Assembly: GCA_002372935.1 (NCBI GenBank)
Contig: DFJF01000005.1
Coordinates: 100,754 to 164,753 of the forward strand
Source: Clostridiales bacterium UBA3678
GTDB taxonomy: Bacteria; Bacillota; Clostridia; TANB77; CAG-508
Length of the DNA stretch: 64,000 nucleotides
Direction: 5' to 3'
Shown here: positions 1-64,000 of the stretch, in pieces
Numbering within the stretch: the stretch's first letter is position 1
How the letters are laid out: each line of letters opens with the position of its first letter
Translations under genes and position numbers: made by a program
Notes under the pieces: generated by a model
What the model was told of the DNA's origin: nothing
The model's database searches: none
Seen by the model: only the letters and a program-made list of their open reading frames with translations

Positions 1-545
1 TATAATCATTTAATTCTTTATTTTTGTCTTCCATATATTTTTCAATTATAATTCTAGGTTTTACATTCTTATATGGCCATTCTCTCCAATTTCTATAGTA
101 GTTATTCTTCATACATTTATTTATCTTTTTTCTTGTTTCTTCAATATTAAAATTACTTTTATCTTTGCAAATTACTATTCCACCAGAATCATGAGTACAT
201 TTTATTACAAATTGGTCTGGAAGTTCCTTAAAGTTTATTTCCTCAAATGAATCATATATTCCTATTGTTGGAATTATATATTCTTCTCCTATTTTCTCTG
301 CAACATATTTTTTTACTTCATATTTATCTACCATTTTTGTATACTCTGGATTTCTATCATACAATTTTAGCCATTGTAATTTTTCATTAAAAGTTTTTGG
401 ATTACTTAAATCAAGTTTTTTGTTAAAAGTTTGATAATATATTATTTTTAAATAAAAGGCATCATTCAATTTTATTAATTTCATTCTGTCTAATCCTAAA
501 AGAATATAAGAAGGATGTTTTACATATTCAATAATTTTCTTCATC
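1..545 (-). CDS. ATP-grasp fold amidoligase family protein (TupA-like), C-terminal part cut by window edge
   Basis: Not in the ORF track because it runs off the left edge. My translation from the ATG at 545-543 is MKKIIEYVKHPSYILLGLDRMKL...NPKTFNEKLQWLKLYDRNPEYTKMVDKYEVKKYVAEKIGEEYIIPT...FVIKCTHDSGGIVICKDKS...REWPYKNVKPRIIIEKYM. This matches the TupA-like ATP-grasp strings as I remember them. Confidence 0.6.
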
Positions 546-560
546 TATTTTTCTCCTATT

Positions 561-1694
561 TTAATATATAACACTATAAATAAATTTTTTCCATTTATCT
601 ATTATTGTATCTACTCTAACTTCATTTATAATTTTTTTAGCATTTATACTAATTTTATTTTGTATGTCAGTATTGTCTAAAATCAATTGTATTTTTTTCT
701 TTAAATCTTCTTTATCGTTAACATTAATTAAATATCCATTTTCTCCATTTTTTATAAACATTCTTGGTCCACCACAAGGACAGTCAGTAGCTATAACAGG
801 TAATCCTAATACCATTGCCTCTATTAAAGCATTAGGTATTCCTTCATAATTAGATGTTAAAACAAATAAAGATGAATCATAAATTTTATCTGCAACATCA
901 TCAACAATTCCTGGCAATTTAACTTGATCTGTTAATTTTAATTTTGCTATTTTATCTTCTAATTTATCTCTTAAAAGTCCTTCTCCATAAATAATCAATT
1001 TATACTCTTTATATTTTTCCCTTAGGTCATAAAATGCATCAATTAGTAAATCAATATTTTTTTGTTCTGTTAATCTGCATACGGATATTATTTTCTTCTT
1101 CCTATTAGCCACGTTTTTATAATTTTCAAATGATGGATTTACAGGATTCACAATAATATCTACTTTTTTATTTGTTAGATTAATTTCATTATCGAAGTAT
1201 TCTTTTGCTCCATTTGTTTGAAAAACAAAACCATTAGCTTCTGAATATAACAATTTCATTAAAATATAATGGATTAAATTATTATATTCTTTTGCTGGAT
1301 CATTTCTATCACTTATAATTAGCTTGTATTTTTTTCTATTTGCCATAACTGACATAAAAGAAGCTTTTGGTAAAAAAGATATTATTATATCAGGCTTAAT
1401 TGATTTAAATCTTTTCCTCATAATTTTCGTTTTTTTAATAATTTTATATAATTTAAATATTTTATTCATTATGGGATTATTATTTTTTTTATATTTTTTT
1501 TCTATTTCAATTAAACTTATATTATCATTTAATTTGTATTGTATTTTTTCTTTATCTATTGTCATAATATAAACATTATTTTCTATTGATAAATTATTTG
1601 CCAGAACAGAAACAACCCTCTCTGCTCCTCCTTTCCTTAAACAATCAATACAAAAAACAATTTTTTTATTTCTTATCATATTAATGTCGTCCAT
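561..1694 (-). CDS. glycosyltransferase family 4 (GT-B, group 1)
   Basis: 377 aa ORF with the C-terminal GT-B signature ...LTSNYEGIPNALIEAMVLGLPVIATDCPCGGPRMFI.. and an N-terminal GGAERV motif. Confidence 0.8.
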   Translation of the reverse strand: MDDINMIRNKKIVFCIDCLRKGGAERVVSVLANNLSIENNVYIMTIDKEKIQYKLNDNISLIEIEKKYKKNNNPIMNKIFKLYKIIKKTKIMRKRFKSIKPDIIISFLPKASFMSVMANRKKYKLIISDRNDPAKEYNNLIHYILMKLLYSEANGFVFQTNGAKEYFDNEINLTNKKVDIIVNPVNPSFENYKNVANRKKKIISVCRLTEQKNIDLLIDAFYDLREKYKEYKLIIYGEGLLRDKLEDKIAKLKLTDQVKLPGIVDDVADKIYDSSLFVLTSNYEGIPNALIEAMVLGLPVIATDCPCGGPRMFIKNGENGYLINVNDKEDLKKKIQLILDNTDIQNKISINAKKIINEVRVDTIIDKWKKFIYSVIY

Positions 1695-2078
1695 TTTTAT
1701 GTCCCTTTCTTAGTATATTATGAAGTTTTATTTTTTATATTTTTTTAACTTAATATCTAAGCTAAATTATATATAAAAAAATATATATTTTTAATCGGTT
1801 AAATTTTCAAATTATATCTTTATTTTTTCTATATGCTAAATAGCAAAAATATTTGCCACACTATTACTTCTTTATATATAATGATAGCATTTTTGACCAT
1901 CTATAATTCTTACATTTGTCAATAATATAAGTTATAGTATAATATGTAATTTTCCTTTGGAAATCGAATATTATTAAAAATTTTTATATTTTGTTCAGTA
2001 ATACTATCAAGTTATTTTTTAGATATTTTTTACGTTATATATTGGTACAACAATTGTAATCAAATCGTTTTTTATTAT

Positions 2079-3311
2079 TTATGTCTTTTCTTTTTCAATT
2101 CTAGGTATATTACATTGTAATAATATCATTAATATCATAAGCATTCTGTACTGAAATTGCGATGTTATTAATAATATAAAAAATGTAATTTCGAACAGAA
2201 TATATTTTTTATATCTATTTTTTATACTAAATATTAATACTTTTATCGAAGGAATAATATAAAATAATAATAATACAATTCCTCCATCCGTTATAACTGG
2301 TATTATAGCATTGCTATATCCATACCCTTCTTCAGGATTTAACTCATCAGGCTTTTTATGATTAATTCCATTTCCTATCAATGGACTATCCTTAAATGCA
2401 TTTATTCCATTTAGAAAATCCATCTTTCTATGAGATGCAGACGCCGTTACCATCTTTCTTTCTGTAAAACTTATTAGAAAAGGTATTAATATGAATATTA
2501 TTGTAATAGCAATAATATTCACGCTCACCTTTTGCCTTTTATTTAACTCTTGATATGAATTAAAAATATATATTAATAATACTATTCCTATACACAAAAT
2601 TCCTGTAAAGCTTAATGTTGTAATTGTTGTTATACTTATAATTAAACTTTTTATATAACTATATTTGTTTTTTTCTTCAATGATTAAGCAATTAATCATT
2701 AACCCAATTACTAATACAAGTGCATACATAGGTCCTTCTGTGTATATTCCAGTATTTCTTATTAATGGGGAATTTGTAATCCAATAAATAACTTGTGTAT
2801 TAAAATGTAAATAAAAAAAAGAATCGATTTCAGAGTATGGTATCCCCCATAATATTTTTATTGTATTAGTTGGTTTTAATACTTTTGTTACTGATGACAA
2901 AAAATAAAAAACAAGTGAAATACAACAAATAATAACAATAATATTGACTATTTTTTTTAAAAAATTTACAATTTCTTCTTTCGATAGTTTGTTAAGATAT
3001 AAGTACATTAATGGTAAGAAAGAATCAAATACAAGTATTATTACACCTTTCCCTGTTATATTATTTGTATTAAAGTACATTATTATTGAAATAAGATAAT
3101 CTATTAGTATTACAATTGCATTTTTCTTCGTTAATTTATTTTTTCTCAACAATAATAAAATTAAAAGTGAAAAGCATGCAACAATTACCATACATATTCT
3201 TATGATTTTGTGTAATCCATAGATTTGAGAATATACAGAGTTTGCCTCTAATATAATGCTCAAACTAAGTATATATTCAAAAAAATTTTTTATTTTTTTT
3301 TTCTTTATCAT
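2079..3311 (-). CDS. O-antigen polymerase/ligase-like (Wzy-type) polytopic membrane protein
   Basis: The ORF is hydrophobic throughout with about 10 predicted TM stretches and lies in a glycosyltransferase locus. I prefer the ATG at 3311 (MIKKKKIKNFF), one nucleotide after the upstream TGA, over the ORF-track start at 3362. Confidence 0.55.
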   Translation of the reverse strand: MIKKKKIKNFFEYILSLSIILEANSVYSQIYGLHKIIRICMVIVACFSLLILLLLRKNKLTKKNAIVILIDYLISIIMYFNTNNITGKGVIILVFDSFLPLMYLYLNKLSKEEIVNFLKKIVNIIVIICCISLVFYFLSSVTKVLKPTNTIKILWGIPYSEIDSFFYLHFNTQVIYWITNSPLIRNTGIYTEGPMYALVLVIGLMINCLIIEEKNKYSYIKSLIISITTITTLSFTGILCIGIVLLIYIFNSYQELNKRQKVSVNIIAITIIFILIPFLISFTERKMVTASASHRKMDFLNGINAFKDSPLIGNGINHKKPDELNPEEGYGYSNAIIPVITDGGIVLLLFYIIPSIKVLIFSIKNRYKKYILFEITFFILLITSQFQYRMLMILMILLQCNIPRIEKEKT

Positions 3312-3312
3312 A

Positions 3313-4422
3313 TCATTTAAAATATTCCTTTTCAATTTTTTGCGCAGTTTCTTTACAGTCAAATCCTTTACTTTTTATCATATCCATATTATCTTGCCTT
3401 TTTATACTGCATAATTTATTAATTTTCTTTGCCCAATCTTTTGCACTTTGTTCTAATGACATTTCATAAAATGAATTAGAAACATTTATTTCGTCTGTAA
3501 CATTGCTGGAAAATAATGATGGCATTCCTGTAGCTTGTGCTTCAATTCCTGTAATAGGCAACCCTTCCCATAAAGACGGCAAAACAAAAATATCTGACAT
3601 AAATAATAAATAATTAACATCACTTCTATTAACTAATATTGTTACGTTACTTTCTATCTTTTCATTTTTAATTTTTTTTCTAATATTATCCAACTCAGTA
3701 CCAAGTCCTCCCACAATAAATAAATGAGAATTGTTATTTATTTTTTTGAACTCTTTAAATATATCAATTAAAAATCTTTGATTTTTTTGATAACTAAATC
3801 TCCCAATATTTATTAATACTATTTTATCTTCTACTTTGAATTTTTTTCTATATTCATTTCTCATTTTTTCATCAAACTTGTACAAATCTAATTCTATTCC
3901 ATTTTTTATGATATAAAATCTATTACTATTTATTATTTCATTTGAGTACTTTCCTTCTGCTGCTTCTTTACTACATGCAAAAAATAAATCAGCATTTTTT
4001 TTAATATTTCTAAAGCAAAATTTTAAAATTTTATTTTTTAGTCCTCTTTTGCTAGCTGAATGTGAATGTACTATTACCTTCTTTATTCCTACTTTTTTTG
4101 CAATCTTTGAGCAAACATAAAGTGTAAACAAGCTTCCTGAATGAATATGTATTACGTCATATTCTGAACTTATATATTTTTTAGCAGTTTCTATTATAAA
4201 TTTTTTTCTTAATTTTGAATTAAAACATTTATTATCTCCTATTATAATATCTTTCTTTTTCTCTGCTAAATCCACTAGCATACTATTCGTTACTTCAAAT
4301 GGTGTCACAAATGTAATCTTCATATTTGGAGAAAAATTTCTATACATATTTATTATAAATGCTTCTTGTCCACCATAGTTAAGTGGCTCTCCAAAAAACT
4401 CCATGACACTAATTTTTTTCAT
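3313..4422 (-). CDS. glycosyltransferase family 1/4
   Basis: 369 aa. It carries the motif PSLWEGLPITGIEAQATGMP typical of GT-B retaining glycosyltransferases. Confidence 0.8.
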   Translation of the reverse strand: MKKISVMEFFGEPLNYGGQEAFIINMYRNFSPNMKITFVTPFEVTNSMLVDLAEKKKDIIIGDNKCFNSKLRKKFIIETAKKYISSEYDVIHIHSGSLFTLYVCSKIAKKVGIKKVIVHSHSASKRGLKNKILKFCFRNIKKNADLFFACSKEAAEGKYSNEIINSNRFYIIKNGIELDLYKFDEKMRNEYRKKFKVEDKIVLINIGRFSYQKNQRFLIDIFKEFKKINNNSHLFIVGGLGTELDNIRKKIKNEKIESNVTILVNRSDVNYLLFMSDIFVLPSLWEGLPITGIEAQATGMPSLFSSNVTDEINVSNSFYEMSLEQSAKDWAKKINKLCSIKRQDNMDMIKSKGFDCKETAQKIEKEYFK

Positions 4423-4571
4423 TTATATTCCTCTTTTCTAATAAATTTAATTATTTATGATAAAAAGTCATTAAAGCACAATAAGAAAAACAACAATCAA
4501 ACAAAAATATACTATTATTAATAATATATAAATACATTGTTATCCTACCATTTCGAAATAATAATATCTTA

Positions 4572-5549
4572 TCATTGTTTTTCAATTGCTTTCGTTGTAA
4601 CATATTCCACTTTTGGATAAAATTTTTTTCCTTCTTTGATTGCTTTATCTATTATATTAATTCTATTTTTTTTATCATTTTTGTTTGACTTTATAATTCT
4701 AATTTTATGTATTACTATCCTAATCTTAAATAATATCCATCCTTTAATTCCTTCTCTTCTATAAAGTACTACATCATTTCTATATAAATATTTAAATCTA
4801 TTTAATCTATCTCCATCAACACTGGCTATTGATGCTCCATCGTTTAACCTTGACTTATGTGTAACCACACTGTCAGATATATAGTAGCATTTATATTTTC
4901 TTGAAATTCTTCTTGTATACTCCCAATCATCAGTCCAAATAAAAAATTCTTTAATTGGTAGTCCCATATCTTCAACAATTCTAGTTGGAACAAAAAGTGA
5001 AACGAAAGAAGCCATTGCTATACTCTGATAATTTTTATCAAAATCTTTTAACCATTTTGCAAATTTTTCTTTTTGAATATTCATTTTGCATATTGAATTA
5101 TCTTTCCATAAAACTTTGCTAGATAAAAATCCATACTGGTTCTTTAATCTTTCATTTGCCTTTATCAAGTTTTTTAAAGAATCTTGATGAACAATGCAAT
5201 CATCATCCATTAGCCACATATAATCACATCCAATTTTATATGCTTCTTTCATTCCAAAATTAAATCCCCCTGCTCCACCAAGATTAGACCCTGTATTAAC
5301 ATAATGAACTTTATTATTTTTAAGTTCATTATAGATATGTTCTTTTGTTCCATCTGTGCTTGCGTTGTCTACAACTAATATATCACAATTATTATAATCT
5401 TGCTTTAATAAAGCATCAATGCATTCTTTTAATAATTCTTTTCGATTATAAGTTACAACAACTGCAACAACTTTTTCTTCTTTTTTAGTTTTATCTATAT
5501 TCTTTTCTAAAAAATCTTGCTCAAAAGCTTTTTTCATATTTCTTTCCAA
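4572..5549 (-). CDS. glycosyltransferase family 2
   Basis: VVAVVVTYNRKELLKECIDALLKQ...VVDNASTDGT...WLMDDD is the GT-A/GT2 DxD architecture. The start may instead be the internal ATG at 5537. Confidence 0.8.
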   Translation of the reverse strand: MERNMKKAFEQDFLEKNIDKTKKEEKVVAVVVTYNRKELLKECIDALLKQDYNNCDILVVDNASTDGTKEHIYNELKNNKVHYVNTGSNLGGAGGFNFGMKEAYKIGCDYMWLMDDDCIVHQDSLKNLIKANERLKNQYGFLSSKVLWKDNSICKMNIQKEKFAKWLKDFDKNYQSIAMASFVSLFVPTRIVEDMGLPIKEFFIWTDDWEYTRRISRKYKCYYISDSVVTHKSRLNDGASIASVDGDRLNRFKYLYRNDVVLYRREGIKGWILFKIRIVIHKIRIIKSNKNDKKNRINIIDKAIKEGKKFYPKVEYVTTKAIEKQ

Positions 5550-6342
5550 AAAACTTTGCTTTTAAAAAGCTTGTTCCTTTCTTCCACCAATTTATTTTTT
5601 CCATATCAATTACCTTAACTTCAGTATATTTCAACCCTTTTGTATTAATCCATACATCTAAAAGCAATTCTGAAACTCTTCCATAAAACCTTGCATGAAA
5701 AGTATCATAATTGTTTTGCTGATTTTTCATTCTTTTTTCAAGTTCAAATAAAATAGCAAAAAGCCATTCACAATACTCATTCAAAATTTCTTTTTTCATT
5801 ATAAACATATTAAACATGTGTGCTGATGTTCTTGTATGAAGCTTTTCAAATTCTTCTAAATATTCAGGGGATTTCTCTGCAATTATTTTTTGTACTTCAT
5901 TTAATGGCTCCACATACATTGTATGTTCATAATGTGAATAAAGATTTTCTATATAATAATTTCTTTTTTTAGGTAAAATAATATCATTATTATTTAATAA
6001 TTCATTAACCTGTTTTTTATTTAATACTACATTAAATTTCTCATCAGTTGTTTTTGGAATATGTTTGCTTTCAGAAAAATATCTTCTATAATGCACCAAG
6101 CCTATATAGTCATTTTTTAAATTCTTCCAAGCCCAATATAATCCTGTTAATTCACAAAAATATGGATTTTTTATAGAAATATTATCTCCTGTATTATCTT
6201 GATAATCAAATCCTTCTATTTTTCCATTTTTTTCAGCATTAACTTGTAATGGAATATATATATCATCTTTTGGCATTTGATATTTCTTATGAGTAGCAAC
6301 TATTATCTTTACATCCTTATCATTTTCTGCTTTTACATTCAT
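5521..6342 (-). CDS. DUF4422 domain protein (polysaccharide biosynthesis, putative glycosyltransferase)
   Basis: IIVATHKKYQMPKDDIYIPLQV...NPYFCELTGLYWAWKN...GLVHYRRYF is the DUF4422 signature as I recall it. Confidence 0.65.
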   Translation of the reverse strand: MNVKAENDKDVKIIVATHKKYQMPKDDIYIPLQVNAEKNGKIEGFDYQDNTGDNISIKNPYFCELTGLYWAWKNLKNDYIGLVHYRRYFSESKHIPKTTDEKFNVVLNKKQVNELLNNNDIILPKKRNYYIENLYSHYEHTMYVEPLNEVQKIIAEKSPEYLEEFEKLHTRTSAHMFNMFIMKKEILNEYCEWLFAILFELEKRMKNQQNNYDTFHARFYGRVSELLLDVWINTKGLKYTEVKVIDMEKINWWKKGTSFLKAKFFGKKYEKSF

Positions 6343-6378
6343 AATTCACTACTCCCTTTCCAATTAATCCACAATTTA

Positions 6379-7150
6379 TTATTTTGCTCCATCTTTCTTA
6401 AAGACTACCGCAAATGTTTTAAAAAATATCTTCATATCAAGTTTAAAAGATTGATGGTCTGCATAATAAAGCTCCATTTGCCTTCTTTCATCATAAGTTG
6501 TATTGCTTCTTCCGGTTAACAGCCCAATATCCAGTAATTCCAGGCTTTACACTCAAAAATTTTTTTCTTTCATCTTCATTATTATACATACACATTTCCT
6601 CATCTATTATTGGTCTAGGTCCAATTAAGCTCATTGTTCCATTTAGTAAATTTATAAGTTGTGGTAACTCATCTAAACTTGTTTCTCTTAAAAATCTTCC
6701 TGTCTTAGTTATTCTTGGATCATTTTCGAGTTTTCTGGTTTCTTCCCATTCTTTTTTTGCATCAGAATTTGAGTCTAAATATTCTTGTAATTTCTTGTCA
6801 GCACCTATTACCATTGTTCTGTATTTGTATATTTTAAAATGATTCCCATTCTTTCCAACTCTTAGTTGTGTATAAAAAACAGGTCCATCTTCTTTATTTA
6901 TTTTTTTCATAATCCATACTATCAATGTTATAGGTATTAATAAAATTGTTCCAACTAAACCTATAATCAAGTCTATTATTCTTTTGAATAATAACCATAT
7001 ATAGGGTTTACGTATTTCTTCTCTTTCGATTCTTTTCTCTTTTGTCTTTTTATCAGTAATAACATCACTTGCGCCTAGTATATTCTCAGCCATAACAACA
7101 TTTTTTCCATTTATAACTTCCATTTTTTCCCCCAACAATAAATGTTTCAT
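6379..7150 (-). pseudogene. bacterial sugar transferase (undecaprenyl-phosphate sugar phosphotransferase, priming enzyme), interrupted by a +1 frameshift
   Basis: ORF 6491..7150 ends ...GITGYWAVNRKKQYNL*. Shifting one base at 6514/6515 restores the conserved C-terminus NGRSNTTYDERRQMELYYADHQSFKLDMKIFFKTFAVVFKKDGAK*, with its stop at 6379-6381. The total length is 772 nt, which is 3n+1. The LDELPQL..G.MSLIGPRP core is present. Confidence 0.75.
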
Positions 7151-7168
7151 TAATAAGCATTTTTAATT

Positions 7169-8488
7169 TTATCTATATCCAGTTTTTGTTATAATTGCAT
7201 TACTTATTTCCCTTACCTTACTAGAAACACTGTAGTCCTCATCACCATAAACTTCTTGATGTAATTTTTTAACATTTGATTCTAATGTTACTGGTACTCC
7301 ATACCATCTATCTAATGTTATTCCTTTTGTTTCATAAGGCCATCCAATGCTTTCTGTAATTGAATATGTTGCAAGTGTTGGCAATAGCGAAATAATCTCA
7401 TTTGAGCTAATATTTGTATAAACTTTTGGCAAAATTGTCTTTGCTAAACCATTTAACTCACTCACACTCATTTTTTTAGCTTTATTAGCTATTGCAGTTA
7501 ATACTGTTCTCATTCTTTCAGTTCTTTTGTAATCTCCTCCAGCTGTATATCTTATTCTTGCATAAGCTAATGCTTGAACTCCATCTAAATTCTGAGTTCC
7601 AGTTTTTGTTATATGACTTGAAGAAGTTTTCAAAATTTGATTGTTTGCATCTATATAGTCATTTATATATTTAATTTCATCACTTTCAATTGTAATGTCA
7701 ACCCCATCAACAGCATTTACAATATCAACTAATGAGTTAAAGTTAACGGTTGCAAATTCTTTTACATCTAAATCCATATTTGTATTTATTGTACTCATAG
7801 AAAGAGCTGCTCCACCATAAGCATAAGCATGTGTTAATTTGTCTAATTTTGTATTTCCTTTTTCATTAATTCTAACATAAGTATCTCTATATACTGAAAC
7901 TAATTTTACCTTTTTGTTTTCTTGATCTATTATAGCTAAAATAATACAGTCACTTCTTGTTCCACTTTCAAGCTGATCTTCTCTGCTATCTACTCCATAT
8001 AGAGCTATTGTTCTGTAACCTTTTAATGATTCTTCAACTCCATCATTTACCTCAATTGAATTTTCATCTACATCTACATGTTGCATTGTATCTAAAGAAT
8101 TTTTTAAATATATATAAGCTCCAACTCCAACTCCACATGCTAATAATATAAGTATTAATAGTATAATTCCTAAAACTTTAAAAAACTTTTTAACACCACT
8201 TGTCTTTTTCTTTTCTCTCATTTTTTTCGCTTCCTTTTGTTTTTTTCTTCTATCTTCATAGTTATTTCGACTTTCTTCTATATTATATTGATTATTTAGA
8301 TCAGAAGTGACATTTATATTATCATCATAATTTAATTCATAACTTTTATTTGCATTTTCTCGACTTAATCCATATTTCTTGTTTAATCTTTCATCAAAAC
8401 TTGCTTTTTGTGCTTGAATTTCTCTTTTTTTTCTTCTTTCGTACTCCTTCATTTCACTTCTATCCATACTATGTTTACCTTTTGCCAT
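7169..8488 (-). CDS. LytR-CpsA-Psr (LCP) family cell-wall polymer transferase
   Basis: It has an N-terminal cytoplasmic K/E-rich region, one TM segment, and the LCP core ..YGVDSRE...RSDCIILAIID...VSVYRDTYV. The start is placed at the ATG at 8488, preceded by GGGAGGAAATGAA. Confidence 0.85.
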   Translation of the reverse strand: MAKGKHSMDRSEMKEYERRKKREIQAQKASFDERLNKKYGLSRENANKSYELNYDDNINVTSDLNNQYNIEESRNNYEDRRKKQKEAKKMREKKKTSGVKKFFKVLGIILLILILLACGVGVGAYIYLKNSLDTMQHVDVDENSIEVNDGVEESLKGYRTIALYGVDSREDQLESGTRSDCIILAIIDQENKKVKLVSVYRDTYVRINEKGNTKLDKLTHAYAYGGAALSMSTINTNMDLDVKEFATVNFNSLVDIVNAVDGVDITIESDEIKYINDYIDANNQILKTSSSHITKTGTQNLDGVQALAYARIRYTAGGDYKRTERMRTVLTAIANKAKKMSVSELNGLAKTILPKVYTNISSNEIISLLPTLATYSITESIGWPYETKGITLDRWYGVPVTLESNVKKLHQEVYGDEDYSVSSKVREISNAIITKTGYR

Positions 8489-8747
8489 TTCATTTCCTCC
8501 CAAGCAGAATATAATTTTTCTCATTAAGAATATCATTTATTTAATAAAAATTCAACCCTTTTTTACATTTTTTTTTTATTTTCTCCTTAAAATCCTTGAA
8601 ACACTTTATAAATTCCCATATAACGATTTTTCAACAAATCAAAATTGTTATATATCTGTAACACTTTTGTAACAATTTTGTTATAGTTTTTTATATAAAT
8701 TTGTGTTAAAATATATAGTGAATATTTTTACGAAGGAGAACATAAAA

Positions 8748-9791
8748 ATGACTTCAAATTTATACTATACTGATTTAAATTTTTTAAATAAATATTTTTC
8801 AACAAGAGAATTTGATTTTATAAATGATGTTCCACTTGGAAATCAAAATCTTGATAAGTTAATAGATAAAGAAACAAAAGTAAGAGACACAATAGTAGAA
8901 TTTATAAATAATTTGGATTCATCCACTCCACAGCTAGATGCTTCAGTTTCTAGTATTTCGCTACTTACTGAACTTCAGGATATATTTAATAAAATAAATG
9001 ACAACCTAAAAATGATGAATAAATTAAAAATAGATTTTTCAAAAATTTCTGAACAAATTGTAAATTTATTAATAAAAATTGAATCATCAAAAGATCAACC
9101 AGAAATTTATTATCCACAAATACAAGAAATCAAAGAGATGATAAATTCGTATACAAAACAAAACAATGAAACAAAATCTAAAATAACATTAAATGATATA
9201 AAAATAGATGCTTTTTTAAAAAGAGATTCTGTAAAAAAACTCTTCGTAGTTTTTGGTATGGAGCCTTTAAACAATATAGAATTTGACTTTAACATTTCTC
9301 AAAAAGGCAGTACAAACAACTATTTAAAGGATAATTCAAACATAAATAAACATTTAAATGAATATTCAGATGATATTCCTAAAGAAAATAATGTTTTAAG
9401 AGTTTCAGAAAAAGCAAACAAAGTATATCTACCATACTCTAAATCAGAACTTTCTTTATATTTAGAGCAATATCCCGAATCATACCATTCTTTAGGTGAA
9501 GTTGTAAAAAAAGAATTTATTTTACCATTAGACTATTACATGAAACACCCTGTTGTTGCAAGGTTTAGAGAAACATATTCTCTTATAAAAGATAGAGAAT
9601 CAAAATCTGTAATTGATGGTCTAAAATATGCTTTTAGTTTAATGTTTAAATATGAACTAAACCCAGTAATTATCGCTGCTTGTAAAACTCAAGAACAACT
9701 TGAAAATTATCTTGATTGCTTAAATAGAAATAAATTGGATGAATTCAAAGATTTTGAAATTAAATTCGAGGTTTCTATGAGAAAAAAATAA
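8748..9791 (+). CDS. hypothetical protein
   Basis: Long ORF. The start ATG at 8748 is preceded by GAAGGAGAACATAAAA. I recognise no family. Confidence 0.5.
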   Translation: MTSNLYYTDLNFLNKYFSTREFDFINDVPLGNQNLDKLIDKETKVRDTIVEFINNLDSSTPQLDASVSSISLLTELQDIFNKINDNLKMMNKLKIDFSKISEQIVNLLIKIESSKDQPEIYYPQIQEIKEMINSYTKQNNETKSKITLNDIKIDAFLKRDSVKKLFVVFGMEPLNNIEFDFNISQKGSTNNYLKDNSNINKHLNEYSDDIPKENNVLRVSEKANKVYLPYSKSELSLYLEQYPESYHSLGEVVKKEFILPLDYYMKHPVVARFRETYSLIKDRESKSVIDGLKYAFSLMFKYELNPVIIAACKTQEQLENYLDCLNRNKLDEFKDFEIKFEVSMRKK

Positions 9792-10143
9792 AAAAGAGAT
9801 ATCTAAAGGAGAACTTAAATAAGGACAAAATTGTTCTTATTTGGAAGAGTTAAATAATAAAAATTTTAATTTAAAGGAATATCGTGAAATTAAAATAAAT
9901 GAAATTGGAACAGAAAGTAAGGCTGGAAAGATTAAACAATATAGCTAAAAAAAACAATATAGTATTTTGCAAGATAGTAAGGGAATTAAAAAAAATGAAA
10001 TGTTAGATGACAATAATACTAAACTATTGAATAATTCTTAAACAGAATACCACATTATATACTAATCAAGAATGTCATTACTGATTAGTCGGTAACAGAA
10101 AGTGAGTAAATTTTACTCACTCTTAACTAGAGGATATAATTTT

Positions 10144-10782
10144 TTACTTTAAGTATTCCTCTATAAAATCCTTTATATTTATATATTCCAATATATAATC
10201 TTCATTAGAATACTTATCTATATCTTTTTTGTGCATTATATAATAGTTTTTAACTTTTTCCTGTATTCTTTTTGTTGCATCATCAAAATTTGGAGAATTA
10301 TCATATGGAGATCCATAATATTTAATTTCTTCAGGTTTTATTTTTGACATCATATATTTGATAATTTCAAATCTAGAAAATATTAAATTGTTGTTATTTT
10401 TATTTTTTAATATGCAAACATTTAACATTTTTGGTAATATAATTCTATTTGTACATCCGTTTTCAAAGTTTCTTTCATTTTTTATATTAGTGCCATCAAA
10501 TTGTAAATACACACCATCTTTTAAGTAATCACATAAATTATTTGATTTCTTTACTTTATTTTCTATATCTTTGTCTTTAAGTTTAGTTTTTCCGCTTTTT
10601 ATATCATTATATACTATATTAAAATCAACAAATAAAGCTATACATCCTTCAAATCCTTCTGAGAAAAAAACTTTAACTTTTTCATCATTAACTAGTTTAC
10701 TATTATTTTCATTTCTTGGTGTTAATCCTGATTCACTAATAGATATAATTCTATCAAATGTTGTCATATGATAATAATACAT
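10144..10782 (-). CDS. hypothetical protein
   Basis: 212 aa ORF. The N-terminal string YHMTTFDRIISISESGLTPRN is discussed in the findings. I cannot make a confident family assignment. Confidence 0.5.
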   Translation of the reverse strand: MYYYHMTTFDRIISISESGLTPRNENNSKLVNDEKVKVFFSEGFEGCIALFVDFNIVYNDIKSGKTKLKDKDIENKVKKSNNLCDYLKDGVYLQFDGTNIKNERNFENGCTNRIILPKMLNVCILKNKNNNNLIFSRFEIIKYMMSKIKPEEIKYYGSPYDNSPNFDDATKRIQEKVKNYYIMHKKDIDKYSNEDYILEYINIKDFIEEYLK

Positions 10783-11044
10783 ATCATCATCTCACTTTCG
10801 AATTTTTATATATGAAATATTTTATCATAAAACAGAACATTATACAATTTATTTTTATATCTCTCCGATAGAAACCCAACTAGGCATCTTTGTAGACGAT
10901 TGTCTGAAAGTGTCATAGTGGGTTACACACTTTGAAAAAGTTGTGTAATTGCTTCGTAGATTTGCCATAGTAGATACTCCATTAATCAAAGTAAACATAT
11001 ATTATAAAAGAAAAAAGCATAGTATCAACTACACCGTTTAAAAG

Positions 11045-11109
11045 CCTTAGGAGCATTTTTAATAAGAATTGTCCTTATTAAAATGCTCCTAAGTCTCTCT
11101 TTTTTTTTT
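11045..11109 (+). terminator. rho-independent terminator (plus strand)
   Basis: CTTAGGAGCATTTT..(nested AATAAG..CTTATT)..AAAATGCTCCTAAG forms a stem, followed by TCTCTCTTTTTTTTTT. The T-tract is on the plus strand only, although both neighbouring genes are on the minus strand. Confidence 0.6.
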
Positions 11110-11183
11110 GAAAATATGTTAAATAAAAAAAGTTCTAAAAATTTCTTTTTTATATCTTAACAATATCAAATTAAAATAATATT

Positions 11184-11693
11184 CTAAATTAATTTTTTTA
11201 TATCCTCATCTTTTTTTAGCCTTTGACTTAAAAAATGATATGCTCTTTTATCTTGATTTACTGCTATTGTTGCAATTTCTTTATTATCTCTTAATCTATA
11301 ACTAGCATATTTTATAATCAATCCTTTATTAGAAACTGCTTTTTTAACAATTTCATCATCATCTCTTATTTCTTCACTTGCAAAATATAATGTTTGCCCA
11401 TAAGTTTCCACACTTTTTTCTATCACATCTCTATCAGCTTTTAATCTTTCTGAAGCATAGCATGCTGTCCAAGGTGCTTTTTCTATAGCCATCATAACAA
11501 TTTCTTTATCATTTTTTAAATTATCACTCACAAACTCCAATGCTTCTCCATCTTGATTTAAAGCTATTTTTACAACATCTCTATCATTTTTCAAATCATC
11601 ACTTGCAAAATCTAAATACTTTCCTCTTTCACTTACTGCTTTAATAATAAATTCTTTGTTATCTGCATTTTGTTTTATTTCTTCTATATCCAT
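11184..11693 (-). CDS. DUF4116 repeat protein
   Basis: It contains tandem repeats of about 30 aa of the form ..NG.AL.FAS..LK.D+E.V..A.., for example DRDVVKIALNQDGEALEFVSDNLKNDKEIVMMAI. Confidence 0.7.
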   Translation of the reverse strand: MDIEEIKQNADNKEFIIKAVSERGKYLDFASDDLKNDRDVVKIALNQDGEALEFVSDNLKNDKEIVMMAIEKAPWTACYASERLKADRDVIEKSVETYGQTLYFASEEIRDDDEIVKKAVSNKGLIIKYASYRLRDNKEIATIAVNQDKRAYHFLSQRLKKDEDIKKLI

Positions 11694-11771
11694 ATTTGTC
11701 GCCTCTTTTTATATTTTAATTAAGTAAGAATTTTAAATATATTTAAAATTCTATAATAATAGTAACAAAGA

Positions 11772-12356
11772 CTATTCATATAATTTTATATACACATTAT
11801 AATCATTCAAAATTTTCCTCACATAATTATTAGTCTCTTTATATGGAATATTTTCAACATCTTTTCCATCTTTTCTTATGGTTCCATTAGAAATCCACGA
11901 ATCCACATTCCCACTTCCAGCATTATATGCAGCAAGTGCAAGAGATGTGCAATTATCATACTTTTTCATAAGTCTAGAAATATAATTAGTACCAAGTTTT
12001 ATATTTATTTCTGGATCAAACAAATCATCATTATCTATCTTCATATCAAGTTTTTTTGCTATTTCTTGCCCTGTAGAATCCATAAGTTGCATTAGCCCTT
12101 TTGCACCTTTACTAGATTTTGCATTTGCATCAAAATTGCTTTCAGCCTTGATAGTAGCATAAATCAGATATTTATCTACTTCATATTTTTTTGCATATTT
12201 TTCTACATAATCACTATATTTAATTACATATATTTTTTTCAAAAATACTTCTCTATTTTGGAAACCATAGTAAAATACAGCCACCAAAATAACAAGCATT
12301 ATAAGTAGTCTAAGTAATTTTTTCAAAATAACTCTCCATTTCATTTTTATTTGCAA
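11772..12356 (-). CDS. lytic transglycosylase (SLT domain), membrane anchored
   Basis: N-terminal TM segment, then the SLT motifs AESNFDANAKSSKGAKGLMQLM and AYNAGSGNV. Confidence 0.85.
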   Translation of the reverse strand: MQIKMKWRVILKKLLRLLIMLVILVAVFYYGFQNREVFLKKIYVIKYSDYVEKYAKKYEVDKYLIYATIKAESNFDANAKSSKGAKGLMQLMDSTGQEIAKKLDMKIDNDDLFDPEINIKLGTNYISRLMKKYDNCTSLALAAYNAGSGNVDSWISNGTIRKDGKDVENIPYKETNNYVRKILNDYNVYIKLYE

Positions 12357-15050
12357 TCATACCAGTTATCTGCTTCTGAAATTTCTGCTATTAAAGGAAC
12401 CTTTAGTTCTGCTGCGCTTTCCATTGATTCTTTCAATAATTGTTTTACTTCTTCTTTTTCATCAAGAGGAGTTTCAATCATCATTTCATCATGAACTTGT
12501 AAAACTATTTTTGATTTTAAATTTCTTTTTTGTAGTTCATTAAATACTTTTATCATTGCTATTTTCATAATATCTGCTGCAGTCCCTTGAACTGGCGTAT
12601 TCATAGCTGCACGCTCACCAAACTGTCTAACCATATAATTATTTGATTTCAACTCGTTTATTTCTCTACGTCTACCAAACAAAGTCATTGAATATCCATT
12701 TTCTTTAGCTTTTTCTACAGACTCTTGCATAAATTTTCTTACTCCTGAATATTCTGTTAAATATTGTTCTATATATTGTTTTGCTTTATTTCTACTTATT
12801 CCAAGCTGCACTCCTAATCCAAATTCACTTATTCCGTAAACAATGCCAAAATTTACTGCTTTTGCACTACTTCTTTGTTCTTTTGTAACCTGATCTTGCG
12901 GTATTCCAAATACTTTAGATGCTGCTTGTTTATGTATATCTTCTCCATGTTTAAAAGCCTCTATCATGTGCTCATCATTTGACAAGTGTGCTAAAACTCT
13001 AAGCTCTATTTGTGAATAGTCAGCATCTATATATACTTTTCCCTCTGCTGGCTTAAATACCTTTCTTAACTGTTTTCCAAGTTCTATTCTTGTTGGTATA
13101 TTTTGAAGATTTGGTTCTGTAGAACTTATTCTTCCAGTAGCTGTAATTGTTTGATGGAAAAATGAATGTATCCTTTTTGTTTTTGGATTTATATATGGTT
13201 TTAATCCTTCTACATAGGTAGAATTTAATTTTGTAAGTTGCCTATATTCTAATATTTTCTCTATTATAGGATGTTCTCCTCTTAGTTTTTCTAAAACATC
13301 AACATCTGTTGAATATCCTGATTTAGTCTTTTTTATAACTTTTAATTTTAATTTTTCAAATAATATTTCTCCCATTTGTTTTGGTGATTTAATATTAAAC
13401 TCTTCTCCAGCTAAATTATATATTTCTTGTGTTAAAAAATTAATTCCATCTTGTAATTTTATTCCAAATTCTTCAAGTTGATTAATATCTGCATACATAC
13501 CATTCCACTGCATATCTCCTAAAACCTCTATTGTAGGCATATCAATTTCTTGAAATAATTTGTATTGTCCAGTCTCTTCTAACTTTTCTTTTAAGACTGA
13601 AACTAATTTATTAATTGAATATACATATAATGTTCCTTTATACATATCTTCATCTTTTTTATTGTCTTCTGTGTCAAATAAAGTAATTTGTTTAGATTTT
13701 TCTTCAATGCCTTGCTCTTTCAAATATTTTGATGTATCAATATCCAAATAATTTTCCATAATCTTTTCTATTGGATATTTTCCATCTGTAGGGTTTAAAA
13801 TATATGCTGCAACTGCTGTATCAAATTTCATGTTTTTTGCAGTAATTCCGTTTTGTTTTAACAAAATATATGTATAATTCATTTCATGTCCATATTTTTC
13901 TATGGTCTCATCTTCAAAAATTTCTTTTAAAATTTCTATTGAAGGATTTTTTATGTAATATGCTTTTTCATCATATATACTTATTGATTTAATCTCTTTC
14001 TTTAAAATATATTCTGCATTATCTGATTCTTGAGTTCCTAAATAATAATAAAATTTTTTAGATTCTTTTACTTTTTTAACAATTTCCAAAAAATCTGTAT
14101 TGTTATCTATTTGTATATTTAATTTTTCAGAAAGGCTTTCTCTAGCTCCTGACTCTTCATCTTCTAATTTGAATCTTTCTATATATCTTTTAAAATTCAA
14201 ATTTTGAAAAATCTCTAAAACCTTTTCTTTATTCCACTCTTCAACTTTCAAAGTTTCCAAATTATCATCCAAAGGAACATTCACATTTATTGTTCCAAGC
14301 TCTTTTGAAAGAATTGCCAATTCTTTATTTTCAACAATCTTCTCTTTTTGTTTACCTTTCAAATCATCTTCGCCTTTTTCAATAGCCTCATATAAACTTT
14401 CTACTGTACCATATTTTTTAACAAGAGATATTGCCGTTTTAGGTCCAATTCCAGGCACACCAGGAATATTATCAGAAGAATCTCCTTGCAAACCTTTTAC
14501 ATCTATTAATGACTTAGGCTTTAATCCATATTCTTCTATAACCTTTTTTTTGTCATAATCTTCTGTTTCAGTCTTTCCTGCTTTTGTTCTAGGAATTCTA
14601 ATAGTAACCTTATCTGTTGCAAGCTGAAAAGTGTCTCTATCTCCTGATAAAATAACAACATCTAGTCCTTGTTTTTCTCCATACTTAGCAAGAGTTCCTA
14701 AAATATCATCACCTTCATATCCCTCTTTTTCTACAATATCAATATTCATAGCCTCTAAAATCTCTTTAATCATAGGCATTTGCTCTGCAAGCTCATTAGG
14801 CATTCCATGCCTATTTGCCTTATAACCAGCATACATCTTATGCCTTGCAGTTGGAGCTTTCAAATCAAAAGACACAGCCATATAATCAGGATTTAAATCA
14901 TCCATAATCTTAAACATAATAGCCAAAAAGCCATAAACCGCATTTGTATATTTTCCGATCTTTAGTAGTAAGCATTTTAGCTCCCATAATTCCATAAAAT
15001 GCTCTATTCATGATGCTATTTCCATCAATTAATAAAAGTTTTTTAGACAT
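12347..15050 (-). CDS. polA: DNA polymerase I; the 5' end is disrupted by an apparent +1 frameshift near 14957
   Basis: The 882 aa ORF carries the 5'-nuclease, 3'-5' exonuclease-like and PolA family domains (..RRxxKxxNFGxxYG-type AKAVNFGIVYGIS, QVHDE). The true N-terminus MSKKLLLIDGNSIMNRAFYGIMGAKMLTTKD is read from the ATG at 15050 (RBS GGAGAAAGTA) in another frame. The length 2704 nt is 3n+1. Confidence 0.9.
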
Positions 15051-15068
15051 TACTTTCTCCTTTCATTT

Positions 15069-15144
15069 GGGGACGGTTCTTTTTAAAAAAGGGACGGTTC
15101 TTTTTTGAAAGAGAACCGTCCCTTTTTTAAAAAGAACCGTCCCC
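15069..15144. repeat. REP-like array A: 2 forward + 2 reverse GGGGACGGTTC units forming a 76-bp near-perfect palindrome
   Basis: GGGGACGGTTCTTTTTAAAAAAGGGACGGTTC..GAACCGTCCCTTTTTTAAAAAGAACCGTCCCC. The arms are 33 bp and perfect. The array lies between the mscS stop and the polA start. Confidence 0.9.
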
Positions 15145-15148
15145 TTAG

Positions 15149-15946
15149 TTATGAGTTATGGACTGTCACCTGTGGATATGGTATCTCTATATTATTCATA
15201 TCCAATTGTTTTTTCAATATTTGATTAAATTCTATTGTTGCTTTATACCTATTTTCTGGCTTGCAAATAATTTGAAATTTATATTGTATTGCTGAATCTC
15301 CAAATTCACTCAATCCCAAATATTTAGCATTTTTTATTTCTCTAATTTCTTTTAATTGTTCTGCAACTTCACTTAAGATTGTATCTATTTTTCCAGTCTC
15401 ATTATCATAAGATAAACCAATTCCTAAATATAATTCTTCTGACATTTTTTCTACTTTGCTTATATTTCTATTTGCAATTGTATATATATTTCCATTTTTT
15501 ATGCTCTTTATTTTTGTAGATTTCATACCAAGTTGAATGACTTTTCCTTCTATATTATCAATTTTTATTACATCTCCAAGTGCATAATAATCATCTATAA
15601 TAATGTTAGTACCAGAGATGATGTCTTTTAAGGCATCTTGTATAGCAAGTCCAGCAATGACTGAAACTAATCCAAGTCCTGCAACAATTGATGTTACATT
15701 AACACCATAAATTTGCAATATAAGAGCAACTGCAATTATTAAAATTACATATTTTATTATATTTGAAAACAATTTGAAAAGAGTTTTTCCTTTTGCATCT
15801 AACTTCTTGTTTTCTTTGTTTCTCTCCAAAAATTTATTTATTGCCTTTTTTATTATTTTATATAATACCACACTAATTGCTATTATTGCCAATACAATAA
15901 GAATTTTTTGTTCTAAAATAAACTTTAATATATTTTCCCAATTCAT
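15149..15946 (-). CDS. mechanosensitive ion channel (MscS family)
   Basis: Three N-terminal TM helices, then the MscS beta-domain pattern ..LGDVIKIDNIEGKVIQLGMKSTKIKSIKNGNIYTIANRNI. Confidence 0.8.
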   Translation of the reverse strand: MNWENILKFILEQKILIVLAIIAISVVLYKIIKKAINKFLERNKENKKLDAKGKTLFKLFSNIIKYVILIIAVALILQIYGVNVTSIVAGLGLVSVIAGLAIQDALKDIISGTNIIIDDYYALGDVIKIDNIEGKVIQLGMKSTKIKSIKNGNIYTIANRNISKVEKMSEELYLGIGLSYDNETGKIDTILSEVAEQLKEIREIKNAKYLGLSEFGDSAIQYKFQIICKPENRYKATIEFNQILKKQLDMNNIEIPYPQVTVHNS

Positions 15947-16067
15947 ACTATTTCTTTCCTCTCTCTATTTTTTAGATATATTGATTTTATTCATGCTATT
16001 TTTCTTATTTTTATCCAGATTTTCTTCAAATTTTATTGATATTCATCTAATTTTTACCCAAATTCTA

Positions 16068-16631
16068 TCAAGGAATTAATCTCAAACCTTCCAATAAGAT
16101 TTTTAATCCAATTAATATTAAAATAATTCCTCCTGCTAGTTCCGCTTTATTTTGATATTTATCTCCAAATCTATTTCCTATTTCTACCCCTAATATCGAC
16201 ATAATAAATGTAATTATTCCAATAACAGAAACTGCTAAAACAATATTTACTTCAAAAAATGCAAATGTAATTCCAACAGCCAATGCATCAATACTTGTAG
16301 CAATTGCTAAAATAAGCATTGTTTTAAAATCAACATTATCATTACTTTTATTACTTTCATTTTCAAATGACTCTTTTATCATATTCCCGCCAATTATTAA
16401 AAGCAAAATAAATGCCACCCAATGGTCAACTTTTTCTATAAATTCTGCAAATGTTGACCCTAATAAGTACCCTGCAACAGGCATTAATGCTTGAAATATT
16501 CCAAAATACAATCCAATGATAATTGCTTTTTTAAAATCCATTTTTTTCATTGAAAGTCCTTTACATATCGAAACAGCAAAGGCATCCATTGCAAGACTTA
16601 TTCCAATAAAAATGATTTCTGTAATTCCCAT
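16068..16631 (-). CDS. mntP: manganese efflux pump MntP
   Basis: 187 aa, 6 TM segments, with the duplicated DAFAV/DALAV motifs ([11 protein letters not shown] and [10 protein letters not shown]). Confidence 0.8.
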
Positions 16632-16714
16632 CGTAATTCCACCTTTTATATATTCGCAAATTTATCAAACTCTTTTTTCTGATGGATTATTCATAAATTT
16701 CTTAACTACGTTTC

Positions 16715-18121
16715 TTATAAATTATTAACAAATTCTTTAAAACGTTTTCCTCTTTCATCAAAATTTTTAAAAGCATCAAAGCTAGCACTTGCAGGAGATA
16801 GCAAAACTACATCTCCCTCTTTTGCCTTGCTATAAGCAATTTTCACTTCTTCTTCAAGGTTTGGAGCATAATAGATTTCCATATCTTTATTATGTCTTTC
16901 AAGTCCCTTTCTAGTAGCTTCTTCTATTTTTGCTGATGTCGGTCCACATAAAATCAAGGTTCCTACTTTTTCAGCTATAACCTCGCCAATTTCAGTATAA
17001 TCCAAACCTTTTTCTGACCCTCCAGCTAAAAGAATGATATTTTCTTCAAATGCTTTTAACCCTGCAATCGTGCTTGCTGGGCTTGTTCCAATAGAATCAT
17101 TGTACCATTTTACTCCATTCAATTCTCTTACAAACTCTAATCTGTGTTCTACACCTTTGAAACTTCTTATTGCTTCAACTTGAAGCTCTCTTGCAACAAG
17201 AGTGTCTGTCATTGCTAATGCAGCACAAATATTTTCATAATTATGTACTCCTCTAATTTGAATTTCGCTTTTATGCATTATATTTGTTACTTCATTATTT
17301 TGACCTTGTTTAATATATCCATCTGATGTATCATAAAAATACCCATTTTGCAAGATTTGTTTGCTACTGAAAAATTTCACTATATTTTTTGTATAGTTCG
17401 CAAAATCTCTTGTTATTTCATTATCATAATTTAAAACTACAATTCCATTTTCTTTCTGATGTATAAAAATATTCTTTTTTGCATCTTTATATTCATCAAA
17501 AGATCTATGTACATTCAAATGATCTGGAAATACATTTGTTACAAGTGATATGTCTGGACTTACATTCATACCAATTAATTGGAAACTGCTTAGCTCTAAA
17601 ATAACCACATCTTCTGGTGTCATATCTTTTATTTGATTAAAAATTGGATTTCCCATATTTCCACCTAAAAAGCATCTATATCCTGCTTTTTTCATTATTT
17701 CATAAATAATTGTTGTGGTTGTTGTCTTTCCTTCAGTTCCTGTAACTCCAATCACTTTACATGGAGCAAGTTCTATTACAAGTTCTATTTCTGTTGTAAT
17801 AATCGCACCTCTATCAGCTTCTGCTTGTAATTCTTCCCTATATGGCATAATACTTGGTGATCTAAATATTATGTCATATCCTTTTAAATTTTCTAAATTA
17901 TTTTCTCCTCCAAAATATCTTATTTTATATTTATTTATTTTATTTTTTAAATCCTTGCTGAGCTCTTTTTCATCTTTTTTGTCAAATATTGATAGTTCAA
18001 CATTAAATTGATGAAAATAGTCTAACAAAGGAATATTGCTGACACCTATTCCTACTATTGCTATTTTTTTTCCTGATAAATTATTGTTAAAATCTTCTAG
18101 TTTTCTATTTTGAAATTCCAT
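16715..18121 (-). CDS. murD: UDP-N-acetylmuramoyl-L-alanine--D-glutamate ligase
   Basis: Mur ligase P-loop GVTGTEGKTTTT with N-terminal Rossmann IAIVGIGVSN. I prefer the ATG at 18121 (MEFQNRK) over the TTG at 18178 used by the ORF track. Confidence 0.85.
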   Translation of the reverse strand: MEFQNRKLEDFNNNLSGKKIAIVGIGVSNIPLLDYFHQFNVELSIFDKKDEKELSKDLKNKINKYKIRYFGGENNLENLKGYDIIFRSPSIMPYREELQAEADRGAIITTEIELVIELAPCKVIGVTGTEGKTTTTTIIYEIMKKAGYRCFLGGNMGNPIFNQIKDMTPEDVVILELSSFQLIGMNVSPDISLVTNVFPDHLNVHRSFDEYKDAKKNIFIHQKENGIVVLNYDNEITRDFANYTKNIVKFFSSKQILQNGYFYDTSDGYIKQGQNNEVTNIMHKSEIQIRGVHNYENICAALAMTDTLVARELQVEAIRSFKGVEHRLEFVRELNGVKWYNDSIGTSPASTIAGLKAFEENIILLAGGSEKGLDYTEIGEVIAEKVGTLILCGPTSAKIEEATRKGLERHNKDMEIYYAPNLEEEVKIAYSKAKEGDVVLLSPASASFDAFKNFDERGKRFKEFVNNL

Positions 18122-18351
18122 TTTAAAATTAATTCCTTTCTCGTATAATTCTTTCCTTATATAATTATTATCTAACAATCCTTCCTTATAATTTCTTTCT
18201 TAATCTTTTTGCCTTACCAATATAATATCTAATTCTTAAAGCCAGTAGTATTATATCATATTTTATAATTTTATTCTATATTTTTATTTTTATTATATCA
18301 TATCATTATAAATTTACAACCAAAAACAGCATTTTTTTAAATTTATATCTT

Positions 18352-18433
18352 GAAAAAGAAAAATAGCCTAATTTGAAGTGACCCCAAAAAATTGGACATT
18401 TTTTGGGGTCAGTACAATTATAGGCTATTTTTT
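18352..18433 (-). terminator. compound hairpin downstream of sigG (probable terminator)
   Basis: The inner stem GACCCCAAAAAA/TTTTTTGGGGTC is nested in the outer stem AAATAGCCTAAT/ATTATAGGCTATTT, with a U-rich tail on the minus strand. Confidence 0.4.
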
Positions 18434-18489
18434 AAATTTGCTTTGGGTAAATTTTTATTTTTTTGTGAGCTCCGTGTTGTAACTGATTT

Positions 18490-19263
18490 TTACTTATACA
18501 GTCTCTTTATATGATTTATCGCACTTTTTTCCAATCTCGAAACCTGAGCTTGAGAGATGCCAATCTCTTCTGCCACCTCCATTTGTGTCCTCCCATCAAA
18601 AAATCTTTTAGCTAAAATCTCTCTTTCCTTATCATTAAGTTTTTTCATAGACTGCTTAATAGTTAAATTTTCAGCCCATAACTCATCAGAATTTTTATCA
18701 TCTTTTACTTGATCCATAATATAAATATTTTCTGTTCCATCATTATAAATAGGTTCCTGCAAAGAAATTGGAATTTGAATAGCATCTAAACTAAAAGCAA
18801 TATCTTCTGGAGTAGAATCCAAACTTTTTGCAATCTCTTCAATTGTTGGTTCTTTTCCATTTTGTTTGGTCAGTCTTTCTTTACATTGCATAACTTTATA
18901 TGCAAGATCTCTTATTGAGCGACTAACCCTTATACTATTATTATCTCTCAAATATCTTCTTATTTCACCTATAATCATAGGTACAGCATACGTAGAAAAC
19001 TGCACATTTTGACTAATATCAAAATTATCTATAGCTTTAATCAAACCTACACAACCAATCTGAAACAAATCATCTGCATTTTCGCCTCTACCATAAAATC
19101 TTTGAATTACACTAAGCACTAATCTCAAATTTCCATTTATAAATTTATTTCTTGCTTCATCATCTCCGTTTTTTATCTTATTTAATAGTTCTTCCTTCTC
19201 TTCCTTAGAAAGTATTGGCAACTTCGAGGTATTCACACCACATATTTCAACTTTATTTAGCAA
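18490..19263 (-). CDS. sigG: sporulation sigma factor SigG (forespore, late)
   Basis: NKVEICGVNTSKLPILSKEE..NGNLRLVLSVIQRF..FSTYAVPMIIGEIRRYLRDNN.IRVSRS..ISQAQVSRLEK closely follows B. subtilis SigG as I remember it. The start is placed at the TTG at 19263, 8 nt after AAGGAGG. Confidence 0.85.
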   Translation of the reverse strand: MLNKVEICGVNTSKLPILSKEEKEELLNKIKNGDDEARNKFINGNLRLVLSVIQRFYGRGENADDLFQIGCVGLIKAIDNFDISQNVQFSTYAVPMIIGEIRRYLRDNNSIRVSRSIRDLAYKVMQCKERLTKQNGKEPTIEEIAKSLDSTPEDIAFSLDAIQIPISLQEPIYNDGTENIYIMDQVKDDKNSDELWAENLTIKQSMKKLNDKEREILAKRFFDGRTQMEVAEEIGISQAQVSRLEKSAINHIKRLYK

Positions 19264-19298
19264 AAGAAAAACCTCCTTAATCAAGAAATATTTGATAA

Positions 19299-19328
19299 TA
19301 TTATTTCCTGTAAAGAGATTTTTTATTC
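19299..19328 (-). promoter_or_regulatory. candidate forespore-type (sigma-F/G-like) promoter of sigG
   Basis: On the minus strand, GAATA is followed by 15 nt and then GGAAATAATA, about 35 nt upstream of the RBS. This resembles the GYATA-N15-GGnnAnAnT pattern. It is a match by eye only. Confidence 0.3.
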
Positions 19329-19345
19329 TACTTTCACTTTCAGAA

Positions 19346-19420
19346 GGGGACGGTTCTTTTTAAGAAGGGGACGGTTCTTTTTAAAAAAAGAACCGTCCCC
19401 TTCTTAAAAAGAACCGTCCC
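19346..19420. repeat. REP-like array B: 2 forward + 2 reverse units, 74-bp perfect palindrome
   Basis: 19347-19382 is the exact reverse complement of 19385-19420 (36-bp arms with centre AA). The array lies between the glmS stop and the sigG promoter region. Confidence 0.9.
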
Positions 19421-19429
19421 TATTTGAAA

Positions 19430-21283
19430 TTATTCTACTGTTACCGATTTTGCTAAATTTCTTGGCTTATCTACATCTAAGCCTTTTTCTTTTGCAATAT
19501 AATATGCTAATAATTGTAATGGTACAATTGTAACTATTGATGAAAGACTTTCATCTGTGTCTGGTACTATTATTAAATTATCAAAAATTGTTGTATTAAT
19601 ATCTTTATAAATTGATTCACTTAATACTGCTGTAGTAACTGCTCCTCTTGTAATTATTTCTTCCATATTACTTATTGTTTTTTTTACTAGATTTTTATTT
19701 GTCATTATTCCAATTACATTAACACCTTTTTCGATTAATGCAATTGTTCCATGTTTAAGTTCTCCTGCTGGATATCCTTCTGAATGTATATACGAAATTT
19801 CTTTTAATTTTAGTGATGCTTCTTCTGCTGTTGTATAATCTACTCCTCTTCCTAGATAGAATACATCTTTTTCTTGATAAAGCTTTTTAGCTATTTTTTT
19901 AACTTTTTCTGTTGTTTTTAATACTTCTTCCACTTTGATTGGTAATTCTAGCATTTCATTAACTAATTTTGAAACTTCTTGTTCTTTAACATTTCCTAGC
20001 ACTTGACCCAAATATATTGCAAGCAATGTAAGTAAAGTTATTTGTGATGTATATGCTTTTGTTGATGCAACAGCAATTTCAGGACCTGCATGTGTATATA
20101 TTGAATAGTCTGCCTCACGTGTAATTGAACTTCCTATAACATTTGAAATTGCTAATGTTTTTGCTCCTTTTTCTTTTGATAATTTTAATGCTGCAATTGT
20201 ATCTGCAGTTTCCCCTGATTGGCTTATAAATATACATAAAGTTTTATCATCTATTAATGGATCTCTATATCTAAATTCTGATGCAATATCAACTTCTGTA
20301 CGAATTTTTGAAAATCTTTCAATTGTTGATTTTACTGCTAAACCTGCATGCATAGCTGTACCACAAGCAACAATATATATTTGTTTCAAATTTTGCAAAT
20401 ATTCTTTTGTAAAATTCAATTCATCAAATTTACAAATTCCAGTATTTACTCTTGTTCCAATTGTTTCTCTAATTGCAGTTGGTTGCTCATAAATTTCTTT
20501 TAACATATAATCTTCATATCCATTTTTATCTGCAGCCATTGCATTCCATGTTATAGTATCTGATTTTTTATTGAATTCTTTTAAATTCTTATCAAAAAAT
20601 CTTATATTATCTCTTGAAAGTAAAGCAAATTCTAAATTTTCTAATAAGTAAAAATCTTTTGTATAACTTAAAATTGCTGGAATGTCAGAAGCAATATAAT
20701 TTTCTCCATAACCTTTGCCTATTACAAGTGGGCTGTCTTTTCTTACAACAATCATATTGTCAGGATTCTCTTTTGAAAGAACTTCAATTGCAAAACTTCC
20801 CACTAATTTATCTGTAGCATTTTTTACAGCATTTACAAATTTCAATTCTTTTTGATTTTTGTTATCATTTTTATAAAAATAATCAATCAAATTTGGAATA
20901 ACTTCTGTGTCTGTTGAAGAGAAAAATTTATATCCTTTTTCTTCAAGCTCTTTTCTTAATTCAACATAATTTTCGATTATTCCATTATGTACTACTGCAA
21001 AATCTCCATTATTACTTGTTTGTGGATGTGCATTTTCCTTTGATGGTGTACCATGAGTTGCCCATCTAGTATGTGCTATACCAATAGTTCCATTTAAATT
21101 TTCTATCTCTTTTATTTTATACAAATTGCTTACTCTGCCCTGATCTTTTTGAACATCTATTTTTCCATCTTCTATAATTGCAATTCCAGCAGAATCATAC
21201 CCCCTGTATTCTAACTTCGTAAGCCCTGCTAAAAGTATGGGGCTTGCCTTCTGACTTCCTATATATCCTACTATTCCACACAT
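19430..21283 (-). CDS. glmS: glutamine--fructose-6-phosphate aminotransferase
   Basis: It starts MCGIVGYIG (Ntn Cys), has two SIS domains, and ends ..PRNLAKSVTVE. Confidence 0.95.
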   Translation of the reverse strand: MCGIVGYIGSQKASPILLAGLTKLEYRGYDSAGIAIIEDGKIDVQKDQGRVSNLYKIKEIENLNGTIGIAHTRWATHGTPSKENAHPQTSNNGDFAVVHNGIIENYVELRKELEEKGYKFFSSTDTEVIPNLIDYFYKNDNKNQKELKFVNAVKNATDKLVGSFAIEVLSKENPDNMIVVRKDSPLVIGKGYGENYIASDIPAILSYTKDFYLLENLEFALLSRDNIRFFDKNLKEFNKKSDTITWNAMAADKNGYEDYMLKEIYEQPTAIRETIGTRVNTGICKFDELNFTKEYLQNLKQIYIVACGTAMHAGLAVKSTIERFSKIRTEVDIASEFRYRDPLIDDKTLCIFISQSGETADTIAALKLSKEKGAKTLAISNVIGSSITREADYSIYTHAGPEIAVASTKAYTSQITLLTLLAIYLGQVLGNVKEQEVSKLVNEMLELPIKVEEVLKTTEKVKKIAKKLYQEKDVFYLGRGVDYTTAEEASLKLKEISYIHSEGYPAGELKHGTIALIEKGVNVIGIMTNKNLVKKTISNMEEIITRGAVTTAVLSESIYKDINTTIFDNLIIVPDTDESLSSIVTIVPLQLLAYYIAKEKGLDVDKPRNLAKSVTVE

Positions 21284-21372
21284 ATATTTTCCTCCTTATA
21301 TGAAAAGCTTATAAGGTTGATTTTAGAATATTTTCAAGATTGTATTTTTATAAGCTCTATAAATTTATTTCA

Positions 21373-21400
21373 TTATATCAAAATAATTTTTTAAATTCAA
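21373..21400 (-). promoter_or_regulatory. sigma-A type promoter of glmS
   Basis: The minus strand reads TTGAAT, a 17-nt spacer, then TATAAT, about 85 nt upstream of the glmS ATG. Confidence 0.55.
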
Positions 21401-21432
21401 CAAATATTCATCAAAATCTTTTATTTGTAATA

Positions 21433-22686
21433 CTACAATAAAATTTTGATATTTGCACCTATACCATTTAATTTTTCATCTACATTTTCATATCCTCTTA
21501 AAATATATTTTATATCTTCTATTTCTGTAGTGCCTTTTGCCATTAATCCAGCTATTACCATGCTTGCTCCACCTCTTAAATCTGTTGCTTTAACTTTTGT
21601 TGAATATAATTTTCTAGTTCCTTTTATAATTATACTTTTTCCATTGACCTTAATTTTAGCACCCATTCTTTGCAATTCTTGTGCATACTTAAACCTATTT
21701 TCAAAGATATTTTCTGTAATAATTGACGTTCCAGATGCTGTGCAAAGCATGGCTCCAAAAATAGATTGCATATCTGTTGGGAATCCTGGATATGGCATAG
21801 TAGTAATATCAATTGCTTTTAATCTTTTGGGAGATGTCAAATTAACAATATTTTTCTCATTTTCAATATTACAGCCTGCTTCTTGTAGTTTATCTAATAT
21901 AGGTTTTATATGTTCTATTTCTACATTTTTTAATCTCACTTTTCCCCCTGTTGTTGCTACAGCACAAAGTAAAGTTCCTGCTTCTATCCTATCTGGCATA
22001 ATATTATAACTTACTTCTTTAAGTTTATTGACACCTTCAACTTTTATTACATTTGTACCTGCACCTTCAACATTTGCTCCCATTTTGTTCAAAAAATTCT
22101 GTAAGTCTTCTATCTCTGGCTCTCTTGCTGCATTTCTTATATATGTTACTCCTTCAGCCAAAACTGAAGCCAAAATGATGTTTTCAGTTGCTCCAACACT
22201 TGGGAAATCCAAATTAATCTCAGTACCTACAATACTATCTGTGGTACAAATTATCTTACCAAAATTTTCTTGTACCTGTATTCCCAATTTTTTAAATCCC
22301 TTTAAATGCAAATCAATTGGTCTAGAACCAATATCACATCCTCCTGGATATGAAAATGTCGCCTGTTTATACTTGCCAATTAAACTTCCAGCTAAAATAA
22401 CTGAAGATCTCATCTTTCTCATAAGATTTTCAGAAATTTCAAATTTATGTACATTAGATGAATCAATTACCACCTTAGAACCATCTTTTTTTACCTTACA
22501 TCCTAACTCTTTTAAAATTTCAATCATCATCTTTGTATCCTCAATTTTAGGCACATTATACAACTTAGAAATACCCTCATTTAAAATAGTTGCAGCCATT
22601 ATTGGCAATGAAGCATTTTTCGACCCAGACACAAAAGTTTCGCCTTCTAATCTCTTTCCTCCCTCAATAATAAAACTTGACATCAA
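21433..22686 (-). CDS. murA: UDP-N-acetylglucosamine 1-carboxyvinyltransferase
   Basis: 417 aa. IEGGKRLEGETFVSGSKNASLPIMAATIL and the EPSP-synthase-like fold strings are present. Confidence 0.95.
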   Translation of the reverse strand: MMSSFIIEGGKRLEGETFVSGSKNASLPIMAATILNEGISKLYNVPKIEDTKMMIEILKELGCKVKKDGSKVVIDSSNVHKFEISENLMRKMRSSVILAGSLIGKYKQATFSYPGGCDIGSRPIDLHLKGFKKLGIQVQENFGKIICTTDSIVGTEINLDFPSVGATENIILASVLAEGVTYIRNAAREPEIEDLQNFLNKMGANVEGAGTNVIKVEGVNKLKEVSYNIMPDRIEAGTLLCAVATTGGKVRLKNVEIEHIKPILDKLQEAGCNIENEKNIVNLTSPKRLKAIDITTMPYPGFPTDMQSIFGAMLCTASGTSIITENIFENRFKYAQELQRMGAKIKVNGKSIIIKGTRKLYSTKVKATDLRGGASMVIAGLMAKGTTEIEDIKYILRGYENVDEKLNGIGANIKILL

Positions 22687-22767
22687 TATCTCATCCTTCC
22701 AAATAACTTTTTTCTACTTTTTATGATATATTTTATGTCAAGTTTTTCATTTATGTGACTTTCATTT

Positions 22768-22842
22768 GGGGACGGTTCTTTTTTGAAAGGGGACGGTTCT
22801 TTTTCAAAAGGGGACGGTTCTTTTTCAAAAAAGAACCGTCCC
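22768..22842. repeat. REP-like array C: 3 forward + 1 reverse unit
   Basis: GGGGACGGTTC occurs at 22768, 22789 and 22810 (21-bp phase). GAACCGTCCC occurs at 22833. The array overlaps the last codons of the radical SAM gene. Confidence 0.9.
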
Positions 22843-23793
22843 TGTTTGAAAGTACATTCCCTGTCTCAAATCTTGTTCTTCCATAATTTTATTGAATCTG
22901 TTCATAACAATCTTTTTATGTGCATTCCATTCAGGTGCAATTAAGATATCTTTTGGAGCATCAGCACAAATTCTATGTACAACAATCTGTGGTTTTATAT
23001 GAGTTATAACATAAATTAAATCATCAAGATATTCGTCTAAACTTAAAGGTATATATTGTCCATTCTCATACATTTCACACAACTTAGTATTTTTTACAAC
23101 ATAAGTTGAATGAATTTTGATTCCATCAATATCTAATTTATTTATTAAATTTACTGTATCCTTAATTTGCTCTGGAACACCTTTTTTCCTATCTTCTTCC
23201 GGCAATCCACACATAATATGCACAATAATATCTATATTATATTTATTTAAAATTTCTACAGCTTTTATAAATTCCTCAGTCGAATATCCTCTATTTATAA
23301 TTTTTCCAATTTCATTATCAGAAGTTTGTAATCCAAGCTCAACACACACATAATATTTATTTTTATATGATGAAATAAGGCTTGCAATTTCATCATTTAT
23401 ACAATCAGGTCTTGTAGCTATTGATATTCCAACAATTCTTTCATCTATTAAAGCACTATCATATTTGCTTTTTAAATTCTGAATTGTATCATAAGTATTA
23501 GAAAAATTTTGAAAATATACAATAAATTTATTTGCCCTTTTGGCTCTATATGAAGCAAAATATTCCTTTACTTGATTTTCTATGCCATGTCCAATTAGGT
23601 CTACTGAATCTTTCTCGATTCCATGTCCGATCAATTCTCCAGAACCTTTCTCGCTGCAAAAAATGCAACCTCGATTTCCACATCTTCCATCTCTATTTGG
23701 ACAAGTAAATCCACCATCAATACAGATTTTTAAGGTTCTTTCTCCAAATTTTTTTTTATAATATGTGTTTAAACGATTATATCTTTCTTCCAT
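22825..23793 (-). CDS. TIGR01212-family radical SAM protein
   Basis: DGGFTCPNRDGRCGNRGCIFC cluster followed by the TIGR01212-like body. The C-terminal ..QTGTVLF* is encoded by repeat array C. Confidence 0.8.
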   Translation of the reverse strand: MEERYNRLNTYYKKKFGERTLKICIDGGFTCPNRDGRCGNRGCIFCSEKGSGELIGHGIEKDSVDLIGHGIENQVKEYFASYRAKRANKFIVYFQNFSNTYDTIQNLKSKYDSALIDERIVGISIATRPDCINDEIASLISSYKNKYYVCVELGLQTSDNEIGKIINRGYSTEEFIKAVEILNKYNIDIIVHIMCGLPEEDRKKGVPEQIKDTVNLINKLDIDGIKIHSTYVVKNTKLCEMYENGQYIPLSLDEYLDDLIYVITHIKPQIVVHRICADAPKDILIAPEWNAHKKIVMNRFNKIMEEQDLRQGMYFQTGTVLF

Positions 23794-23801
23794 TTTAGTA
23801 T

Positions 23802-23860
23802 GGCTCCCCTTTCATTTTTCAAAAAAGGGCCATCCCTCTATGAAAGAAGAACCGTCCCTC
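23802..23860. repeat. REP-like array D (one good and two degenerate reverse units)
   Basis: GAACCGTCCCTC occurs at 23849. Degenerate copies are GGGCCATCCCTC at 23827 and GGCTCCCC at 23802, each followed by a TTTCA/TTTGAAAA linker. Confidence 0.6.
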
Positions 23861-23874
23861 TTTGAAAATAGAAA

Positions 23875-26457
23875 TTATTCTGTATCTATATTTGTCAAAT
23901 TTTCTGAAGTATTTGTCTTAATACTTGCATTTTCTGAATTTTCATTTGTACCTGTGTTTGTATTTCGAGCATTATTAGTATTATTATTTGTGTTTATATT
24001 CGTATTTGTATTATTTCGAGAATCATTAATACTCGTGTTTGACGAATTTTGCGTATTATTATTTGTATTTGTCGAATTTCGAACATTATTATTTGTTGTA
24101 TTAGTATTGGTTGTATTTTGAGAATTATTTGTATTTGTATTTATATTTGTAGTATTTTGAGAATTATTTGTATATGTATTCGTACTTGTTGAATTTTGCA
24201 AATGATTTTCGCTCCTATTAATATTCGTATTTGTACTTGTAGATTTTTGGGAATTTGAATTTGATGAGCTTCCAAATCCAAATAAATTTTTTATTTTGTC
24301 TATAATTCCCTCATTTGTAGCATCATTTACTTCGCTTCCTGAATGTGTATTACAATAAGCAGGCAATGTTCCTTTTAAATAATACTCTGTATATGTATCT
24401 TTACATCCACTTCTAGCTCTCATTCCACTTTCTTTGCAAACAGTGCATGCAATAACTCCAGATGGAATCTCAAATTTAGAATCATTTTTATTTTTATGAA
24501 TGTCTTTCATGACATTTGCCCAAATATATCCTGCTGGATTTTTTCTATTAAATTCTACTGTTTCATTTTGGTCATATCCAAACCAAGCTACAGCTGTATA
24601 ATAGTTTGTGAATCCACATAGCCATCTATCATAGTTTTCATCAGATGTTCCAGTTTTAGCTGCAACATCTATTCCTGAAATTTTGCAATATGTTGCTGTT
24701 CCATTAACTCCAAGCACTGGTTGCTCTAAAAGGCTTTTTAAAATATATGCAACTTGTTTTGAAACTACTCTTTTCTTCTTTTGAGAGGTTTTCATTAATA
24801 CATTTCCATCTTTTTCTACGATTTTAGTATAAAATGTTGGTTCAATGTATACTCCATCATTTGCCATTGTATTATATGCTCCAGCCATTTCTAATGGACT
24901 AATTCCTTTTTCCAAAGCTCCTAAAGATAGCCCAAGTGATTCATCTCCTTCTGTAAGAGTAGTAATTCCTATACTTTCCAAGAACTTCTTTGATTTTTTA
25001 GGAGTAATCTCTTTTAGCATCCTGACAAATGGAATATTTTGTGATGATTCAACTGCTCTCCTTACTGTGATTTTCCCTAGTTCACTGTCATAATCTGTAG
25101 GTGCAAAACCTGGCTCAAATTCTTCTACAGTATCATCATATATAGTAGAAGCAGTAAAAATCTTATCTGAAATTCCTGGAAGTAACACAGAAAGAGGCTT
25201 TAATGAAGATCCTGTTTGTCTTGTGCTTTGTGTTGCTCTATTTAAAGATCTAGATTCTGTCTTTTCTCCTAATCCTCCAACACATCCCAAAACATATCCT
25301 GTGTTAGGCTCCATTACAACCATCGCAGCCTGAGATGTAGCACCTGCATTTACTTTAGACTCTAATATATATGTTTTTTTCTTACATTCTGTTTCTATAC
25401 TTTCTTGCACATTCAAATCTTCTGTACTGTATATTTTAGATCCAGATAAATATAAAAAATTTGTTGCAAAATCTTCTGAAATATTATATTTATCCTCTAT
25501 GTCTGATAAAACTTCATTTATAACAGCATCTGTATGATATGAATATACTGCATTTCCTGAATCCACATTTCCTTTTTTAAACTTCAGCCCAGCATCTACT
25601 TCTTGTACAGCATCATTATATTTAGTCTCTGAAATATATCCAAGTTCTTTCATTTTTGATAATACAGTTTTTGTTCTATTATTAACCTTTTCTTTGCTTT
25701 CTTCTGTCTCATCAAAAGGCTTATATGAAGCTGGCGAATTGTTTATTCCTGCTAAAAATGCACACTCTGCAATGCTCAAATCCTTAACATCCTTATCAAA
25801 ATAATATTTCGAACCAGCACCAACTCCATAAAGATTTGGTCCAACATAAATTATATTTAAATAATATTCCAAAATATCATCTTTAGACAATGAATTATCT
25901 AATGTAAAAGCTTTATACCATTCTCCTATCTTCCTAGAAATTTTTTTATCAGAATCTCCAGTTATATTTTTTACAAGTTGCTGTGTTATTGTACTTCCAC
26001 CAAAAGATGATTTTCCAAAATGAATAATATAGCTGAAAATTGCACCACCAGTTCTTCTTATATCAACTCCATGATGTTTATAAAACCTTTGATCTTCTAT
26101 AGAAATATATGCATTTTTTAAATATTCTGGCATTTCACTTGAAGATACATAAATTCTTTTTTTCTCTTCTCCTATCTCAGCAATCTGTTTTCCGTCACTA
26201 TTCAATACGACAGAGTCTTGAACATTTTGCATATTCTTAGCTAATTTTAGCCATTTGTTTGTAAAAATAATTAACTCTATAATTAAAAAAGTCACAATCA
26301 TAATAATCATTAATATAGAAATCCTTCTTTTTTTGCTTTTGACTTTTTTATGTTTATCATTTTTTTGAAAGCGTGTCTTTTTAAAGGCTTTTGGTACAAA
26401 TTCATCACTATCATTCAATTCATCATCATTATTTTTTATTTTTTTGCCACTTTTCAT
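23875..26457 (-). CDS. class A penicillin-binding protein (PBP1A-type transglycosylase/transpeptidase) with low-complexity C-terminal tail
   Basis: GT51 motifs EDQRFYKHHGVD and GGSTITQQLVKN, and transpeptidase motifs SSLKP and KTGTS. There is an N-terminal TM anchor. Confidence 0.9.
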   Translation of the reverse strand: MKSGKKIKNNDDELNDSDEFVPKAFKKTRFQKNDKHKKVKSKKRRISILMIIMIVTFLIIELIIFTNKWLKLAKNMQNVQDSVVLNSDGKQIAEIGEEKKRIYVSSSEMPEYLKNAYISIEDQRFYKHHGVDIRRTGGAIFSYIIHFGKSSFGGSTITQQLVKNITGDSDKKISRKIGEWYKAFTLDNSLSKDDILEYYLNIIYVGPNLYGVGAGSKYYFDKDVKDLSIAECAFLAGINNSPASYKPFDETEESKEKVNNRTKTVLSKMKELGYISETKYNDAVQEVDAGLKFKKGNVDSGNAVYSYHTDAVINEVLSDIEDKYNISEDFATNFLYLSGSKIYSTEDLNVQESIETECKKKTYILESKVNAGATSQAAMVVMEPNTGYVLGCVGGLGEKTESRSLNRATQSTRQTGSSLKPLSVLLPGISDKIFTASTIYDDTVEEFEPGFAPTDYDSELGKITVRRAVESSQNIPFVRMLKEITPKKSKKFLESIGITTLTEGDESLGLSLGALEKGISPLEMAGAYNTMANDGVYIEPTFYTKIVEKDGNVLMKTSQKKKRVVSKQVAYILKSLLEQPVLGVNGTATYCKISGIDVAAKTGTSDENYDRWLCGFTNYYTAVAWFGYDQNETVEFNRKNPAGYIWANVMKDIHKNKNDSKFEIPSGVIACTVCKESGMRARSGCKDTYTEYYLKGTLPAYCNTHSGSEVNDATNEGIIDKIKNLFGFGSSSNSNSQKSTSTNTNINRSENHLQNSTSTNTYTNNSQNTTNINTNTNNSQNTTNTNTTNNNVRNSTNTNNNTQNSSNTSINDSRNNTNTNINTNNNTNNARNTNTGTNENSENASIKTNTSENLTNIDTE
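23878..24260. repeat. degenerate short tandem repeats encoding the N/T/S-rich PBP1A tail
   Basis: Reiterated TATT(T/A)GT(A/G)TT-type units translate to NTNTNN(S/T)QN.. over roughly 125 aa. Confidence 0.7.
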
Positions 26458-26487
26458 AATTCATCTCTCTTTCAAATATAAAACACT

Positions 26488-26560
26488 GAGAACCATTAAA
26501 AACAGATCTTTTTTGATACTTTTTTTAATATCTGTCCTATCTTCAAAGAAGAACTGTCCC
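26488..26560. repeat. REP-like array E (degenerate)
   Basis: GAACTGTCCC at 26551 has one mismatch. Also present are ATCTGTCC at 26529, ACAGATC at 26502 (the GGGACAGATC variant also seen at array H) and GAACCAT at 26490. Confidence 0.5.
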
Positions 26561-26573
26561 ATTTTAAATGTAT

Positions 26574-28520
26574 TTATAGTTCGTCCTCTACTATCATTTT
26601 ATCTAAATCTTTAACAAATCCCTTCAATATAACAGTTTTTATAGTTGTATCTTTTCCTTTTAAATAGTCTGAAATCATACGCTTTAAAGAACTCATATTT
26701 TTTTGCTCTTCTTTTACAACTTCTGGATGTAACTTTGCTCTTTTTAGCATTCTTTCTCTAATAATTACTATATCTTCATTTGTAGCACAAGTAAGTCTCT
26801 GTAACATTTGATATGGATCAAAATATTTGAATATTGGAATATCCATGCATTCCTTATCAAATCTTTCATAGAATTGTTCCATTTTCATTGGAATATTTTT
26901 AAATACCTCTTCTGCTTTTATTTCATATTCTTTTTCTAATAATTCATCATTTAAATCATTAAAACTACTGATTACTTCATTTATATCATCAGATGAATTA
27001 TAAATTGAAATTTTTTCTAGCTCTTCGCGAACATTTGGAAAATATCTTGAATGACTCGCAGCTATATTCATTCCAGTAATAAAGTCTTCTTTTAAATCTT
27101 TTAGGTCATAACTAATTAAATAATTATTGTAAAAATAGATATAATATACAAACAATTTTGCAATATCTATAAGCTCTAACTTGCCTTTTTTGACATCATC
27201 AAGAGCCTCATATACTGTGTCAAAAAACTTATCATCTGGAATTTTCCAATATTCTTCAACTAAAATTCTCTTATATGCAGGAATATTTCTTTCTCCACTT
27301 GATGTCATTTCTGCATCTTCCATATCACGCTTGAAAATTTTCATATCGAAAATTCTAGTTCTAATATAAAATTCTATGAATTTAAAAAATCTATATTCTG
27401 TTTTAAAATTATAATAATAATTTCCATCAAATTCTTTTATATAAAATTGTCTATTATCACTTAAAACCCTTGAAGAAACTAAGATTGATTTATATTCTTC
27501 ATTATCTTCTATATTTTTGAATTTTTCCTTAGTAATTTTTCCAGCTTTTATCTCAAATGATGCAGCTATAGTAAAAATAAGCATTGTTTGCATAACAATT
27601 TTATTAGTATTTGGATAAAATTTATCTGTCATTTCATAAATCTTTTTAAAATCATTTAAAGATTGTTTTAAAATACGCAAGTTCCTTGTTCCGCTTCTCT
27701 TAAATGTTGACATAATCAAATTAGAATTTTCTCTTAAAAATTTGACTAATCCTGGATTTGACTCATATCTCATTAGAATTCCATTTATAATATAGTCAAA
27801 TTTAGGTGCATATTCAAAAGTCTCTCCTATTAATTTTTCCTTAATTCTCTCATAATCATTTGTTCTTTCAAAAACAGTTTCTATTCTATCTTTAATTTTT
27901 TCAATCATAGGTAAATCATTATTATTAAGTTCACCTTGCTTGTCCAAAAGATAAGTTGCTATAAAAGTCTTCATTTCAAGATTTTCACTCTTCATCTTTG
28001 TAGCTAATTCTTTTTCATTACAGATGATGATTGTCTTCATGTGATCATGTTCAACGAAATTGTTGATATAGCCCAAAATGTCTATAACATCAACATTTGC
28101 TCTTTCTAAATCATCAAAACATAAAACCTTGTCATTAATAGCAAAAAACTCATCATAATCAATCTTCTCCCCATTTTGTGCCACACCGAAAAAATTCGCC
28201 ATATCAAGGCTAGTTTTAGCATATTCTGGAATTGCTGTTTGTTTATGTGTTGACATATATCTTCTCAAACTTTTATCCATTAGTTGGGTAGTCTCAATAA
28301 ATATTTTCTTACTAATTTCTTCCAAATTTGAAATACCATATAGAGACATATAAATAGTCTTATATTTTCTTCCATTTAGTGTAAGTGATTCGATTTTTGT
28401 TTTAATTTGATTATTCCAGAAATATGTTTTTCCTGCACCCCATTCACCATTAATCATAATAGCATAATCTGTATAATCTGATCTTACATAATCTAAAACA
28501 CTTTCTAATAAATCATCCAT
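26574..28520 (-). CDS. KAP-family P-loop NTPase
   Basis: Walker A INGEWGAGKTYFW and Walker B-like VLCFDDLERA, followed by a long alpha-helical C-terminal region. I prefer the ATG at 28520 (RBS GAGGAATATT) over the GTG at 28532. Confidence 0.75.
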   Translation of the reverse strand: MDDLLESVLDYVRSDYTDYAIMINGEWGAGKTYFWNNQIKTKIESLTLNGRKYKTIYMSLYGISNLEEISKKIFIETTQLMDKSLRRYMSTHKQTAIPEYAKTSLDMANFFGVAQNGEKIDYDEFFAINDKVLCFDDLERANVDVIDILGYINNFVEHDHMKTIIICNEKELATKMKSENLEMKTFIATYLLDKQGELNNNDLPMIEKIKDRIETVFERTNDYERIKEKLIGETFEYAPKFDYIINGILMRYESNPGLVKFLRENSNLIMSTFKRSGTRNLRILKQSLNDFKKIYEMTDKFYPNTNKIVMQTMLIFTIAASFEIKAGKITKEKFKNIEDNEEYKSILVSSRVLSDNRQFYIKEFDGNYYYNFKTEYRFFKFIEFYIRTRIFDMKIFKRDMEDAEMTSSGERNIPAYKRILVEEYWKIPDDKFFDTVYEALDDVKKGKLELIDIAKLFVYYIYFYNNYLISYDLKDLKEDFITGMNIAASHSRYFPNVREELEKISIYNSSDDINEVISSFNDLNDELLEKEYEIKAEEVFKNIPMKMEQFYERFDKECMDIPIFKYFDPYQMLQRLTCATNEDIVIIRERMLKRAKLHPEVVKEEQKNMSSLKRMISDYLKGKDTTIKTVILKGFVKDLDKMIVEDEL

Positions 28521-28547
28521 AATATTCCTCACTTTCTTCTTTCAAAA

Positions 28548-28643
28548 GGGGACGGTTCTTTTTTGAAAGAGAACCGTCCCCTTTCAAAAAAGAACCGTCC
28601 CCTTCTGAAAGAGAACCGTCCCCTTTTGAAAAAGAACCGTCCC
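28548..28643. repeat. REP-like array F: 1 forward + 4 reverse units
   Basis: GGGGACGGTTC occurs at 28548. GAACCGTCCC(C) occurs at 28571, 28592, 28613 and 28634 (21-bp phase). Confidence 0.9.
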
Positions 28644-28652
28644 TTTCTGAAA

Positions 28653-29312
28653 TTAATCTTTTGCAATTGTAAATATTCCAATCGATTTTACCCCAATATT
28701 TTTTAGTATTCTGCTACATTCATTCACTGTATTTCCTGTTGTAAAAATATCATCTACAAGCAAAACTTTTTTTCCCGTAAAATTTTCTTTTGTTTTTGCT
28801 TCGTAAACTCCTATCACATTCTTTACCCTTTCTTCTTGGCTTAATGTACTTTGAGGCTGATTGTCTTTTATCTTTACCAAAGTCTTTTTATATGAAATTG
28901 CTTTATTTAAATCTTTTTTATTTATTGATTTTGCAATGTTAATTGCCAATAAATCACTTTGATTGTATCCTCTTTCTTTATATCTTTTTTGACTTATTGG
29001 AACTGGAGTTATTATATCATACTTTACAATTTGATTACAAATTTTTTCATTATTTTCTATAAATTTTACAAAACTTTCATAAATATATGGTTTATCTTCA
29101 AATTTATATTTTATTATTATATCTCGGATCTCTCCATCATATTGAAATAAATAGATGTGTTCGTCAAAATAACTAGATGTGTCTTTATAACTTTCAATTT
29201 TGCAAGCAGATTGATTTTTTAATCTAATTTTGCACTTTTTACATAATCTATTTTTATCTAATTTTCCACAAAAACCGCACACTGGTGGATATAAAATGTC
29301 TATAAAGTTCAA
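28653..29312 (-). CDS. comFC: ComF family protein (ComFC-type phosphoribosyltransferase-fold competence protein)
   Basis: N-terminal 4-Cys zinc finger (PPVCGFCG...CKKC) and the PRTase motif KKVLLVDDIFTTGNT. The start is placed at the TTG at 29312, after GAGGTGAAATT. Confidence 0.8.
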   Translation of the reverse strand: MNFIDILYPPVCGFCGKLDKNRLCKKCKIRLKNQSACKIESYKDTSSYFDEHIYLFQYDGEIRDIIIKYKFEDKPYIYESFVKFIENNEKICNQIVKYDIITPVPISQKRYKERGYNQSDLLAINIAKSINKKDLNKAISYKKTLVKIKDNQPQSTLSQEERVKNVIGVYEAKTKENFTGKKVLLVDDIFTTGNTVNECSRILKNIGVKSIGIFTIAKD

Positions 29313-29414
29313 AATTTCACCTCGGTATAATTTAATAATTATTGTAATTCTCAAATTTGAAATTTATGAAGTCCTGAAACAGAGATTTTAAACAATAAAA
29401 TCTCTGAATTACAA

Positions 29415-31676
29415 TCAATTATTTTCACTATATAAAATTAATTTGTATTTTAGCCCCGTATTTCTTTTTTTACTGTCAACATTATTTATCATAAATTCAA
29501 TTGTGTTTTTTTCTCCAATTATAATCAAAAGCTGCTTGGCTCTAGTAATTCCTGTATATAGTAAATTTCTAGTTAGAAGAATTGGTGCTGTTCTAGGTAT
29601 GCACATAATAACAACATCATATTCACTACCTTGTGCTTTATGGATCGTAACTGCATAACTATGTTCAATTTGCTCCAAGTTTGTGTATTCATATACTGCA
29701 ACTTTGCCATCATCAAATTTTATTGTAACACTTTTTTCTCTTTCGCTAATACTCAAAATAGTGCCTATTTCTCCATTAAACACTCCTGTACCATATTCCA
29801 CTTTCTCCTCTTTCTTAAGATTTTCCTTCTCCCAAGTAATATCATAATTATTCTTTACTTGCATTATTCTATCTCCAACTCTGAAAATTACACCATTTGC
29901 CTTTTTCTCATCTCTTAATTTATCTTCTGGATTTAATGCATTTTGCAAATATTTATTTAGTTCTTTTGTCCCAAGCATTCCTTTTTTTGTTGGAGTCAAA
30001 ATTTGAATATTCTTAAAAAAATCATAATTACCATAATTTTGAAGTCTTCCTGTGCATAATGAAATAATTTGATATAATATTTTTTCCTGATTTCTCTCAT
30101 CTATGACAAAAAAATCTTTTTTAGAATCATCTGATAGCTCATTTTTTGGCAAAAAATATTTTCCATCATTTACTCTATGTGCGTTCACAACGATTTGGCT
30201 CTTGGCAGCTTGTCTAAATACTTTGTCTAAATGAATAGTTGTGACTGTCTCTGATTCGATTAAATCTTTTAGAACAATTCCAGGTCCTACAGATGGCAAT
30301 TGATCACTATCTCCAACTAAAATCAATTTTGTCCCTTTATATATTGAACATAATAAATAATTCATCAAAAACATGTCAACCATTGACATTTCATCAACAA
30401 TTATTAAATCCGCATCAATCGGAGTTCCCTGGTATTCTTGCTGTTTATTTAACAAAATATCATCATCAAACTTTCCGATTTCTAAAAGTCTATGCAGAGT
30501 GCTTGCTTCTTCTCCTGTGGTCTCTGTAATTCTTTTTGCTGCTCTACCAGTTGGTGCACATAATACGACCTTGTTTCCCTGCTTTTCATAAATCTGTATT
30601 ATAGACTTGATTATTGTAGTTTTTCCAGTACCAGGTCCTCCTGTTATAATTGTAACATTATGATCATTAACGGCTTCTATCGCTTCTTTTTGCTTATCTG
30701 ACAAATTTATATCATCAATTATTTCAATTTTGCCTAATTCTTTATTTATATTTTTTATAAATTTAAAATTCTTTGCATTATCCAGAGATAAAATTTTTTT
30801 TGCAATACTTTCTTCTGTTTTATAAAAAATTGCCAAATATACCCATATATCTCCATTTTCTCTTGTTTCTTCATATATCTCACCTGAAGCCTTTAGATTA
30901 ATATAACTATCTTCTATAAAATCTCCGGAAACTCCTATAAGAGTTCTTACAAACTCTATTAAATTTTCTTTAAGTGTGCAACAATGCCCATTATATGTAA
31001 TTCTTATTAATGAATATTTAATTGCACTTCTCACTCTTTTATCATTATTTTCTTCCATGCCCAAATCCATAGCCATTTTATCTATCTGTTTAAAATCAAC
31101 GCCTCTTGCAATATCTATTAAAATATATGGATTCGCTTCAATTTGCTCAATCGCATTAATCCCAAGCTCATCATAAACTTTTTTAGAATTCTCTGCACCT
31201 ATTCCAAACTTTTCTAAAAATCCCACAATCTGCCATACTTCCCAGTGCTCAACAAAACTTGCTGAAATCTCTAAAGCCTTTTCTTTTGTAATGCCTCTTA
31301 TCTGAGACAACTTCAAAGGCTGAAATTTAATAACACTTATCGTATCTTCTCCAAAAGTTCCAACAATTTTATGTGCAGTTGCTGGTCCAACTCCTTTAAT
31401 CATACCATTTCCAATATATCCTTCTAAAGCATCTAAAGTCTGTGGCATGAGCTTTTCAAAAGTATCAACCTTAAATTGCTTACCATACTCTCTATGTTTC
31501 ACAAATCTTCCAATAACTTTAAGCTCATCCCCCTCTACAACAAAAGGCAAATACCCAACTATAGTTATTAAATTATCTTCTTTTCCATCAATTTTATCAA
31601 CATACATTTCAGCTATTGTATAACTATTTACATCATTTTGATAAATTATTGCAGTAATTTCTCCTGTAAGTTTCAA
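29415..31676 (-). CDS. recD2: ATP-dependent RecD-like DNA helicase (RecD2, SF1B)
   Basis: 753 aa with an N-terminal OB/HhH region, Walker A ITGGPGTGKTT, DEMSMVD, and the C-terminal AVTIHKAQGSE. Confidence 0.9.
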   Translation of the reverse strand: MKLTGEITAIIYQNDVNSYTIAEMYVDKIDGKEDNLITIVGYLPFVVEGDELKVIGRFVKHREYGKQFKVDTFEKLMPQTLDALEGYIGNGMIKGVGPATAHKIVGTFGEDTISVIKFQPLKLSQIRGITKEKALEISASFVEHWEVWQIVGFLEKFGIGAENSKKVYDELGINAIEQIEANPYILIDIARGVDFKQIDKMAMDLGMEENNDKRVRSAIKYSLIRITYNGHCCTLKENLIEFVRTLIGVSGDFIEDSYINLKASGEIYEETRENGDIWVYLAIFYKTEESIAKKILSLDNAKNFKFIKNINKELGKIEIIDDINLSDKQKEAIEAVNDHNVTIITGGPGTGKTTIIKSIIQIYEKQGNKVVLCAPTGRAAKRITETTGEEASTLHRLLEIGKFDDDILLNKQQEYQGTPIDADLIIVDEMSMVDMFLMNYLLCSIYKGTKLILVGDSDQLPSVGPGIVLKDLIESETVTTIHLDKVFRQAAKSQIVVNAHRVNDGKYFLPKNELSDDSKKDFFVIDERNQEKILYQIISLCTGRLQNYGNYDFFKNIQILTPTKKGMLGTKELNKYLQNALNPEDKLRDEKKANGVIFRVGDRIMQVKNNYDITWEKENLKKEEKVEYGTGVFNGEIGTILSISEREKSVTIKFDDGKVAVYEYTNLEQIEHSYAVTIHKAQGSEYDVVIMCIPRTAPILLTRNLLYTGITRAKQLLIIIGEKNTIEFMINNVDSKKRNTGLKYKLILYSENN

Positions 31677-31695
31677 TTTTTGCTCCTTTCAAAGA

Positions 31696-31810
31696 GGGAC
31701 GGTTCTCTTTCAAAAAGGGACGGTTCTTTTTTGAAAGGGGACGGTTCTTTTTTGAAGGGGGACGGTTCTCTTTCAAAAGGGGACGGTTCTTTTTTGAAGG
31801 GGGACGGTTC
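31696..31810. repeat. REP-like array G: six head-to-tail forward units at exact 21-bp spacing
   Basis: The A of GACGGTTC falls at 31699, 31720, 31741, 31762, 31783 and 31804. The linkers are either TCTTTCAAAA or TTTTTTGAA(A). Confidence 0.95.
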
Positions 31811-31922
31811 TTTAAATAAAAATTGAAACTAATACACCAATTTTAAAGTAATATTAATTTTTCATTTTTATAAAAGATTAAATCCCCTCTATCTCAAAGA
31901 ATGTATCTCTCTTTTTATTAAA

Positions 31923-32699
31923 TTATATTTCATCAATTTTTTCTTTTATCATTTTCAAATTCCATCTGCTAATTCTTGTAACTCTTGCAATCTGACTTAA
32001 ACTAGTATATTGCATATTTTTAAAAATTTCAACTACTTTTTCTAATTCTTCATCATTAAATTTTGAGATTTCATTAATATTATTAATCTTAAATTTTTTT
32101 ACAATAAAATCTTTTAACCCTTCATCTGTAAAGTTTGTTTCCAATTCAAATTCAAGAAAATCAAATTGATTATCACTATTCTCTAGCAATGTAAATTTTT
32201 TTAAATCATCTATATTTTCATTGAAATAATGCAACAAGATATGCTTGTCAACAATTTTTTCTTTTCCTATATATTCATGATAACTGCTCCAATGGTAATC
32301 TTTGGTTTGACAAATTCCAGCTTTTTCGGGATTTTGATGTACATATCTACAGACATCTAAAAAATATTTTTGATTTTCAACACACTTACTTTTAAATCTA
32401 TCTTGAAAAAAATGACCTGAACGATTATATTTTTTGTTAAAATATGAGGTATACCTAATATTTAAGCTCTGCATAAATCTTGATAAATCTGTATCTTCTA
32501 TTTGCATCACCAAATGTACATGATTGCTCATCAAACAATATGCAAATATCTTACAAGAAAATAAATCTTTCAAATTTTCAATTTTTTTTAAATAATTTGA
32601 TTTGTCTTGGCTATCGTAAAAAATATCTTGTCCATCAATTCCTTTACACATTATATGATATATCTTACTTAAACTTAGTTTTCTAGCACTTCTTGGCAA
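31923..32699 (-). CDS. IS200-like Y1 (HUH) transposase homolog of the REP-associated (RAYT) type, with a C-terminal HTH-like extension
   Basis: HUH motif in CLMSNHVHLVMQ, GHFFQDRFKS, and the Tyr motif CRYVHQNPEKAGI. The C-terminal segment YTSLSQIARVTRISRWNLKMI looks like an HTH. Both flanks are repeat arrays. Confidence 0.75.
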   Translation of the reverse strand: MPRSARKLSLSKIYHIMCKGIDGQDIFYDSQDKSNYLKKIENLKDLFSCKIFAYCLMSNHVHLVMQIEDTDLSRFMQSLNIRYTSYFNKKYNRSGHFFQDRFKSKCVENQKYFLDVCRYVHQNPEKAGICQTKDYHWSSYHEYIGKEKIVDKHILLHYFNENIDDLKKFTLLENSDNQFDFLEFELETNFTDEGLKDFIVKKFKINNINEISKFNDEELEKVVEIFKNMQYTSLSQIARVTRISRWNLKMIKEKIDEI

Positions 32700-32933
32700 A
32701 TAATCACATCCTTTATAAAAGAAATTTTATTCTAATTTTTTGAAATTAAAATTATTTGATTTAAATAATAATTCAGACAAAAACATTGAATAATCAAATT
32801 AAAAAACAATTTTAAATAACAATTTTAATAATTGATTCAAATAATTAAATTTATGTTAATAATTCTAGCACATTAATTTTAATTTGTCTATACTTTTTCC
32901 AAAAAATGGTATTATTTCTCTGCCTATTCTTTT

Positions 32934-33054
32934 AAAGATCTGTCCCTCTTTCAAAAAGAACCGTCCCCTTTCAAAAAAGAACCGTCCCCTTTCAAAAAAG
33001 AACCGTCCCCTTTCAAAAAAGAACCGTCCCCCTTTGAAAGAGGGACAGATCTTT
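32934..33054. repeat. REP-like array H: four reverse units at 21-bp spacing enclosed by a perfect 22-bp inverted repeat
   Basis: GAACCGTCCCC occurs at 32958, 32979, 33000 and 33021. The terminal AAAGATCTGTCCCTCTTTCAAA (32934-32955) is the exact reverse complement of TTTGAAAGAGGGACAGATCTTT (33033-33054). The right end touches the ftsZ stop codon. Confidence 0.95.
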
Positions 33055-34180
33055 ATAATCCTTTATTTTTATTTTTTCTTAAAAATGATGGGATATCTAA
33101 GTCATTTGAAGAACTGCTAAAGTCTTGGCTTGATGGTGGATTTATTTTTTTATCCCAGCTCTTCGAAACCATGTTGTCTAATCTTTTATTCACATTATTG
33201 TTTTCATTTTGATCTTCAAATCCAGTTGCTATTACTGTTATTTGTATTTCATCTTTCATATTTTCATCTATAACTGTACCAAAGATTATGTTAGCTTCTG
33301 GATCTACATTGCGTTGAACTAATTCTGCAGCTGTATTTACTTCTTGTAATCCTAAGTCTTCTCCTCCTGTAACATTTATGATTACTCCTCTTGCTCCTTC
33401 TATTGTTGTCTCTAGTAATGGACTTTGGATTGCTTGTTTTGCAGCATCTTCTGCTTTGTTTTCTCCTGATGCTCTACCTATTCCCATATGTGCCATTCCT
33501 GTATTTAGCATTATCGTTTTTACATCTGCAAAATCTAGATTTATTGCTCCTGTTACTGTAATTAAGTCTGATATACCTTGTACACCTTGTCTTAAAACAT
33601 CATCTGCCATCATAAAGGCTTCTGACATTGATGTTTTTCTGTCTATTATTTGTAAAAGTTTATCATTTGGTATAACAATTAATGTGTCTACCTTTCCTTT
33701 TAAACTTTCTATTCCGCGCTCTGCTTGTGCTAAACGTTTTTTTCCTTCAAATGTAAATGGTTTTGTAACAACACCTATTGTTAATATTCCCATTTCTTTT
33801 GCAAGTCCTGCAACTGTTGGTGCTGCGCCAGTTCCTGTTCCACCGCCCATTCCTGCTGTAACAAATACCATATCTGCACCACGTAAAACTTCTGTAATTT
33901 CTGTTTTGCTCTCTTCTGCTGATTGAGCTCCAATATCAGGATCTGCTCCTGCTCCTAGCCCTCTTGTTATTTTTTCACCTATTTGAATTTTTGTATTTGC
34001 TTTTGATTTTTGTAAAGCTTGTCTATCTGTATTAACTGCAATAAAATCTACATTTTTTATTCCCCAGTCAAGCATTCTGTTTACAGCATTGTTTCCTGCT
34101 CCGCCAACACCTATTACCTTTATTGTTGCTGTTCCATCTTTCATTGTTATATTGTTTTCATCATCAAAATCCATCATCAC
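33053..34180 (-). CDS. ftsZ: cell division protein FtsZ
   Basis: [17 protein letters not shown] and the tubulin signature [12 protein letters not shown]. Confidence 0.97.
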
Positions 34181-34207
34181 TGATAATTCCTCCCTTAAAT
34201 TTATTAA

Positions 34208-35437
34208 TTAACTATAAAAAAATTCTTTTATTCTAGCAATAGTTGTTTTGATAAAGCTCTCTTTTGAATTTGTATCTATTCTGCTCGATACACTCTTTGC
34301 AAATGGCCTTGATGCAATATATCTTACTAATGCATACGCTGTCCTAAATTCTGGCTTCACAGTACTTATTGCTCTTCCAGTTGAAATTTTTACTGGTATA
34401 TTTAATGCTATTTTTCCAGCCACATCACTTTTACTTATATTAGTAATTCCTTGACCGGTTAATACTACATTATTGATTCTTGATTTTATGCCTTGATTTG
34501 TTATAATCTTATTTACTAAAGAAAATATTTCTTCTATCCTTGCTTCCATAATTTCTATTAGCTCTGAACTCTTTATTACTTTGTTTCTTGTTTCATCTTT
34601 ACATGTATTTAGCATTATTTCATTATCATTGTCAATAAATGATCTTAATGCTAAACCATATTGTCTTTTTAATTTATCTGCTTCTTCTTCTGATATTGCT
34701 AAAACTACAGCTATATCATGTGTAATATTGTTTCCACCAAGGGGAATGGTGTTAGTGTATATAAATTTGTTTTCTTCAAATACACCAATATCTGTATTTT
34801 CTGCTCCAACATCTAACAACATTATATTATCATGTAATTCATTGTTATCTAAAACTAAATTTCTCTCTGCTAGTGTAGTTGGAACTATTCCATCAATTTC
34901 CAGGCCAGCTTTTTTGAATATTCCTGACAATTTTCTTACATAGTCTTTATTTGCTAATATAACTTGTGCACTTATCGTAAAGCTTGAACATAAAGTTCCA
35001 ATTGGATCTGATTCAATTTTCCCGTTATCCAAAATAACTTCATTTATTGCTAAATCCGCTAATATTTGACCTTCTGGAATTTCTATGTCTTTTACTTGCA
35101 TAATAGCATTTTGTAAATCTTTTTGTGTGATTCCTGAAAATTTGTCTTTGACTTCTTTTGTCACATTATTTTCTACTATTGTTGCATATTTACCTGGAAT
35201 AGTTACATATGCTGAATTAATCTTTAAATCTGTTTCTTCTTCTGCTTCTTTTATAGTTTTCGAGATGCTCAAACTGATATCATCTTCATTGACTATTTTT
35301 CCTTTTTTAAGACCATTACATTTATAAGAGGTACTACATATAATTTCTACTTGCCCAAAGTTATTTACTTCCCCTAAAATTGTACAAACCTTGGTTGTTC
35401 CTATGTCAATACCTACTATGATATCACCTATTGCCAA
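34208..35437 (-). CDS. ftsA: cell division protein FtsA
   Basis: Actin-like ATPase strings VGIDIGTTKV and LDVGAENTDI. TTG start after GGAGGAATTATC. It lies immediately upstream of ftsZ. Confidence 0.9.
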   Translation of the reverse strand: MAIGDIIVGIDIGTTKVCTILGEVNNFGQVEIICSTSYKCNGLKKGKIVNEDDISLSISKTIKEAEEETDLKINSAYVTIPGKYATIVENNVTKEVKDKFSGITQKDLQNAIMQVKDIEIPEGQILADLAINEVILDNGKIESDPIGTLCSSFTISAQVILANKDYVRKLSGIFKKAGLEIDGIVPTTLAERNLVLDNNELHDNIMLLDVGAENTDIGVFEENKFIYTNTIPLGGNNITHDIAVVLAISEEEADKLKRQYGLALRSFIDNDNEIMLNTCKDETRNKVIKSSELIEIMEARIEEIFSLVNKIITNQGIKSRINNVVLTGQGITNISKSDVAGKIALNIPVKISTGRAISTVKPEFRTAYALVRYIASRPFAKSVSSRIDTNSKESFIKTTIARIKEFFYS

Positions 35438-35478
35438 GATAATTCCTCCATCTTTTTTTTGATTTTTGTTACTATTAT

Positions 35479-35507
35479 TTTATATTACAATTTTAGACAA
35501 TTGTCAA
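35479..35507 (-). promoter_or_regulatory. sigma-A type promoter upstream of ftsA
   Basis: The minus strand reads TTGACA, a 17-nt spacer, then TATAAA. Confidence 0.45.
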
Positions 35508-35681
35508 TAGAATTTGTAACATTTTCGAAATATTTTTGTAACAAATTTGTAATAAGTTTTTGGTTATTTTTTCAACTCCGCTCTATCACTTTTTTGCGGA
35601 GTTTACTTTACATAATTTATATTTGTGGTTTTTATGCATATTTTTTCTGATATATATTTTTTACATCAGAATTTATTTTGT

Positions 35682-36071
35682 TCAATCCTTTTCTTCTTTA
35701 GCTTTTTTTCTTTCTTCTATCTTTTTAGACCATTTATCTATATAATATTTTCTAATTATAGTCAAATTAATAAACATTCTTCCAACAAAAACAACTATTG
35801 CAGCTAAATAGATATCTACATTTAATTTTGTTCCTAGATATGTTAAAAGCATTGATAGTATTGCATTACAGAAAAATCCAGAAATAAATACTTTAATATC
35901 AAATTCTCCTTTTAAAACTCCTGCTATTCCTCCAAAAACAGAATCAAGTGCTGCAATTATTCCTATTGCTAAATATGTTGAATATGTATATGAAATAATA
36001 GGTAAATTAATTCCTATTATAGCTCCTAAAACACATCCTATCATTATGGCTATAAAAATCATTTTTATCAA
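35682..36071 (-). CDS. sbp: small basic protein (DUF1290, Sbp)
   Basis: 129 aa, 4 TM segments plus a basic tail. Its position between the DUF881 genes and ftsA matches the B. subtilis ylxW-ylxX-sbp-ftsA order. Confidence 0.65.
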   Translation of the reverse strand: MIKMIFIAIMIGCVLGAIIGINLPIISYTYSTYLAIGIIAALDSVFGGIAGVLKGEFDIKVFISGFFCNAILSMLLTYLGTKLNVDIYLAAIVVFVGRMFINLTIIRKYYIDKWSKKIEERKKAKEEKD

Positions 36072-36124
36072 TCCTTTCTTAATTAATTTTCATTTTATTT
36101 GTTATAATTGTGGCATCAAGTTAT

Positions 36125-36850
36125 TTATTTATTTGAAGTATCATTCATATATTCTGTTTTCATTGAGCTTGAATATTTCCCTATTTCTACCTTTTTCTTT
36201 TCTTCAAAATTAATTTCCTGTCCCCATCCTTGGATACTGTCAACATAGCCAGCACCGATTAAAGAACTTCTTAATTTATCAGAATCTCCAATAACTTTTA
36301 TAGTATATGGTGATGATACTCCTTCTCCATTAACTTTTACATAATTTTTTGTAATATTTACAAAATCTGTAGAATTTACTATCCTTTGATCATTTATTGA
36401 AATTGCCTCTGCTCCAGCATCTTTTAAATAGTTTACAATTATCATTAATTCACTATATGTAACAATTTGTTTTGCATCACCATCATCACTATTTAAGTCT
36501 TCTGGATCTTTTAATGTAATTATAACTCCTGGACCTTCAACATCTGTTAAGCCAAGCAATAATTTTAAATTTGCTAATTCTTCTTCAAGGTTCTTTTTTG
36601 TTTCTGTGTTTGAACTTGATTCTTCATTATAACTTTTTAATGTTTCTGTAACTACTCTATATTGTTCTTGAACATCTTCATATTTTGATTTCCAATTTGC
36701 AAGTTCTGTTTTCAAATCTTCCTCTCTCATTGTATCAACTGATGTAATATTACTTTGATATACAATCTTAAATTGCATAAATATTGTAATAACCAAAATT
36801 AAACACATTACACCAATTGTAATTGCAATTGTTATTTTACCTTTTTTCAA
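36125..36850 (-). CDS. DUF881 domain protein (YlxW/YlxX-like division-site protein)
   Basis: N-terminal TM segment, coiled coil, then ..VEGPGVIITLKD.. and AGAEAISINDQRIV. Confidence 0.75.
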   Translation of the reverse strand: MKKGKITIAITIGVMCLILVITIFMQFKIVYQSNITSVDTMREEDLKTELANWKSKYEDVQEQYRVVTETLKSYNEESSSNTETKKNLEEELANLKLLLGLTDVEGPGVIITLKDPEDLNSDDGDAKQIVTYSELMIIVNYLKDAGAEAISINDQRIVNSTDFVNITKNYVKVNGEGVSSPYTIKVIGDSDKLRSSLIGAGYVDSIQGWGQEINFEEKKKVEIGKYSSSMKTEYMNDTSNK

Positions 36851-36921
36851 TACACTCCGCTCCTTTTCTCTATTTAGAGCCTATTTCATTTTTCGCTCTG
36901 TTCTATTTATTAATAACTCTT

Positions 36922-37641
36922 CTATTCTTTTGTTTTTGCATATTTAAAGTTTGTGATTCCTGTGTATTTAGAAATAGTTATTTTATCTGCTCTAGTAAAA
37001 GTCGTTTTTATATAACTTTCTTCTAATCTTTCTAAATATCCACCAGGTCTTTTAAGAGTTGCAAGCCTTGTAGAAAGGCCTATTGCATTTATCGTAAATG
37101 TTGAACTTATCTTTTGACCATTTACAGATATAACATTTCCCTCGCAAGTAATTGCACTAGTATTGACAATTCTTTGTCCATTTATTTCTATTGCCTCTGC
37201 TCCAGCATTTTTTAATTCATTTACAACCGCTAAAAGATCTTTGTCATGTACTAATAAATCTGATTGATCTATTGCAGAATTAACTGAACTAATTATATTT
37301 GCATCTGCTATTGTTATTGTTGCCCCTTGTCCTTCTACTTCTGTTGCACCCAACAACATATTATATTTTTTTATCTCTTCTTCTAATGCTTTTAACTCAT
37401 CATCATTATTTGTGACATTATTTCTGGTAGTTTCCAATTCTTTTTGTGCTGTTTCCAAAAGTACATAAGTATTATCATATTTTTCTTTCATTTTTAATAC
37501 TTGATCTTTTAACTCATTAAGCTCTTGATTTGAACTTACTGTACTACCATTATTATTTACGGTTTTTAATTGGACACAAATTCCAATTGTAAGTATAAAG
37601 CACATTACACCTAAAATAATAGCTTGCTTCCATTTTCTCAT
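36922..37641 (-). CDS. DUF881 domain protein (second paralog)
   Basis: Same architecture as the first paralog: ..VEGQGATITIAD.. and AGAEAIEINGQRIV. Confidence 0.75.
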   Translation of the reverse strand: MRKWKQAIILGVMCFILTIGICVQLKTVNNNGSTVSSNQELNELKDQVLKMKEKYDNTYVLLETAQKELETTRNNVTNNDDELKALEEEIKKYNMLLGATEVEGQGATITIADANIISSVNSAIDQSDLLVHDKDLLAVVNELKNAGAEAIEINGQRIVNTSAITCEGNVISVNGQKISSTFTINAIGLSTRLATLKRPGGYLERLEESYIKTTFTRADKITISKYTGITNFKYAKTKE

Positions 37642-37721
37642 ATTTTTATATCATCCTTTCGTATTGTCTTGATTTTTTCTTTGTTTTTATTCTTCTTGCT
37701 TTCTTTTTCTTTAAATTCTTC

Positions 37722-38873
37722 TTAATTGTTTTTAGTAGATTTTTTATCTTTTTTACTTTTTGTTTCTTTAATCTCTTCTCTAAAAAATGGTTTAAATCCA
37801 TTATTTAAATCACCATTTAAGAATACTTCACCGATATTCCCTTTTTCCTGTTTCAAAATTACCTTTAAATACGCCATTTTATTTACTATATCACTTGAAT
37901 CTCCTAAATACACTTTTTTATTTTCACTTTTTAATTCTAAAATATATTCATCATTTTCTATTATAATCTTAGTAATTAAATCTGAAACTTCTTCTTTTTT
38001 TGCAGTATTCATTATTCTTAGCATTGCATTTAAGTATGGTATGTCATTATCTGATATTCTTGTTGAATTTAATAATGTATCCTGATCTGTAGAAAAACCT
38101 TCTATAACAGGAACATTTGCACTTTTAGAATTTTTTTCTAATATATAGCCATGCGAATTTATATAAACATAGCTATTAATAACTTTTATTTGATATGCAA
38201 CTTTCCTTTCTTCAACAGATATTTCTAGAGTACCTGGCAAATTTCTTGATATATTAACAGATTCTATATATGGATTTTCTTTTATATTATTTGTAATATT
38301 TTTACATGAAATTCTAAAAATATTTTCACCAGTTACTACTCCTGATAGACTTATTATTGTATCACTACTTATTTTATTATTTCCTTCTACCTTTATTGTT
38401 TGAATATTAAATATCGGAGAAATTAAAGCAAATATGATAATTGCAAAAATAATTAAAATTAATAGTACAATTCTTTTATTTCTTTTGTTTTTAACTTTTT
38501 TATTTTTCTTCTTATTGATAGTTTTCTTGCTTGTATTATTCTTATTTTGTTTATGTTTTGTCGATTTATTTTTTATTTTTTTACAATTCTTTTGATTTTC
38601 TTTTATGTAATTGTTTTTGTTAATATTATTATTTATTTTAGTGGATCTTTTTGTTTTATAAGAATCTTTTTCTTCAAAATATGGATTTTTAAATTCTATA
38701 AATAAATCTTCTTCTTCATCATTTTGCTCTATTTTTTTACTTATTGTTTCATTTTTTCCCTTATTTCTAGAAGTTTGCCCATTTATTCTTTTTGCAAAGA
38801 AAACTTGTTTTCCGTTAATTCCTATTTCACTTGCATCATCTTCTTCAAATTGAAGTATGTCTTTTTTATCCAC
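37722..38873 (-). CDS. divIB: cell division protein FtsQ/DivIB with a long K/N-rich cytoplasmic N-terminus
   Basis: TM segment followed by POTRA (IQTIKVEGNNKISSDTIISLSGV) and the FtsQ beta domain. It sits at the conserved position in the division cluster. Confidence 0.8.
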   Translation of the reverse strand: MDKKDILQFEEDDASEIGINGKQVFFAKRINGQTSRNKGKNETISKKIEQNDEEEDLFIEFKNPYFEEKDSYKTKRSTKINNNINKNNYIKENQKNCKKIKNKSTKHKQNKNNTSKKTINKKKNKKVKNKRNKRIVLLILIIFAIIIFALISPIFNIQTIKVEGNNKISSDTIISLSGVVTGENIFRISCKNITNNIKENPYIESVNISRNLPGTLEISVEERKVAYQIKVINSYVYINSHGYILEKNSKSANVPVIEGFSTDQDTLLNSTRISDNDIPYLNAMLRIMNTAKKEEVSDLITKIIIENDEYILELKSENKKVYLGDSSDIVNKMAYLKVILKQEKGNIGEVFLNGDLNNGFKPFFREEIKETKSKKDKKSTKNN

Positions 38874-39045
38874 TAAATCACCACCTTTTTCTGATGCTTT
38901 TGCATATCTTATATTTTACTATTTTTTTTCAAAAATAGCAATATTATATTAAAAAATTTGTTACAATTGTTGTATTTTTTAAGTTTGTTTTGAATAAAAT
39001 TTAACAAAAAAACTTAATTATTAAAAAATAATTAAGTTTTTAAAA

Positions 39046-40353
39046 TCACACCAAAAATGGTAAAAATATTTTTGCAAAACTCAAAAATATGAAGAAGCCT
39101 AACACATCTGTAGCAGTTGTTAAAAAAATTGAAGATGATAATGCTGGATCAATATGTAGCTTATTTAAAATTAAAGGTATTAACAATCCCGAAAATCCTG
39201 CAACAACTAAATTTCCAATCATTGCAAGTAATATTATTAATCCTAGATACATATTTCCATATATTAAATAAACGACAATTGCTGTTATTATCCCAATTCC
39301 AGCTCCATCTATTATTCCCAATAAAATCTCTTTTCCAATTAAGTGCCAAGCATCTTTTAATTCTACTTTTCCCATTGCAATATTTCTTATTATAATTGCA
39401 ACTGTCTGTGTTCCTGCATTTCCTCCCATTCCAGTTACAATCGACATTATTGAAGATAATGCTACAACTTGAGATATTACATCTTCAAATGATTTTATTG
39501 TTAAAGATGCTAAAAATGCTGTAATAAGATTTACGAAAAGCCATGGAAGCCTTAGTTTTACTGACTCTAACAAACTGGTGTTTAAATTTTCTTCTTTTGC
39601 AACACCACCCATTTTTAAGACATCTTCTGTTTGCTCTTCTTCCATAACATCAAGAATATCATCAATTGTAATAATACCTAATAAGCCTTTATTCTTATTT
39701 AAAACTGGAATAACAGTTAAATCATATTTTGAAGCCATTAAAGCAACTTCCTCTTGATCGACTTCTGGCTCAACATATTTAAAATTCTTATCAGCAATAT
39801 TGTTTAAAACTTCATTTTCATCACTGCTAAGCATTGTTCTAATATCTATTGTTCCAATTAATTTTTTTGTTATATCTGTAACAAAAAATGTATCAATAAA
39901 TTCTGTTCTTGGCGAAATTATTTTCAATTTTTCAAAAGCCTCTTTTATAGTCAGTTTTCCACTTAGAGCTATATACTCAGTTGTCATAATTCCTCCAGCA
40001 CAATCATCTCTATATCCTAATAGTTGTTTAATAATTGCTCTGTCTCCGAATTTCATTAAATTCATCAATTCTTTAGTTCTTCCAACTTTTAGAATTCCAA
40101 GTATATCAACAATATCATCTTTTTGCATATGTTTGAATATACTCAATGCTTTTGAATCTGTTAAATAATCCATTATTCTTATTTGAGAATCTTCATCAGC
40201 TTGTTCTAATATCATAGCTAATTTTTCATTGTTTAAATTTTTGCATAATTTTTGTATTTGATTATCTTCATAATCACCTAAAGATTTAGCAATATCAATT
40301 AATTTGCTTTCATCTGTTAACTCTTCAACTTTAATTATTTTTTCTGAATCCAT
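39046..40353 (-). CDS. mgtE: magnesium transporter MgtE
   Basis: MgtE N-domain, CBS pair and 5-TM C-terminal domain (..GNAGTQT..). The start is placed at the ATG at 40353, after GGGGGAAAATAAG. Confidence 0.9.
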   Translation of the reverse strand: MDSEKIIKVEELTDESKLIDIAKSLGDYEDNQIQKLCKNLNNEKLAMILEQADEDSQIRIMDYLTDSKALSIFKHMQKDDIVDILGILKVGRTKELMNLMKFGDRAIIKQLLGYRDDCAGGIMTTEYIALSGKLTIKEAFEKLKIISPRTEFIDTFFVTDITKKLIGTIDIRTMLSSDENEVLNNIADKNFKYVEPEVDQEEVALMASKYDLTVIPVLNKNKGLLGIITIDDILDVMEEEQTEDVLKMGGVAKEENLNTSLLESVKLRLPWLFVNLITAFLASLTIKSFEDVISQVVALSSIMSIVTGMGGNAGTQTVAIIIRNIAMGKVELKDAWHLIGKEILLGIIDGAGIGIITAIVVYLIYGNMYLGLIILLAMIGNLVVAGFSGLLIPLILNKLHIDPALSSSIFLTTATDVLGFFIFLSFAKIFLPFLV

Positions 40354-40423
40354 CTTATTTTCCCCCATTTTTTATTATCAATTTTTTATAATAGTAAATT
40401 CAACATAAATTTACTATTATATA

Positions 40424-40602
40424 ACAAAAAATCAGTTAATAATTTATTAACAGATTTGAGAGAAAATATATAAAATTATTTTAACGGCAAAAAGATGAGC
40501 AATAGCCCACTTTTTTGAATTGTATTTTATATATTTTCACCCCGTTCGCGAGACTATCATCCATCTTTTTCACCTACCTTTTCTTTATTTTTTTACTTTT
40601 AC
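40424..40602 (-). promoter_or_regulatory. structured 5' leader of mgtE with terminator-like hairpin (riboswitch/attenuator candidate, class unassigned)
   Basis: A long hairpin spans 40486-40573 (GTGAAAAAGATGG..GATAGTC / GGCTATT..CATCTTTTTGCC) around the GC-rich core GTCTCGCGAACGGGGTG. It is followed by the hairpin 40431-40455 and a T6 run on the minus strand. Confidence 0.4.
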
Positions 40603-40608
40603 ATAAGT

Positions 40609-40637
40609 ATTATAACATAAATTATAAATTTCGACAA
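40609..40637 (-). promoter_or_regulatory. sigma-A type promoter of the mgtE leader
   Basis: The minus strand reads TTGTCG, a 17-nt spacer, then TATAAT. Confidence 0.5.
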
Positions 40638-40658
40638 TGGTTTTAAGATATTTTTTCT

Positions 40659-41159
40659 TCAATTATCGATATCTTTCCCTACTTTTGTAGCTTCATCTAT
40701 ATTTTCAATATAATCAGCCCATTCTAATGGCTTATTTCCTTTAAAAACAAATTTAGAATTTATAAAATAAAATACAAAATACAAAATTGTATCTGATATA
40801 CATTTCGCTACTGTTTTTGGTAAATATGTATTTTCATAAAATCTTGTTACAAGCCATGAAGATGCAAGCATTTGAATTACAATTACTATGTAAAACTTTA
40901 TAATTGCTGTACTTTTTAAATTTCTATTTTTAAAAGCCTTTTTGCTTAAAAAGAAATTGATTGTGCTTGATGTAAGTCTTGATATTATAGTTGCTACATA
41001 TATTGAGAATGTAGCATTAGTATTTCGTAATATTATTTCTGCAAATAATATAAATATTACAAAATCAGCAGTCATTGCTGTAAATGATGCTCCACAATAT
41101 AAGATAAATTCTTGTATTTTTTGTGGTAATTTTCCAAAAAAATTTATTAACTTCTTCAT
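40659..41159 (-). CDS. GtrA-family membrane protein
   Basis: 166 aa, 4 TM segments, GtrA-like pattern (..YCGASFTAMTADFVIFILF.. / ..YFINSKFVFK). Confidence 0.65.
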   Translation of the reverse strand: MKKLINFFGKLPQKIQEFILYCGASFTAMTADFVIFILFAEIILRNTNATFSIYVATIISRLTSSTINFFLSKKAFKNRNLKSTAIIKFYIVIVIQMLASSWLVTRFYENTYLPKTVAKCISDTILYFVFYFINSKFVFKGNKPLEWADYIENIDEATKVGKDIDN

Positions 41160-41180
41160 ATTACTACTTCCATATATTTT

Positions 41181-41705
41181 TTATTTTCCTTCAAATTCTA
41201 TTACTGTAGATATATCATAATTCTTTAATCTTTCTTTTCCTTTTAAATCTGGAAGATTAATTAAACAAACTACTTTCACTACTTTACCACCTAGGCGTTC
41301 AACTAATTTTATCATAGCTTCAAGGGTTCCTGCTGTAGCAATTAAATCATCTACAACAACAACTTTTTGTCCTGGCTTTATACTATCTTTATGTATTTCT
41401 AAAGTTGCCTTTCCATATTCTAAATCATATGATTCTGAAATAGTTTCATAAGGTAACTTTCCTTTTTTTCTAACTGGAACAAAAGCTTTATTCAAATTAT
41501 AAGCAATTGGCATTCCAAAAATAAATCCTCTAGATTCAGCTGCAGCAACAACATCAAAATCAATATTTTCTAAACTTTCTTGCATTTTGTCTATTGCTAA
41601 TTTTAGTGCATCTTTATCTTGCAATATTGTTGTTATATCTCTAAATATAATTCCTTTACTAGGAAAATCTGGTATGTTTCTTACATATTCTTTTAAATCT
41701 TTCAC
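41181..41705 (-). CDS. apt: adenine phosphoribosyltransferase
   Basis: 174 aa. IPDFPSKGIIFRDIT and the PRPP motif VVVVDDLIATAGT. Confidence 0.92.
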   Translation of the reverse strand: MKDLKEYVRNIPDFPSKGIIFRDITTILQDKDALKLAIDKMQESLENIDFDVVAAAESRGFIFGMPIAYNLNKAFVPVRKKGKLPYETISESYDLEYGKATLEIHKDSIKPGQKVVVVDDLIATAGTLEAMIKLVERLGGKVVKVVCLINLPDLKGKERLKNYDISTVIEFEGK

Positions 41706-41813
41706 TATTACAATTCCTCCATATTTTTACAATCTTTTTTATAGCCATATTATATATCTATTAATAACTAATATTCAAGAGAAAAATAATAATTTTTAAA
41801 ATATTTTTTATAT

Positions 41814-41859
41814 GTTACTAATCACAGCTATTTAATTTTATATAGCTGTGATTAGTAAC
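41814..41859. other. perfect 17-bp inverted repeat (hairpin) downstream of rpsU
   Basis: GTTACTAATCACAGCTA..TAGCTGTGATTAGTAAC. There is no T-tract after the stem on either strand, so a terminator role is uncertain. Confidence 0.3.
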
Positions 41860-41945
41860 AAAAATAAAGACTATTAGGCAAAATATTTATATATATCTTG
41901 TCAATAGTCTTAAAATATAGCTACTGCTATATTTATTTTTTATTG

Positions 41946-42116
41946 TTAAAATTTTCTTTTTCTAGCTGCCTCTGATTTTTTCTTTCTCCTTACACTAGGT
42001 TTTTCATAATGCTCTCTTTTGCGAACTTCTTGAAGAACTCCATTTCTAGCACATTGTCTTTTAAACCTTTTTAAAGCATCTTCTATATTACCATTATTAA
42101 CTTTTATCTCTGACAT
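41946..42116 (-). CDS. rpsU: 30S ribosomal protein S21
   Basis: [44 protein letters not shown].. The start is placed at the ATG at 42116, after GGAAGGGGGGAATGTTTA. Confidence 0.9.
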
Positions 42117-42237
42117 TAAACATTCCCCCCTTCCGGTCATACATATAATGTATGTGGGCTTTTTCTTTGAGGATTCCCAGCTAATACAAATATGTACATA
42201 ATTTTTGGGGACTTTCCTCTCCCTATTTACAAAATAT

Positions 42238-42267
42238 ATTATACTCCACTTATAAAGATCTTGTCAA
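42238..42267 (-). promoter_or_regulatory. sigma-A type promoter of rpsU
   Basis: The minus strand reads TTGACA, an 18-nt spacer, then TATAAT. Confidence 0.5.
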
Positions 42268-42414
42268 GCCAAAAATAAAAGTTTTTAAAATTACCTAACT
42301 GGGACATTGATGGTATATAAAATACTCTATTTACAATTATTATGATTACAAGGGCTATTAATGTTATACTTTTTTTATTATTCTACTAAAACCAATAATT
42401 TTTGTCAATAGACC

Positions 42415-42446
42415 TTTAAAAAAGAGATCTTTTAAAGACCTCTTTT
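42415..42446 (-). terminator. rho-independent terminator of hup
   Basis: The minus strand reads AAAGAGGTC-TTTAAAA-GATCTCTTT followed by TTT, starting 10 nt after the stop codon. Confidence 0.5.
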
Positions 42447-42455
42447 ATATATAAA

Positions 42456-42734
42456 TTATTTGTTGTTTACTAAATCTTTTAGTTGTTTACCAGCTCTAAA
42501 TACTGGAGCCTTTGATGCTGGTATTTTGATTTCTTCCTTAGTTTGTGGATTTCTACCTTTTCTAGCAGCTCTTTTTCTAACTTCGAAAGAACCAAATCCT
42601 ACTAATTGTACTTTTTCACCTTTCTTTAATGATTCTTTAATTGCTGATACAAAAGCGTCTACTGATGCTTCAGCAGCTTTTTTTGTGTCTCCTGTTTTAG
42701 CAGCTACTGCTGCTACTAATTCAGCTTTGTTCAT
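42456..42734 (-). CDS. hup: DNA-binding protein HU
   Basis: [52 protein letters not shown]. Confidence 0.95.
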
Positions 42735-42871
42735 TTACATTACCTCCTATAAGATTTACGTTTTTATGTAAGTCAATATTAATGCACTTTTGCATCATAT
42801 TCCCTACTAATTTAACTATTCGCCAATCTTCGATAAAATCCCTCTTTTTTTGAAAAAAATATTAATTTTTT

Positions 42872-44419
42872 TTATTGTTTAGGCACTTTCACCAATTTTA
42901 AAAAACAGATTAAAATCAGATAAATTGCTATAGCTATTGATATTGTTAATATTGTAGCCATTTTATATAAAAATATTCTATTTAGAGCAAAAAATAAGTA
43001 TATTGATGATATTCCCATAACAAAAGTTGCTAGTATAGGTTTAAAAATCAATTCTTTTAAATTTATTTTTATTCTTATATATTTTCTTAATTCATAAAAT
43101 ACAATGGTGAAAACCACAAAATTACATACAATATTTCCAATTGCAGCACCATTTATTCCAAAATATTTTATCAAAACTATATTTGTAAAAAATTTAAAAA
43201 TCATCCCCACAAAAAAAGCAAACATAGGTATTTTATTTTTTCCTATACCTTGTAAGATTCCATTTACTGTTTGAGATATTAGTGCAAAAAATACTGATAT
43301 ACTATTTATTTTTAAAAGCATATCTCCATTACTTGCATTTGGAAATAATAAAATTAAAATCGGCTTAGCAAAAATTATTAATCCTACTGTAGATGGGAAT
43401 GCAATTAAAATTGTAACTTTCAAGAAAAAATTTATTTTCTTTTCTAATTGTTCAATATCATTTCTAGCTATTGATTTTGCAATAGTTGGAACCATTCCTG
43501 TAACAAATGGGACATTTAAAGAAATCGGAAGCAAACATAATGTATCAATTTTTCCGCTAAGCATTCCATATTGTATTTTTGCTTCATTTTCATCCATGTA
43601 TTTCTTTAAAATTCTTACTATAGTAAATAAATCAATATTTTTATTAAATGAAGACATCAATGCTGTTATTGAAATTGGAATTGATTCTTTTAATATTTTT
43701 TTCAATGTTTTCCTAACTCTTGTTGGAATGTAATTTACACTTTGAGATATATCTTGTGCAATTTCTTTTCTTCTTGATCTATAATATTCATATATATATA
43801 TAAAACTGGCACCAGTGGCTATAGTAGTTGCAAAATTAGCAATACCAGCCATTAAAACCGTATTGTTATTAGAAATATTTGCTATTATTTCTACAAATAA
43901 TATTGTAAAAATTGTTTTGCATATCTGCTCTATAGTTTGTGATCTTGCCATAACTGATAAATTTTGTCTTCCATTAAAATATCCCCTTAAAACAGATGTA
44001 ATTGATACAAAAAATATAGATGGAGAAAGCATTACTAAGCAATATTTGGCTTCAGGAATTTCTAACCACTTTGTCGCAATTGTTTCTGCTCCAACAAATA
44101 ATAAAATTGTTCCAATTAATCCAAAAAATGCAAATGTAAAAAAGGCTATTTTAAAAATTCTATGTGCTCCTTTATTATCTCCTATGGCAACTCTTTCTGA
44201 AACCAATTTTGCTATTGCATTAGGCACGCCTGTTGATGAGAAAGTTAATAATAATGCATATATCTGAAATCCACTACTATATATTGCATTTCCCTTATCT
44301 CCAAATCCTTCTTTATTTGTTAAATATAGTTTATATGCTAAACCCACAATTTTTATTAATACTTGTGAAAACAATAATGAAATAATTCCTTTTGCTATTG
44401 TTTCCTTTTTGTTTTTCAA
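42872..44419 (-). CDS. spoVB: SpoVB-type MOP-superfamily polysaccharide/lipid II flippase (stage V sporulation protein B-like)
   Basis: 515 aa, about 14 TM segments. N-terminal pattern ..GFGDKGNAIYSSGFQIYALLLTFSSTGVPNAIAKLVSE. Confidence 0.7.
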   Translation of the reverse strand: MKNKKETIAKGIISLLFSQVLIKIVGLAYKLYLTNKEGFGDKGNAIYSSGFQIYALLLTFSSTGVPNAIAKLVSERVAIGDNKGAHRIFKIAFFTFAFFGLIGTILLFVGAETIATKWLEIPEAKYCLVMLSPSIFFVSITSVLRGYFNGRQNLSVMARSQTIEQICKTIFTILFVEIIANISNNNTVLMAGIANFATTIATGASFIYIYEYYRSRRKEIAQDISQSVNYIPTRVRKTLKKILKESIPISITALMSSFNKNIDLFTIVRILKKYMDENEAKIQYGMLSGKIDTLCLLPISLNVPFVTGMVPTIAKSIARNDIEQLEKKINFFLKVTILIAFPSTVGLIIFAKPILILLFPNASNGDMLLKINSISVFFALISQTVNGILQGIGKNKIPMFAFFVGMIFKFFTNIVLIKYFGINGAAIGNIVCNFVVFTIVFYELRKYIRIKINLKELIFKPILATFVMGISSIYLFFALNRIFLYKMATILTISIAIAIYLILICFLKLVKVPKQ

Positions 44420-44468
44420 TATTTCCTCCTAATAATTTGCCGTTTAAGTACAAAATTTGCAAAATCCC

Positions 44469-44497
44469 TTGACAAATTAGCGTTTTTGTTATAAAAT
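44469..44497 (+). promoter_or_regulatory. sigma-A type promoter of rplM-rpsI
   Basis: TTGACA, a 17-nt spacer, then TAAAAT. Confidence 0.55.
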
Positions 44498-44523
44498 TAT
44501 TCAGTAATTAATTAGAATATGAA

Positions 44524-44561
44524 TTAAATATAAAACTTCTCCCCGGTGGTTTTAAATTTAA
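44524..44561 (+). promoter_or_regulatory. hairpin in the rplM 5' UTR (possible L13 autoregulatory leader)
   Basis: TTAAATATAAAAC pairs with GTTTTAAATTTAA. The loop TTCTCCCCGGTG contains a CTCC complementary to the GGAG of the RBS. Confidence 0.3.
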
Positions 44562-44606
44562 TTTTCATATAGATAAAATCAAATTTATAGGAGGGTATAT
44601 TTTACC

Positions 44607-45041
44607 ATGAACAATACTACATATAGTGTTAAAAAAAGTGAAATTGAAAGAAAATGGTATATAATTGATGCATCAAACAAACCTTTAGGTAGAGTTGCAA
44701 CAGAAGCAGCAAGATTACTTGCTGGTAAGCATAAACCAATTTATACTAAAAACATTGATACTGGTGATCATGTAATTATTATTAATTGCAAAGATGTTAA
44801 ATTAACAGGAAACAAATTAAATCAAAAAGTTTACAGACATCATTCTGGTTACATTGGTGGAATGAAAGAAATAGTTGCCAAAGATATGATGGAAAAAAAT
44901 CCTACAAAAGCTATGATGTTAGCAGTAAAAGGAATGTTACCACACAATTCTTTAGGTGCTCAAATGTTAAAAAAATTAAGAGTATATGCTGATGAAAATC
45001 ACGAAAATCAAGCTCAAAAACCAGAAATTTGGAATTTTTAA
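44607..45041 (+). CDS. rplM: 50S ribosomal protein L13
   Basis: ..KWYIIDASNKPLGRVATEAARLLAGKHKP.YT..DTGDHVIIIN. Confidence 0.95.
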   Translation: MNNTTYSVKKSEIERKWYIIDASNKPLGRVATEAARLLAGKHKPIYTKNIDTGDHVIIINCKDVKLTGNKLNQKVYRHHSGYIGGMKEIVAKDMMEKNPTKAMMLAVKGMLPHNSLGAQMLKKLRVYADENHENQAQKPEIWNF

Positions 45042-45061
45042 TAAGGAGGAAATAAAGTAAA

Positions 45062-45457
45062 ATGGCCGAAAAAATTTATTATTATGGTACAGGTAGAAGA
45101 AAAAATGCTATAGCCAGAGTTAGATTAACAGAAGGAACAGGAAAAATTACTATTAATGGAAAAGATATAGAAGATTTCTTTGGAATGGAAACTTTAAAAG
45201 TTATAGTTAAACAACCTTTAACAGTTACAAACTCAGTTACTAAATATGATGTCATAGTTAAAGTAACTGGTGGTGGTTTTACAGGTCAAGCTGGAGCTAT
45301 CCGTCATGGTATTGCTAGAGCATTAAATGAAGCAAATAGTGAATTTAGACCTATATTAAAATCTAATGGTTTCTTAACAAGAGATCCTAGAATGAAAGAA
45401 AGAAAGAAATATGGTCTTAAAAAAGCTAGAAAAGCACCACAATTTAGTAAGAGATAA
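45062..45457 (+). CDS. rpsI: 30S ribosomal protein S9
   Basis: ..[34 protein letters not shown]...LTRD.R..ERKKYGL+KARK.PQFSKR. Confidence 0.95.
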
Positions 45458-45493
45458 TTACAAGACGGATTTTATAAAATCCAAAATTGTTAC

Positions 45494-45536
45494 AGAAAAG
45501 CCAAGAACGTTGAAAATACTGGCTTTTCTTTTTTGT
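45494..45536 (+). terminator. rho-independent terminator of rplM-rpsI
   Basis: The stem AGAAAAGCCA..TGGCTTTTCT is followed by TTTTTTG. Confidence 0.75.
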
Positions 45537-45678
45537 TTTATATATTGGTGTATTGTTATGTGAGCCACCTTTTATAAATTCTGATAAATAGATAAATAAA
45601 TATAAATAATAAAAACTATCTTTAAAACAAAAAAATACTTAACCTTTTACAGTCAAGTATTAAAATTTGATGTTATTT

Positions 45679-47421
45679 TTAATTTTTCCTTCTACCAAAT
45701 AAGCTACCTTTTCTCTTTCTACTTTCGACAACTTCTTTGACGTCTTCTACTTTATTTTCATTTTTTTCATCATCATCTCTTATAATTATATTTTCATCAT
45801 TAAAATCATCATCATCTAGTTCTTCATCATCTTCATCAAAAAAGCCAAGTAACTCATCAATAGCTTTATCCATTTTATTTTCGTCTTCTATTTCTTCTTG
45901 ATTTTCATCATTATCATCATAATCTACATTATCTTTTTCAATTATATTTTCATTCTCCTCGTCATCTTCATCATTTTCTTCTGTATCTTCAAAATTTAGT
46001 TCCTCATCTTCTTCATCTATATCCCATACAAATTCCTCATTATCTGTATTAGAGGCTTCTTCTTCTATTTCTTCATCCTCTTTCACATTCTCTTTATTAT
46101 CTTCTGTAAGATTATCGTTTATTAAATCATTATCTTTTTCTGCAATATTTGTATTTTTTTCAACATTATCTGCTAGTTCATCATTTTCTTCTTCGATCTT
46201 TAGAATATCTTTATTTACATCACAAGCTATATTTAGAGGTTCATATTCTGTTAAATCTTTTTCATAATTTTCTGATAATATATCTTTAAAAGTATCATAT
46301 ATTCTCTGCATTCCTTCAATTCTCCAATAATCTGGATAAATTACTGAACCAATTATATTTAATTTGCTAACACTCTTTTCAAAAACTTTTTCTTCATCTT
46401 GCAAGTCAAATAGATATTCTAAGTGATATAAATCTTTATATGTCTTTTTTGAAGCCTTACCATTCATCTCTTTTAAGAGTAATGAATACATATTTTGTAT
46501 CTCTTTTAAATCACTTTTTAAATGTTCACATGCCTCACTCATAATTTTTTTATGTTCTTTTTCTCCACTCATAATGTTCATTCTTTCATTATCCAAAAAC
46601 AAAATTAAATAGTCATCTATAGCGTTCAAAAATTTTAATTTACTTTTAGCATCTTTAACAATTTTTTTATGTTTTTTTATATCCACTTCATCTTCTTTGA
46701 CTTCGGCAAGCAATTTATTTGTTTTATCATAAATTGATAATAAAATTCCTACTCTTTTTTCTGCAATATCTGTTGAGACATCAATAGCTTTAGATATTGC
46801 ATTATTGTCAAATTTTACTTTTTCCTTTTCTCCATTTTTTAAAATTTTTTGTTTAATGTTTTCTTTTTCCAATGTTTTATCTTGTAATTTTATAAAAGAT
46901 TTTATTTCTTTCAATTTTTCTTTATCTATATGGTTAAAATTATCTGTTGTGATATTTAGAGATCTTTGATAATCGCTCTCTACAATTTTTCTTTCACTAC
47001 CACATTTATTTCTAATTTCACTTTTTTCATTAAAATCTGTTATTTCTTCAACAAATTTTTTAATATTTTCCTTTGTTTCATTATTATTTTTATCAATTTC
47101 ACTCTGTACCTTTTCAAATTTACTATTTAATAATTCTTCATTTTCTTCTAAATTTTCAAATAATTCTTTTCTGCTGTCCATATATTTTAAAATTCTTTTA
47201 TTTAATATTTCTTGGTACTTTTGTGTTTCCCTTATTCTATTTGCTACTTTTTCAAATTCTTCCATTACATTGTTTTCTTTTTCAGATACTATTTGATAAT
47301 TCTCTATCTTCTCTATTAATTCAAAATAATTTTCGCTATTATTTTTTAAATTGTGAACTCTATCATATCCAAATAAGTTTATAAAATGTTTATCTATTAT
47401 AATAACATTTCTTTCATACAT
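45679..47421 (-). CDS. hypothetical coiled-coil protein with extremely acidic C-terminal region
   Basis: 580 aa. The N-terminal two thirds are K/E-rich and helical. The last ~170 aa are D/E/N-rich and end with the basic tail RKRKGSLFGRRKN. Confidence 0.5.
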   Translation of the reverse strand: MYERNVIIIDKHFINLFGYDRVHNLKNNSENYFELIEKIENYQIVSEKENNVMEEFEKVANRIRETQKYQEILNKRILKYMDSRKELFENLEENEELLNSKFEKVQSEIDKNNNETKENIKKFVEEITDFNEKSEIRNKCGSERKIVESDYQRSLNITTDNFNHIDKEKLKEIKSFIKLQDKTLEKENIKQKILKNGEKEKVKFDNNAISKAIDVSTDIAEKRVGILLSIYDKTNKLLAEVKEDEVDIKKHKKIVKDAKSKLKFLNAIDDYLILFLDNERMNIMSGEKEHKKIMSEACEHLKSDLKEIQNMYSLLLKEMNGKASKKTYKDLYHLEYLFDLQDEEKVFEKSVSKLNIIGSVIYPDYWRIEGMQRIYDTFKDILSENYEKDLTEYEPLNIACDVNKDILKIEEENDELADNVEKNTNIAEKDNDLINDNLTEDNKENVKEDEEIEEEASNTDNEEFVWDIDEEDEELNFEDTEENDEDDEENENIIEKDNVDYDDNDENQEEIEDENKMDKAIDELLGFFDEDDEELDDDDFNDENIIIRDDDEKNENKVEDVKEVVESRKRKGSLFGRRKN

Positions 47422-47439
47422 AGCTAATCCTCCTAAAAT

Positions 47440-48366
47440 TTAACTGCTTTTTCTTCTATCTATTATATAGCTACTTCCTAAAACATTTTTAACCGCATGT
47501 TTAATTTGAGCAGCAGTATCACCTATCTCTAAGATATTTGTAAACCTATTTTTGTCAGCAACTACAGCTGCTATAGAAATAGCTGTTAATGGAAATTTTT
47601 CTATAATACCTCTTCTGTTTGCAACCTCAATATAACCTTTTTTGGCATCTTCTTTTGTAAAGAAGCTTTTAATCTTATTTTCAAATCTTGCAATTATTCT
47701 TTGGCATAAATCTTCAATCTCTATTCCAGACACAATAGCAATAAAATCATCTCCTCCTACATGTCCAACAAATCCACCAATTTCAAACTTTTTTACTTCA
47801 TCTGTAAGAATGTCAGCAGTAAACTGAATTATTTTATCTCCTTTTAAAAATCCATACACATCATTATATGCTTTAAAATTGTCTAAATCAACATAGAGCA
47901 CTGAAAATTCTTCTTCTTTTGATATTCTTTTCTTTAATTCTGAATGAATTTGAACATTTCCTGGTAATCCAGTTAAAGGACTAACTGTTCTGTTTGTTTT
48001 TAACAATCTAGTCAAATTTTTTACTGTGTAATACAAGTATCCTTCATCAACAGGTTTTTTTATAAAATATTCAACAGATTCATTTAAAATTCTCATCCTA
48101 TGGCTTCTAGATCCATTTGAAGATACAACTATTACTGGAGTTATCATATTATCTTCATCTTTTCTGATTTTTGCACATAATTCTATTACATTCCTATCTA
48201 TTGCATCTTCATTTATAACTATTAACGATGGTATACTTTTTAATGCTAAGTCTATTTGCTCTGTTTTTACGCTTATAAATTTATAATCTGGATCATCTCT
48301 AAATAATTCTTTAAATATTATAATAGATGATTCATCATCATCTATTATATATACTTCATTAACCAT
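47440..48366 (-). CDS. receiver-like domain + GGDEF-family domain protein (GGDDF variant)
   Basis: The N-terminal CheY-like fold (VYIIDDDESSIIIFKELF..) has an atypical acceptor region (LIVINEDAI). The C-terminal part reads PLTGLPGN...YVDLDNFKAYND.YGF.KGD...GHVGGDDFIAIV. Confidence 0.7.
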   Translation of the reverse strand: MVNEVYIIDDDESSIIIFKELFRDDPDYKFISVKTEQIDLALKSIPSLIVINEDAIDRNVIELCAKIRKDEDNMITPVIVVSSNGSRSHRMRILNESVEYFIKKPVDEGYLYYTVKNLTRLLKTNRTVSPLTGLPGNVQIHSELKKRISKEEEFSVLYVDLDNFKAYNDVYGFLKGDKIIQFTADILTDEVKKFEIGGFVGHVGGDDFIAIVSGIEIEDLCQRIIARFENKIKSFFTKEDAKKGYIEVANRRGIIEKFPLTAISIAAVVADKNRFTNILEIGDTAAQIKHAVKNVLGSSYIIDRRKSS

Positions 48367-48396
48367 CTTTTGCTCCTTTATCTATTTGTTTTTTAA

Positions 48397-49353
48397 TTAT
48401 TTTTTCCATTTAATTCTTTTTGTAATTTTTAATCCACTATTATTGTAAACTTCTATAATAAGCCTATTTTCTCCGGCTTTTGACTTAAGATTTTTTTCAA
48501 ATGTAGCACTATTTATATTATTTATATCGCTTTCTTCATCATTAAAGTTAATATGAATTTTTGAAATAATTCCATCACTATCTTCCTCTCCCTTTGCTAC
48601 AATTTTTGCTTCTGAATAATCATTTTTCACAAAAACATTTGCATCTGGAATATATATAGTTTTAGTTGCTACCTTTTTATTCCCATTCTCATCTATTTCT
48701 TCTATAGTTAATTTATGTTCTCCTGTTTCTATATCTATATTAAAAGTAACTTCTTTTGAATTAACATTTTCTGTTTTTGGCTCTTCTTCATCATAATAAT
48801 ATGATATTGATTTGATATTTGTTTCTTCACTAATCTTAATTTCTAATTGATCTTTGAAAACTTCGTTGTTATAGGCTTCTTTAAATTCTATAATATTAGG
48901 TTCTTCTATAACTACCCCAACATATTCTTTTTCAAATTCCTTTGTATTACCATTAGCATCTTGTGCAACCACTTTTAATGAATTTGTACCACTTGGTACA
49001 TCTATTTCTGTTGTTATATTAGATGACCCATCAACTGATAATGAATTAGCTGTTTCACCATTCCAGCTATATTGTAATGATGTTATAGAAGTCTGTGCCA
49101 AAACTTCAATTTCAAGTGAAGAAGCATTTTGTGATACATCTATTTTTATACTATCGCTCAATTGACTATTGTTGTTGTATGCTTGATTTCTATCTTCTTT
49201 TTTTACTATAGAATACATGCCAATTGAAACAGTTAATAATCCAAAAATTATTAAAAATATAGCAAAAAAAATTACTACTGATTTTATATCTGCTTTATTT
49301 CTTTTCTTATTATTTTTTCTTAATTCAACAGATAATATTTGATTCATTTTCAC
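48397..49353 (-). CDS. membrane-anchored protein with repeated beta-rich (Ig-like) extracellular modules
   Basis: One TM segment (VVIFFAIFLIIFGLLTVSIGMYSIV), then three modules of about 80 aa with an alternating beta-strand pattern. Confidence 0.45.
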   Translation of the reverse strand: MKMNQILSVELRKNNKKRNKADIKSVVIFFAIFLIIFGLLTVSIGMYSIVKKEDRNQAYNNNSQLSDSIKIDVSQNASSLEIEVLAQTSITSLQYSWNGETANSLSVDGSSNITTEIDVPSGTNSLKVVAQDANGNTKEFEKEYVGVVIEEPNIIEFKEAYNNEVFKDQLEIKISEETNIKSISYYYDEEEPKTENVNSKEVTFNIDIETGEHKLTIEEIDENGNKKVATKTIYIPDANVFVKNDYSEAKIVAKGEEDSDGIISKIHINFNDEESDINNINSATFEKNLKSKAGENRLIIEVYNNSGLKITKRIKWKK

Positions 49354-49430
49354 ACCTCTTTCGCTATTTTTTCATCTAAATTATATCACAACATTTAGTT
49401 ATTGTAAATAAAATTTTTTAAAATTTGGCA

Positions 49431-50108
49431 TTATTTGCAAAATCTATGTTTTCCTATTGTAACAGTCATAGGCCTTGACCAAATCCAAGAATTTGTTGCA
49501 GTATTTGGATTAAAATAATATATAGCTCCATATGATGGATCCCATCCATTTATTGCATCTTGTGCTGCTTTTTTTGCCGTACTATCTGGAGTCATATTTA
49601 TTTGACCATCAGAAACTGCATCAAAAGCTCCTGATTGATAAATTACTCCTGAAATTGTATTTGGGAATAAACTGCTTTTAACTCTATTCATAATAACAGC
49701 TCCAACTGCAACTTGTCCTACATAGCTCTCTCCTCTAGCTTCACCATAAATTAGATGTGACAATAAATTAACATTGCTACTATTATTATTTGATTTACCA
49801 GAATTATTTGAAGAACTCGTAATTCCCATGGCATTTAAAGTTTGTGTACCTGCAATTCCATCAACCTTTAAACCATTTTTCTTTTGAAATGACTTTACAG
49901 CTGAAAGAGTTTTGCTTCCATAAATTCCATCAATATTTCCATAATAATATCCCCAATCTTTAAGCTTTTTTTGAATCTGTTTGACTTCATCACCATTTGA
50001 CCCATATCTGGATAAAGCTTCAACTCTTGAATATCTTTGAATAATTATAAATGATAATAAAAAAATACTTACAAATACTAAAATAACAATAATTATTTTA
50101 TTTTTCAT
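49431..50108 (-). CDS. sleB: SleB/CwlJ-family cell wall hydrolase with PG-binding domain (spore cortex-lytic enzyme-like)
   Basis: PG_binding_1 string [47 protein letters not shown], and Hydrolase_2 string [23 protein letters not shown]. Confidence 0.8.
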
Positions 50109-50180
50109 AATAAAACCACCTCTACATAATAATATTTTTATTATTATCCAAAAGTGGTTTTTTATTCAAATTGATTATTT

Positions 50181-51200
50181 TTATATATAAGTACATAGTA
50201 TGGATTCTAATCCAACTTGTATATCTATAAGTCCAATTTTATACTTATAATCTAAATCACAAAATTCCTGCAAAATCCTTCTCAATTCTTTTGTTTTGAA
50301 ATAACTAGATTGTGTTCTGTATTTATTTGTAAGAAATGTTTGGTTTGGCTTTAATTCTAAGCTTTCTGCAATATTTCTGTTTTCGGAAATTGCGATTTTG
50401 GTTAAATATAATTTTTTAAAATGATTATATAATGTTACTAAAATTTTTTGCAATGGTTCTTTTGATAATACAAGATTTCTTAATATTTCAATTGCATTTT
50501 GGGTGTTTTTTTTGCCTAAACTATCTGTTAAATCAAATATAATACTTTCCATTTTTTTTATTGAAAGTTTATCTATATCTTCTTGAGTAATTGTTCCGCC
50601 AGGTCCTGCATATTCTATAAGTTTTCTAATTTCATTTATTAATTCTTGCATATCAATACCACAGCATTCTATAAAGTATGAGACTGTTCTTGAATCACAC
50701 TTTACATTATATGCTTTTATAATTGCCATTAGTCTATTTTGAATTTGAAAAGGCTTTTGAGCTTCAAAATTACAAACAATACCTAATTTTTCTATGGTTG
50801 AAAGTAATTCACATTTTTCAACTTTTTCTTCTACAAAAACTAAGTTTACTGATTCATTTATTGTTTTTATATTTTCTTTTATATAAGAATTTAATATTGC
50901 TTTTAATTCTGAATTATCATTTTTTCCCTTTCTTTTCAAATCTTTTTTAAATAAACCAGAATTTTTTACAATAATTAACTTTTTCTCATAGCCAAAAGCA
51001 GGTGTTTCTATATCTGAAATTATTTGAGATATATTTGACTCATCTAGTATGATAAAGTTTATACCTTTTACTTTTTCGCCAAATAGTTTTTTTATATTTT
51101 TTAAAGCATTCTCTAATAAAAATATTTCTTCCCCATATAGCAAATATATACTATGTAAAATATTTTGTTTTAATTCTTTTTCAAGTTCTTCAACTTTCAA
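50181..51200 (-). CDS. holA: DNA polymerase III subunit delta
   Basis: 339 aa. It has ..IYLLYGEEIFLLENALKNIKK.. and the typical delta-subunit length and layout. Confidence 0.8.
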   Translation of the reverse strand: MKVEELEKELKQNILHSIYLLYGEEIFLLENALKNIKKLFGEKVKGINFIILDESNISQIISDIETPAFGYEKKLIIVKNSGLFKKDLKRKGKNDNSELKAILNSYIKENIKTINESVNLVFVEEKVEKCELLSTIEKLGIVCNFEAQKPFQIQNRLMAIIKAYNVKCDSRTVSYFIECCGIDMQELINEIRKLIEYAGPGGTITQEDIDKLSIKKMESIIFDLTDSLGKKNTQNAIEILRNLVLSKEPLQKILVTLYNHFKKLYLTKIAISENRNIAESLELKPNQTFLTNKYRTQSSYFKTKELRRILQEFCDLDYKYKIGLIDIQVGLESILCTYI

Positions 51201-51279
51201 ATAATCACTTCCAATTTTAATCTATTTTAGTTAAGTTTTTACAATTAAATAAAATTTCTGAAACACAATTTATAATTTG

Positions 51280-51765
51280 CTATAAAGCTTCAGAAAACTT
51301 TGCAGAATGTGCATGGCAAATTGCCATTGCCATGCTATCTGTTGTATCATCTAATTTTGGTAATTTTTCTTCATGTAAAATCATTTTTACCATTCTTTGA
51401 ACTTGTATTTTATCTGCTCTTCCATATCCTACAACTGCTTGTTTTACTTGCAAAGGAGTGTATTCATATATTGGAACATTGTTTAATTTTGCAACCACTA
51501 AAATTACACCTCTAGCTTGAGCAACATTTATTGCAGTCTTTGCATTATTATTGAAAAATAGCTCTTCAATAGCCATAGCATCTGGTTTATATTTATCTAT
51601 TATTTCGTTTAATTCTGTATATATTTTTTTTAACCTTGAAGGAAATGAAGTATGTGCTTCTGTAAGAATAGCTCCAGATGTAATTAGTTTAAACTTATTT
51701 CCAACATAATCTATTATACTAAAACCTGTTATAGCAAAACCAGGGTCAATTCCTAATATTCTCAT
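51280..51765 (-). CDS. ruvC: crossover junction endodeoxyribonuclease RuvC
   Basis: MRILGIDPGFAITGFSII...MAIEELFF...TDSMAMAICHA. Confidence 0.92.
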   Translation of the reverse strand: MRILGIDPGFAITGFSIIDYVGNKFKLITSGAILTEAHTSFPSRLKKIYTELNEIIDKYKPDAMAIEELFFNNNAKTAINVAQARGVILVVAKLNNVPIYEYTPLQVKQAVVGYGRADKIQVQRMVKMILHEEKLPKLDDTTDSMAMAICHAHSAKFSEAL

Positions 51766-51822
51766 TTTTTAAAATCCATACAAATTGTTTACTTTTTGTT
51801 TAAACAATTTAGTGTCTCCTCT

Positions 51823-53862
51823 CTAAAATAAAATTCTAAAAATTTCAGCAACACTCCAAGCTTCAGCTATTGCACCTTTTGGTAAAAATGGAGTTCTTGA
51901 ATCATACAATTCTGAAATAGAACCAATACAGCCTCTTTTATACATTTCTTTTTTAAAAGTTCTATATGTTTTTTGTTTGAATTTTTCTATTTTTTCATTT
52001 AATTCTTCTTCCTTTTCATGATTATCTTGTACTAATTTCATATTCATTAATGCATCATAATAAACTCCTAAAAGCCAAGGCCAAGTAATTCCCTGATGGC
52101 AACTCATCTCTCTTTTGAATTTGTCTCCTTCATATATATCAACATAATTCTTTTCGCCTTTTGCAAGGGTCTTTACTCCATAGCTATTTAACAATTTTTT
52201 TTCAACAACATTTATGATATCTTCTGCTATTTCTGAATTTGGATTAATTATTGGATATGAAAGGCTTAGTGCAAATAACTGGTTTGGTCTAATTTCATCA
52301 TTTCCTATATAATCAAAAAGGCATTTTTTGTTGCGATTGTAAAACTTTGTTTCAAATGATTTTTTACATTTTTCTGCCATATCTTCATATTTCTTTATTG
52401 TAATATTTTTACCTAGTCCACCTATTTTTTTAGTTAATTTTGACATAACTATTAAGGCATTATACCACATAGCATTTATTTCTACTACTTTTCCAAATCG
52501 TGGTGTAGATGCAAAACTCTTATATTTAGCATCCATCCAAGTATTTTGTGCATTTTCATCTCCAGAATAAAGTAAACCATCTTTATCTAAATATATATTA
52601 TTATTTTTATAAGTTACCCAATCTGAATAATAATCTATTACACTTTTTAATTTTGAATATATTTCTTTTTTTATAAAAGAATAATCTCCTGTATAATCAA
52701 CATATTTTTGTACTTCTTCAAATAATAGTAACGAACTATCTACAGTATTATATAATGGAGCCTTATCTCCATCTAAATACCCATTTGGAATTAAACCAAA
52801 TTTCATATCTCTAGTAACTGAAAGTAAAACTTCTTTTGCTTCATCAAATCTTCTTGTTTTTAAAAATAACCCTTCAAACGAAATTAAAGTATCTCTTGCC
52901 CAATCAAAAAACCAAGGATAACCAGCAATAACAGTATATAGACCAAATGTTGGTCTATATACTATAAAATTATCAATTGCAGTCATAAAAACCCTTTTAA
53001 GCTCATCCATTTCTTCTTCTTTTTTAGTCTTTTTTTCTTTTTTATTATCTATTAATAAAGATTGATTATATAGCTTATTTTGTCTAATAATTTCATTGCT
53101 TATAATATTTTTTGGATCTAATTCCTCTATATCTTCTTCTAAAGAACATATAAAAGAAATTTCTTTTTCTTCATTAGCATCTATTTCAATTTCAAATCTA
53201 CCTGGTACAACTAAATTTTCTTCTGCATAGAACCCTCTTTTTTCTTCTTCAATATAAAACATATTTCTAAAAATATCATTTTTATGTTCTATATATTTTC
53301 CATCTGAGATTTTCATATATATAGGTGTATCAACAATATTATTTATAACAACTTTTATCTTTCCTTTTTGATCAAATTGTTCTAAATAGTATTCATAATT
53401 TGTATTCATATTACGTGTATCTCTTAAATTTAAAATTGGTGCCAAAGTCAATTTTGATTTTGATTTTCCATTTTTTATTTTATAAAATACTTGTACTATA
53501 TTTTTTTCATGCACCATACAAATAATTTTCGATATTGATATATCACCTACTTGATATTTAAAAATCGGCAAAATATCTTTTGTAAATGATTCAATATATT
53601 TATAGCCATCTGATATATATTGTTTTCCAACATTTGTGAACAAATTATATTTTTTTTCTTCTATTTCCACACTTTCATCTAATTTTGAAAGTATTAATGT
53701 TCTTCTTGCAGGAGGATTTAATGGTGCAACTAATAAACCATGATATCTTCTTGTATTAGCTCCAATAATTGTAGAAGAAGCATAACCTCCTATTCCATTT
53801 GTAATAATCCATTCCTTTTGTAATCCATTTTCTAAGTTTATTTCATCTTTTTCCAATTTCAT
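51823..53862 (-). CDS. glycogen debranching enzyme-like protein (amylo-alpha-1,6-glucosidase family)
   Basis: N-terminal EWIITNGIGGYASSTIIGANTRRYHGLLVA, and a C-terminal (alpha/alpha)6 GDE_C-like region (..GYPWFFDWARDT..). Confidence 0.8.
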   Translation of the reverse strand: MKLEKDEINLENGLQKEWIITNGIGGYASSTIIGANTRRYHGLLVAPLNPPARRTLILSKLDESVEIEEKKYNLFTNVGKQYISDGYKYIESFTKDILPIFKYQVGDISISKIICMVHEKNIVQVFYKIKNGKSKSKLTLAPILNLRDTRNMNTNYEYYLEQFDQKGKIKVVINNIVDTPIYMKISDGKYIEHKNDIFRNMFYIEEEKRGFYAEENLVVPGRFEIEIDANEEKEISFICSLEEDIEELDPKNIISNEIIRQNKLYNQSLLIDNKKEKKTKKEEEMDELKRVFMTAIDNFIVYRPTFGLYTVIAGYPWFFDWARDTLISFEGLFLKTRRFDEAKEVLLSVTRDMKFGLIPNGYLDGDKAPLYNTVDSSLLLFEEVQKYVDYTGDYSFIKKEIYSKLKSVIDYYSDWVTYKNNNIYLDKDGLLYSGDENAQNTWMDAKYKSFASTPRFGKVVEINAMWYNALIVMSKLTKKIGGLGKNITIKKYEDMAEKCKKSFETKFYNRNKKCLFDYIGNDEIRPNQLFALSLSYPIINPNSEIAEDIINVVEKKLLNSYGVKTLAKGEKNYVDIYEGDKFKREMSCHQGITWPWLLGVYYDALMNMKLVQDNHEKEEELNEKIEKFKQKTYRTFKKEMYKRGCIGSISELYDSRTPFLPKGAIAEAWSVAEIFRILF

Positions 53863-53928
53863 TAGTATTCCTCCAAATTTTATTTTCTATTTTAAGTATA
53901 TTTCGTTTTCAATAAATATATTATTTTT

Positions 53929-55612
53929 TTACTTTTTACCTTTATTAAATTTTTTCAACATCTCTTGTCTTATTTCTTCATAGTTTCTGATTTTTATCTC
54001 TCCAATAGAAATATTATTATTTTCAATTTCATTTTCTTTATTCAAATATACGTTTTTTTCAAGATTTTCATTTATATTTGTTTGATTTGAATCTTTATCT
54101 TGTGTCTTATCTGCAATCTCTGCTTTATTTTTTTCTATATTTCTATCTGTATTTTTTATAGATTCAATTCTATCTTGATATTTTGAAGCAAATTTACTTT
54201 TAAATCTGTCCTTATTTTTGTTTTTATTTTTTTTCTTACTTTTTACTTTCTTTTTCTTTTGCTTATTTATTTCTTTATCTGCTTTTAATTTTGAATTCAT
54301 CATCATATATTCTGGCTCATTTTGTCTGTCCATAAATTTTAAATCATCACAGATAACTTGAATAACAATATCTGCTATTAGGTTTGCATTATGTCTAACA
54401 CAGTCATCTTTTATAACAGACAGATTTTCTTTAATAAATTTAATTCTTCTTTCTTTTATATTTTTAAAATCTTGCTCAACTAAATCTGCACCATCTAAAT
54501 TATATTTTTTTATGTATTCAGGAACAACCTCTCCTGTATCATACAAGCAATAGTCTATTATTCCTTCTCCACAGTGTTCTACTATAGCATTTACATGATC
54601 TGCAACTGAATAATTATCTGTCATTCCTGGCTCTGTCATGATGTTACAAACATAAAATTTCTTTGCTTTGCTTTCTTTTATAGCTCTTGAAACACCATTT
54701 ACCAAAAGGTTTGGAATGATATTTGTATATAAACTTCCGGGGTCCAATTATAATACTATCTGCATTTTTAATTGCCTCCAAAACTCCAGGCGTTGGTTTA
54801 CAATTGCTTGGACTTAAATAAACTCTATTAATTTTAGTTAATTTATCATAAACTATAGATGCAATTTTTGATTTTTCTTCTACAACATATCCGTTTCCAA
54901 GCTCAGCACAAATTTTCATTCTATCTTCTGTAACTGGAAGAACTTTACCATATATTTTAAATATGTCATTACTATCTTTTACAGATTCCTCTATTCCATT
55001 TGAAATATCATTCATTGCCTCAAAATAAATATCAGAAAAAGCTATCCCTTTCAAGCTTCCACTTTGAAATCGATAATTAAAAAGCTCTGGCATTTTGCTG
55101 TTTTTTTCCGTAGCTAATGAAGCAATACTATCTTTTATATCTTGTAACTGAAGATATTTCATCTTTTCATTATCTTTTGCTAAATTTCCACCATAAGTAG
55201 AAACTGTAACAATTGCTGTTATATTACTTGTATATCTCTTTAATCCTTCTAATATGGTGTTTAATCCGCTTCCACCACCAATTACTACAATATTTGGACC
55301 TTGCTCATAAATATTTTTATTGAATATTAAAGAATTAATGTTTACCTTTTTTTTACCTGTAATTCTATCATCTGTAGCTTCTATAAATAATTCCATAGTT
55401 CTTTTATTTAAGTAAATAAGTCCTAAAACAATACATGTAAAACCAACAGTACAAAAAACAATAATTTTTGTTGCATATCTAAAAGTAATAGCATTGTTAG
55501 ATTCAATAATATTTGCTATACCAAATGATGTCAGTATTACTCCAAACAATATAAGAAACATCCAACGTTTCATTTTTGAACTTTTTTTAAACCATTCTCG
55601 TATTCCTTTCAA
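53929..55612 (-). pseudogene. yvcK: YvcK/CofD-like gluconeogenesis-factor family protein, split by a +1 frameshift; has an N-terminal TM anchor and a K/N-rich C-terminal extension
   Basis: ORF 54644..55612 reads ..VVIGGGSGLNTILEGLKRYTSNITAIVTV.. and ends IIIGPRKFIYK.. ORF 53929..54747 begins (M)DPGSLYTNIIPNLLVNGV..YVCNIMTEPGMT. Removing one C from the CCCC run at 54739-54742 joins them as IIIGPGSLYTNIIPNLL. The length 1684 nt is 3n+1. Confidence 0.8.
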
Positions 55613-55615
55613 TTG

Positions 55616-56536
55616 TTATTCCTCCTGTTCTCCCATTATTTCTATCTCTTCTTCGATTTTTATATTGTACTTTTCATAAATTTTTCCTTTAACATATTTT
55701 ATTAAATCTAATATATCTTTTGCTGTTGCATTTTCCTTGTTAATTACAAAACCAGCATGTTTAGTAGATACTTCTGCCCCACCTATTCTACATCCTTTAA
55801 GTCCACATTCATCTATTAATTTTGCAGTTATATAATTCTCCCCTCTTTTAAATGTGCTACCAGCTGATGGGAATTCTATTGGCTGTTTTTCTTTTCTTTC
55901 TTTTAAAAAATTATTCATTTTTTCTTCTATTTCATCTTTATTGCCATATTGTAAACCTATTTTAGTTTCTAAAATAATGTAATTATTATTTTTGAAAATA
56001 CTTCCTCTATAAACTAATTTCTGTTCTTCTTTTTCCAAAACCTCTATTTTGCCAGTTTTTATATTTAAACACTTTGTCTCTAAAATTATATCTTTTAGTT
56101 CTTTGCCATAAGCTCCGGCATTCATTCTATTAGCTCCACCCATAGTCCCAGGAATACCTGAAAACTCTTCAAAACCTGAAATTGATTTTTGTTTTAATTG
56201 TTGTGCTAAAGCCATTATTTTTACTCCCGCACCTACTGAAACTATAACATCATTTTCTAAATTCTCTATTTTTATTTCTGTTAAATCTATTTTTAAAACT
56301 ATTCCTCTAATACCTTTATCTAATACTAAAGTATTGCTTCCATTTCCTATTATATATAATTGCAAATTATTTTTTTTTGCAAAATTAATCACACTTTTAA
56401 TTTGATCAATATCTTTTACTATTATAAAACAATCTGCATTTCCTCCTGTTTTAAAACTAGTATGTTTTCTCATTGGCTCATTATATTTTATATTTTCTTT
56501 TGGTATAAATTCTTCTAATTTTTTAAATGAATTCAT
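55616..56536 (-). CDS. murB: UDP-N-acetylenolpyruvoylglucosamine reductase
   Basis: FAD-binding ..HTSFKTGGNADCFIIV..IIGNGSN.L and C-terminal PSAGSTFKRG. Confidence 0.92.
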   Translation of the reverse strand: MNSFKKLEEFIPKENIKYNEPMRKHTSFKTGGNADCFIIVKDIDQIKSVINFAKKNNLQLYIIGNGSNTLVLDKGIRGIVLKIDLTEIKIENLENDVIVSVGAGVKIMALAQQLKQKSISGFEEFSGIPGTMGGANRMNAGAYGKELKDIILETKCLNIKTGKIEVLEKEEQKLVYRGSIFKNNNYIILETKIGLQYGNKDEIEEKMNNFLKERKEKQPIEFPSAGSTFKRGENYITAKLIDECGLKGCRIGGAEVSTKHAGFVINKENATAKDILDLIKYVKGKIYEKYNIKIEEEIEIMGEQEE

Positions 56537-56632
56537 GATTTAATTAAATATTTAATTCTCCTTATTTTATTTAAGTTTTTAAAGGATCAACCTATAAACC
56601 TATTTAACACCATTTATCAATTTATATCATAC

Positions 56633-57172
56633 TCATTTTGGTTCTCTCATCATCTTCTTTTCCATTCCACATAGATATACAGCATTTCCCAATGCTGTCT
56701 TTGGATTAGAAATATTAAATACTTCTCCTGTTGAATAATTTACAACAAATTCATCTTTCGAATCTATATTGCTTAATCCAAGTGCCTCTAAATCTGATTT
56801 AGTAAGTTTATAATAATATTTTCCATCTTCTATTCCTTCAATTTCATCATAATTTAGAGTTTCTTTTAAGCTTATACTACTATCTATTTCTTGGAAAGTA
56901 CTCTCTATACTCTTTGCTTCTGCATATGTAATTTTTGTTCCTTTTAAAAAAGTTGAATTTTTCATTTGACGATATTTTATATATGTTTCTATCACAGCTT
57001 GCTGTATTTTCGAAGCATCTGACATTGCAGTAATTTCCTTGGATCTATTAATATTGCTTTTCATTCCTTTAGAGGCTCCAATACTAACACCTGCAAGTAT
57101 TGTTAATACAACAATTGTAACTGACAAGGCTATTAAAGTTATTCCAGATTTTTCTTGTAAATTTTTTTTCAT
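56633..57172 (-). CDS. prepilin-type N-terminal domain protein (type IV pilin/pseudopilin-like)
   Basis: The N-terminus MKKNLQEKSGITLIALSVTIVVLTILAGV resembles G/(F,I)TLIE prepilin leaders, but has Ala in place of the +5 Glu. Confidence 0.5.
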   Translation of the reverse strand: MKKNLQEKSGITLIALSVTIVVLTILAGVSIGASKGMKSNINRSKEITAMSDASKIQQAVIETYIKYRQMKNSTFLKGTKITYAEAKSIESTFQEIDSSISLKETLNYDEIEGIEDGKYYYKLTKSDLEALGLSNIDSKDEFVVNYSTGEVFNISNPKTALGNAVYLCGMEKKMMREPK

Positions 57173-57250
57173 TTTTTCCTCTTTTCATAGTTATATTTTG
57201 TATTAATATAATATCATTAAATTGATATTTTTACAAGATTTTTTCATAAA

Positions 57251-58150
57251 TTAACAGAAAAGATCTGTTCTATATTGATACTCTTCCAAAATTTCTTTAG
57301 GATTTGTCACCAATTTTGCTCCTTGCTTTATTAATTCATTTGTTCCAAAAGAATTTTCAGAATCTATATTTCCTGGTATAACAAATACATCTCTTCCTTG
57401 GTCTAATGCAAAATCTGTAGTAATAAGTGTTCCACTTTTTTCTTTTGCTTCTACTACTAATATTCCATTTGATAGTCCACTTATGATTCTATTTCTTGCC
57501 GGAAAATTTTCTCTATTTGGCTGTGTGCCTAATGGATATTCTGAAATAATGGCTCCTTCATTTTCTAAAATTTTTTCAGATAATTTTAAATTTTCTTTTG
57601 GATAAATTGTGTCTAACCCATTTCCTAGAACTGCTATTGTTTTTCTTTTAGCTTCTATAGTGCCAAAATGAGCATAAGAATCGATTCCTTTTGCAAGACC
57701 ACTAACTATTGTAAAACCACTTTTTGACAAATTATACGCAAATTCTCTTGCAATCTTTTTTCCATAATCATTTGCTTTTCTGCAACCTACTATTGCTATA
57801 CATGGATTATTTAATGCTTTTTCATTTCCTCTTATATATAAATTTATAGGCGCTCCATAAATTTCCTCTAAAAGTCTAGGATATAATTCATCTTGGATTG
57901 ATATAATTTTTATATTATGTTTTTCCATAAATAGTAAATTTCTTTTAATATCTTTTTTTATTAAATCACTTGTTAGAAATGTAACTGTTTTTTCACTTAT
58001 TCCATATTTTAATAATTTTTCTTTTGCTACTGATTTTTTAGAAAATTCAAATAAATTTTTTATTGATTTAAATTCTTGAATTAAATTTTTATATTTTTTT
58101 ATACCTAAATCTTGTATTAATGAAATCCAAATTTTATAATATTTTTCTTC
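57251..58150 (-). CDS. dprA: DNA processing protein DprA; N-terminal SAM-like domain in frame but without an in-frame start codon
   Basis: Rossmann-like DprA core (IVSGLAKGIDSYAH, FPARNRIISGLS). A further 74 in-frame codons upstream of the ORF-track ATG encode EEKYYKIWISLIQDLGIKKYKNLIQEFKS... See the findings for the start problem. Confidence 0.85.
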   Translation of the reverse strand, partial: EEKYYKIWISLIQDLGIKKYKNLIQEFKSIKNLFEFSKKSVAKEKLLKYGISEKTVTFLTSDLIKKDIKRNLLFMEKHNIKIISIQDELYPRLLEEIYGAPINLYIRGNEKALNNPCIAIVGCRKANDYGKKIAREFAYNLSKSGFTIVSGLAKGIDSYAHFGTIEAKRKTIAVLGNGLDTIYPKENLKLSEKILENEGAIISEYPLGTQPNRENFPARNRIISGLSNGILVVEAKEKSGTLITTDFALDQGRDVFVIPGNIDSENSFGTNELIKQGAKLVTNPKEILEEYQYRTDLFC

Positions 58151-58323
58151 TATTTTATTTGCTCCATTCTGCCCAAAACATTTTCTTGAAATATATTAAC
58201 ACAAAATAACTAATTTTGCAATAAAAATCTTTTATTTTTGTTACAAAAATTCACAAAACTATTGAAAAAAACATAATATAAGTATATAATCTAAAGGTAC
58301 AAATATGATAGGAGTTGATTAAT

Positions 58324-59703
58324 ATGCCAAATATCGAAAGGCTAAAAAAATATAAAAATATACATATGATTGGAATCGGTGGAGTTAGTATGAGCGGTAT
58401 AGCCGAAATACTTGCAAACTGGGGATTTCATGTTCAAGGAAGTAATAATGTTGAAAACGAAAATACAAAAAATCTAGAAAAAGCTGGAATCAAAGTAATA
58501 ATTGGTCACCATGCTGAAAATGTTGTTGGATCTGATGTAGTAGTTTATACAGCAGCAATTAAACAAGACAATATCGAATTAAAAGTTGCAAAAAATCTTG
58601 GTATTCCTACTATAGAAAGATCAACTTTTTTAGGTGAAATAACAAAATGTTTTAAAGATACTTTAACAATTGCAGGTACACATGGTAAAAGTACTACAAC
58701 ATCAATGGTATCACTTTGTTTCATAGAAGCTGGAAAAGACCCTAGTATTCAAGTAGGTGGAGATTTATCTCAGCTTAATGGAAATTACAAAGTTGGAAAT
58801 AGTGAATATTTTATTATCGAATCATGTGAATATGTAGAAAGCTTTTTAAAATTTAGTCCAAAAGCTGAAATAATATTAAATATTGACAATGACCATTTAG
58901 ATTATTTTAAATCATTTGATAACATAAAAAATGCATTTATTAAATATGTTAAATTATTGCCAGATGATGGTTTATTAGTGGTAAATGGTGATGATAAAAA
59001 TTGCTTAGATCTTCCAAAATACACTAATGCAAAAACTTTAACTTATGGTATTACTAATAAAAATGTAGATTTCTTTGCAGTTAATATTGTTTTTGATAAT
59101 GATGGGTTTCCTGAATTCGATGTTTATTCACATGATAAATTTTATGAAAGAATTAAACTTCATGTTCCTGGAATGCATAATGTACTAAATGCTTTAGCCA
59201 CTATTGCATTATGCAACAAATATGGGCTTTCTGCTTCAGATATAAAAAATGCATTATCAAAATTTACAGGTGTTGGTCGTAGATTTGAATTCAAAGGCAA
59301 AGTAAACAATGCTAGTATTTATGATGATTATGGACATCACCCTACAGAAATTGTTGCAACAGCAAAAGCACTAATGAATAAAAAATATAATAAATCTTGG
59401 ATTGTTTTTCAGCCTCATACATATAGTAGAACAAAACTTTTATTAGATGATTTTGCAAAAGCTTTATTAAATTTTGATAACATAATCATATTAGACATAT
59501 ATGCAGCTCGTGAAAACAATACTTACAATGTCTCATCAGAAGATTTAGTTAACAAAATAAAATCTCTTGGAAAAGATGCTAAATATATTAAAGATTTTGA
59601 TGATTGTGTTTCATACCTTAAAGAAAATGTTCAAGAAAACGATATTATTCTTACTCAAGGAGCTGGTACAGTAACACAAATAGGAACTATGTTATTACAA
59701 TAA
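58324..59703 (+). CDS. murC: UDP-N-acetylmuramate--L-alanine ligase
   Basis: HMIGIGGVSMSGIAEIL and GTHGKSTTTSM. The ATG at 58324 follows AGGAGTTGATTAAT. Confidence 0.92.
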   Translation: MPNIERLKKYKNIHMIGIGGVSMSGIAEILANWGFHVQGSNNVENENTKNLEKAGIKVIIGHHAENVVGSDVVVYTAAIKQDNIELKVAKNLGIPTIERSTFLGEITKCFKDTLTIAGTHGKSTTTSMVSLCFIEAGKDPSIQVGGDLSQLNGNYKVGNSEYFIIESCEYVESFLKFSPKAEIILNIDNDHLDYFKSFDNIKNAFIKYVKLLPDDGLLVVNGDDKNCLDLPKYTNAKTLTYGITNKNVDFFAVNIVFDNDGFPEFDVYSHDKFYERIKLHVPGMHNVLNALATIALCNKYGLSASDIKNALSKFTGVGRRFEFKGKVNNASIYDDYGHHPTEIVATAKALMNKKYNKSWIVFQPHTYSRTKLLLDDFAKALLNFDNIIILDIYAARENNTYNVSSEDLVNKIKSLGKDAKYIKDFDDCVSYLKENVQENDIILTQGAGTVTQIGTMLLQ

Positions 59704-59766
59704 TACATTATTCTAAAATTGTTATTAAACTTTTTTATGTTTTAATAATATGGAGGTTATTATAAT

Positions 59767-61644
59767 TTGAAAAAAAATATTAGAAAAGATAAAAATTTAA
59801 ATAAAGACAACTTTAGAAAAAGCTTAGATTTTAAAAATACAATTTCAATCACAAAGCTAAAAATTTTTCTTGCAATAATTATGCTTTTATTCTTTTTACT
59901 TATGTTTAGACTATTTTATTTGCAAATTGTTGATGGAAATTATTTATCTGGACTTGCTACATCTCAACAGACAAAAAGTGAAGTTATTAGTAGTAAACGT
60001 GGAAACATATATGATGCTACAGGTACTCCACTTGCAATTAGTGAAACAGTTGATACTATTTCCATCAACCCCCAAAAAATAACAAAACCAACTGGTAATG
60101 AAGATACAGTAGCTTATAAAGAATTAGTAGCAAAAGGACTTTCAGAAATATTTGGCTTAGATTATAAAGATACATTAAAAAAAGTAAATAGCAAAAATTC
60201 GGTTGAAACAATTGCAAAAAAAGTTGAAGAAAACAAAATTAAAGAACTAAAACAATGGATGAAAAATAATAATATTACTGTTGGAATAAATATTGATGAA
60301 GATTCTAAACGTTACTATCCTAATGATACAATTGCTTCTCAAGTAATTGGAGCTTGTGGTACAGATAACCAAGGTATGGCTGGTATAGAATATTCTTATG
60401 ATTCAATCTTAAAAGGTGTTTCTGGACAAATAGTAACTTCTAGAGATGCTAGCAAGGGTGAAATTCCAAACTCAGTAGAATCCTTTGTCGCTGCAGAAGA
60501 TGGCTATAATTTAAATTTAACTATTGATATACAAATTCAACGTATTGTAGAAAAATATATAAAAAAAGCTGTTGAAGATAATAATTGTGAAAAAGGTGGA
60601 AATTGCATAATTATGAGGCCATCAACTGGTGAAATTTTAGGAATGGCTTCCTATCCAGACTATAATTTAAATGATCCCTATACTCCTACTTCTTATTATG
60701 CAGATAACTGGGACAAACTAAGTAGTGAAGAAAGATGGAAAAGAATTTATAATATGTGGTCTGTCCGTTCCATTTCTGAAATGTATGAACCAGGATCTGT
60801 TTTTAAATTAATAACAGCAGCTACAGCACTTGAAGAAAATATTACTACTACAGATAAAACTGGTGATTTTACATGTAATGGAATTCAAGTAATTAATGGA
60901 AATACTAAAGCACAAGATGTTAAAATAAAATGTTGGCACTACCCCTCTTCACATGGTAAAATTACATTAAGACAAGCATTAATGTATTCTTGCAACCCTG
61001 CTCTTATTCAATTAGGTCAAAGAATTGGAGCTAAAACACTATATAAATATTATAATGCTTTTGGTTTTTTTAATAAAACAAATGTTGGTTTATCTGGAGA
61101 AGCTACTGGTTATTTTCATAATTTAGATGATATTGGACCTGTTGAGCTTGCTACAATGTCTTTTGGTCAACGTTTTACAATTACACCTTTGCAAATGGTT
61201 ACTGCATTAGCCGCAGAAGTAAATGGTGGTTATTTAATGCAACCTACTCTTGTAAAATCTATGACAAATGTTGATACTGGAGAAGTAATTACTACTGAAC
61301 CTAAATCAGTTAGACAAGTTATTTCTTCCCAAACTTCTGATAAAATAAAAGATATGATGCATTCAGTTGTAACTGATGGTACTGGTAAAAACGCAGCTGT
61401 AAAAGGATACACTGTTGGAGGTAAATCTGGTACATCAGAGCCTATTGCAGCAGATAAATCTGCTGGTTATGTTGCTTCATTTGCAGCAATTTCTCCTGTA
61501 GATGACCCTCAAATAGTTATTTTAGTTACTTTATACAAACCAACAAATACTAGCCACTCAGGTGGTACAGTATCTGCCCCTGTTGTTTCAAATATTCTTT
61601 CTGAGGTATTGCCATATCTTGGAATTGAACCTGATAACAAATAA
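59767..61644 (+). CDS. class B penicillin-binding protein (FtsI/PBP2B/SpoVD-type transpeptidase)
   Basis: N-terminal TM segment, dimerisation domain, and transpeptidase motifs SVFK, SCN and KSGTS. TTG start after GGAGGTTATTATAAT. Confidence 0.88.
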   Translation: MKKNIRKDKNLNKDNFRKSLDFKNTISITKLKIFLAIIMLLFFLLMFRLFYLQIVDGNYLSGLATSQQTKSEVISSKRGNIYDATGTPLAISETVDTISINPQKITKPTGNEDTVAYKELVAKGLSEIFGLDYKDTLKKVNSKNSVETIAKKVEENKIKELKQWMKNNNITVGINIDEDSKRYYPNDTIASQVIGACGTDNQGMAGIEYSYDSILKGVSGQIVTSRDASKGEIPNSVESFVAAEDGYNLNLTIDIQIQRIVEKYIKKAVEDNNCEKGGNCIIMRPSTGEILGMASYPDYNLNDPYTPTSYYADNWDKLSSEERWKRIYNMWSVRSISEMYEPGSVFKLITAATALEENITTTDKTGDFTCNGIQVINGNTKAQDVKIKCWHYPSSHGKITLRQALMYSCNPALIQLGQRIGAKTLYKYYNAFGFFNKTNVGLSGEATGYFHNLDDIGPVELATMSFGQRFTITPLQMVTALAAEVNGGYLMQPTLVKSMTNVDTGEVITTEPKSVRQVISSQTSDKIKDMMHSVVTDGTGKNAAVKGYTVGGKSGTSEPIAADKSAGYVASFAAISPVDDPQIVILVTLYKPTNTSHSGGTVSAPVVSNILSEVLPYLGIEPDNK

Positions 61645-61651
61645 CAAGAAT

Positions 61652-61699
61652 AACCTCTCAAAATACAATTTATGTATCTTGAGAGGTTTAATTTTTTTC
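61652..61699 (+). terminator. rho-independent terminator
   Basis: The stem AACCTCTCAA..TTGAGAGGTT is followed by TAATTTTTTT. Confidence 0.7.
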
Positions 61700-61711
61700 T
61701 TATTAAAACCC

Positions 61712-61972
61712 TTAGTTATTTTGATTATTGTTTTTATATTCCTCAAGAGCTATCGCTATTTGATCTGGACATGATGTTTCTTTAGTTCCACATGGTATCC
61801 CTTTAAGCATTTGAATTATTTCATCAACGCTTTTTCCTTGTACTAACTTAGATACTCCTACTGTGTTTCCAGGACATCCTCCAATTATTTCAAGACTTTT
61901 TACAATATTATTTTCAATATCGAAAACCATTTTCATAGAACAAACTCCACTTGGATAAAATTCATATTTCAT
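61712..61972 (-). CDS. TIGR03905-family TSCPD domain protein
   Basis: 86 aa. ..GVCS..I.....IIGGCPGN..G...L..G......I...L.GI.CG.K.TSCPDQ.A.AL. Confidence 0.75.
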   Translation of the reverse strand: MKYEFYPSGVCSMKMVFDIENNIVKSLEIIGGCPGNTVGVSKLVQGKSVDEIIQMLKGIPCGTKETSCPDQIAIALEEYKNNNQNN

Positions 61973-62031
61973 AATATTTCTTCCTTCCTAGTTATATAAT
62001 ATTAATATTATAACTAAAAATTCAAATTATT

Positions 62032-62571
62032 TCAATACATTTTTCTACCAATAAACAAAATATCATCATTTTCAATCTCTAAACCTTTCACCCACCTTTC
62101 ATATTCTTTATTTTTCTTAGCAAATTTATTTAATTCTACTAAATTGATTTCTGCTTGATAATTTAATTTATCATTTAATGTTAAAATTAAATTACTACTA
62201 TTTTCTTCTGAATGAACTTGGGTAATTATAGCTTTTTTTAATTCGCTTTTTTCTGAATCTTTATTTTTTTCTAAATATTCTTCATATAATAATGACCAAA
62301 AGCAAAAGATGCTTTCTTTTATCTTACCTCCTTTAATCATTTTTAAGTAAATTTCTTCTTTTTTTCCATTTTCGTAAAATACATTTGCCAATATAATTGA
62401 AAATTCATATTCATCTATTTTGTTATATTGTTCAGCTTTAATGAATTCAATATTATTTATAGGCATTTTTAATATTTTTTTCAATAAATTAACTACATCA
62501 TTCTTATCATTTTTTAACTTTTGTATTAAATTATTTAATAAACTAGTGTTTTTGTTAAGTTGATTTAACAT
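62032..62571 (-). CDS. hypothetical protein
   Basis: 179 aa ORF with no confident family assignment. Confidence 0.45.
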   Translation of the reverse strand: MLNQLNKNTSLLNNLIQKLKNDKNDVVNLLKKILKMPINNIEFIKAEQYNKIDEYEFSIILANVFYENGKKEEIYLKMIKGGKIKESIFCFWSLLYEEYLEKNKDSEKSELKKAIITQVHSEENSSNLILTLNDKLNYQAEINLVELNKFAKKNKEYERWVKGLEIENDDILFIGRKMY

Positions 62572-62781
62572 AATCTTAAATTAATCATATTAATTAATTC
62601 TGACTCACCCCCTTATTAAATTTACTTGTTTGAATTTTTATAGAATACGTCATAAATTATTATGCAAATAAAAAAACAAGAAATAAGTTTTTTGATAAAA
62701 ACGAGTTATAACTCTAAATGTTATGGCACATCTTGCTATATAAAATTGTCTTGCCATAAATAAATTATATAATTATAAATA

Positions 62782-62810
62782 AAGTATAAGACAATTTCCA
62801 ATTTTTGTCA
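62782..62810 (-). promoter_or_regulatory. sigma-A type promoter, ~210 nt upstream of the 62571 start
   Basis: The minus strand reads TTGACA, a 17-nt spacer, then TATACT. Confidence 0.45.
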
Positions 62811-62937
62811 ATAGTTTTTTGTGATTTTTTTCATTTTTTCATCGCAAAAATCCTAATTTTTCGCCATTTTTTGACATTGTTGAAAAAAAACGAAAAAGTA
62901 AAAGTTCTTACAAAAATAAATTATTAATAATAAAACC

Positions 62938-62977
62938 TAAAAAGACATAATCTTAAAATAAAGATTATGTCTTTTTT
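62938..62977. terminator. bidirectional terminator hairpin (downstream of htrA)
   Basis: AAAAAGACATAATCTT-AAAATAA-AGATTATGTCTTTTTT, with A/T tracts on both sides. Confidence 0.55.
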
Positions 62978-63095
62978 GAAAATAAAAGGGGATGTTTAGT
63001 TAGTAGTTATTTACTAACTTTATACTTATATAATACACCAGAAATTTGTTCAAACTGTGAATAACAAGTGAAACAATGTGAAATTTTATTTTTTA

Positions 63096-64000
63096 TTATT
63101 CTGCATCTGCTTCTGCTAATGTTATTGTAATATCTTGTGTTTTTCCATCTCTATATATAGTAAGTGTCATTTTATCACCTACAGAATGTGAATTTTTAAT
63201 TTTATTTAATTCATCCATTGTTTTAATATCTTGTCCATCTGCTTTTACTATTACATCTCCGACTTTTATTCCGGCTTTTTCTGCTGCTGAATATTGTTCT
63301 ACAGAATATACATAAACACCTGCAACAAGATTATGAGCTTTTGCAGTATTCTCATCTAAATCTCTTCCTGTAATTCCGATATATGGTCTTATAACTTTAT
63401 TATATGTCTCTAATTGTTTAATAACATCTAATGTAGAATTAATTGGAATAGCAAATCCTATACCTTCAACACCTGTACTTGAAACTTTCATAGTATTAAT
63501 TCCAATTACTTGACCTTTACTATTAACTAATGCTCCTCCACTATTTCCAGAATTTATAGCTGCATCTGTTTGAATACATGTATAAGCATTTCCTTCATCA
63601 TCTGATACTTCTCTATTTGTCGCACTAACTACTCCACAAGTAATTGTAGTTCCTAAGTCTAATGGATTTCCAACTGCCATTGCAAATTCTCCAATTTTAA
63701 CATTATCTGAATTCGCGAATTCTGCTGCAGTTAAATCTTTTGCATCGATTTTTAAAACAGCTAAATCTGTTTGTGAATCTTTGCCAATTATTTTTGCATC
63801 ATAAGTTTTTCCATCACTTAAACTTACTTTAACTGATGTAGCCTCAGATAGTTCATAGTAAGTGCTTTCTGAAGAAGAAGCGACAACATGGTTGTTTGTT
63901 ACAATATATCCATCTTCACTAATTATAATTCCAGAACCTGAAGCTGTGGCTGTTGATGATTGTGAGTTATTTCCATATCCAAATATACTAAACATTGAAT
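63096..64000 (-). CDS. htrA: HtrA/DegP-family serine protease (trypsin-like + PDZ), N-terminus beyond window edge
   Basis: ..GSGIIISEDGYIVTNNHV..DLAVLKI..GNSGGALVN.. plus a C-terminal PDZ domain. The frame stays open to position 64000. Confidence 0.88.
   Translation of the reverse strand, partial: SMFSIFGYGNNSQSSTATASGSGIIISEDGYIVTNNHVVASSSESTYYELSEATSVKVSLSDGKTYDAKIIGKDSQTDLAVLKIDAKDLTAAEFANSDNVKIGEFAMAVGNPLDLGTTITCGVVSATNREVSDDEGNAYTCIQTDAAINSGNSGGALVNSKGQVIGINTMKVSSTGVEGIGFAIPINSTLDVIKQLETYNKVIRPYIGITGRDLDENTAKAHNLVAGVYVYSVEQYSAAEKAGIKVGDVIVKADGQDIKTMDELNKIKNSHSVGDKMTLTIYRDGKTQDITITLAEADAE

Follow-up and report, generated by a model that had tools for sequence, protein, structure and literature searches.

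Inverted tandem hairpin units around a Y1 transposase gene: a probable TIRtron-type system in Clostridia

Analyzing 64 kb of the genome of Clostridiales bacterium UBA3678 (the whole stretch, hereafter the window), we found that arrays of an 11-nt core, GGGGACGGTTC, are arranged around a gene for a Y1 (HUH) transposase. The arrays and the gene probably constitute a TIRtron/REPtron-type system, in which one gene of the TIRYT or TnpA_REP subclass 2.1 kind is accompanied by its own inverted units. The blocks FFFFFF and RRRR (F, GGGGACGGTTC; R, its reverse complement) are both ends of one gene-bearing element, and the six other arrays are gene-less miniatures of it, 75-100-bp palindromes in neighbouring gaps. 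The TIRYT kind is already known but barely studied, and the tandem-unit, hairpin-loop variant is new.

Scanning the window for GGGGACGGTTC with at most one mismatch gave 28 matches (20 exact and 8 with one mismatch) spanning 15069-33031, in line with the ~29 clear copies plus degenerate ones that a sequence-only reading of this DNA had counted; dinucleotide shuffles average 0.02 matches and never exceed 1. Allowing two or three mismatches adds, as related copies, only the decayed unit at 26551 and two GGGACAGATC variants at 32937 and 33042. Arrays occupy 8 of the 13 gaps inside this interval, the same number as first counted, and 0 of ~30 outside it in the window (Fisher p = 9e-6; gaps counted by hand from the ORF list). 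Neighbouring units of the window arrays are spaced without exception by 21 bp in the same orientation and by 23 bp from F to R, so that the phase first described as mostly 21 bp is exact for same-orientation units. Linkers are more varied than the two types then named, with TTTTTAAAAA, TTTTTAAGAA, TTTTTCAAAA and TTTTTTGAAG also occurring. That such arrays arose by chance or misassembly, or are of a CRISPR-like or other kind, is scarcely credible: their regular spacing lends this a superficial appeal and nothing else does, whereas the copy number far exceeds the shuffled expectation and the arrays recur in independent assemblies from at least six samples in three repositories. A CRISPR array was rejected because the 10-nt spacers are repeated, not unique, and the neighbouring genes have no cas-related domains.

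Table 1. Repeat arrays, transposase gene and promoter candidate in the window
Feature	Position	Strand	Remarks
FFRR gene-less element	15069..15144	.	mscS / polA gap; near-perfect palindrome of ~76 bp
FFRR gene-less element	19346..19421	.	sigG / glmS gap
FFFR gene-less element	22768..22843	.	murA / radical-SAM gap
Degenerate R block	23800..23859	.	radical-SAM / PBP gap; good unit 23849-23859, degenerate GGGCCATCCC 23827-23836
Decayed element	26485..26561	.	PBP / KAP-NTPase gap; holds GAGAACCATT, ACAGATC, ATCTGTCC, GAACTGTCCCA
FRRRR gene-less element	28548..28644	.	KAP-NTPase / comF-like gap
3'-side block of transposase gene, F x6	31695..31810	.	21-bp period; R on gene strand
Y1/HUH tyrosine transposase gene, RAYT/TIRYT type	31923..32699	-	258 aa, TTG start
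Sigma-70-like promoter candidate	32862..32890	-	TAGACA-17-TAGAAT with upstream TG; consensus match alone
5'-side block of transposase gene	32934..33051	.	R x4 at 32958-33031; F on gene strand

The orientation patterns obey one rule: F units come first and R units second, and the G-rich ends face outward. Every element in the window and the rumen metagenomes is either (F)n(R)m or a block of a single orientation, and R followed by F was never seen among them; at 110 other loci, F-to-R order occurs 66 times and R-to-F order 3 times. The strings FFRR, FFRR, FFFR, FRRRR, FFFFFF and RRRR reported earlier stand, except that the supposed RRR at 23.80 kb has one good R unit beside degenerate ones. The array at 26.49 kb, described as mixed and degenerate, is indeed degenerate and is better called a decayed relic, identical in length across six strain contigs. 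Unit counts along the window (4, 4, 4, ~2, relic, 5, 6 and 4(+2)) leave only a weak trace of the density rise toward the gene that had been noted.

On the gene strand, the gene-bearing element runs from four copies of GGGGACGGTTC through the promoter candidate and the transposase gene to six copies of GAACCGTCCCC. The six-F block stops 19 nt before the recD2 start codon, with the recD2 ribosome-binding site after its last unit, and the 5'-side block abuts the ftsZ stop codon. The four R units of the latter are bracketed by an inverted variant pair, GATCTGTCCC (32937-32946) and GGGACAGATC (33042-33051), predicted to form a 23-bp stem (-22.9 / -28.7 kcal/mol). The gene-less elements of the window consist of both end blocks with 12 nt between them. 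By folding, the first FFRR element reaches -41 kcal/mol on both strands (z = -12) and FRRRR -33 to -36 kcal/mol, and the F strand of the six-F block reaches -22.4 kcal/mol (z = -4.6) but its complement only -12.0 (z = -1.2), an asymmetry due to G.T pairs.

Each unit of ~21 nt comprises an 8-nt arm (TTTGAAAG) and the 11-nt core, and the arm pairs with CTTTCAAA beyond the core; the unit is thus a hairpin with the conserved core as loop and a changeable stem (for example, TTTGAAAGGGGACGGTTCTCTTTCAAA). The two "linkers" named earlier are stem arms. A tandem block follows the formula (left arm + core)n + right arm, with a complete stem only at the last unit. When 7 nt on each side of the core were compared in isolated units from elsewhere (69 units in 37 loci), 46% had at least 6 of 7 Watson-Crick pairs versus 4.8% in controls, and their stem arms are lineage-specific and co-varying. 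Among block-terminal units of other lineages, only 8% have a perfect stem of at least 5 bp.

The transposase belongs to the Y1 HUH superfamily (IS200/IS605-RAYT), and the RAYT-like gene suspected from the sequence is real, with a Pfam Y1_Tnp match of 60.3 bits (cutoff 23; E = 2.5e-16). It has an HUH motif (H60-V-H62), a catalytic Tyr119 within YVHQNPEKAG, and a C-terminal extension of ~110 aa with a probable helix-turn-helix (HTH) at its end, where AlphaFold confidently models three helices (residues 216-257; pLDDT 89 for the whole model). In the PDB, the model is closest to the RAYT-REP complex of E. coli, 4ER8 (E = 4e-9, TM 0.75), and the top 30 Foldseek matches are all RAYT, IS608, ISDra2 or IS200 transposases. 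Across 37 homologs, H60, H62, Y119, N123 and P124 never vary. In the assembly collection, 108 blocks index the exact 258-aa protein, and 23 of the contigs that carry it were read. A RAYT in the strict sense was rejected: the NCBIfam REP_Tyr_transpos score (NF047646) of 69.8 bits lies under the cutoff of 80, identity to E. coli RayT is 23%, and there are no GTAG-tagged REP palindromes. Identity to the published TIRYT pca3049 (sequence taken from the alignment in PMC3733652) is 34% over 204 aa (E = 2e-34), with the common signatures AYCLMxNHVHL, GxxWQxRF, Y...NP..AG and WSS. The promoter candidate, found by consensus scan, occupies part of the space that separates the gene from its 5' repeat block, and similar TAGACA/TTGACA-17-TAnAAT strings were seen by eye at the same place in the loci L117, L118, L157 and L158.

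The core is not restricted to this lineage: arrays of it occur in genomes of six phyla (Bacillota, Actinomycetota, Bacteroidota, Cyanobacteriota, Patescibacteria and Planctomycetota); in Bacillota and Bacteroidota it adjoins full-length transposase homologs. Inverted flanking of the gene is seen in at least 10 homolog loci, with the 5'-F...gene...R-3' layout, in gene orientation, at L026, L038, L042, L073, L081, L084, L085, L117, L158 and L163; the first seven, from Peptococcaceae, Syntrophomonas, Clostridia and Bacteroidales, encode homologs of 33-43% identity (26% for L084). Seven of 110 array loci of 8 kb contain the transposase gene, compared to ~0.3 expected if it is single-copy. The core changes together with the enzyme, through GGGGACGGTTC, GGGACAGTCCC, GGGACCGGTTC and GGGGACGTTTC. 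In L118 (gene 52% identical), GGGAC[A/T]GTCCC stands at both gene flanks and in one dispersed copy; in L119 (gene also 52% identical), blocks of GGGACCGGTTC/GACTGGTTC flank the gene and 8 more such composite blocks lie nearby. The dispersed copies thus carry the variant of their own gene's flanks, rather than a motif that is alike in relatives whatever the gene. Many homolog contigs are barely gene-length.

Local clustering, which the sequence-only reading had taken for local spread, is seen again outside the window. L119, over a stretch of 20 kb, has arrays in 10 of its 17 gaps, and in the complete 2.63-Mb replicon of Acetoanaerobium noterae, which has one transposase gene copy, 10 of 13 BLAST places fall within 90.5 kb (3.4%); together with the gap occupancy in the window, this is far from an even spread irrespective of the gene, and 13 places in 2.63 Mb argue for a low copy number in A. 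noterae. Copies accumulate 3' of the gene in the window and 5' of it in A. noterae, so that no simple replication- or transcription-directed rule accounts for clustering. The confinement to 18 kb claimed earlier is true within the window and not beyond it: L147, a 41.7-kb metagenome contig that matches the window at 99.2-99.7% identity along three stretches, carries FFFFF-plsC-RRR ~24-25 kb further along than the polA array, which places this pair outside the window and, if the two are colinear, at a distance of ~40 kb from the gene. This pair counts against the TIRtron explanation, and so do about 18 more AT-rich loci that bear these units in rumen metagenomes. The cmk-plsC-uvrA block has moved, and both plsC-flanking gaps hold arrays.

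Between strains of 99.4-99.8% identity, three arrays vary by whole units (+21, -42, +21 and other), and there is almost no other difference in length. The murA / radical-SAM array is FFFFR (+21 bp) in L002 and L006, the KAP-NTPase / comF-like array is FRR in L006 (shorter by 42 bp), and the 5'-side block has 4 units in the window and 5 in L001-L006, with block lengths of 180-212 bp. Such changes could be plain replication slippage, for which perfect 21-bp tandems are classic substrates. The repeats might even be passive now, having been seeded once by the transposase and changed since by slippage or recombination between 21-bp units, with the gene left as a relic that is inactive or re-purposed. 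All six strains have their arrays at the same positions and differ in unit number alone, and two decayed relic arrays are conserved across strains; the synteny of gene and recD2 is kept in four species, with recD2 downstream despite proteins that are 52-65% identical. However, we regard passivity as unlikely. The protein is clearly constrained, given its invariant catalytic residues and the many blocks with its exact sequence, the dispersed copies in L118 and L119 follow the core variant of their gene, which requires continued co-evolution, and array sites differ between related species: a related contig, OCTW013370341, has its arrays elsewhere, and L117 lacks the sigG/glmS and murA arrays.

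A different role is suggested by the position of the elements, which occupy whole gaps between co-directional genes and leave only a few nt ahead of the ribosome-binding site that follows. The (F)n(R)m elements are predicted to form very stable hairpins with T-runs, and a terminator scan gave 17 sites versus 4.3 expected, most of them inside arrays. The arrays might then be mainly host cis-elements kept by selection, such as terminators or attenuators, mRNA-stabilising hairpins, or phased protein sites, the 21-bp period equalling two helical turns; a candidate for the binding protein is the Y1 protein itself, which could regulate through its HTH tail on double-stranded DNA, and HTH-like tails have been reported for subclass 2.1 (PMC6006769). 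The period is not fixed, however (20 in L117, 23/23/32 in L119 and 13-25 elsewhere), and the HTH assignment is weak, all Pfam and PDB matches being below threshold (HTH_7, 0.0017; HTH_28, 0.023; HTH_23, 0.15; PezA HTH region, 0.027). Moreover, the close relative L117 (transposase 62% identical) has no arrays in corresponding gaps, as at sigG/glmS, two of the window arrays are in decay, strains vary freely in unit number, and no Rfam family matches the arrays. At the KAP-NTPase / comF-like gap, L117 retains a relic unit and L118 has a copy with the variant core. Thus, a primary role as cis-elements seems improbable, and it is just as improbable that selection, not transposition, holds the arrays within this cluster of cell-wall, division and replication genes.

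Among known systems, the arrays fit the TIRYT/TIRtron class of Di Nocera et al. (2013, PMC3733652). The corresponding TnpA_REP branch, subclass 2.1 of Quentin et al. (2018, PMC6006769), is found in ~15% of strains, Clostridia included. Besides the sequence likeness to pca3049, the resemblance lies in a Y1/HUH gene longer than a RAYT gene, with a C-terminal extension, and in terminal inverted repeats that open with a G-run and stand in place of REPs (F x6 and R x4 here). The published TIR motif is GGGGWSAS, with extra copies sometimes in "dimers or clusters" (PMC3733652), and no REP-like sequences were reported near subclass 2.1 genes (PMC6006769). The core, as GGGGACGG, fits this motif at 7 of 8 positions (G for A at position 7) and its conserved stretch is longer, at 11 nt; W-S-A-S is matched by the variant units GGGACAGA and by GGGACAGT of L118, which have three G only, and a Sporomusa homolog has a perfect match, GGGGTCAG. 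The window system departs from published TIRYTs in several ways: tandem units, repeated every 21 nt, flank the gene at either end, the unit is a hairpin with its conserved part in the loop, copies cluster beside the gene, and the short tail is probably of the HTH type, whereas most published TIRYTs carry a GRPxG...KRGRP tail.

REPtrons of Enterobacteria and Pseudomonas (PMC2817692, PMC3479197, PMC8266576) likewise have an HUH Y1 enzyme, single-copy there and probably here, flanked by inverted hairpin repeats, dispersed non-autonomous copies and repeat-enzyme co-evolution, and 4ER8 is the best structural match. In contrast to the tagged, conserved GC-rich stems of REPs, the stems here carry neither GTAG nor CGTC at their foot, GTAG being absent from the units that flank the gene, and it is the loop that is conserved and the stem that varies. 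The blocks are direct tandems, unlike the alternating repeats with BIME linkers of REPtrons, copy number is apparently low, distribution is local, and identity to E. coli RayT is low. Classical REPs number more than 100 per genome and are 20-40-bp imperfect palindromes, intergenic and dispersed. The REP/BIME-style family first proposed is therefore right insofar as REP-like non-coding repeats are tied to a Y1 gene and wrong as to a classical REP/BIME, which was rejected for want of a GTAG-tagged conserved stem and of alternating orientation. A BIME is also rejected by units that are direct within each block and by a single orientation switch per element, F then R.

REPINs (Bertels & Rainey 2011, PMC3116915) resemble the gene-less elements in joining inverted halves in one long hairpin, as in FFRR, and the gene of REPIN / Group 1 RAYT systems is single-copy and largely vertically inherited. 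The kept recD2 neighbour and the one gene copy in the A. noterae replicon would suit a gene of that kind, while the upstream neighbour differs in L157, L117/L118/L158 and L119. Group 1 RAYTs have been reported from Clostridia, and flanking 16-mers occur only ~12 times (PMC5581495). Here, however, the halves are tandem multimers and the elements are near the gene, not genome-wide. A likeness to MITEs is seen in A. noterae, where dispersed elements of ~110 bp consist of both end units enclosing a 3'-terminal stretch of ~70 bp from the transposase gene region, but the enzyme here is HUH, not DDE, and no target-site duplication was identified for the elements.

In a TIRtron/REPtron-type system, the enzyme would recognise the folded unit in single-stranded DNA, for example at a replication fork, and Tyr119 would nick and rejoin DNA, as E. 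coli TnpA_REP does in vitro (PMC8266576). Nicking and rejoining may make new copies and alter unit number. The enzyme may prefer DNA near its own gene and so act in cis, which would explain why copies pile up in adjoining gaps. The kept recD2 neighbour and the identical array positions in six strains suggest that transposition is rare or may have stopped. The host may benefit through termination or mRNA stabilisation. We further raise, tentatively, the possibility that the arrays are the long-missing DNA substrates of subclass 2.1 (TIRYT), the second-largest TnpA_REP subclass, recognised through an 11-nt hairpin loop, conserved across phyla, tandem and spread in cis. Recognition could then conceivably differ in logic from that of REP/RAYT, with a stem free to vary, by analogy with rolling-circle Rep nick sites. 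The latter, in CRESS-DNA viruses and pT181-type plasmids, combine an HUH enzyme with a conserved-loop hairpin, a co-varying stem and short direct repeats alongside; the likeness is in working principle only, and there is no replicon here.

REP/RAYT is the textbook case of a domesticated transposase that upholds a population of short repeats. To our knowledge, nearly all that is understood of it comes from Proteobacteria and from conserved-stem hairpins, and we know of no defined substrate or biochemistry for the TIRYT / subclass-2.1 branch. This locus and its relatives offer a concrete candidate substrate, a 27-nt hairpin with a conserved 11-nt loop, together with a clear polarity rule and natural enzyme-core variants. 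Cis-limited spread is indicated in the window, in the 20-kb stretch of L119 and in one complete genome with genome-wide counts. If the arrays are indeed the substrates of subclass 2.1, the system would be a tractable model of a domesticated HUH enzyme that seeds and reshapes local intergenic DNA, and it could drive rearrangements (compare the cmk-plsC-uvrA block). In practical terms, the elements break metagenome assemblies, differ in length among strains, and lie directly upstream of the ribosome-binding sites of the core genes polA, glmS, murA and recD2.

We searched the window for the core, GGGGACGGTTC, and found 28 copies at ≤1 mismatch, 20 of them exact, all within a single interval (table), against 0.02 expected from shuffles. 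All same-orientation neighbours are spaced 21 bp apart and all forward-to-reverse (F-to-R) neighbours 23 bp, and the orientation strings of the sequence-only reading (FFRR, FFRR, FFFR, FRRRR, FFFFFF, and RRRR) were reproduced by this search; two further arrays are decayed. With intergenic gaps counted from the ORF list of the window, 8 of the 13 gaps inside the interval are occupied versus 0 of ~30 elsewhere in the window (Fisher p = 9e-6). No units occur in the 3.4 kb of sequence added to the left of the window by extension through edge genes, which gained nothing on the right side, and no Rfam family matched the entire 64-kb window at gathering thresholds. A CRISPR or other array type was ruled out, as the linkers recur and cas genes are lacking. 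The arrays are a genuine finding.

The gene flanked by the last two arrays encodes a Y1/HUH transposase. Its protein scores 69.8 with the NCBIfam RAYT model, under the cutoff of 80. It has an HUH motif, HVH, and the tyrosine of YxxxNP, neither of which varies across 37 homologs of 47-64% identity. AlphaFold predicts the fold with confidence (pLDDT 89), and the top PDB match of the model is 4ER8, the Escherichia coli RAYT with a REP hairpin (E = 4e-9, TM 0.75), followed by the IS608, ISDra2, and IS200 transposases. In sequence, the protein is 34% identical to the TIRYT pca3049 (E = 2e-34), whose sequence comes from the alignment in the supplement to Di Nocera et al. 2013, versus 23% to E. coli RayT. 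In the predicted model, the C-terminal 40 residues fold into a bundle of three helices, for which helix-turn-helix (HTH) matches in Pfam and PDB sequence searches were all sub-threshold. An index of the assembly collection lists the identical protein in 108 blocks, and the species of the window occurs in sheep-rumen datasets (SRR873601, AUXO01). The repeats in the leader of the gene may be regulatory.

Features of the window and of the loci compared with it (identity, transposase protein versus that of the window)
Feature or locus	Positions	Strand	Identity	Description
Core copies	15069-33031			only span of the window with copies
Decayed arrays	23.80 kb and 26.49 kb
Transposase ORF	31923-32699	minus		258 aa; Pfam Y1_Tnp, E = 2.5e-16
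Transposase-gene leader	32700-32860			160 nt, AT-rich; short inverted and direct repeats of AATTATT / TTGAATCAATTATT type
KAP-family P-loop NTPase, ComF-like phosphoribosyltransferase, RecD2 helicase	26574-31676			3' of transposase gene
Palindrome, murD-like/sigG gap	18352-18432			~75 bp, AAATAGCCTAATTTGAAGTGACCCCAAAAAATTGGACATTTTTTGGGGTCAGTACAATTATAGGCTATTT
Leader of glmS	21284-21432			149 nt
Class A PBP gene	23875-26457
Tandem repeats, 3' end of PBP gene	23973-24209			inside coding sequence; periods 39 and 78 nt, ~76% matches
Sole long plus-strand gene stretch	58315-61644	plus
Junction in L157 (ERZ913599 scaffold_14336)	4040-4463			AT-rich transposase-gene sequence turns abruptly into GC-rich unrelated sequence
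L117			62%	recD2-comF-KAP neighbourhood as in window; FF + RRR at gene
L158			65%	cmk-plsC-uvrA upstream, recD2 downstream; FFFF-gene-RRR
L118			52%	neighbourhood as in window and L117; palindromic GGGAC[A/T]GTCCC instead of core, both gene flanks
L119			52%	different neighbourhood; gene flanked by composite GGGACCGGTTC/GACTGGTTC blocks
L160, viral-collection contig			34%	GGGGACGTTTC within ATGACA/TGTCAT arms
L166, Sporomusa plasmid pSPTER			33%	GGGGTCAGGCC, perfect match to published GGGGWSAS

Read on the gene strand, the 5' side consists of an R'-variant unit, four F units, an F'-variant unit, and a promoter-like TAGACA-17-TAGAAT, followed by the long AT-rich leader, the gene, and six R units, with the recD2 ribosome-binding site directly after. 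Since the layout is F units, gene, R units, FFFFFF and RRRR are the two inverted ends of a single gene-bearing element. Variant units, GGGACAGATC on one side and its complement on the other, bracket the RRRR block. All remaining intact arrays run from an F block into an R block and equal the gene-bearing element minus its interior, so the orientation patterns that had been read as varied all obey one F-then-R rule. The same polarity holds at loci among the listed matches of a GTDB scan, where adjacent cores stand in F-to-R order 66 times versus 3 times in R-to-F order. The gene-less F/R elements are near-perfect palindromes (FFRR hairpin, -41 kcal/mol, z = -12, on either strand). No target-site duplication is identifiable at the element ends, which merge into TTTCA/TGAAA arm sequence.

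The unit itself, TTTGAAAGGGGACGGTTCTCTTTCAAA on the F strand, shows the base pairing of a hairpin when it stands alone. Comparing the 7 nt on each side of GGGACGGTTC in isolated single units (n = 69 in 37 loci), we found at least 6 of 7 Watson-Crick pairs between flanks in 46% of units versus 4.8% with flanks swapped between loci. These arms are lineage specific, including AAGACAG/CTTGTCTT, GGCCACC/GGTGGCC, TGTAACAG/CTGTTACA, CAATCAG/CTGATTG, and, in Acetoanaerobium, AATCA/TGATT. In the window they are TTTGAAAG and CTTTCAAA, the sequences previously taken for two linker types, which are indeed present and are reinterpreted here as hairpin arms. Tandem blocks follow the formula (left arm + core)n + right arm, and pure F blocks fold on the F strand via G.T pairs (-22.4 versus -12.0 kcal/mol on the complement). 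In block-terminal units, 8% pass a perfect-stem test versus 1.7% in controls. The hairpin-with-loop signal is strong only in isolated units, and the model is not established for every unit. In contrast to classical REPs, in which the stem is conserved, the window-type unit has a conserved loop and a variable stem.

The sequence-only reading had the arrays confined to 18 kb, which is true of the window and not of the genome, because arrays flank plsC further along contig OCTW013385330.1. Three stretches of this contig align with the window at 99.2-99.7% identity, and ~24-25 kb beyond the polA array it carries cmk-FFFFF-plsC-RRR-uvrA, at locus L147 (positions 30614-41685). Scanning metagenomes for the AT-rich unit pattern gave 33 stretches, of which 5 are the window's own arrays and the others represent ~18 distinct AT-rich loci; one contig, OCTW013370341.1, comes from a relative, its ftsZ matching with 68% DNA identity, and has its arrays at different sites. 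The gene order cmk-plsC-uvrA-transposase-recD2 is found in three related species (L117, L118, and L158), and in the window species ftsZ precedes the transposase gene and the cmk-plsC-uvrA block lies ~40 kb off on the same contig, with one F block and one R block in the gaps either side of plsC. The arrays may have brought this rearrangement about; alternatively, F block-plsC-R block may form an element carrying a passenger gene.

Genome-wide counts come from a cultured isolate, Acetoanaerobium noterae DSL2. Its 2.63-Mb replicon is labelled a plasmid (NZ_CP154629.1, "plasmid pTPELB2"), has only 4 annotated features in PLSDB, and seems to be a replicon of chromosome size entered as a plasmid. 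It encodes one transposase homolog (35% identity) with the same core at its flanks. The dispersed elements, ~110 bp long, are by their sequence internal-deletion derivatives, since they retain ~70 bp from the 3' end of the gene region. BLAST placed such sequences at 13 positions in the entire replicon, 10 of them within 90.5 kb around the gene and all 5' of it; the binomial probability of 9 or more out of 12 falling in 3.4% of the replicon is 1e-11. Local accumulation is thus demonstrated for the window and for A. noterae, in the latter on genome-wide counts. L119 shows equally high gap occupancy near its gene, with eight further copies of the 3'-side block and 10 of 17 gaps filled in the 20 kb covered. 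A replication- or transcription-direction rule for copy location was rejected, because copies lie 3' of the gene in the window and 5' in A. noterae, with the gene on the leading strand in both.

The core is not specific to one lineage. Scanning GTDB, one genome per species, for two cores 21 bp apart gave more than 110 stretches, a cross-phylum list that is a lower bound and carries no frequencies. The listed matches include Lachnospiraceae, Oscillospiraceae, further Clostridia, Peptococcaceae, and Syntrophomonas on the Bacillota side; Micropruina, Propionicimonas, Streptomyces, and others in Actinomycetota; and Bacteroidales, Prevotellaceae, a cyanobacterium, a Gottesmanbacteria MAG, and a Sedimentisphaerales MAG. 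Across these listed matches, with G+C of 30-77%, the core is constant and the inter-core sequence is lineage specific. A full-length homolog of the window's transposase (33-43% identical; 26% in one piece, L084) is present in 7 of the 110 8-kb pieces around the listed matches, one of the seven from Bacteroidales, and all seven have F units 5' of the gene and R units 3'.

Comparison of individual loci shows that the repeat and the transposase gene change together (table). L117 has a single relic in its comF/KAP gap and an empty sigG/glmS gap, and the same gap between comF and KAP in L118 holds the variant block found at its gene. The KAP, ComF, and RecD2 genes stay grouped 3' of the transposase gene in L117 and L118, whose transposases are only 52-62% identical to that of the window; in L158, the next gene 3' aligns with the L117 recD2 start and the contig stops before further genes. 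L157 has a Big_2 protein gene upstream of the transposase gene instead of ftsZ and is probably a chimeric assembly, which accounts for the P0002 match of "96% identity over 72%". Homologs are found in 29 of 72,556 plasmid records and on 3 viral contigs. Among the three plasmid-collection loci inspected, only A. noterae has the exact core at the gene flanks, and the three viral contigs showed no more than the related variant of L160. A plasmid or phage vehicle therefore finds no support, since homologs are few there and, in the loci inspected, the sole exact-core case is the chromosome-sized A. noterae replicon.

In six metagenome contigs from the window's species, which share 99.4-99.8% identity over 20 kb, the arrays of 22.8-33.0 kb occupy identical positions, and three of these arrays differ by whole units: FFFR versus FFFFR, FRRRR versus FRR, and RRRR versus RRRRR, the last with block lengths of 180-212 bp across contigs. 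Many homolog contigs hardly exceed the gene in length, from which we infer that the flanking repeats break metagenome assemblies. In vitro, E. coli TnpA_REP cuts folded REPs in single-stranded DNA and joins them again (PMC8266576, PMC3479197). If this family chemistry applies, the window enzyme would recognise the folded unit in single-stranded DNA, nick and rejoin it through Tyr119, and act mainly close to its own gene, which would yield new [F]n[R]m elements as well as the changes in unit number. For the latter, slippage is a sufficient alternative. Judged from sequence, the hairpins with their T-runs could also terminate or stabilise transcripts.

The idea of a REP/BIME-style family holds at its core, and the class is a different and already known one, TIRYT/TIRtron. 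In TIRtrons a RAYT-like gene lies between inverted repeats, an anatomy that the window system matches; the published repeats share GGGGWSAS, and extra copies sometimes occur as dimers or clusters (Di Nocera et al. 2013, PMC3733652). The window system also appears to match TnpA_REP subclass 2.1, for which the authors note HTH-type C-terminal tails and report finding no REP-like sequences near the genes (Quentin et al. 2018, PMC6006769). Group 1 RAYTs with low-abundance flanking 16-mers have been described in Clostridia (Bertels et al. 2017, PMC5581495). Unlike classical REP/BIME, the window system is without a GTAG tag, conserves the loop, and has units in direct tandem. The exact core string is absent from the searchable literature, where a search gave only unrelated primers, and the core is not described in later RAYT/REPIN/TnpA_REP papers. 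What appears to be new is the extended 11-nt core with its recurrence across phyla, the unit with conserved loop and variable stem, the tandem multimerisation of element ends, and the clustering beside the gene, seen repeatedly.

The window has a G+C content of 22-31% and a Clostridia-type gene set for cell wall, division, and sporulation (polA, murD-like, sigG, glmS, murA, class A PBP, recD2, ftsZ, ftsA, DUF881), nearly all on the minus strand, which GC skew marks as leading. No glmS ribozyme was found by Rfam in the leader of glmS, despite its length and the Firmicute-type genome. A separate palindrome lies between the murD-like gene and sigG, its two halves in R-to-F order and its inner arms holding GGGGTCAG / (G)TGACCCC; GGGGTCAG fits the published TIRYT motif GGGGWSAS at every position, and the Sporomusa homolog (L166) carries it as its end motif too. 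The palindrome may represent a terminator or what is left of a second TIR family. The tandem repeats in the PBP gene probably encode a repetitive low-complexity C-terminal tail. The plus-strand stretch coincides with positive GC skew at 58-62 kb: gene orientation and skew are both inverted locally there, in a window that otherwise keeps uniformly to the minus strand.

Follow-up and report, generated by a model that had tools for sequence, protein, structure and literature searches.

A RAYT-like Y1/HUH transposase gene flanked by inverted arrays of its probable cognate repeat in a member of the Clostridia

Introduction

A Y1/HUH transposase gene standing alone between opposed arrays of one short repeat raises the question of what kind of element it forms, and whether the repeat belongs to the enzyme. 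We addressed this question for such a gene in a 64-kb stretch of DNA, referred to here as the window. A sequence-only reading of the window had proposed a REP-associated enzyme, a probable cognate repeat and an architecture distinct from known REP/RAYT systems.

Comparable loci have been described. In TIRtrons, RAYT-like Y1 genes (TIRYTs) are flanked by inverted repeats with the motif GGGGWSAS; these repeat families are moderately abundant and occur as dimers or clusters, and some TIRs are self-complementary (Di Nocera, De Gregorio, Rocco 2013, PMC3733652). Class 2 TnpA-Y1 proteins are recognized by the signature Y---NP, subclass 2.1 being defined by a C-terminal HTH extension (Bac_DnaA_C, HTH_23 or HTH_28); in the published survey, no REP-like secondary structures turned up in the vicinity of subclass 2.1 genes (Quentin, Siguier, Chandler, Fichant 2018, PMC6006769). 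One RAYT group has been noted in Clostridia (PMC3116915; PMC5581495).

Results

Gene and predicted enzyme

The gene and the functional parts of its product were placed as follows.

31923..32699, minus strand: gene for a class 2 Y1/HUH enzyme (RAYT-like, TIRYT-type) of 258 aa, from the ORF, Pfam, NCBIfam and AF2/Foldseek
32502..32528, minus strand: codons of the HUH motif SNHVHLVMQ (residues 58-66, with H60 and H62), from alignment
32313..32348, minus strand: codons of the Tyr motif RYVHQNPEKAGI (residues 118-129, with catalytic Y119 and the Y---NP signature), from alignment
31926..32252, minus strand: codons of the C-terminal extension (approximately residues 150-258), all-alpha with an HTH-like end (approximately 232-255)

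Both motifs were present as the sequence-only reading had described them, and a Pfam search bore out the Y1 assignment: the protein matched Y1_Tnp (PF01797) over residues 13-123 with 60.3 bits (2.5e-16) against a gathering cutoff of 23 bits, and 22/22 aligned homologues also matched this profile. By far the best NCBIfam model was REP_Tyr_transpos (NF047646) at 69.8 bits, a score below the curated equivalog cutoff of 80, whereas the IS200 equivalog reached 16.5 bits against a cutoff of 55. The AF2 model (pLDDT 82) had as its top Foldseek match 4er8_A, the E. coli TnpA-REP in complex with a REP hairpin (E 3e-8, TM 0.74), placed above the IS608 and ISDra2 TnpA structures; the next matches, 2vjv, 2a6m, 2f4f and 2xma, followed at E 1e-5 to 1e-4. 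The window protein thus has the TnpA-type alpha/beta fold. The nearest PDB sequence was also 4er8, at a marginal E of 0.054, and PDB sequence searches with full-length and C-terminal profiles gave no useful match.

Across the 22-sequence alignment N59, H60 and H62 were invariant, the HUH region aligning with eHmH of E. coli TnpA-REP. Y119, N123 and P124 were likewise invariant, giving the class 2 signature Y119-V-H-Q-N123-P124, and the Tyr motif aligned with dYiyiNP of 4er8. In the serine motif that follows the Tyr motif, Y135, W137 and S139 were invariant and S138 was at least 90 % conserved, with W137-S138-S139 aligned to W-p-F-S of 4er8. The invariance of the HUH and Tyr motifs across the family argues for retained catalysis. 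Taken together, profile scores and the structural model indicate, as had been proposed, an enzyme of the RAYT-like Y1/HUH type, and not an IS200 transposase.

The C-terminal extension was kept across the family, with Q236 and R239 invariant, and was modelled as eight helices (pLDDT 76). A Pfam scan of the window protein gave no HTH or Bac_DnaA_C match, and relatives matched HTH_23, HTH_28, Sigma70_r4_2, HTH_3 and HTH_38, all below threshold. Foldseek with the separate C-terminal model returned nothing below E 0.9, only weak HTH/winged-helix matches. A C-terminal profile run against 1.84 billion representative proteins found 229 matches, almost all of them fragments or proteins of the same architecture, so that the domain is not identifiable by other domain contexts.

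Repeat arrays flanking the gene

Two arrays of a 21-bp unit lie in opposite orientations on either side of the gene.

31687..31813, plus strand: 3' array of six 21-bp units arranged head to tail, each made up of GGGACGGTTC and a T/A-rich spacer of 11 nt, abutting the recD2 ribosome-binding site
32934..33054, minus strand: 5' array of four 21-bp units in gene orientation, enclosed by an inverted pair of GGGACAGATC variant units

The exact 10-mer GGGACGGTTC occurred on the plus strand at 31696, 31717, 31738, 31759, 31780 and 31801, a step of exactly 21 bp; as the gene is on the minus strand, these forward units are antisense to it. The first two 3'-array units read AGGGAC instead of GGGGAC, and TRF reported a 63-bp (three-unit) block in 1.9 copies at 94 %. 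On the minus strand the 10-mer occurred at 32958, 32979, 33000 and 33021, again in steps of 21 bp. The inverted repeat that closes the 5' array has arms at 32934-32955 and 33033-33054, each carrying the variant unit GGGACAGATC, and is perfect over 22 nt (26 nt at 96 %). The proposed numbers, orientations and phasing of units, and the perfect inverted repeat with its variant unit, were thus recovered. Over the full window the 10-mer was matched exactly by 28 units and with one mismatch by a further unit; the expectation from shuffling was 0.13 (0/100 shuffles reached the count).

The unit can be described as a 21-bp module in which a conserved apex, GGGGACGGTTCT, sits between T/A-rich arms, TTTGAAAG and CTTTCAAA; neighbouring units in arrays share hairpin arms. 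The conserved part spans 10-11 nt, and the 11-nt spacers are near-identical. CRISPR arrays combine 24-48-bp repeats with unique spacers of comparable length, and cas genes usually accompany them; a CRISPR array was rejected here on account of the short conserved part, the near-identical 11-nt spacers and the lack of a cas gene nearby. An iteron-origin reading of the arrays was also considered and dropped. When the unit sequence and its variants were looked up in the literature, all matches were unrelated.

Clusters elsewhere in the window

The sequence-only reading had also noted units scattered in the neighbourhood, and these were located at six further sites.

15070..15143: cluster without a gene, two forward and two reverse units (REPIN-like inverted doublet)
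19347..19420: cluster without a gene, two forward and two reverse units
22769..22842: cluster without a gene, three forward units and one reverse, the last overlapping the 3' end of the gene at 22825..23793
23849..23858, minus strand: solo unit beside a degenerate partner
26551..26560, minus strand: degenerate solo unit, GGGACAGTTC
28549..28643: cluster without a gene, one forward and four reverse units

The forward-then-reverse layout is common to the gene-less clusters and the gene's own flanks, and within the window all units were restricted to 18 kb on the downstream side of the gene. The cluster at 15070..15143 folds into a near-perfect hairpin (-40.9 kcal/mol, z -10.8) and that at 19347..19420 into a hairpin of -45.0 kcal/mol (z -12.8); predicted folds were -29.7 kcal/mol for 22769..22842 and -33.7 kcal/mol for 28549..28643, where TRF reported a 42-bp block in 2.1 copies. 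By analogy, these gene-less inverted arrays (2+2, 3+1 and 1+4), with their predicted 30-36-bp hairpins, are candidate REPIN analogues. Rfam models searched over 14-34 kb gave sub-threshold eukaryotic miRNA-precursor matches only and no bacterial family; these matches are generic long hairpins. Terminator-like sites numbered 17 in the region against 4.1 expected, nearly all within arrays, and promoter-like sites occurred at chance frequency (117 against 116.4 expected). Also within this stretch, at 18490..19284, sigG is encoded, which makes the earlier remark that the host is a spore-former plausible.

Hairpin structure of the unit

Because T/A-rich arms flank the apex, each apex can top an imperfect hairpin on the G-rich strand. 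Direct arrays fold strand-asymmetrically: as single-stranded DNA, the G-rich strand of the 3' array gave -22.4 kcal/mol (z -4.4) and the C-rich strand -12.2 kcal/mol (z -1.0). The 5' array folded at -29.2 kcal/mol (z -7.6). Among 88 gene-proximal units, 61.5 % of cells were paired against 44.2 +/- 1.5 % after shuffling (0/500), and the stem covariation score was 0.470 against 0.218, slid registers giving 0.15-0.24; both sides changed in all nine stem pairs. No GTAG tag was present at the hairpin foot of the units, the conserved GGGGACGGTTCT sitting at the apex. The hairpin is not universal: of the units in other genomes, approximately 40 % were without a stem in the register tested, and non-palindromic spacers occurred in some of the tandem arrays.

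Locus and array variation among strains

Between ftsZ (33053..34180) and recD2 (29415..31676) there was no tnpB and no gene other than that at 31923..32699, in agreement with the sequence-only reading. The order ftsA-ftsZ-gene-recD2-comF was found in 10/10 places listed, from 23 contigs read; the gene was present on every ftsZ contig that extended far enough, and no empty site was seen. In the sampled strains the gene therefore occupies one fixed locus (ftsZ-gene-recD2), the copy count being taken from contigs and not from a closed genome.

Array length, on the other hand, differed between strains. The 3' array was identical in 11 strains, whereas the 5' array ranged from four to nine standard units (five to ten forward units including the proximal variant unit). 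The cluster at 22769..22842 varied from three to five units on one side, and that at 28549..28643 had two units, not four, in one strain. The differences took the form of 21-, 42- and 63-bp steps. Changes were in unit number only, and no whole-cluster presence/absence polymorphism was seen among the strains compared, the distal-cluster sample, obtained via a radical-SAM protein, comprising only four contigs, one of them apparently the window's own source. The unit-number steps, including the 42- and 63-bp blocks, are explained by slippage alone.

These patterns bear on an alternative in which the repeats belong to the host as structural elements, be they intergenic hairpins, terminators or VNTR-like sequences, and change by replication slippage only, the Y1 gene being an inactive or otherwise-employed relic. 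Strain differences were all whole- or multi-unit steps in homogeneous arrays while the heterogeneous 3' array was invariant; terminator-like sites were enriched in the arrays; and the strains compared showed no cluster gain or loss, all as this alternative would have it. Slippage, however, is unable to seed new clusters in separate intergenic gaps, and the catalytic residues are invariant across the family. Together with the association between gene and repeat in other phyla, described next, this makes the host-element explanation unlikely.

Related genes and their flanking repeats

From a collection with one genome per species, 80 related loci were kept; the source species was not represented among them, and the best match was 51 % identical. 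At 70 related loci from several phyla, the core lay forward upstream of the gene in 59 cases, reversed downstream in 54 and in both positions in 48, with orientation ratios of 87:14 upstream and 74:25 downstream. The first kilobase around the gene held the core at a density of approximately 1 per kb, as against 0.05-0.27 per kb beyond, a difference of approximately five-fold. The same layout beside homologous genes in 48/70 loci makes it very probable that the flanking repeat is cognate, as had been suggested, and counts against repeats that belong to the host. No up/down asymmetry of units around homologous genes was evident in the pooled data.

Diverged proteins were accompanied by lineage-specific unit variants. 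Variants of the motif are GGGGACGG, GGGGACGT, GGGGACAG, GGGACCGG and GGTACCGGAGA, and array periods beside homologous genes varied (21, 30 and 34 bp). Metagenome contigs with head-to-tail or inverted GGGACGGTTC arrays numbered at least 120 and spanned 27-71 % GC, the 21-22-bp spacing being imposed by the search pattern; none of these contigs overlaps the window, and they are therefore uninformative on the rest of the source genome. The claim of a distinct architecture was not supported in view of these contigs, TIRtrons (PMC3733652) and subclass 2.1 (PMC6006769).

Near the related genes, ftsZ, ftsA, recD2 and comF were found at 0/80 loci; position thus differs between species, and the gene relocates or transfers over long times. 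An ordinary autonomous IS200/IS605-type insertion sequence with the arrays as its ends would account for this difference in position, for the Y1_Tnp domain and for inverted repeats at both ends. Against such an element stand the IS200 equivalog score, far under its cutoff, the fact that every sampled strain had the gene at one locus and none showed an empty site, and the repeats at six further sites without the gene. The family is, moreover, nearly absent from plasmids (29/72,556 records, two of them full-length) and phages (one record), and we regard an ordinary insertion sequence as highly improbable.

A further alternative takes the phased 21-bp arrays, at approximately two helical turns, as iteron-like double-stranded sites for the C-terminal HTH, with the protein mainly a regulator or organizer (e.g. 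in autoregulation or insulating neighbours) and its HUH chemistry secondary. The conserved extension with its HTH-like end is compatible with this, as is a promoter-like site (32890..32862) situated approximately 45 bp downstream of the end of the 5' array, and DNA targeting by the C-terminal domain was raised as a possibility in PMC6006769. Many arrays elsewhere also show exact spacing of approximately 21-22 bp with non-palindromic spacers, yet in the metagenome set that spacing came from the search pattern, and near homologous genes the period is variable. The HTH assignment is sub-threshold with no significant fold match, promoter-like sites are no more frequent than chance, and the HUH and Tyr motifs are invariant. 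A mainly regulatory role on double-stranded sites accordingly seems quite unlikely.

Discussion

We consider the locus to be a REPtron/TIRtron, that is, a chromosomally fixed class 2 Y1/HUH gene of the TIRYT/subclass 2.1 type with inverted arrays of the cognate repeat on both sides, and give this reading a probability of roughly 0.7. As in TIRtrons, a Y1 gene lies between inverted repeats that share a G-rich motif (PMC3733652); the main unit GGGGACGG fits 7/8 positions of the consensus GGGGWSAS, and GGGGACAG of two relatives (L029 and L085) fits it fully. Unlike in TIRtrons, the flanks are long, 21-bp-phased head-to-tail arrays (4-10 and 6 units) with shared arms, and the host is a member of the Clostridia with 27 % GC. 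The covarying hairpin around the motif and the strain copy-number variation are features that PMC3733652 does not report. With subclass 2.1 the enzyme shares Y---NP, the W137-S138-S139 serine motif, a long C-terminal extension, an apparently low copy number and a patchy distribution over phyla (PMC6006769). In contrast to what the survey saw near subclass 2.1 genes (PMC6006769), the units beside this gene are stem-loops whose stems covary. The C-terminal part of the enzyme gave no Bac_DnaA_C match, weak generic HTH matches being seen in relatives only.

The E. coli REPtron (yafM/TnpA-REP, REP/BIME; 4ER8; PMC3479197) provided the best structural and the only sequence-level PDB match, and it has a single-copy gene, as the present gene also appears to be, flanked by its repeats, with intergenic dispersal and clustered arrays (BIMEs) (PMC3479197). 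Identity to E. coli TnpA-REP is, however, only approximately 19 %, the NCBIfam score falls below its cutoff, and TnpA-REP has no C-terminal HTH, unlike the present enzyme with its HTH-like end. E. coli REPs carry GTAG at the hairpin foot and alternate in BIMEs, whereas here the motif is apical and the arrays run head to tail. In common with Pseudomonas REPIN-RAYT systems are the inverted doublets without a gene, which are candidate mobilized units (Bertels and Rainey 2011, PMC3116915), and an apparently single-copy transposase with housekeeping-like fixation within species (Bertels et al. 2017, PMC5581495). REPINs consist of two REP hairpins and a spacer; here, in contrast, each arm is a tandem array of variable length.

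Under the REPtron/TIRtron reading, the enzyme is predicted to bind the hairpin form of the unit on single-stranded DNA at replication forks, and would cut and rejoin it via a 5'-phosphotyrosine at Y119 with a metal held by H60/H62. Units would be copied or moved in trans, the gene itself being no longer mobile, and array length would drift by slippage or unequal recombination in steps of 21, 42 and 63 bp. Between co-directional genes, the GC-rich stems and the T runs that follow them probably double as terminators. We know of no TIRYT or subclass 2.1 member that has been studied biochemically.

More speculatively, the GGGGACGGTTC units may be pan-phylum REP-like hairpins recognized by their apical motif and not by a foot tag. 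The enzyme would have a preference for sites close to the gene that encodes it, the window units all being found over 18 kb on the downstream side, which is the direction of replication and transcription. It would insert units into the arms of existing ones and so give rise to the phased head-to-tail arrays, its C-terminal HTH using the 21-bp-phased double-stranded arrays as landing pads. We offer this extended model tentatively and think it rather unlikely in full.

The locus adds a clean further example to a class that has been described before but little studied, and is not a new kind of system; its arrays (4-10 and 6 units) are among the longer ones in a pattern that is widespread. What appears to be new are details: a motif at the apex of a hairpin with a covarying stem, array length that differs between strains, the sharing of arms by adjacent units, and the clustering of units within 18 kb downstream of the gene. 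Such arrays break metagenome assemblies and yield spurious repeat-peptide ORFs. The locus offers a compact set of substrates, comprising a 12-nt apex, simple A/T arms, natural arrays of one to ten units and inverted doublets, and together with natural strain variants these defined units make binding, cleavage and copy-number dynamics directly testable. The motif is kept beside homologous genes of organisms that range from Clostridia to Actinobacteria and Bacteroidota. This suggests, from sequence comparison, a long-lived partnership between enzyme and repeat, comparable to that of proteobacterial REPIN-RAYT systems.

The enzyme and its locus

The gene between ftsZ and recD2 had been taken in the sequence-only reading to encode a RAYT-like enzyme, and this was borne out. 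Its 258-aa product matched Pfam Y1_Tnp (PF01797; 2.5e-16, 60.3 bits against a cutoff of 23), and among NCBIfam models it scored 69.8 bits with REP_Tyr_transpos, below that model's curated cutoff of 80, versus 16.5 bits with the IS200 equivalog. The HUH and Tyr motifs already recognized were present, and in an alignment of 22 homologues (47-64 % identity) residues N59, H60, H62, Y119, N123 and P124 and the block Y135-x-W137-S-S139 were invariant or nearly so. An AlphaFold model built from this alignment (mean pLDDT 82) had 4er8_A, E. coli TnpA-REP with a bound REP hairpin, as its top PDB fold match (E 3e-8, TM 0.74 on target), ahead of the IS608, IS200 and ISDra2 transposases (1e-5 to 1e-4). 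4er8 was also the nearest PDB chain by sequence, at a marginal E of 0.054, and the HUH, QxRF, Y---NP and W/F-S motifs all aligned with it.

Features of the locus and of the surrounding repeats
31923..32699, minus strand: RAYT-like gene, ORF of 258 aa
Residues 58-66, encoded on the minus strand: HUH motif SNHVHLVMQ, read in the ORF translation
Residues 118-129, encoded on the minus strand: Tyr motif RYVHQNPEKAGI, read in the ORF translation
33053..34180: ftsZ, neighbour of the RAYT-like gene
29415..31676: recD2 (NCBIfam RecD2, 786 bits)
31696-31810, plus strand: 3' array, six GGGACGGTTC copies at exact 21-bp spacing, 3' of the gene
32958-33030, minus strand: 5' array, four GGGACGGTTC copies at exact 21-bp spacing, 5' of the gene
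32934-32955 with 33033-33054: perfect 22-nt inverted repeat enclosing the 5' array
15070: gene-less cluster, two forward and two reverse units
19347: gene-less cluster, two forward and two reverse units
22769: gene-less cluster, three forward and one reverse units
28549: gene-less cluster, one forward and four reverse units
23849: solo unit
26551: degenerate solo unit

Of the C-terminal extension with an HTH-like segment that had been described, the extension stood, being conserved (it closes with GTNxxQIARVxRINR in the alignment) and helical, whilst the HTH assignment stayed sub-threshold. Its 110 residues were modelled as eight helices (pLDDT 76); a fold search with this model gave no significant match, the weak ones being HTH or winged-helix domains, and the last 30 residues of relatives had sub-threshold matches to HTH_23, HTH_28, Sigma70_r4_2, HTH_3 and HTH_38. 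The C-terminal profile matched just 229 proteins among 1.84 billion representatives, almost all of them fragments or of the same architecture.

An ORF and NCBIfam survey of the ftsZ-recD2 interval found no other coding sequence, in agreement with the reported lack of tnpB or any second gene; short ORFs running through the arrays (e.g. 31638..31826 and 32884..33120) encode repeat peptides and were not accepted as genes. The exact protein was recorded in 108 blocks of the assembly collection, and the order ftsA-ftsZ-gene-recD2-comF-KAP NTPase-PBP held in 10/10 places among the matches listed (23 longest contigs). All sufficiently long contigs found via ftsZ carried the gene, no empty site was found among contigs extending far enough, and all contigs read showed this one context. 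The family appeared in 29 of 72,556 plasmid records, two of them full-length, and in one phage record. A fixed locus and near-absence from plasmids and phages fit a domesticated RAYT rather than an insertion sequence. In a Syntrophomonas MAG, BL5_bin.17, two diverged paralogues (L019 and L037) were present on separate contigs; a genome can thus hold more than one such gene.

Repeat units form hairpins with a conserved apex

The 10-mer GGGACGGTTC occurred exactly 28 times in the window and once more with a single mismatch, against a mean of 0.13 in dinucleotide-preserving shuffles; the repeat is real and far beyond chance. Six forward units 3' of the gene, four reverse units 5' of it, a perfect 22-bp inverted repeat with a variant unit and further units scattered nearby had all been noted from the sequence, and all were recovered. 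The inverted repeat extends to 26 nt at 96 % and bears the variant GGGACAGATC. In gene orientation the layout is a reversed variant, four to nine forward units and a forward variant, then the gene, then six reversed units, and the gene-less clusters show the same forward-then-reverse layout. Spacers take two nearly complementary forms, TTTTTTGAAAG and TCTTTCAAAAG, so that the two spacers bordering an apex can pair to close it and adjacent units share arms. As single strands, inverted clusters folded into near-perfect hairpins (-30 to -45 kcal/mol, z -7 to -13). Direct arrays folded on the G-rich strand only, where G-T pairs are possible (-22.4 kcal/mol, z -4.4, versus -12.2, z -1.0, for the complement).

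Across 613 distinct instances the block GGGGACGGTTCT was conserved, with G at -1 and T at +10 in 75 %. The flanks paired in one register only, at 41-52 % Watson-Crick over six consecutive positions, compared with ~25 % when the register was changed or the partners shuffled, and at least five of seven pairs formed in 37 % of 118 gene-proximal units versus 4 % in the control. Covariation was tested on an ungapped alignment of 88 gene-proximal units, with shuffled partners and slid registers as controls. Paired cells amounted to 61.5 %, against 44.2 +/- 1.5 % with shuffled partners (the observed value being reached in 0/500) and 37.6-49.5 % in slid registers; the covariation score was 0.470, against 0.218 and 0.15-0.24, respectively, and 9/9 stem pairs showed changes on both sides. 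Stem pairing and covariation together indicate that the 'terminal inverted repeats' of the class are REP-like stem-loops, with a conserved apex and stems free to vary. The stem is not universal, some tandem arrays elsewhere having non-palindromic spacers.

Local clustering and strain variation

Between 15 and 33 kb, 8 of 13 intergenic gaps contained units, compared with 0 of the 38 gaps elsewhere in the window; the clustering probability, computed from gap counts, was 1287/636,763,050 (~2e-6) for a fixed block and < 1e-4 after allowing for all block positions. By GC skew the minus strand is leading throughout the window, placing the units downstream of the gene with respect to transcription and replication alike. 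In this one window, either local enzyme action or regional history could account for the clustering.

At ~14 kb downstream of ftsZ comes sigG (18490..19284, minus strand; NCBIfam SigG, 436.7 bits, cutoff 372). Neither spoIIGA nor sigE separates the two genes; the interval is instead occupied by the RAYT-like gene and by recD2, comF, KAP NTPase, PBP, radical SAM, murA-like and glmS genes, and it coincides exactly with the repeat-rich zone. The KAP-family P-loop NTPase gene (26574..28532, minus strand; annotated on the contig as Pfam PF07693, without an NCBIfam match) has repeat units on both sides, namely the degenerate one at 26551 and cluster 28549-28643. The radical-SAM gene (22825..23793) has its last codons and stop inside a unit (22825..22842), so the repeat supplies the protein C-terminus. 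A 39/78-bp tandem repeat (24024..24209, ~76 % matches) in the 3' part of the PBP gene (23875..26457) is unrelated to GGGACGGTTC units.

Across 11 strains the 5' array held 4-9 standard units, or 5-10 forward units when the gene-adjacent variant is counted, whilst the 3' array, with its heterogeneous spacers, was identical in all. In one strain (L003) exactly 22 nt were missing from the 5' end of the 5' array, which amounts to the clean loss of a single terminal unit, the outer variant AGATCTGTCCCTCTTTCAAAGG. Clusters 28549 and 22769 differed between strains by one or two units, and Tandem Repeats Finder resolved 42-bp and 63-bp periods as two- and three-unit block duplications. No gain or loss of a whole cluster was found among the strains compared. 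Changes in unit number are what slippage or unequal exchange gives and alone are no proof of enzyme action. Metagenome contigs often stop inside arrays (L224, 132 bp after ftsZ; L096, L118, L135 and others); repeats break short-read assemblies, and assembled array lengths may therefore be underestimates.

Probable cognate repeats in related loci

A one-genome-per-species scan gave 582 confirmed relatives, of which 80, mostly full-length matches, were kept; they came from Clostridia, Syntrophomonas, Bacilli, Negativicutes, Actinobacteria, Bacteroidota, Atribacteria, Thermotogae and Treponema. None of these 80 loci had ftsZ, ftsA, recD2 or comF within 6 kb, and gene position is thus not conserved between species. 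Flanking sequence sufficed for analysis at 70 loci. Of these, 59 had the core GGGAC[AG][GT] in forward orientation within 400 bp upstream, 54 had it reversed within 400 bp downstream and 48 had both, which upholds the proposal that the units are the gene's cognate repeat. Orientation counts were 87:14 upstream and 74:25 downstream. Core density was ~1 per kb up to 1 kb from the gene in either direction versus 0.05-0.27 per kb beyond, and the data pooled around related genes showed no up/down asymmetry.

On each side of the gene most related loci had one to three units, at periods of ~21, 30 or 34 bp, making the window arrays unusually long. Some close relatives carried unit variants, GGGACCGGTTC or GGGGACGTTTC for example. 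Two loci among the closest relatives in the genome collection (L014 and L046) had another inverted repeat, GTCACTGGTACCGGAGA or TGTACCGGGTACA, without GGGAC, which suggests cognate-repeat switches within the family.

Proposed mechanism and relation to known classes

The best-supported reading of the locus is that of a REPtron/TIRtron. The enzyme would bind its units where they form hairpins on single-stranded DNA and would cut and rejoin via Y119 with an HUH-bound metal, in the manner shown for E. coli TnpA-REP (PMC3479197). It would thereby seed and maintain units in trans, with array length afterwards set by slippage. The GC-rich 10-bp stems with T runs on both strands likely serve as terminators between co-directional genes. 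A consensus scan found 17 terminator-like sites versus 4.1 expected in 14.5-33.5 kb, nearly all within arrays; one of these sites would close ftsZ. Given the weak structure of the C-rich 3' array, transcripts could plausibly read through into recD2.

The architecture had been thought distinct, a view that did not hold, since the class is on record in earlier work and arrays of the same kind are common in nature. Searching metagenomes for two units 10-12 nt apart returned at least 120 contigs (27-71 % GC); those listed had head-to-tail runs of up to seven units as well as many forward-then-reverse arrays, and none overlapped the window. At least eight of the contigs carry a homologous gene beside the array. 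Di Nocera et al. (PMC3733652) gave the name TIRYTs to RAYT-like genes with long inverted repeats on either side, and TIRtrons to their loci; the repeats share a GGGGWSAS motif and form moderately abundant families, in dimers or clusters. Quentin et al. (PMC6006769) defined TnpA-Y1 class 2 by Y---NP and equated its subclass 2.1, with a serine motif and a C-terminal HTH (Bac_DnaA_C, HTH_23 or HTH_28), with TIRYTs; they found no REP-like structures near subclass 2.1 genes. One RAYT group also occurs in Clostridia (Bertels et al., PMC5581495). Compared by those described features that were open to testing, the locus fits TIRYT/subclass 2.1, save that the main window unit matches GGGGWSAS at 7/8 positions and that the HTH assignment is sub-threshold. 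The unit sequence was not found in the literature searched. Within an under-studied class the locus makes a good new member, and the apex-conserved hairpin, arm-sharing arrays, strain copy-number variation and local clustering appear to be new details.
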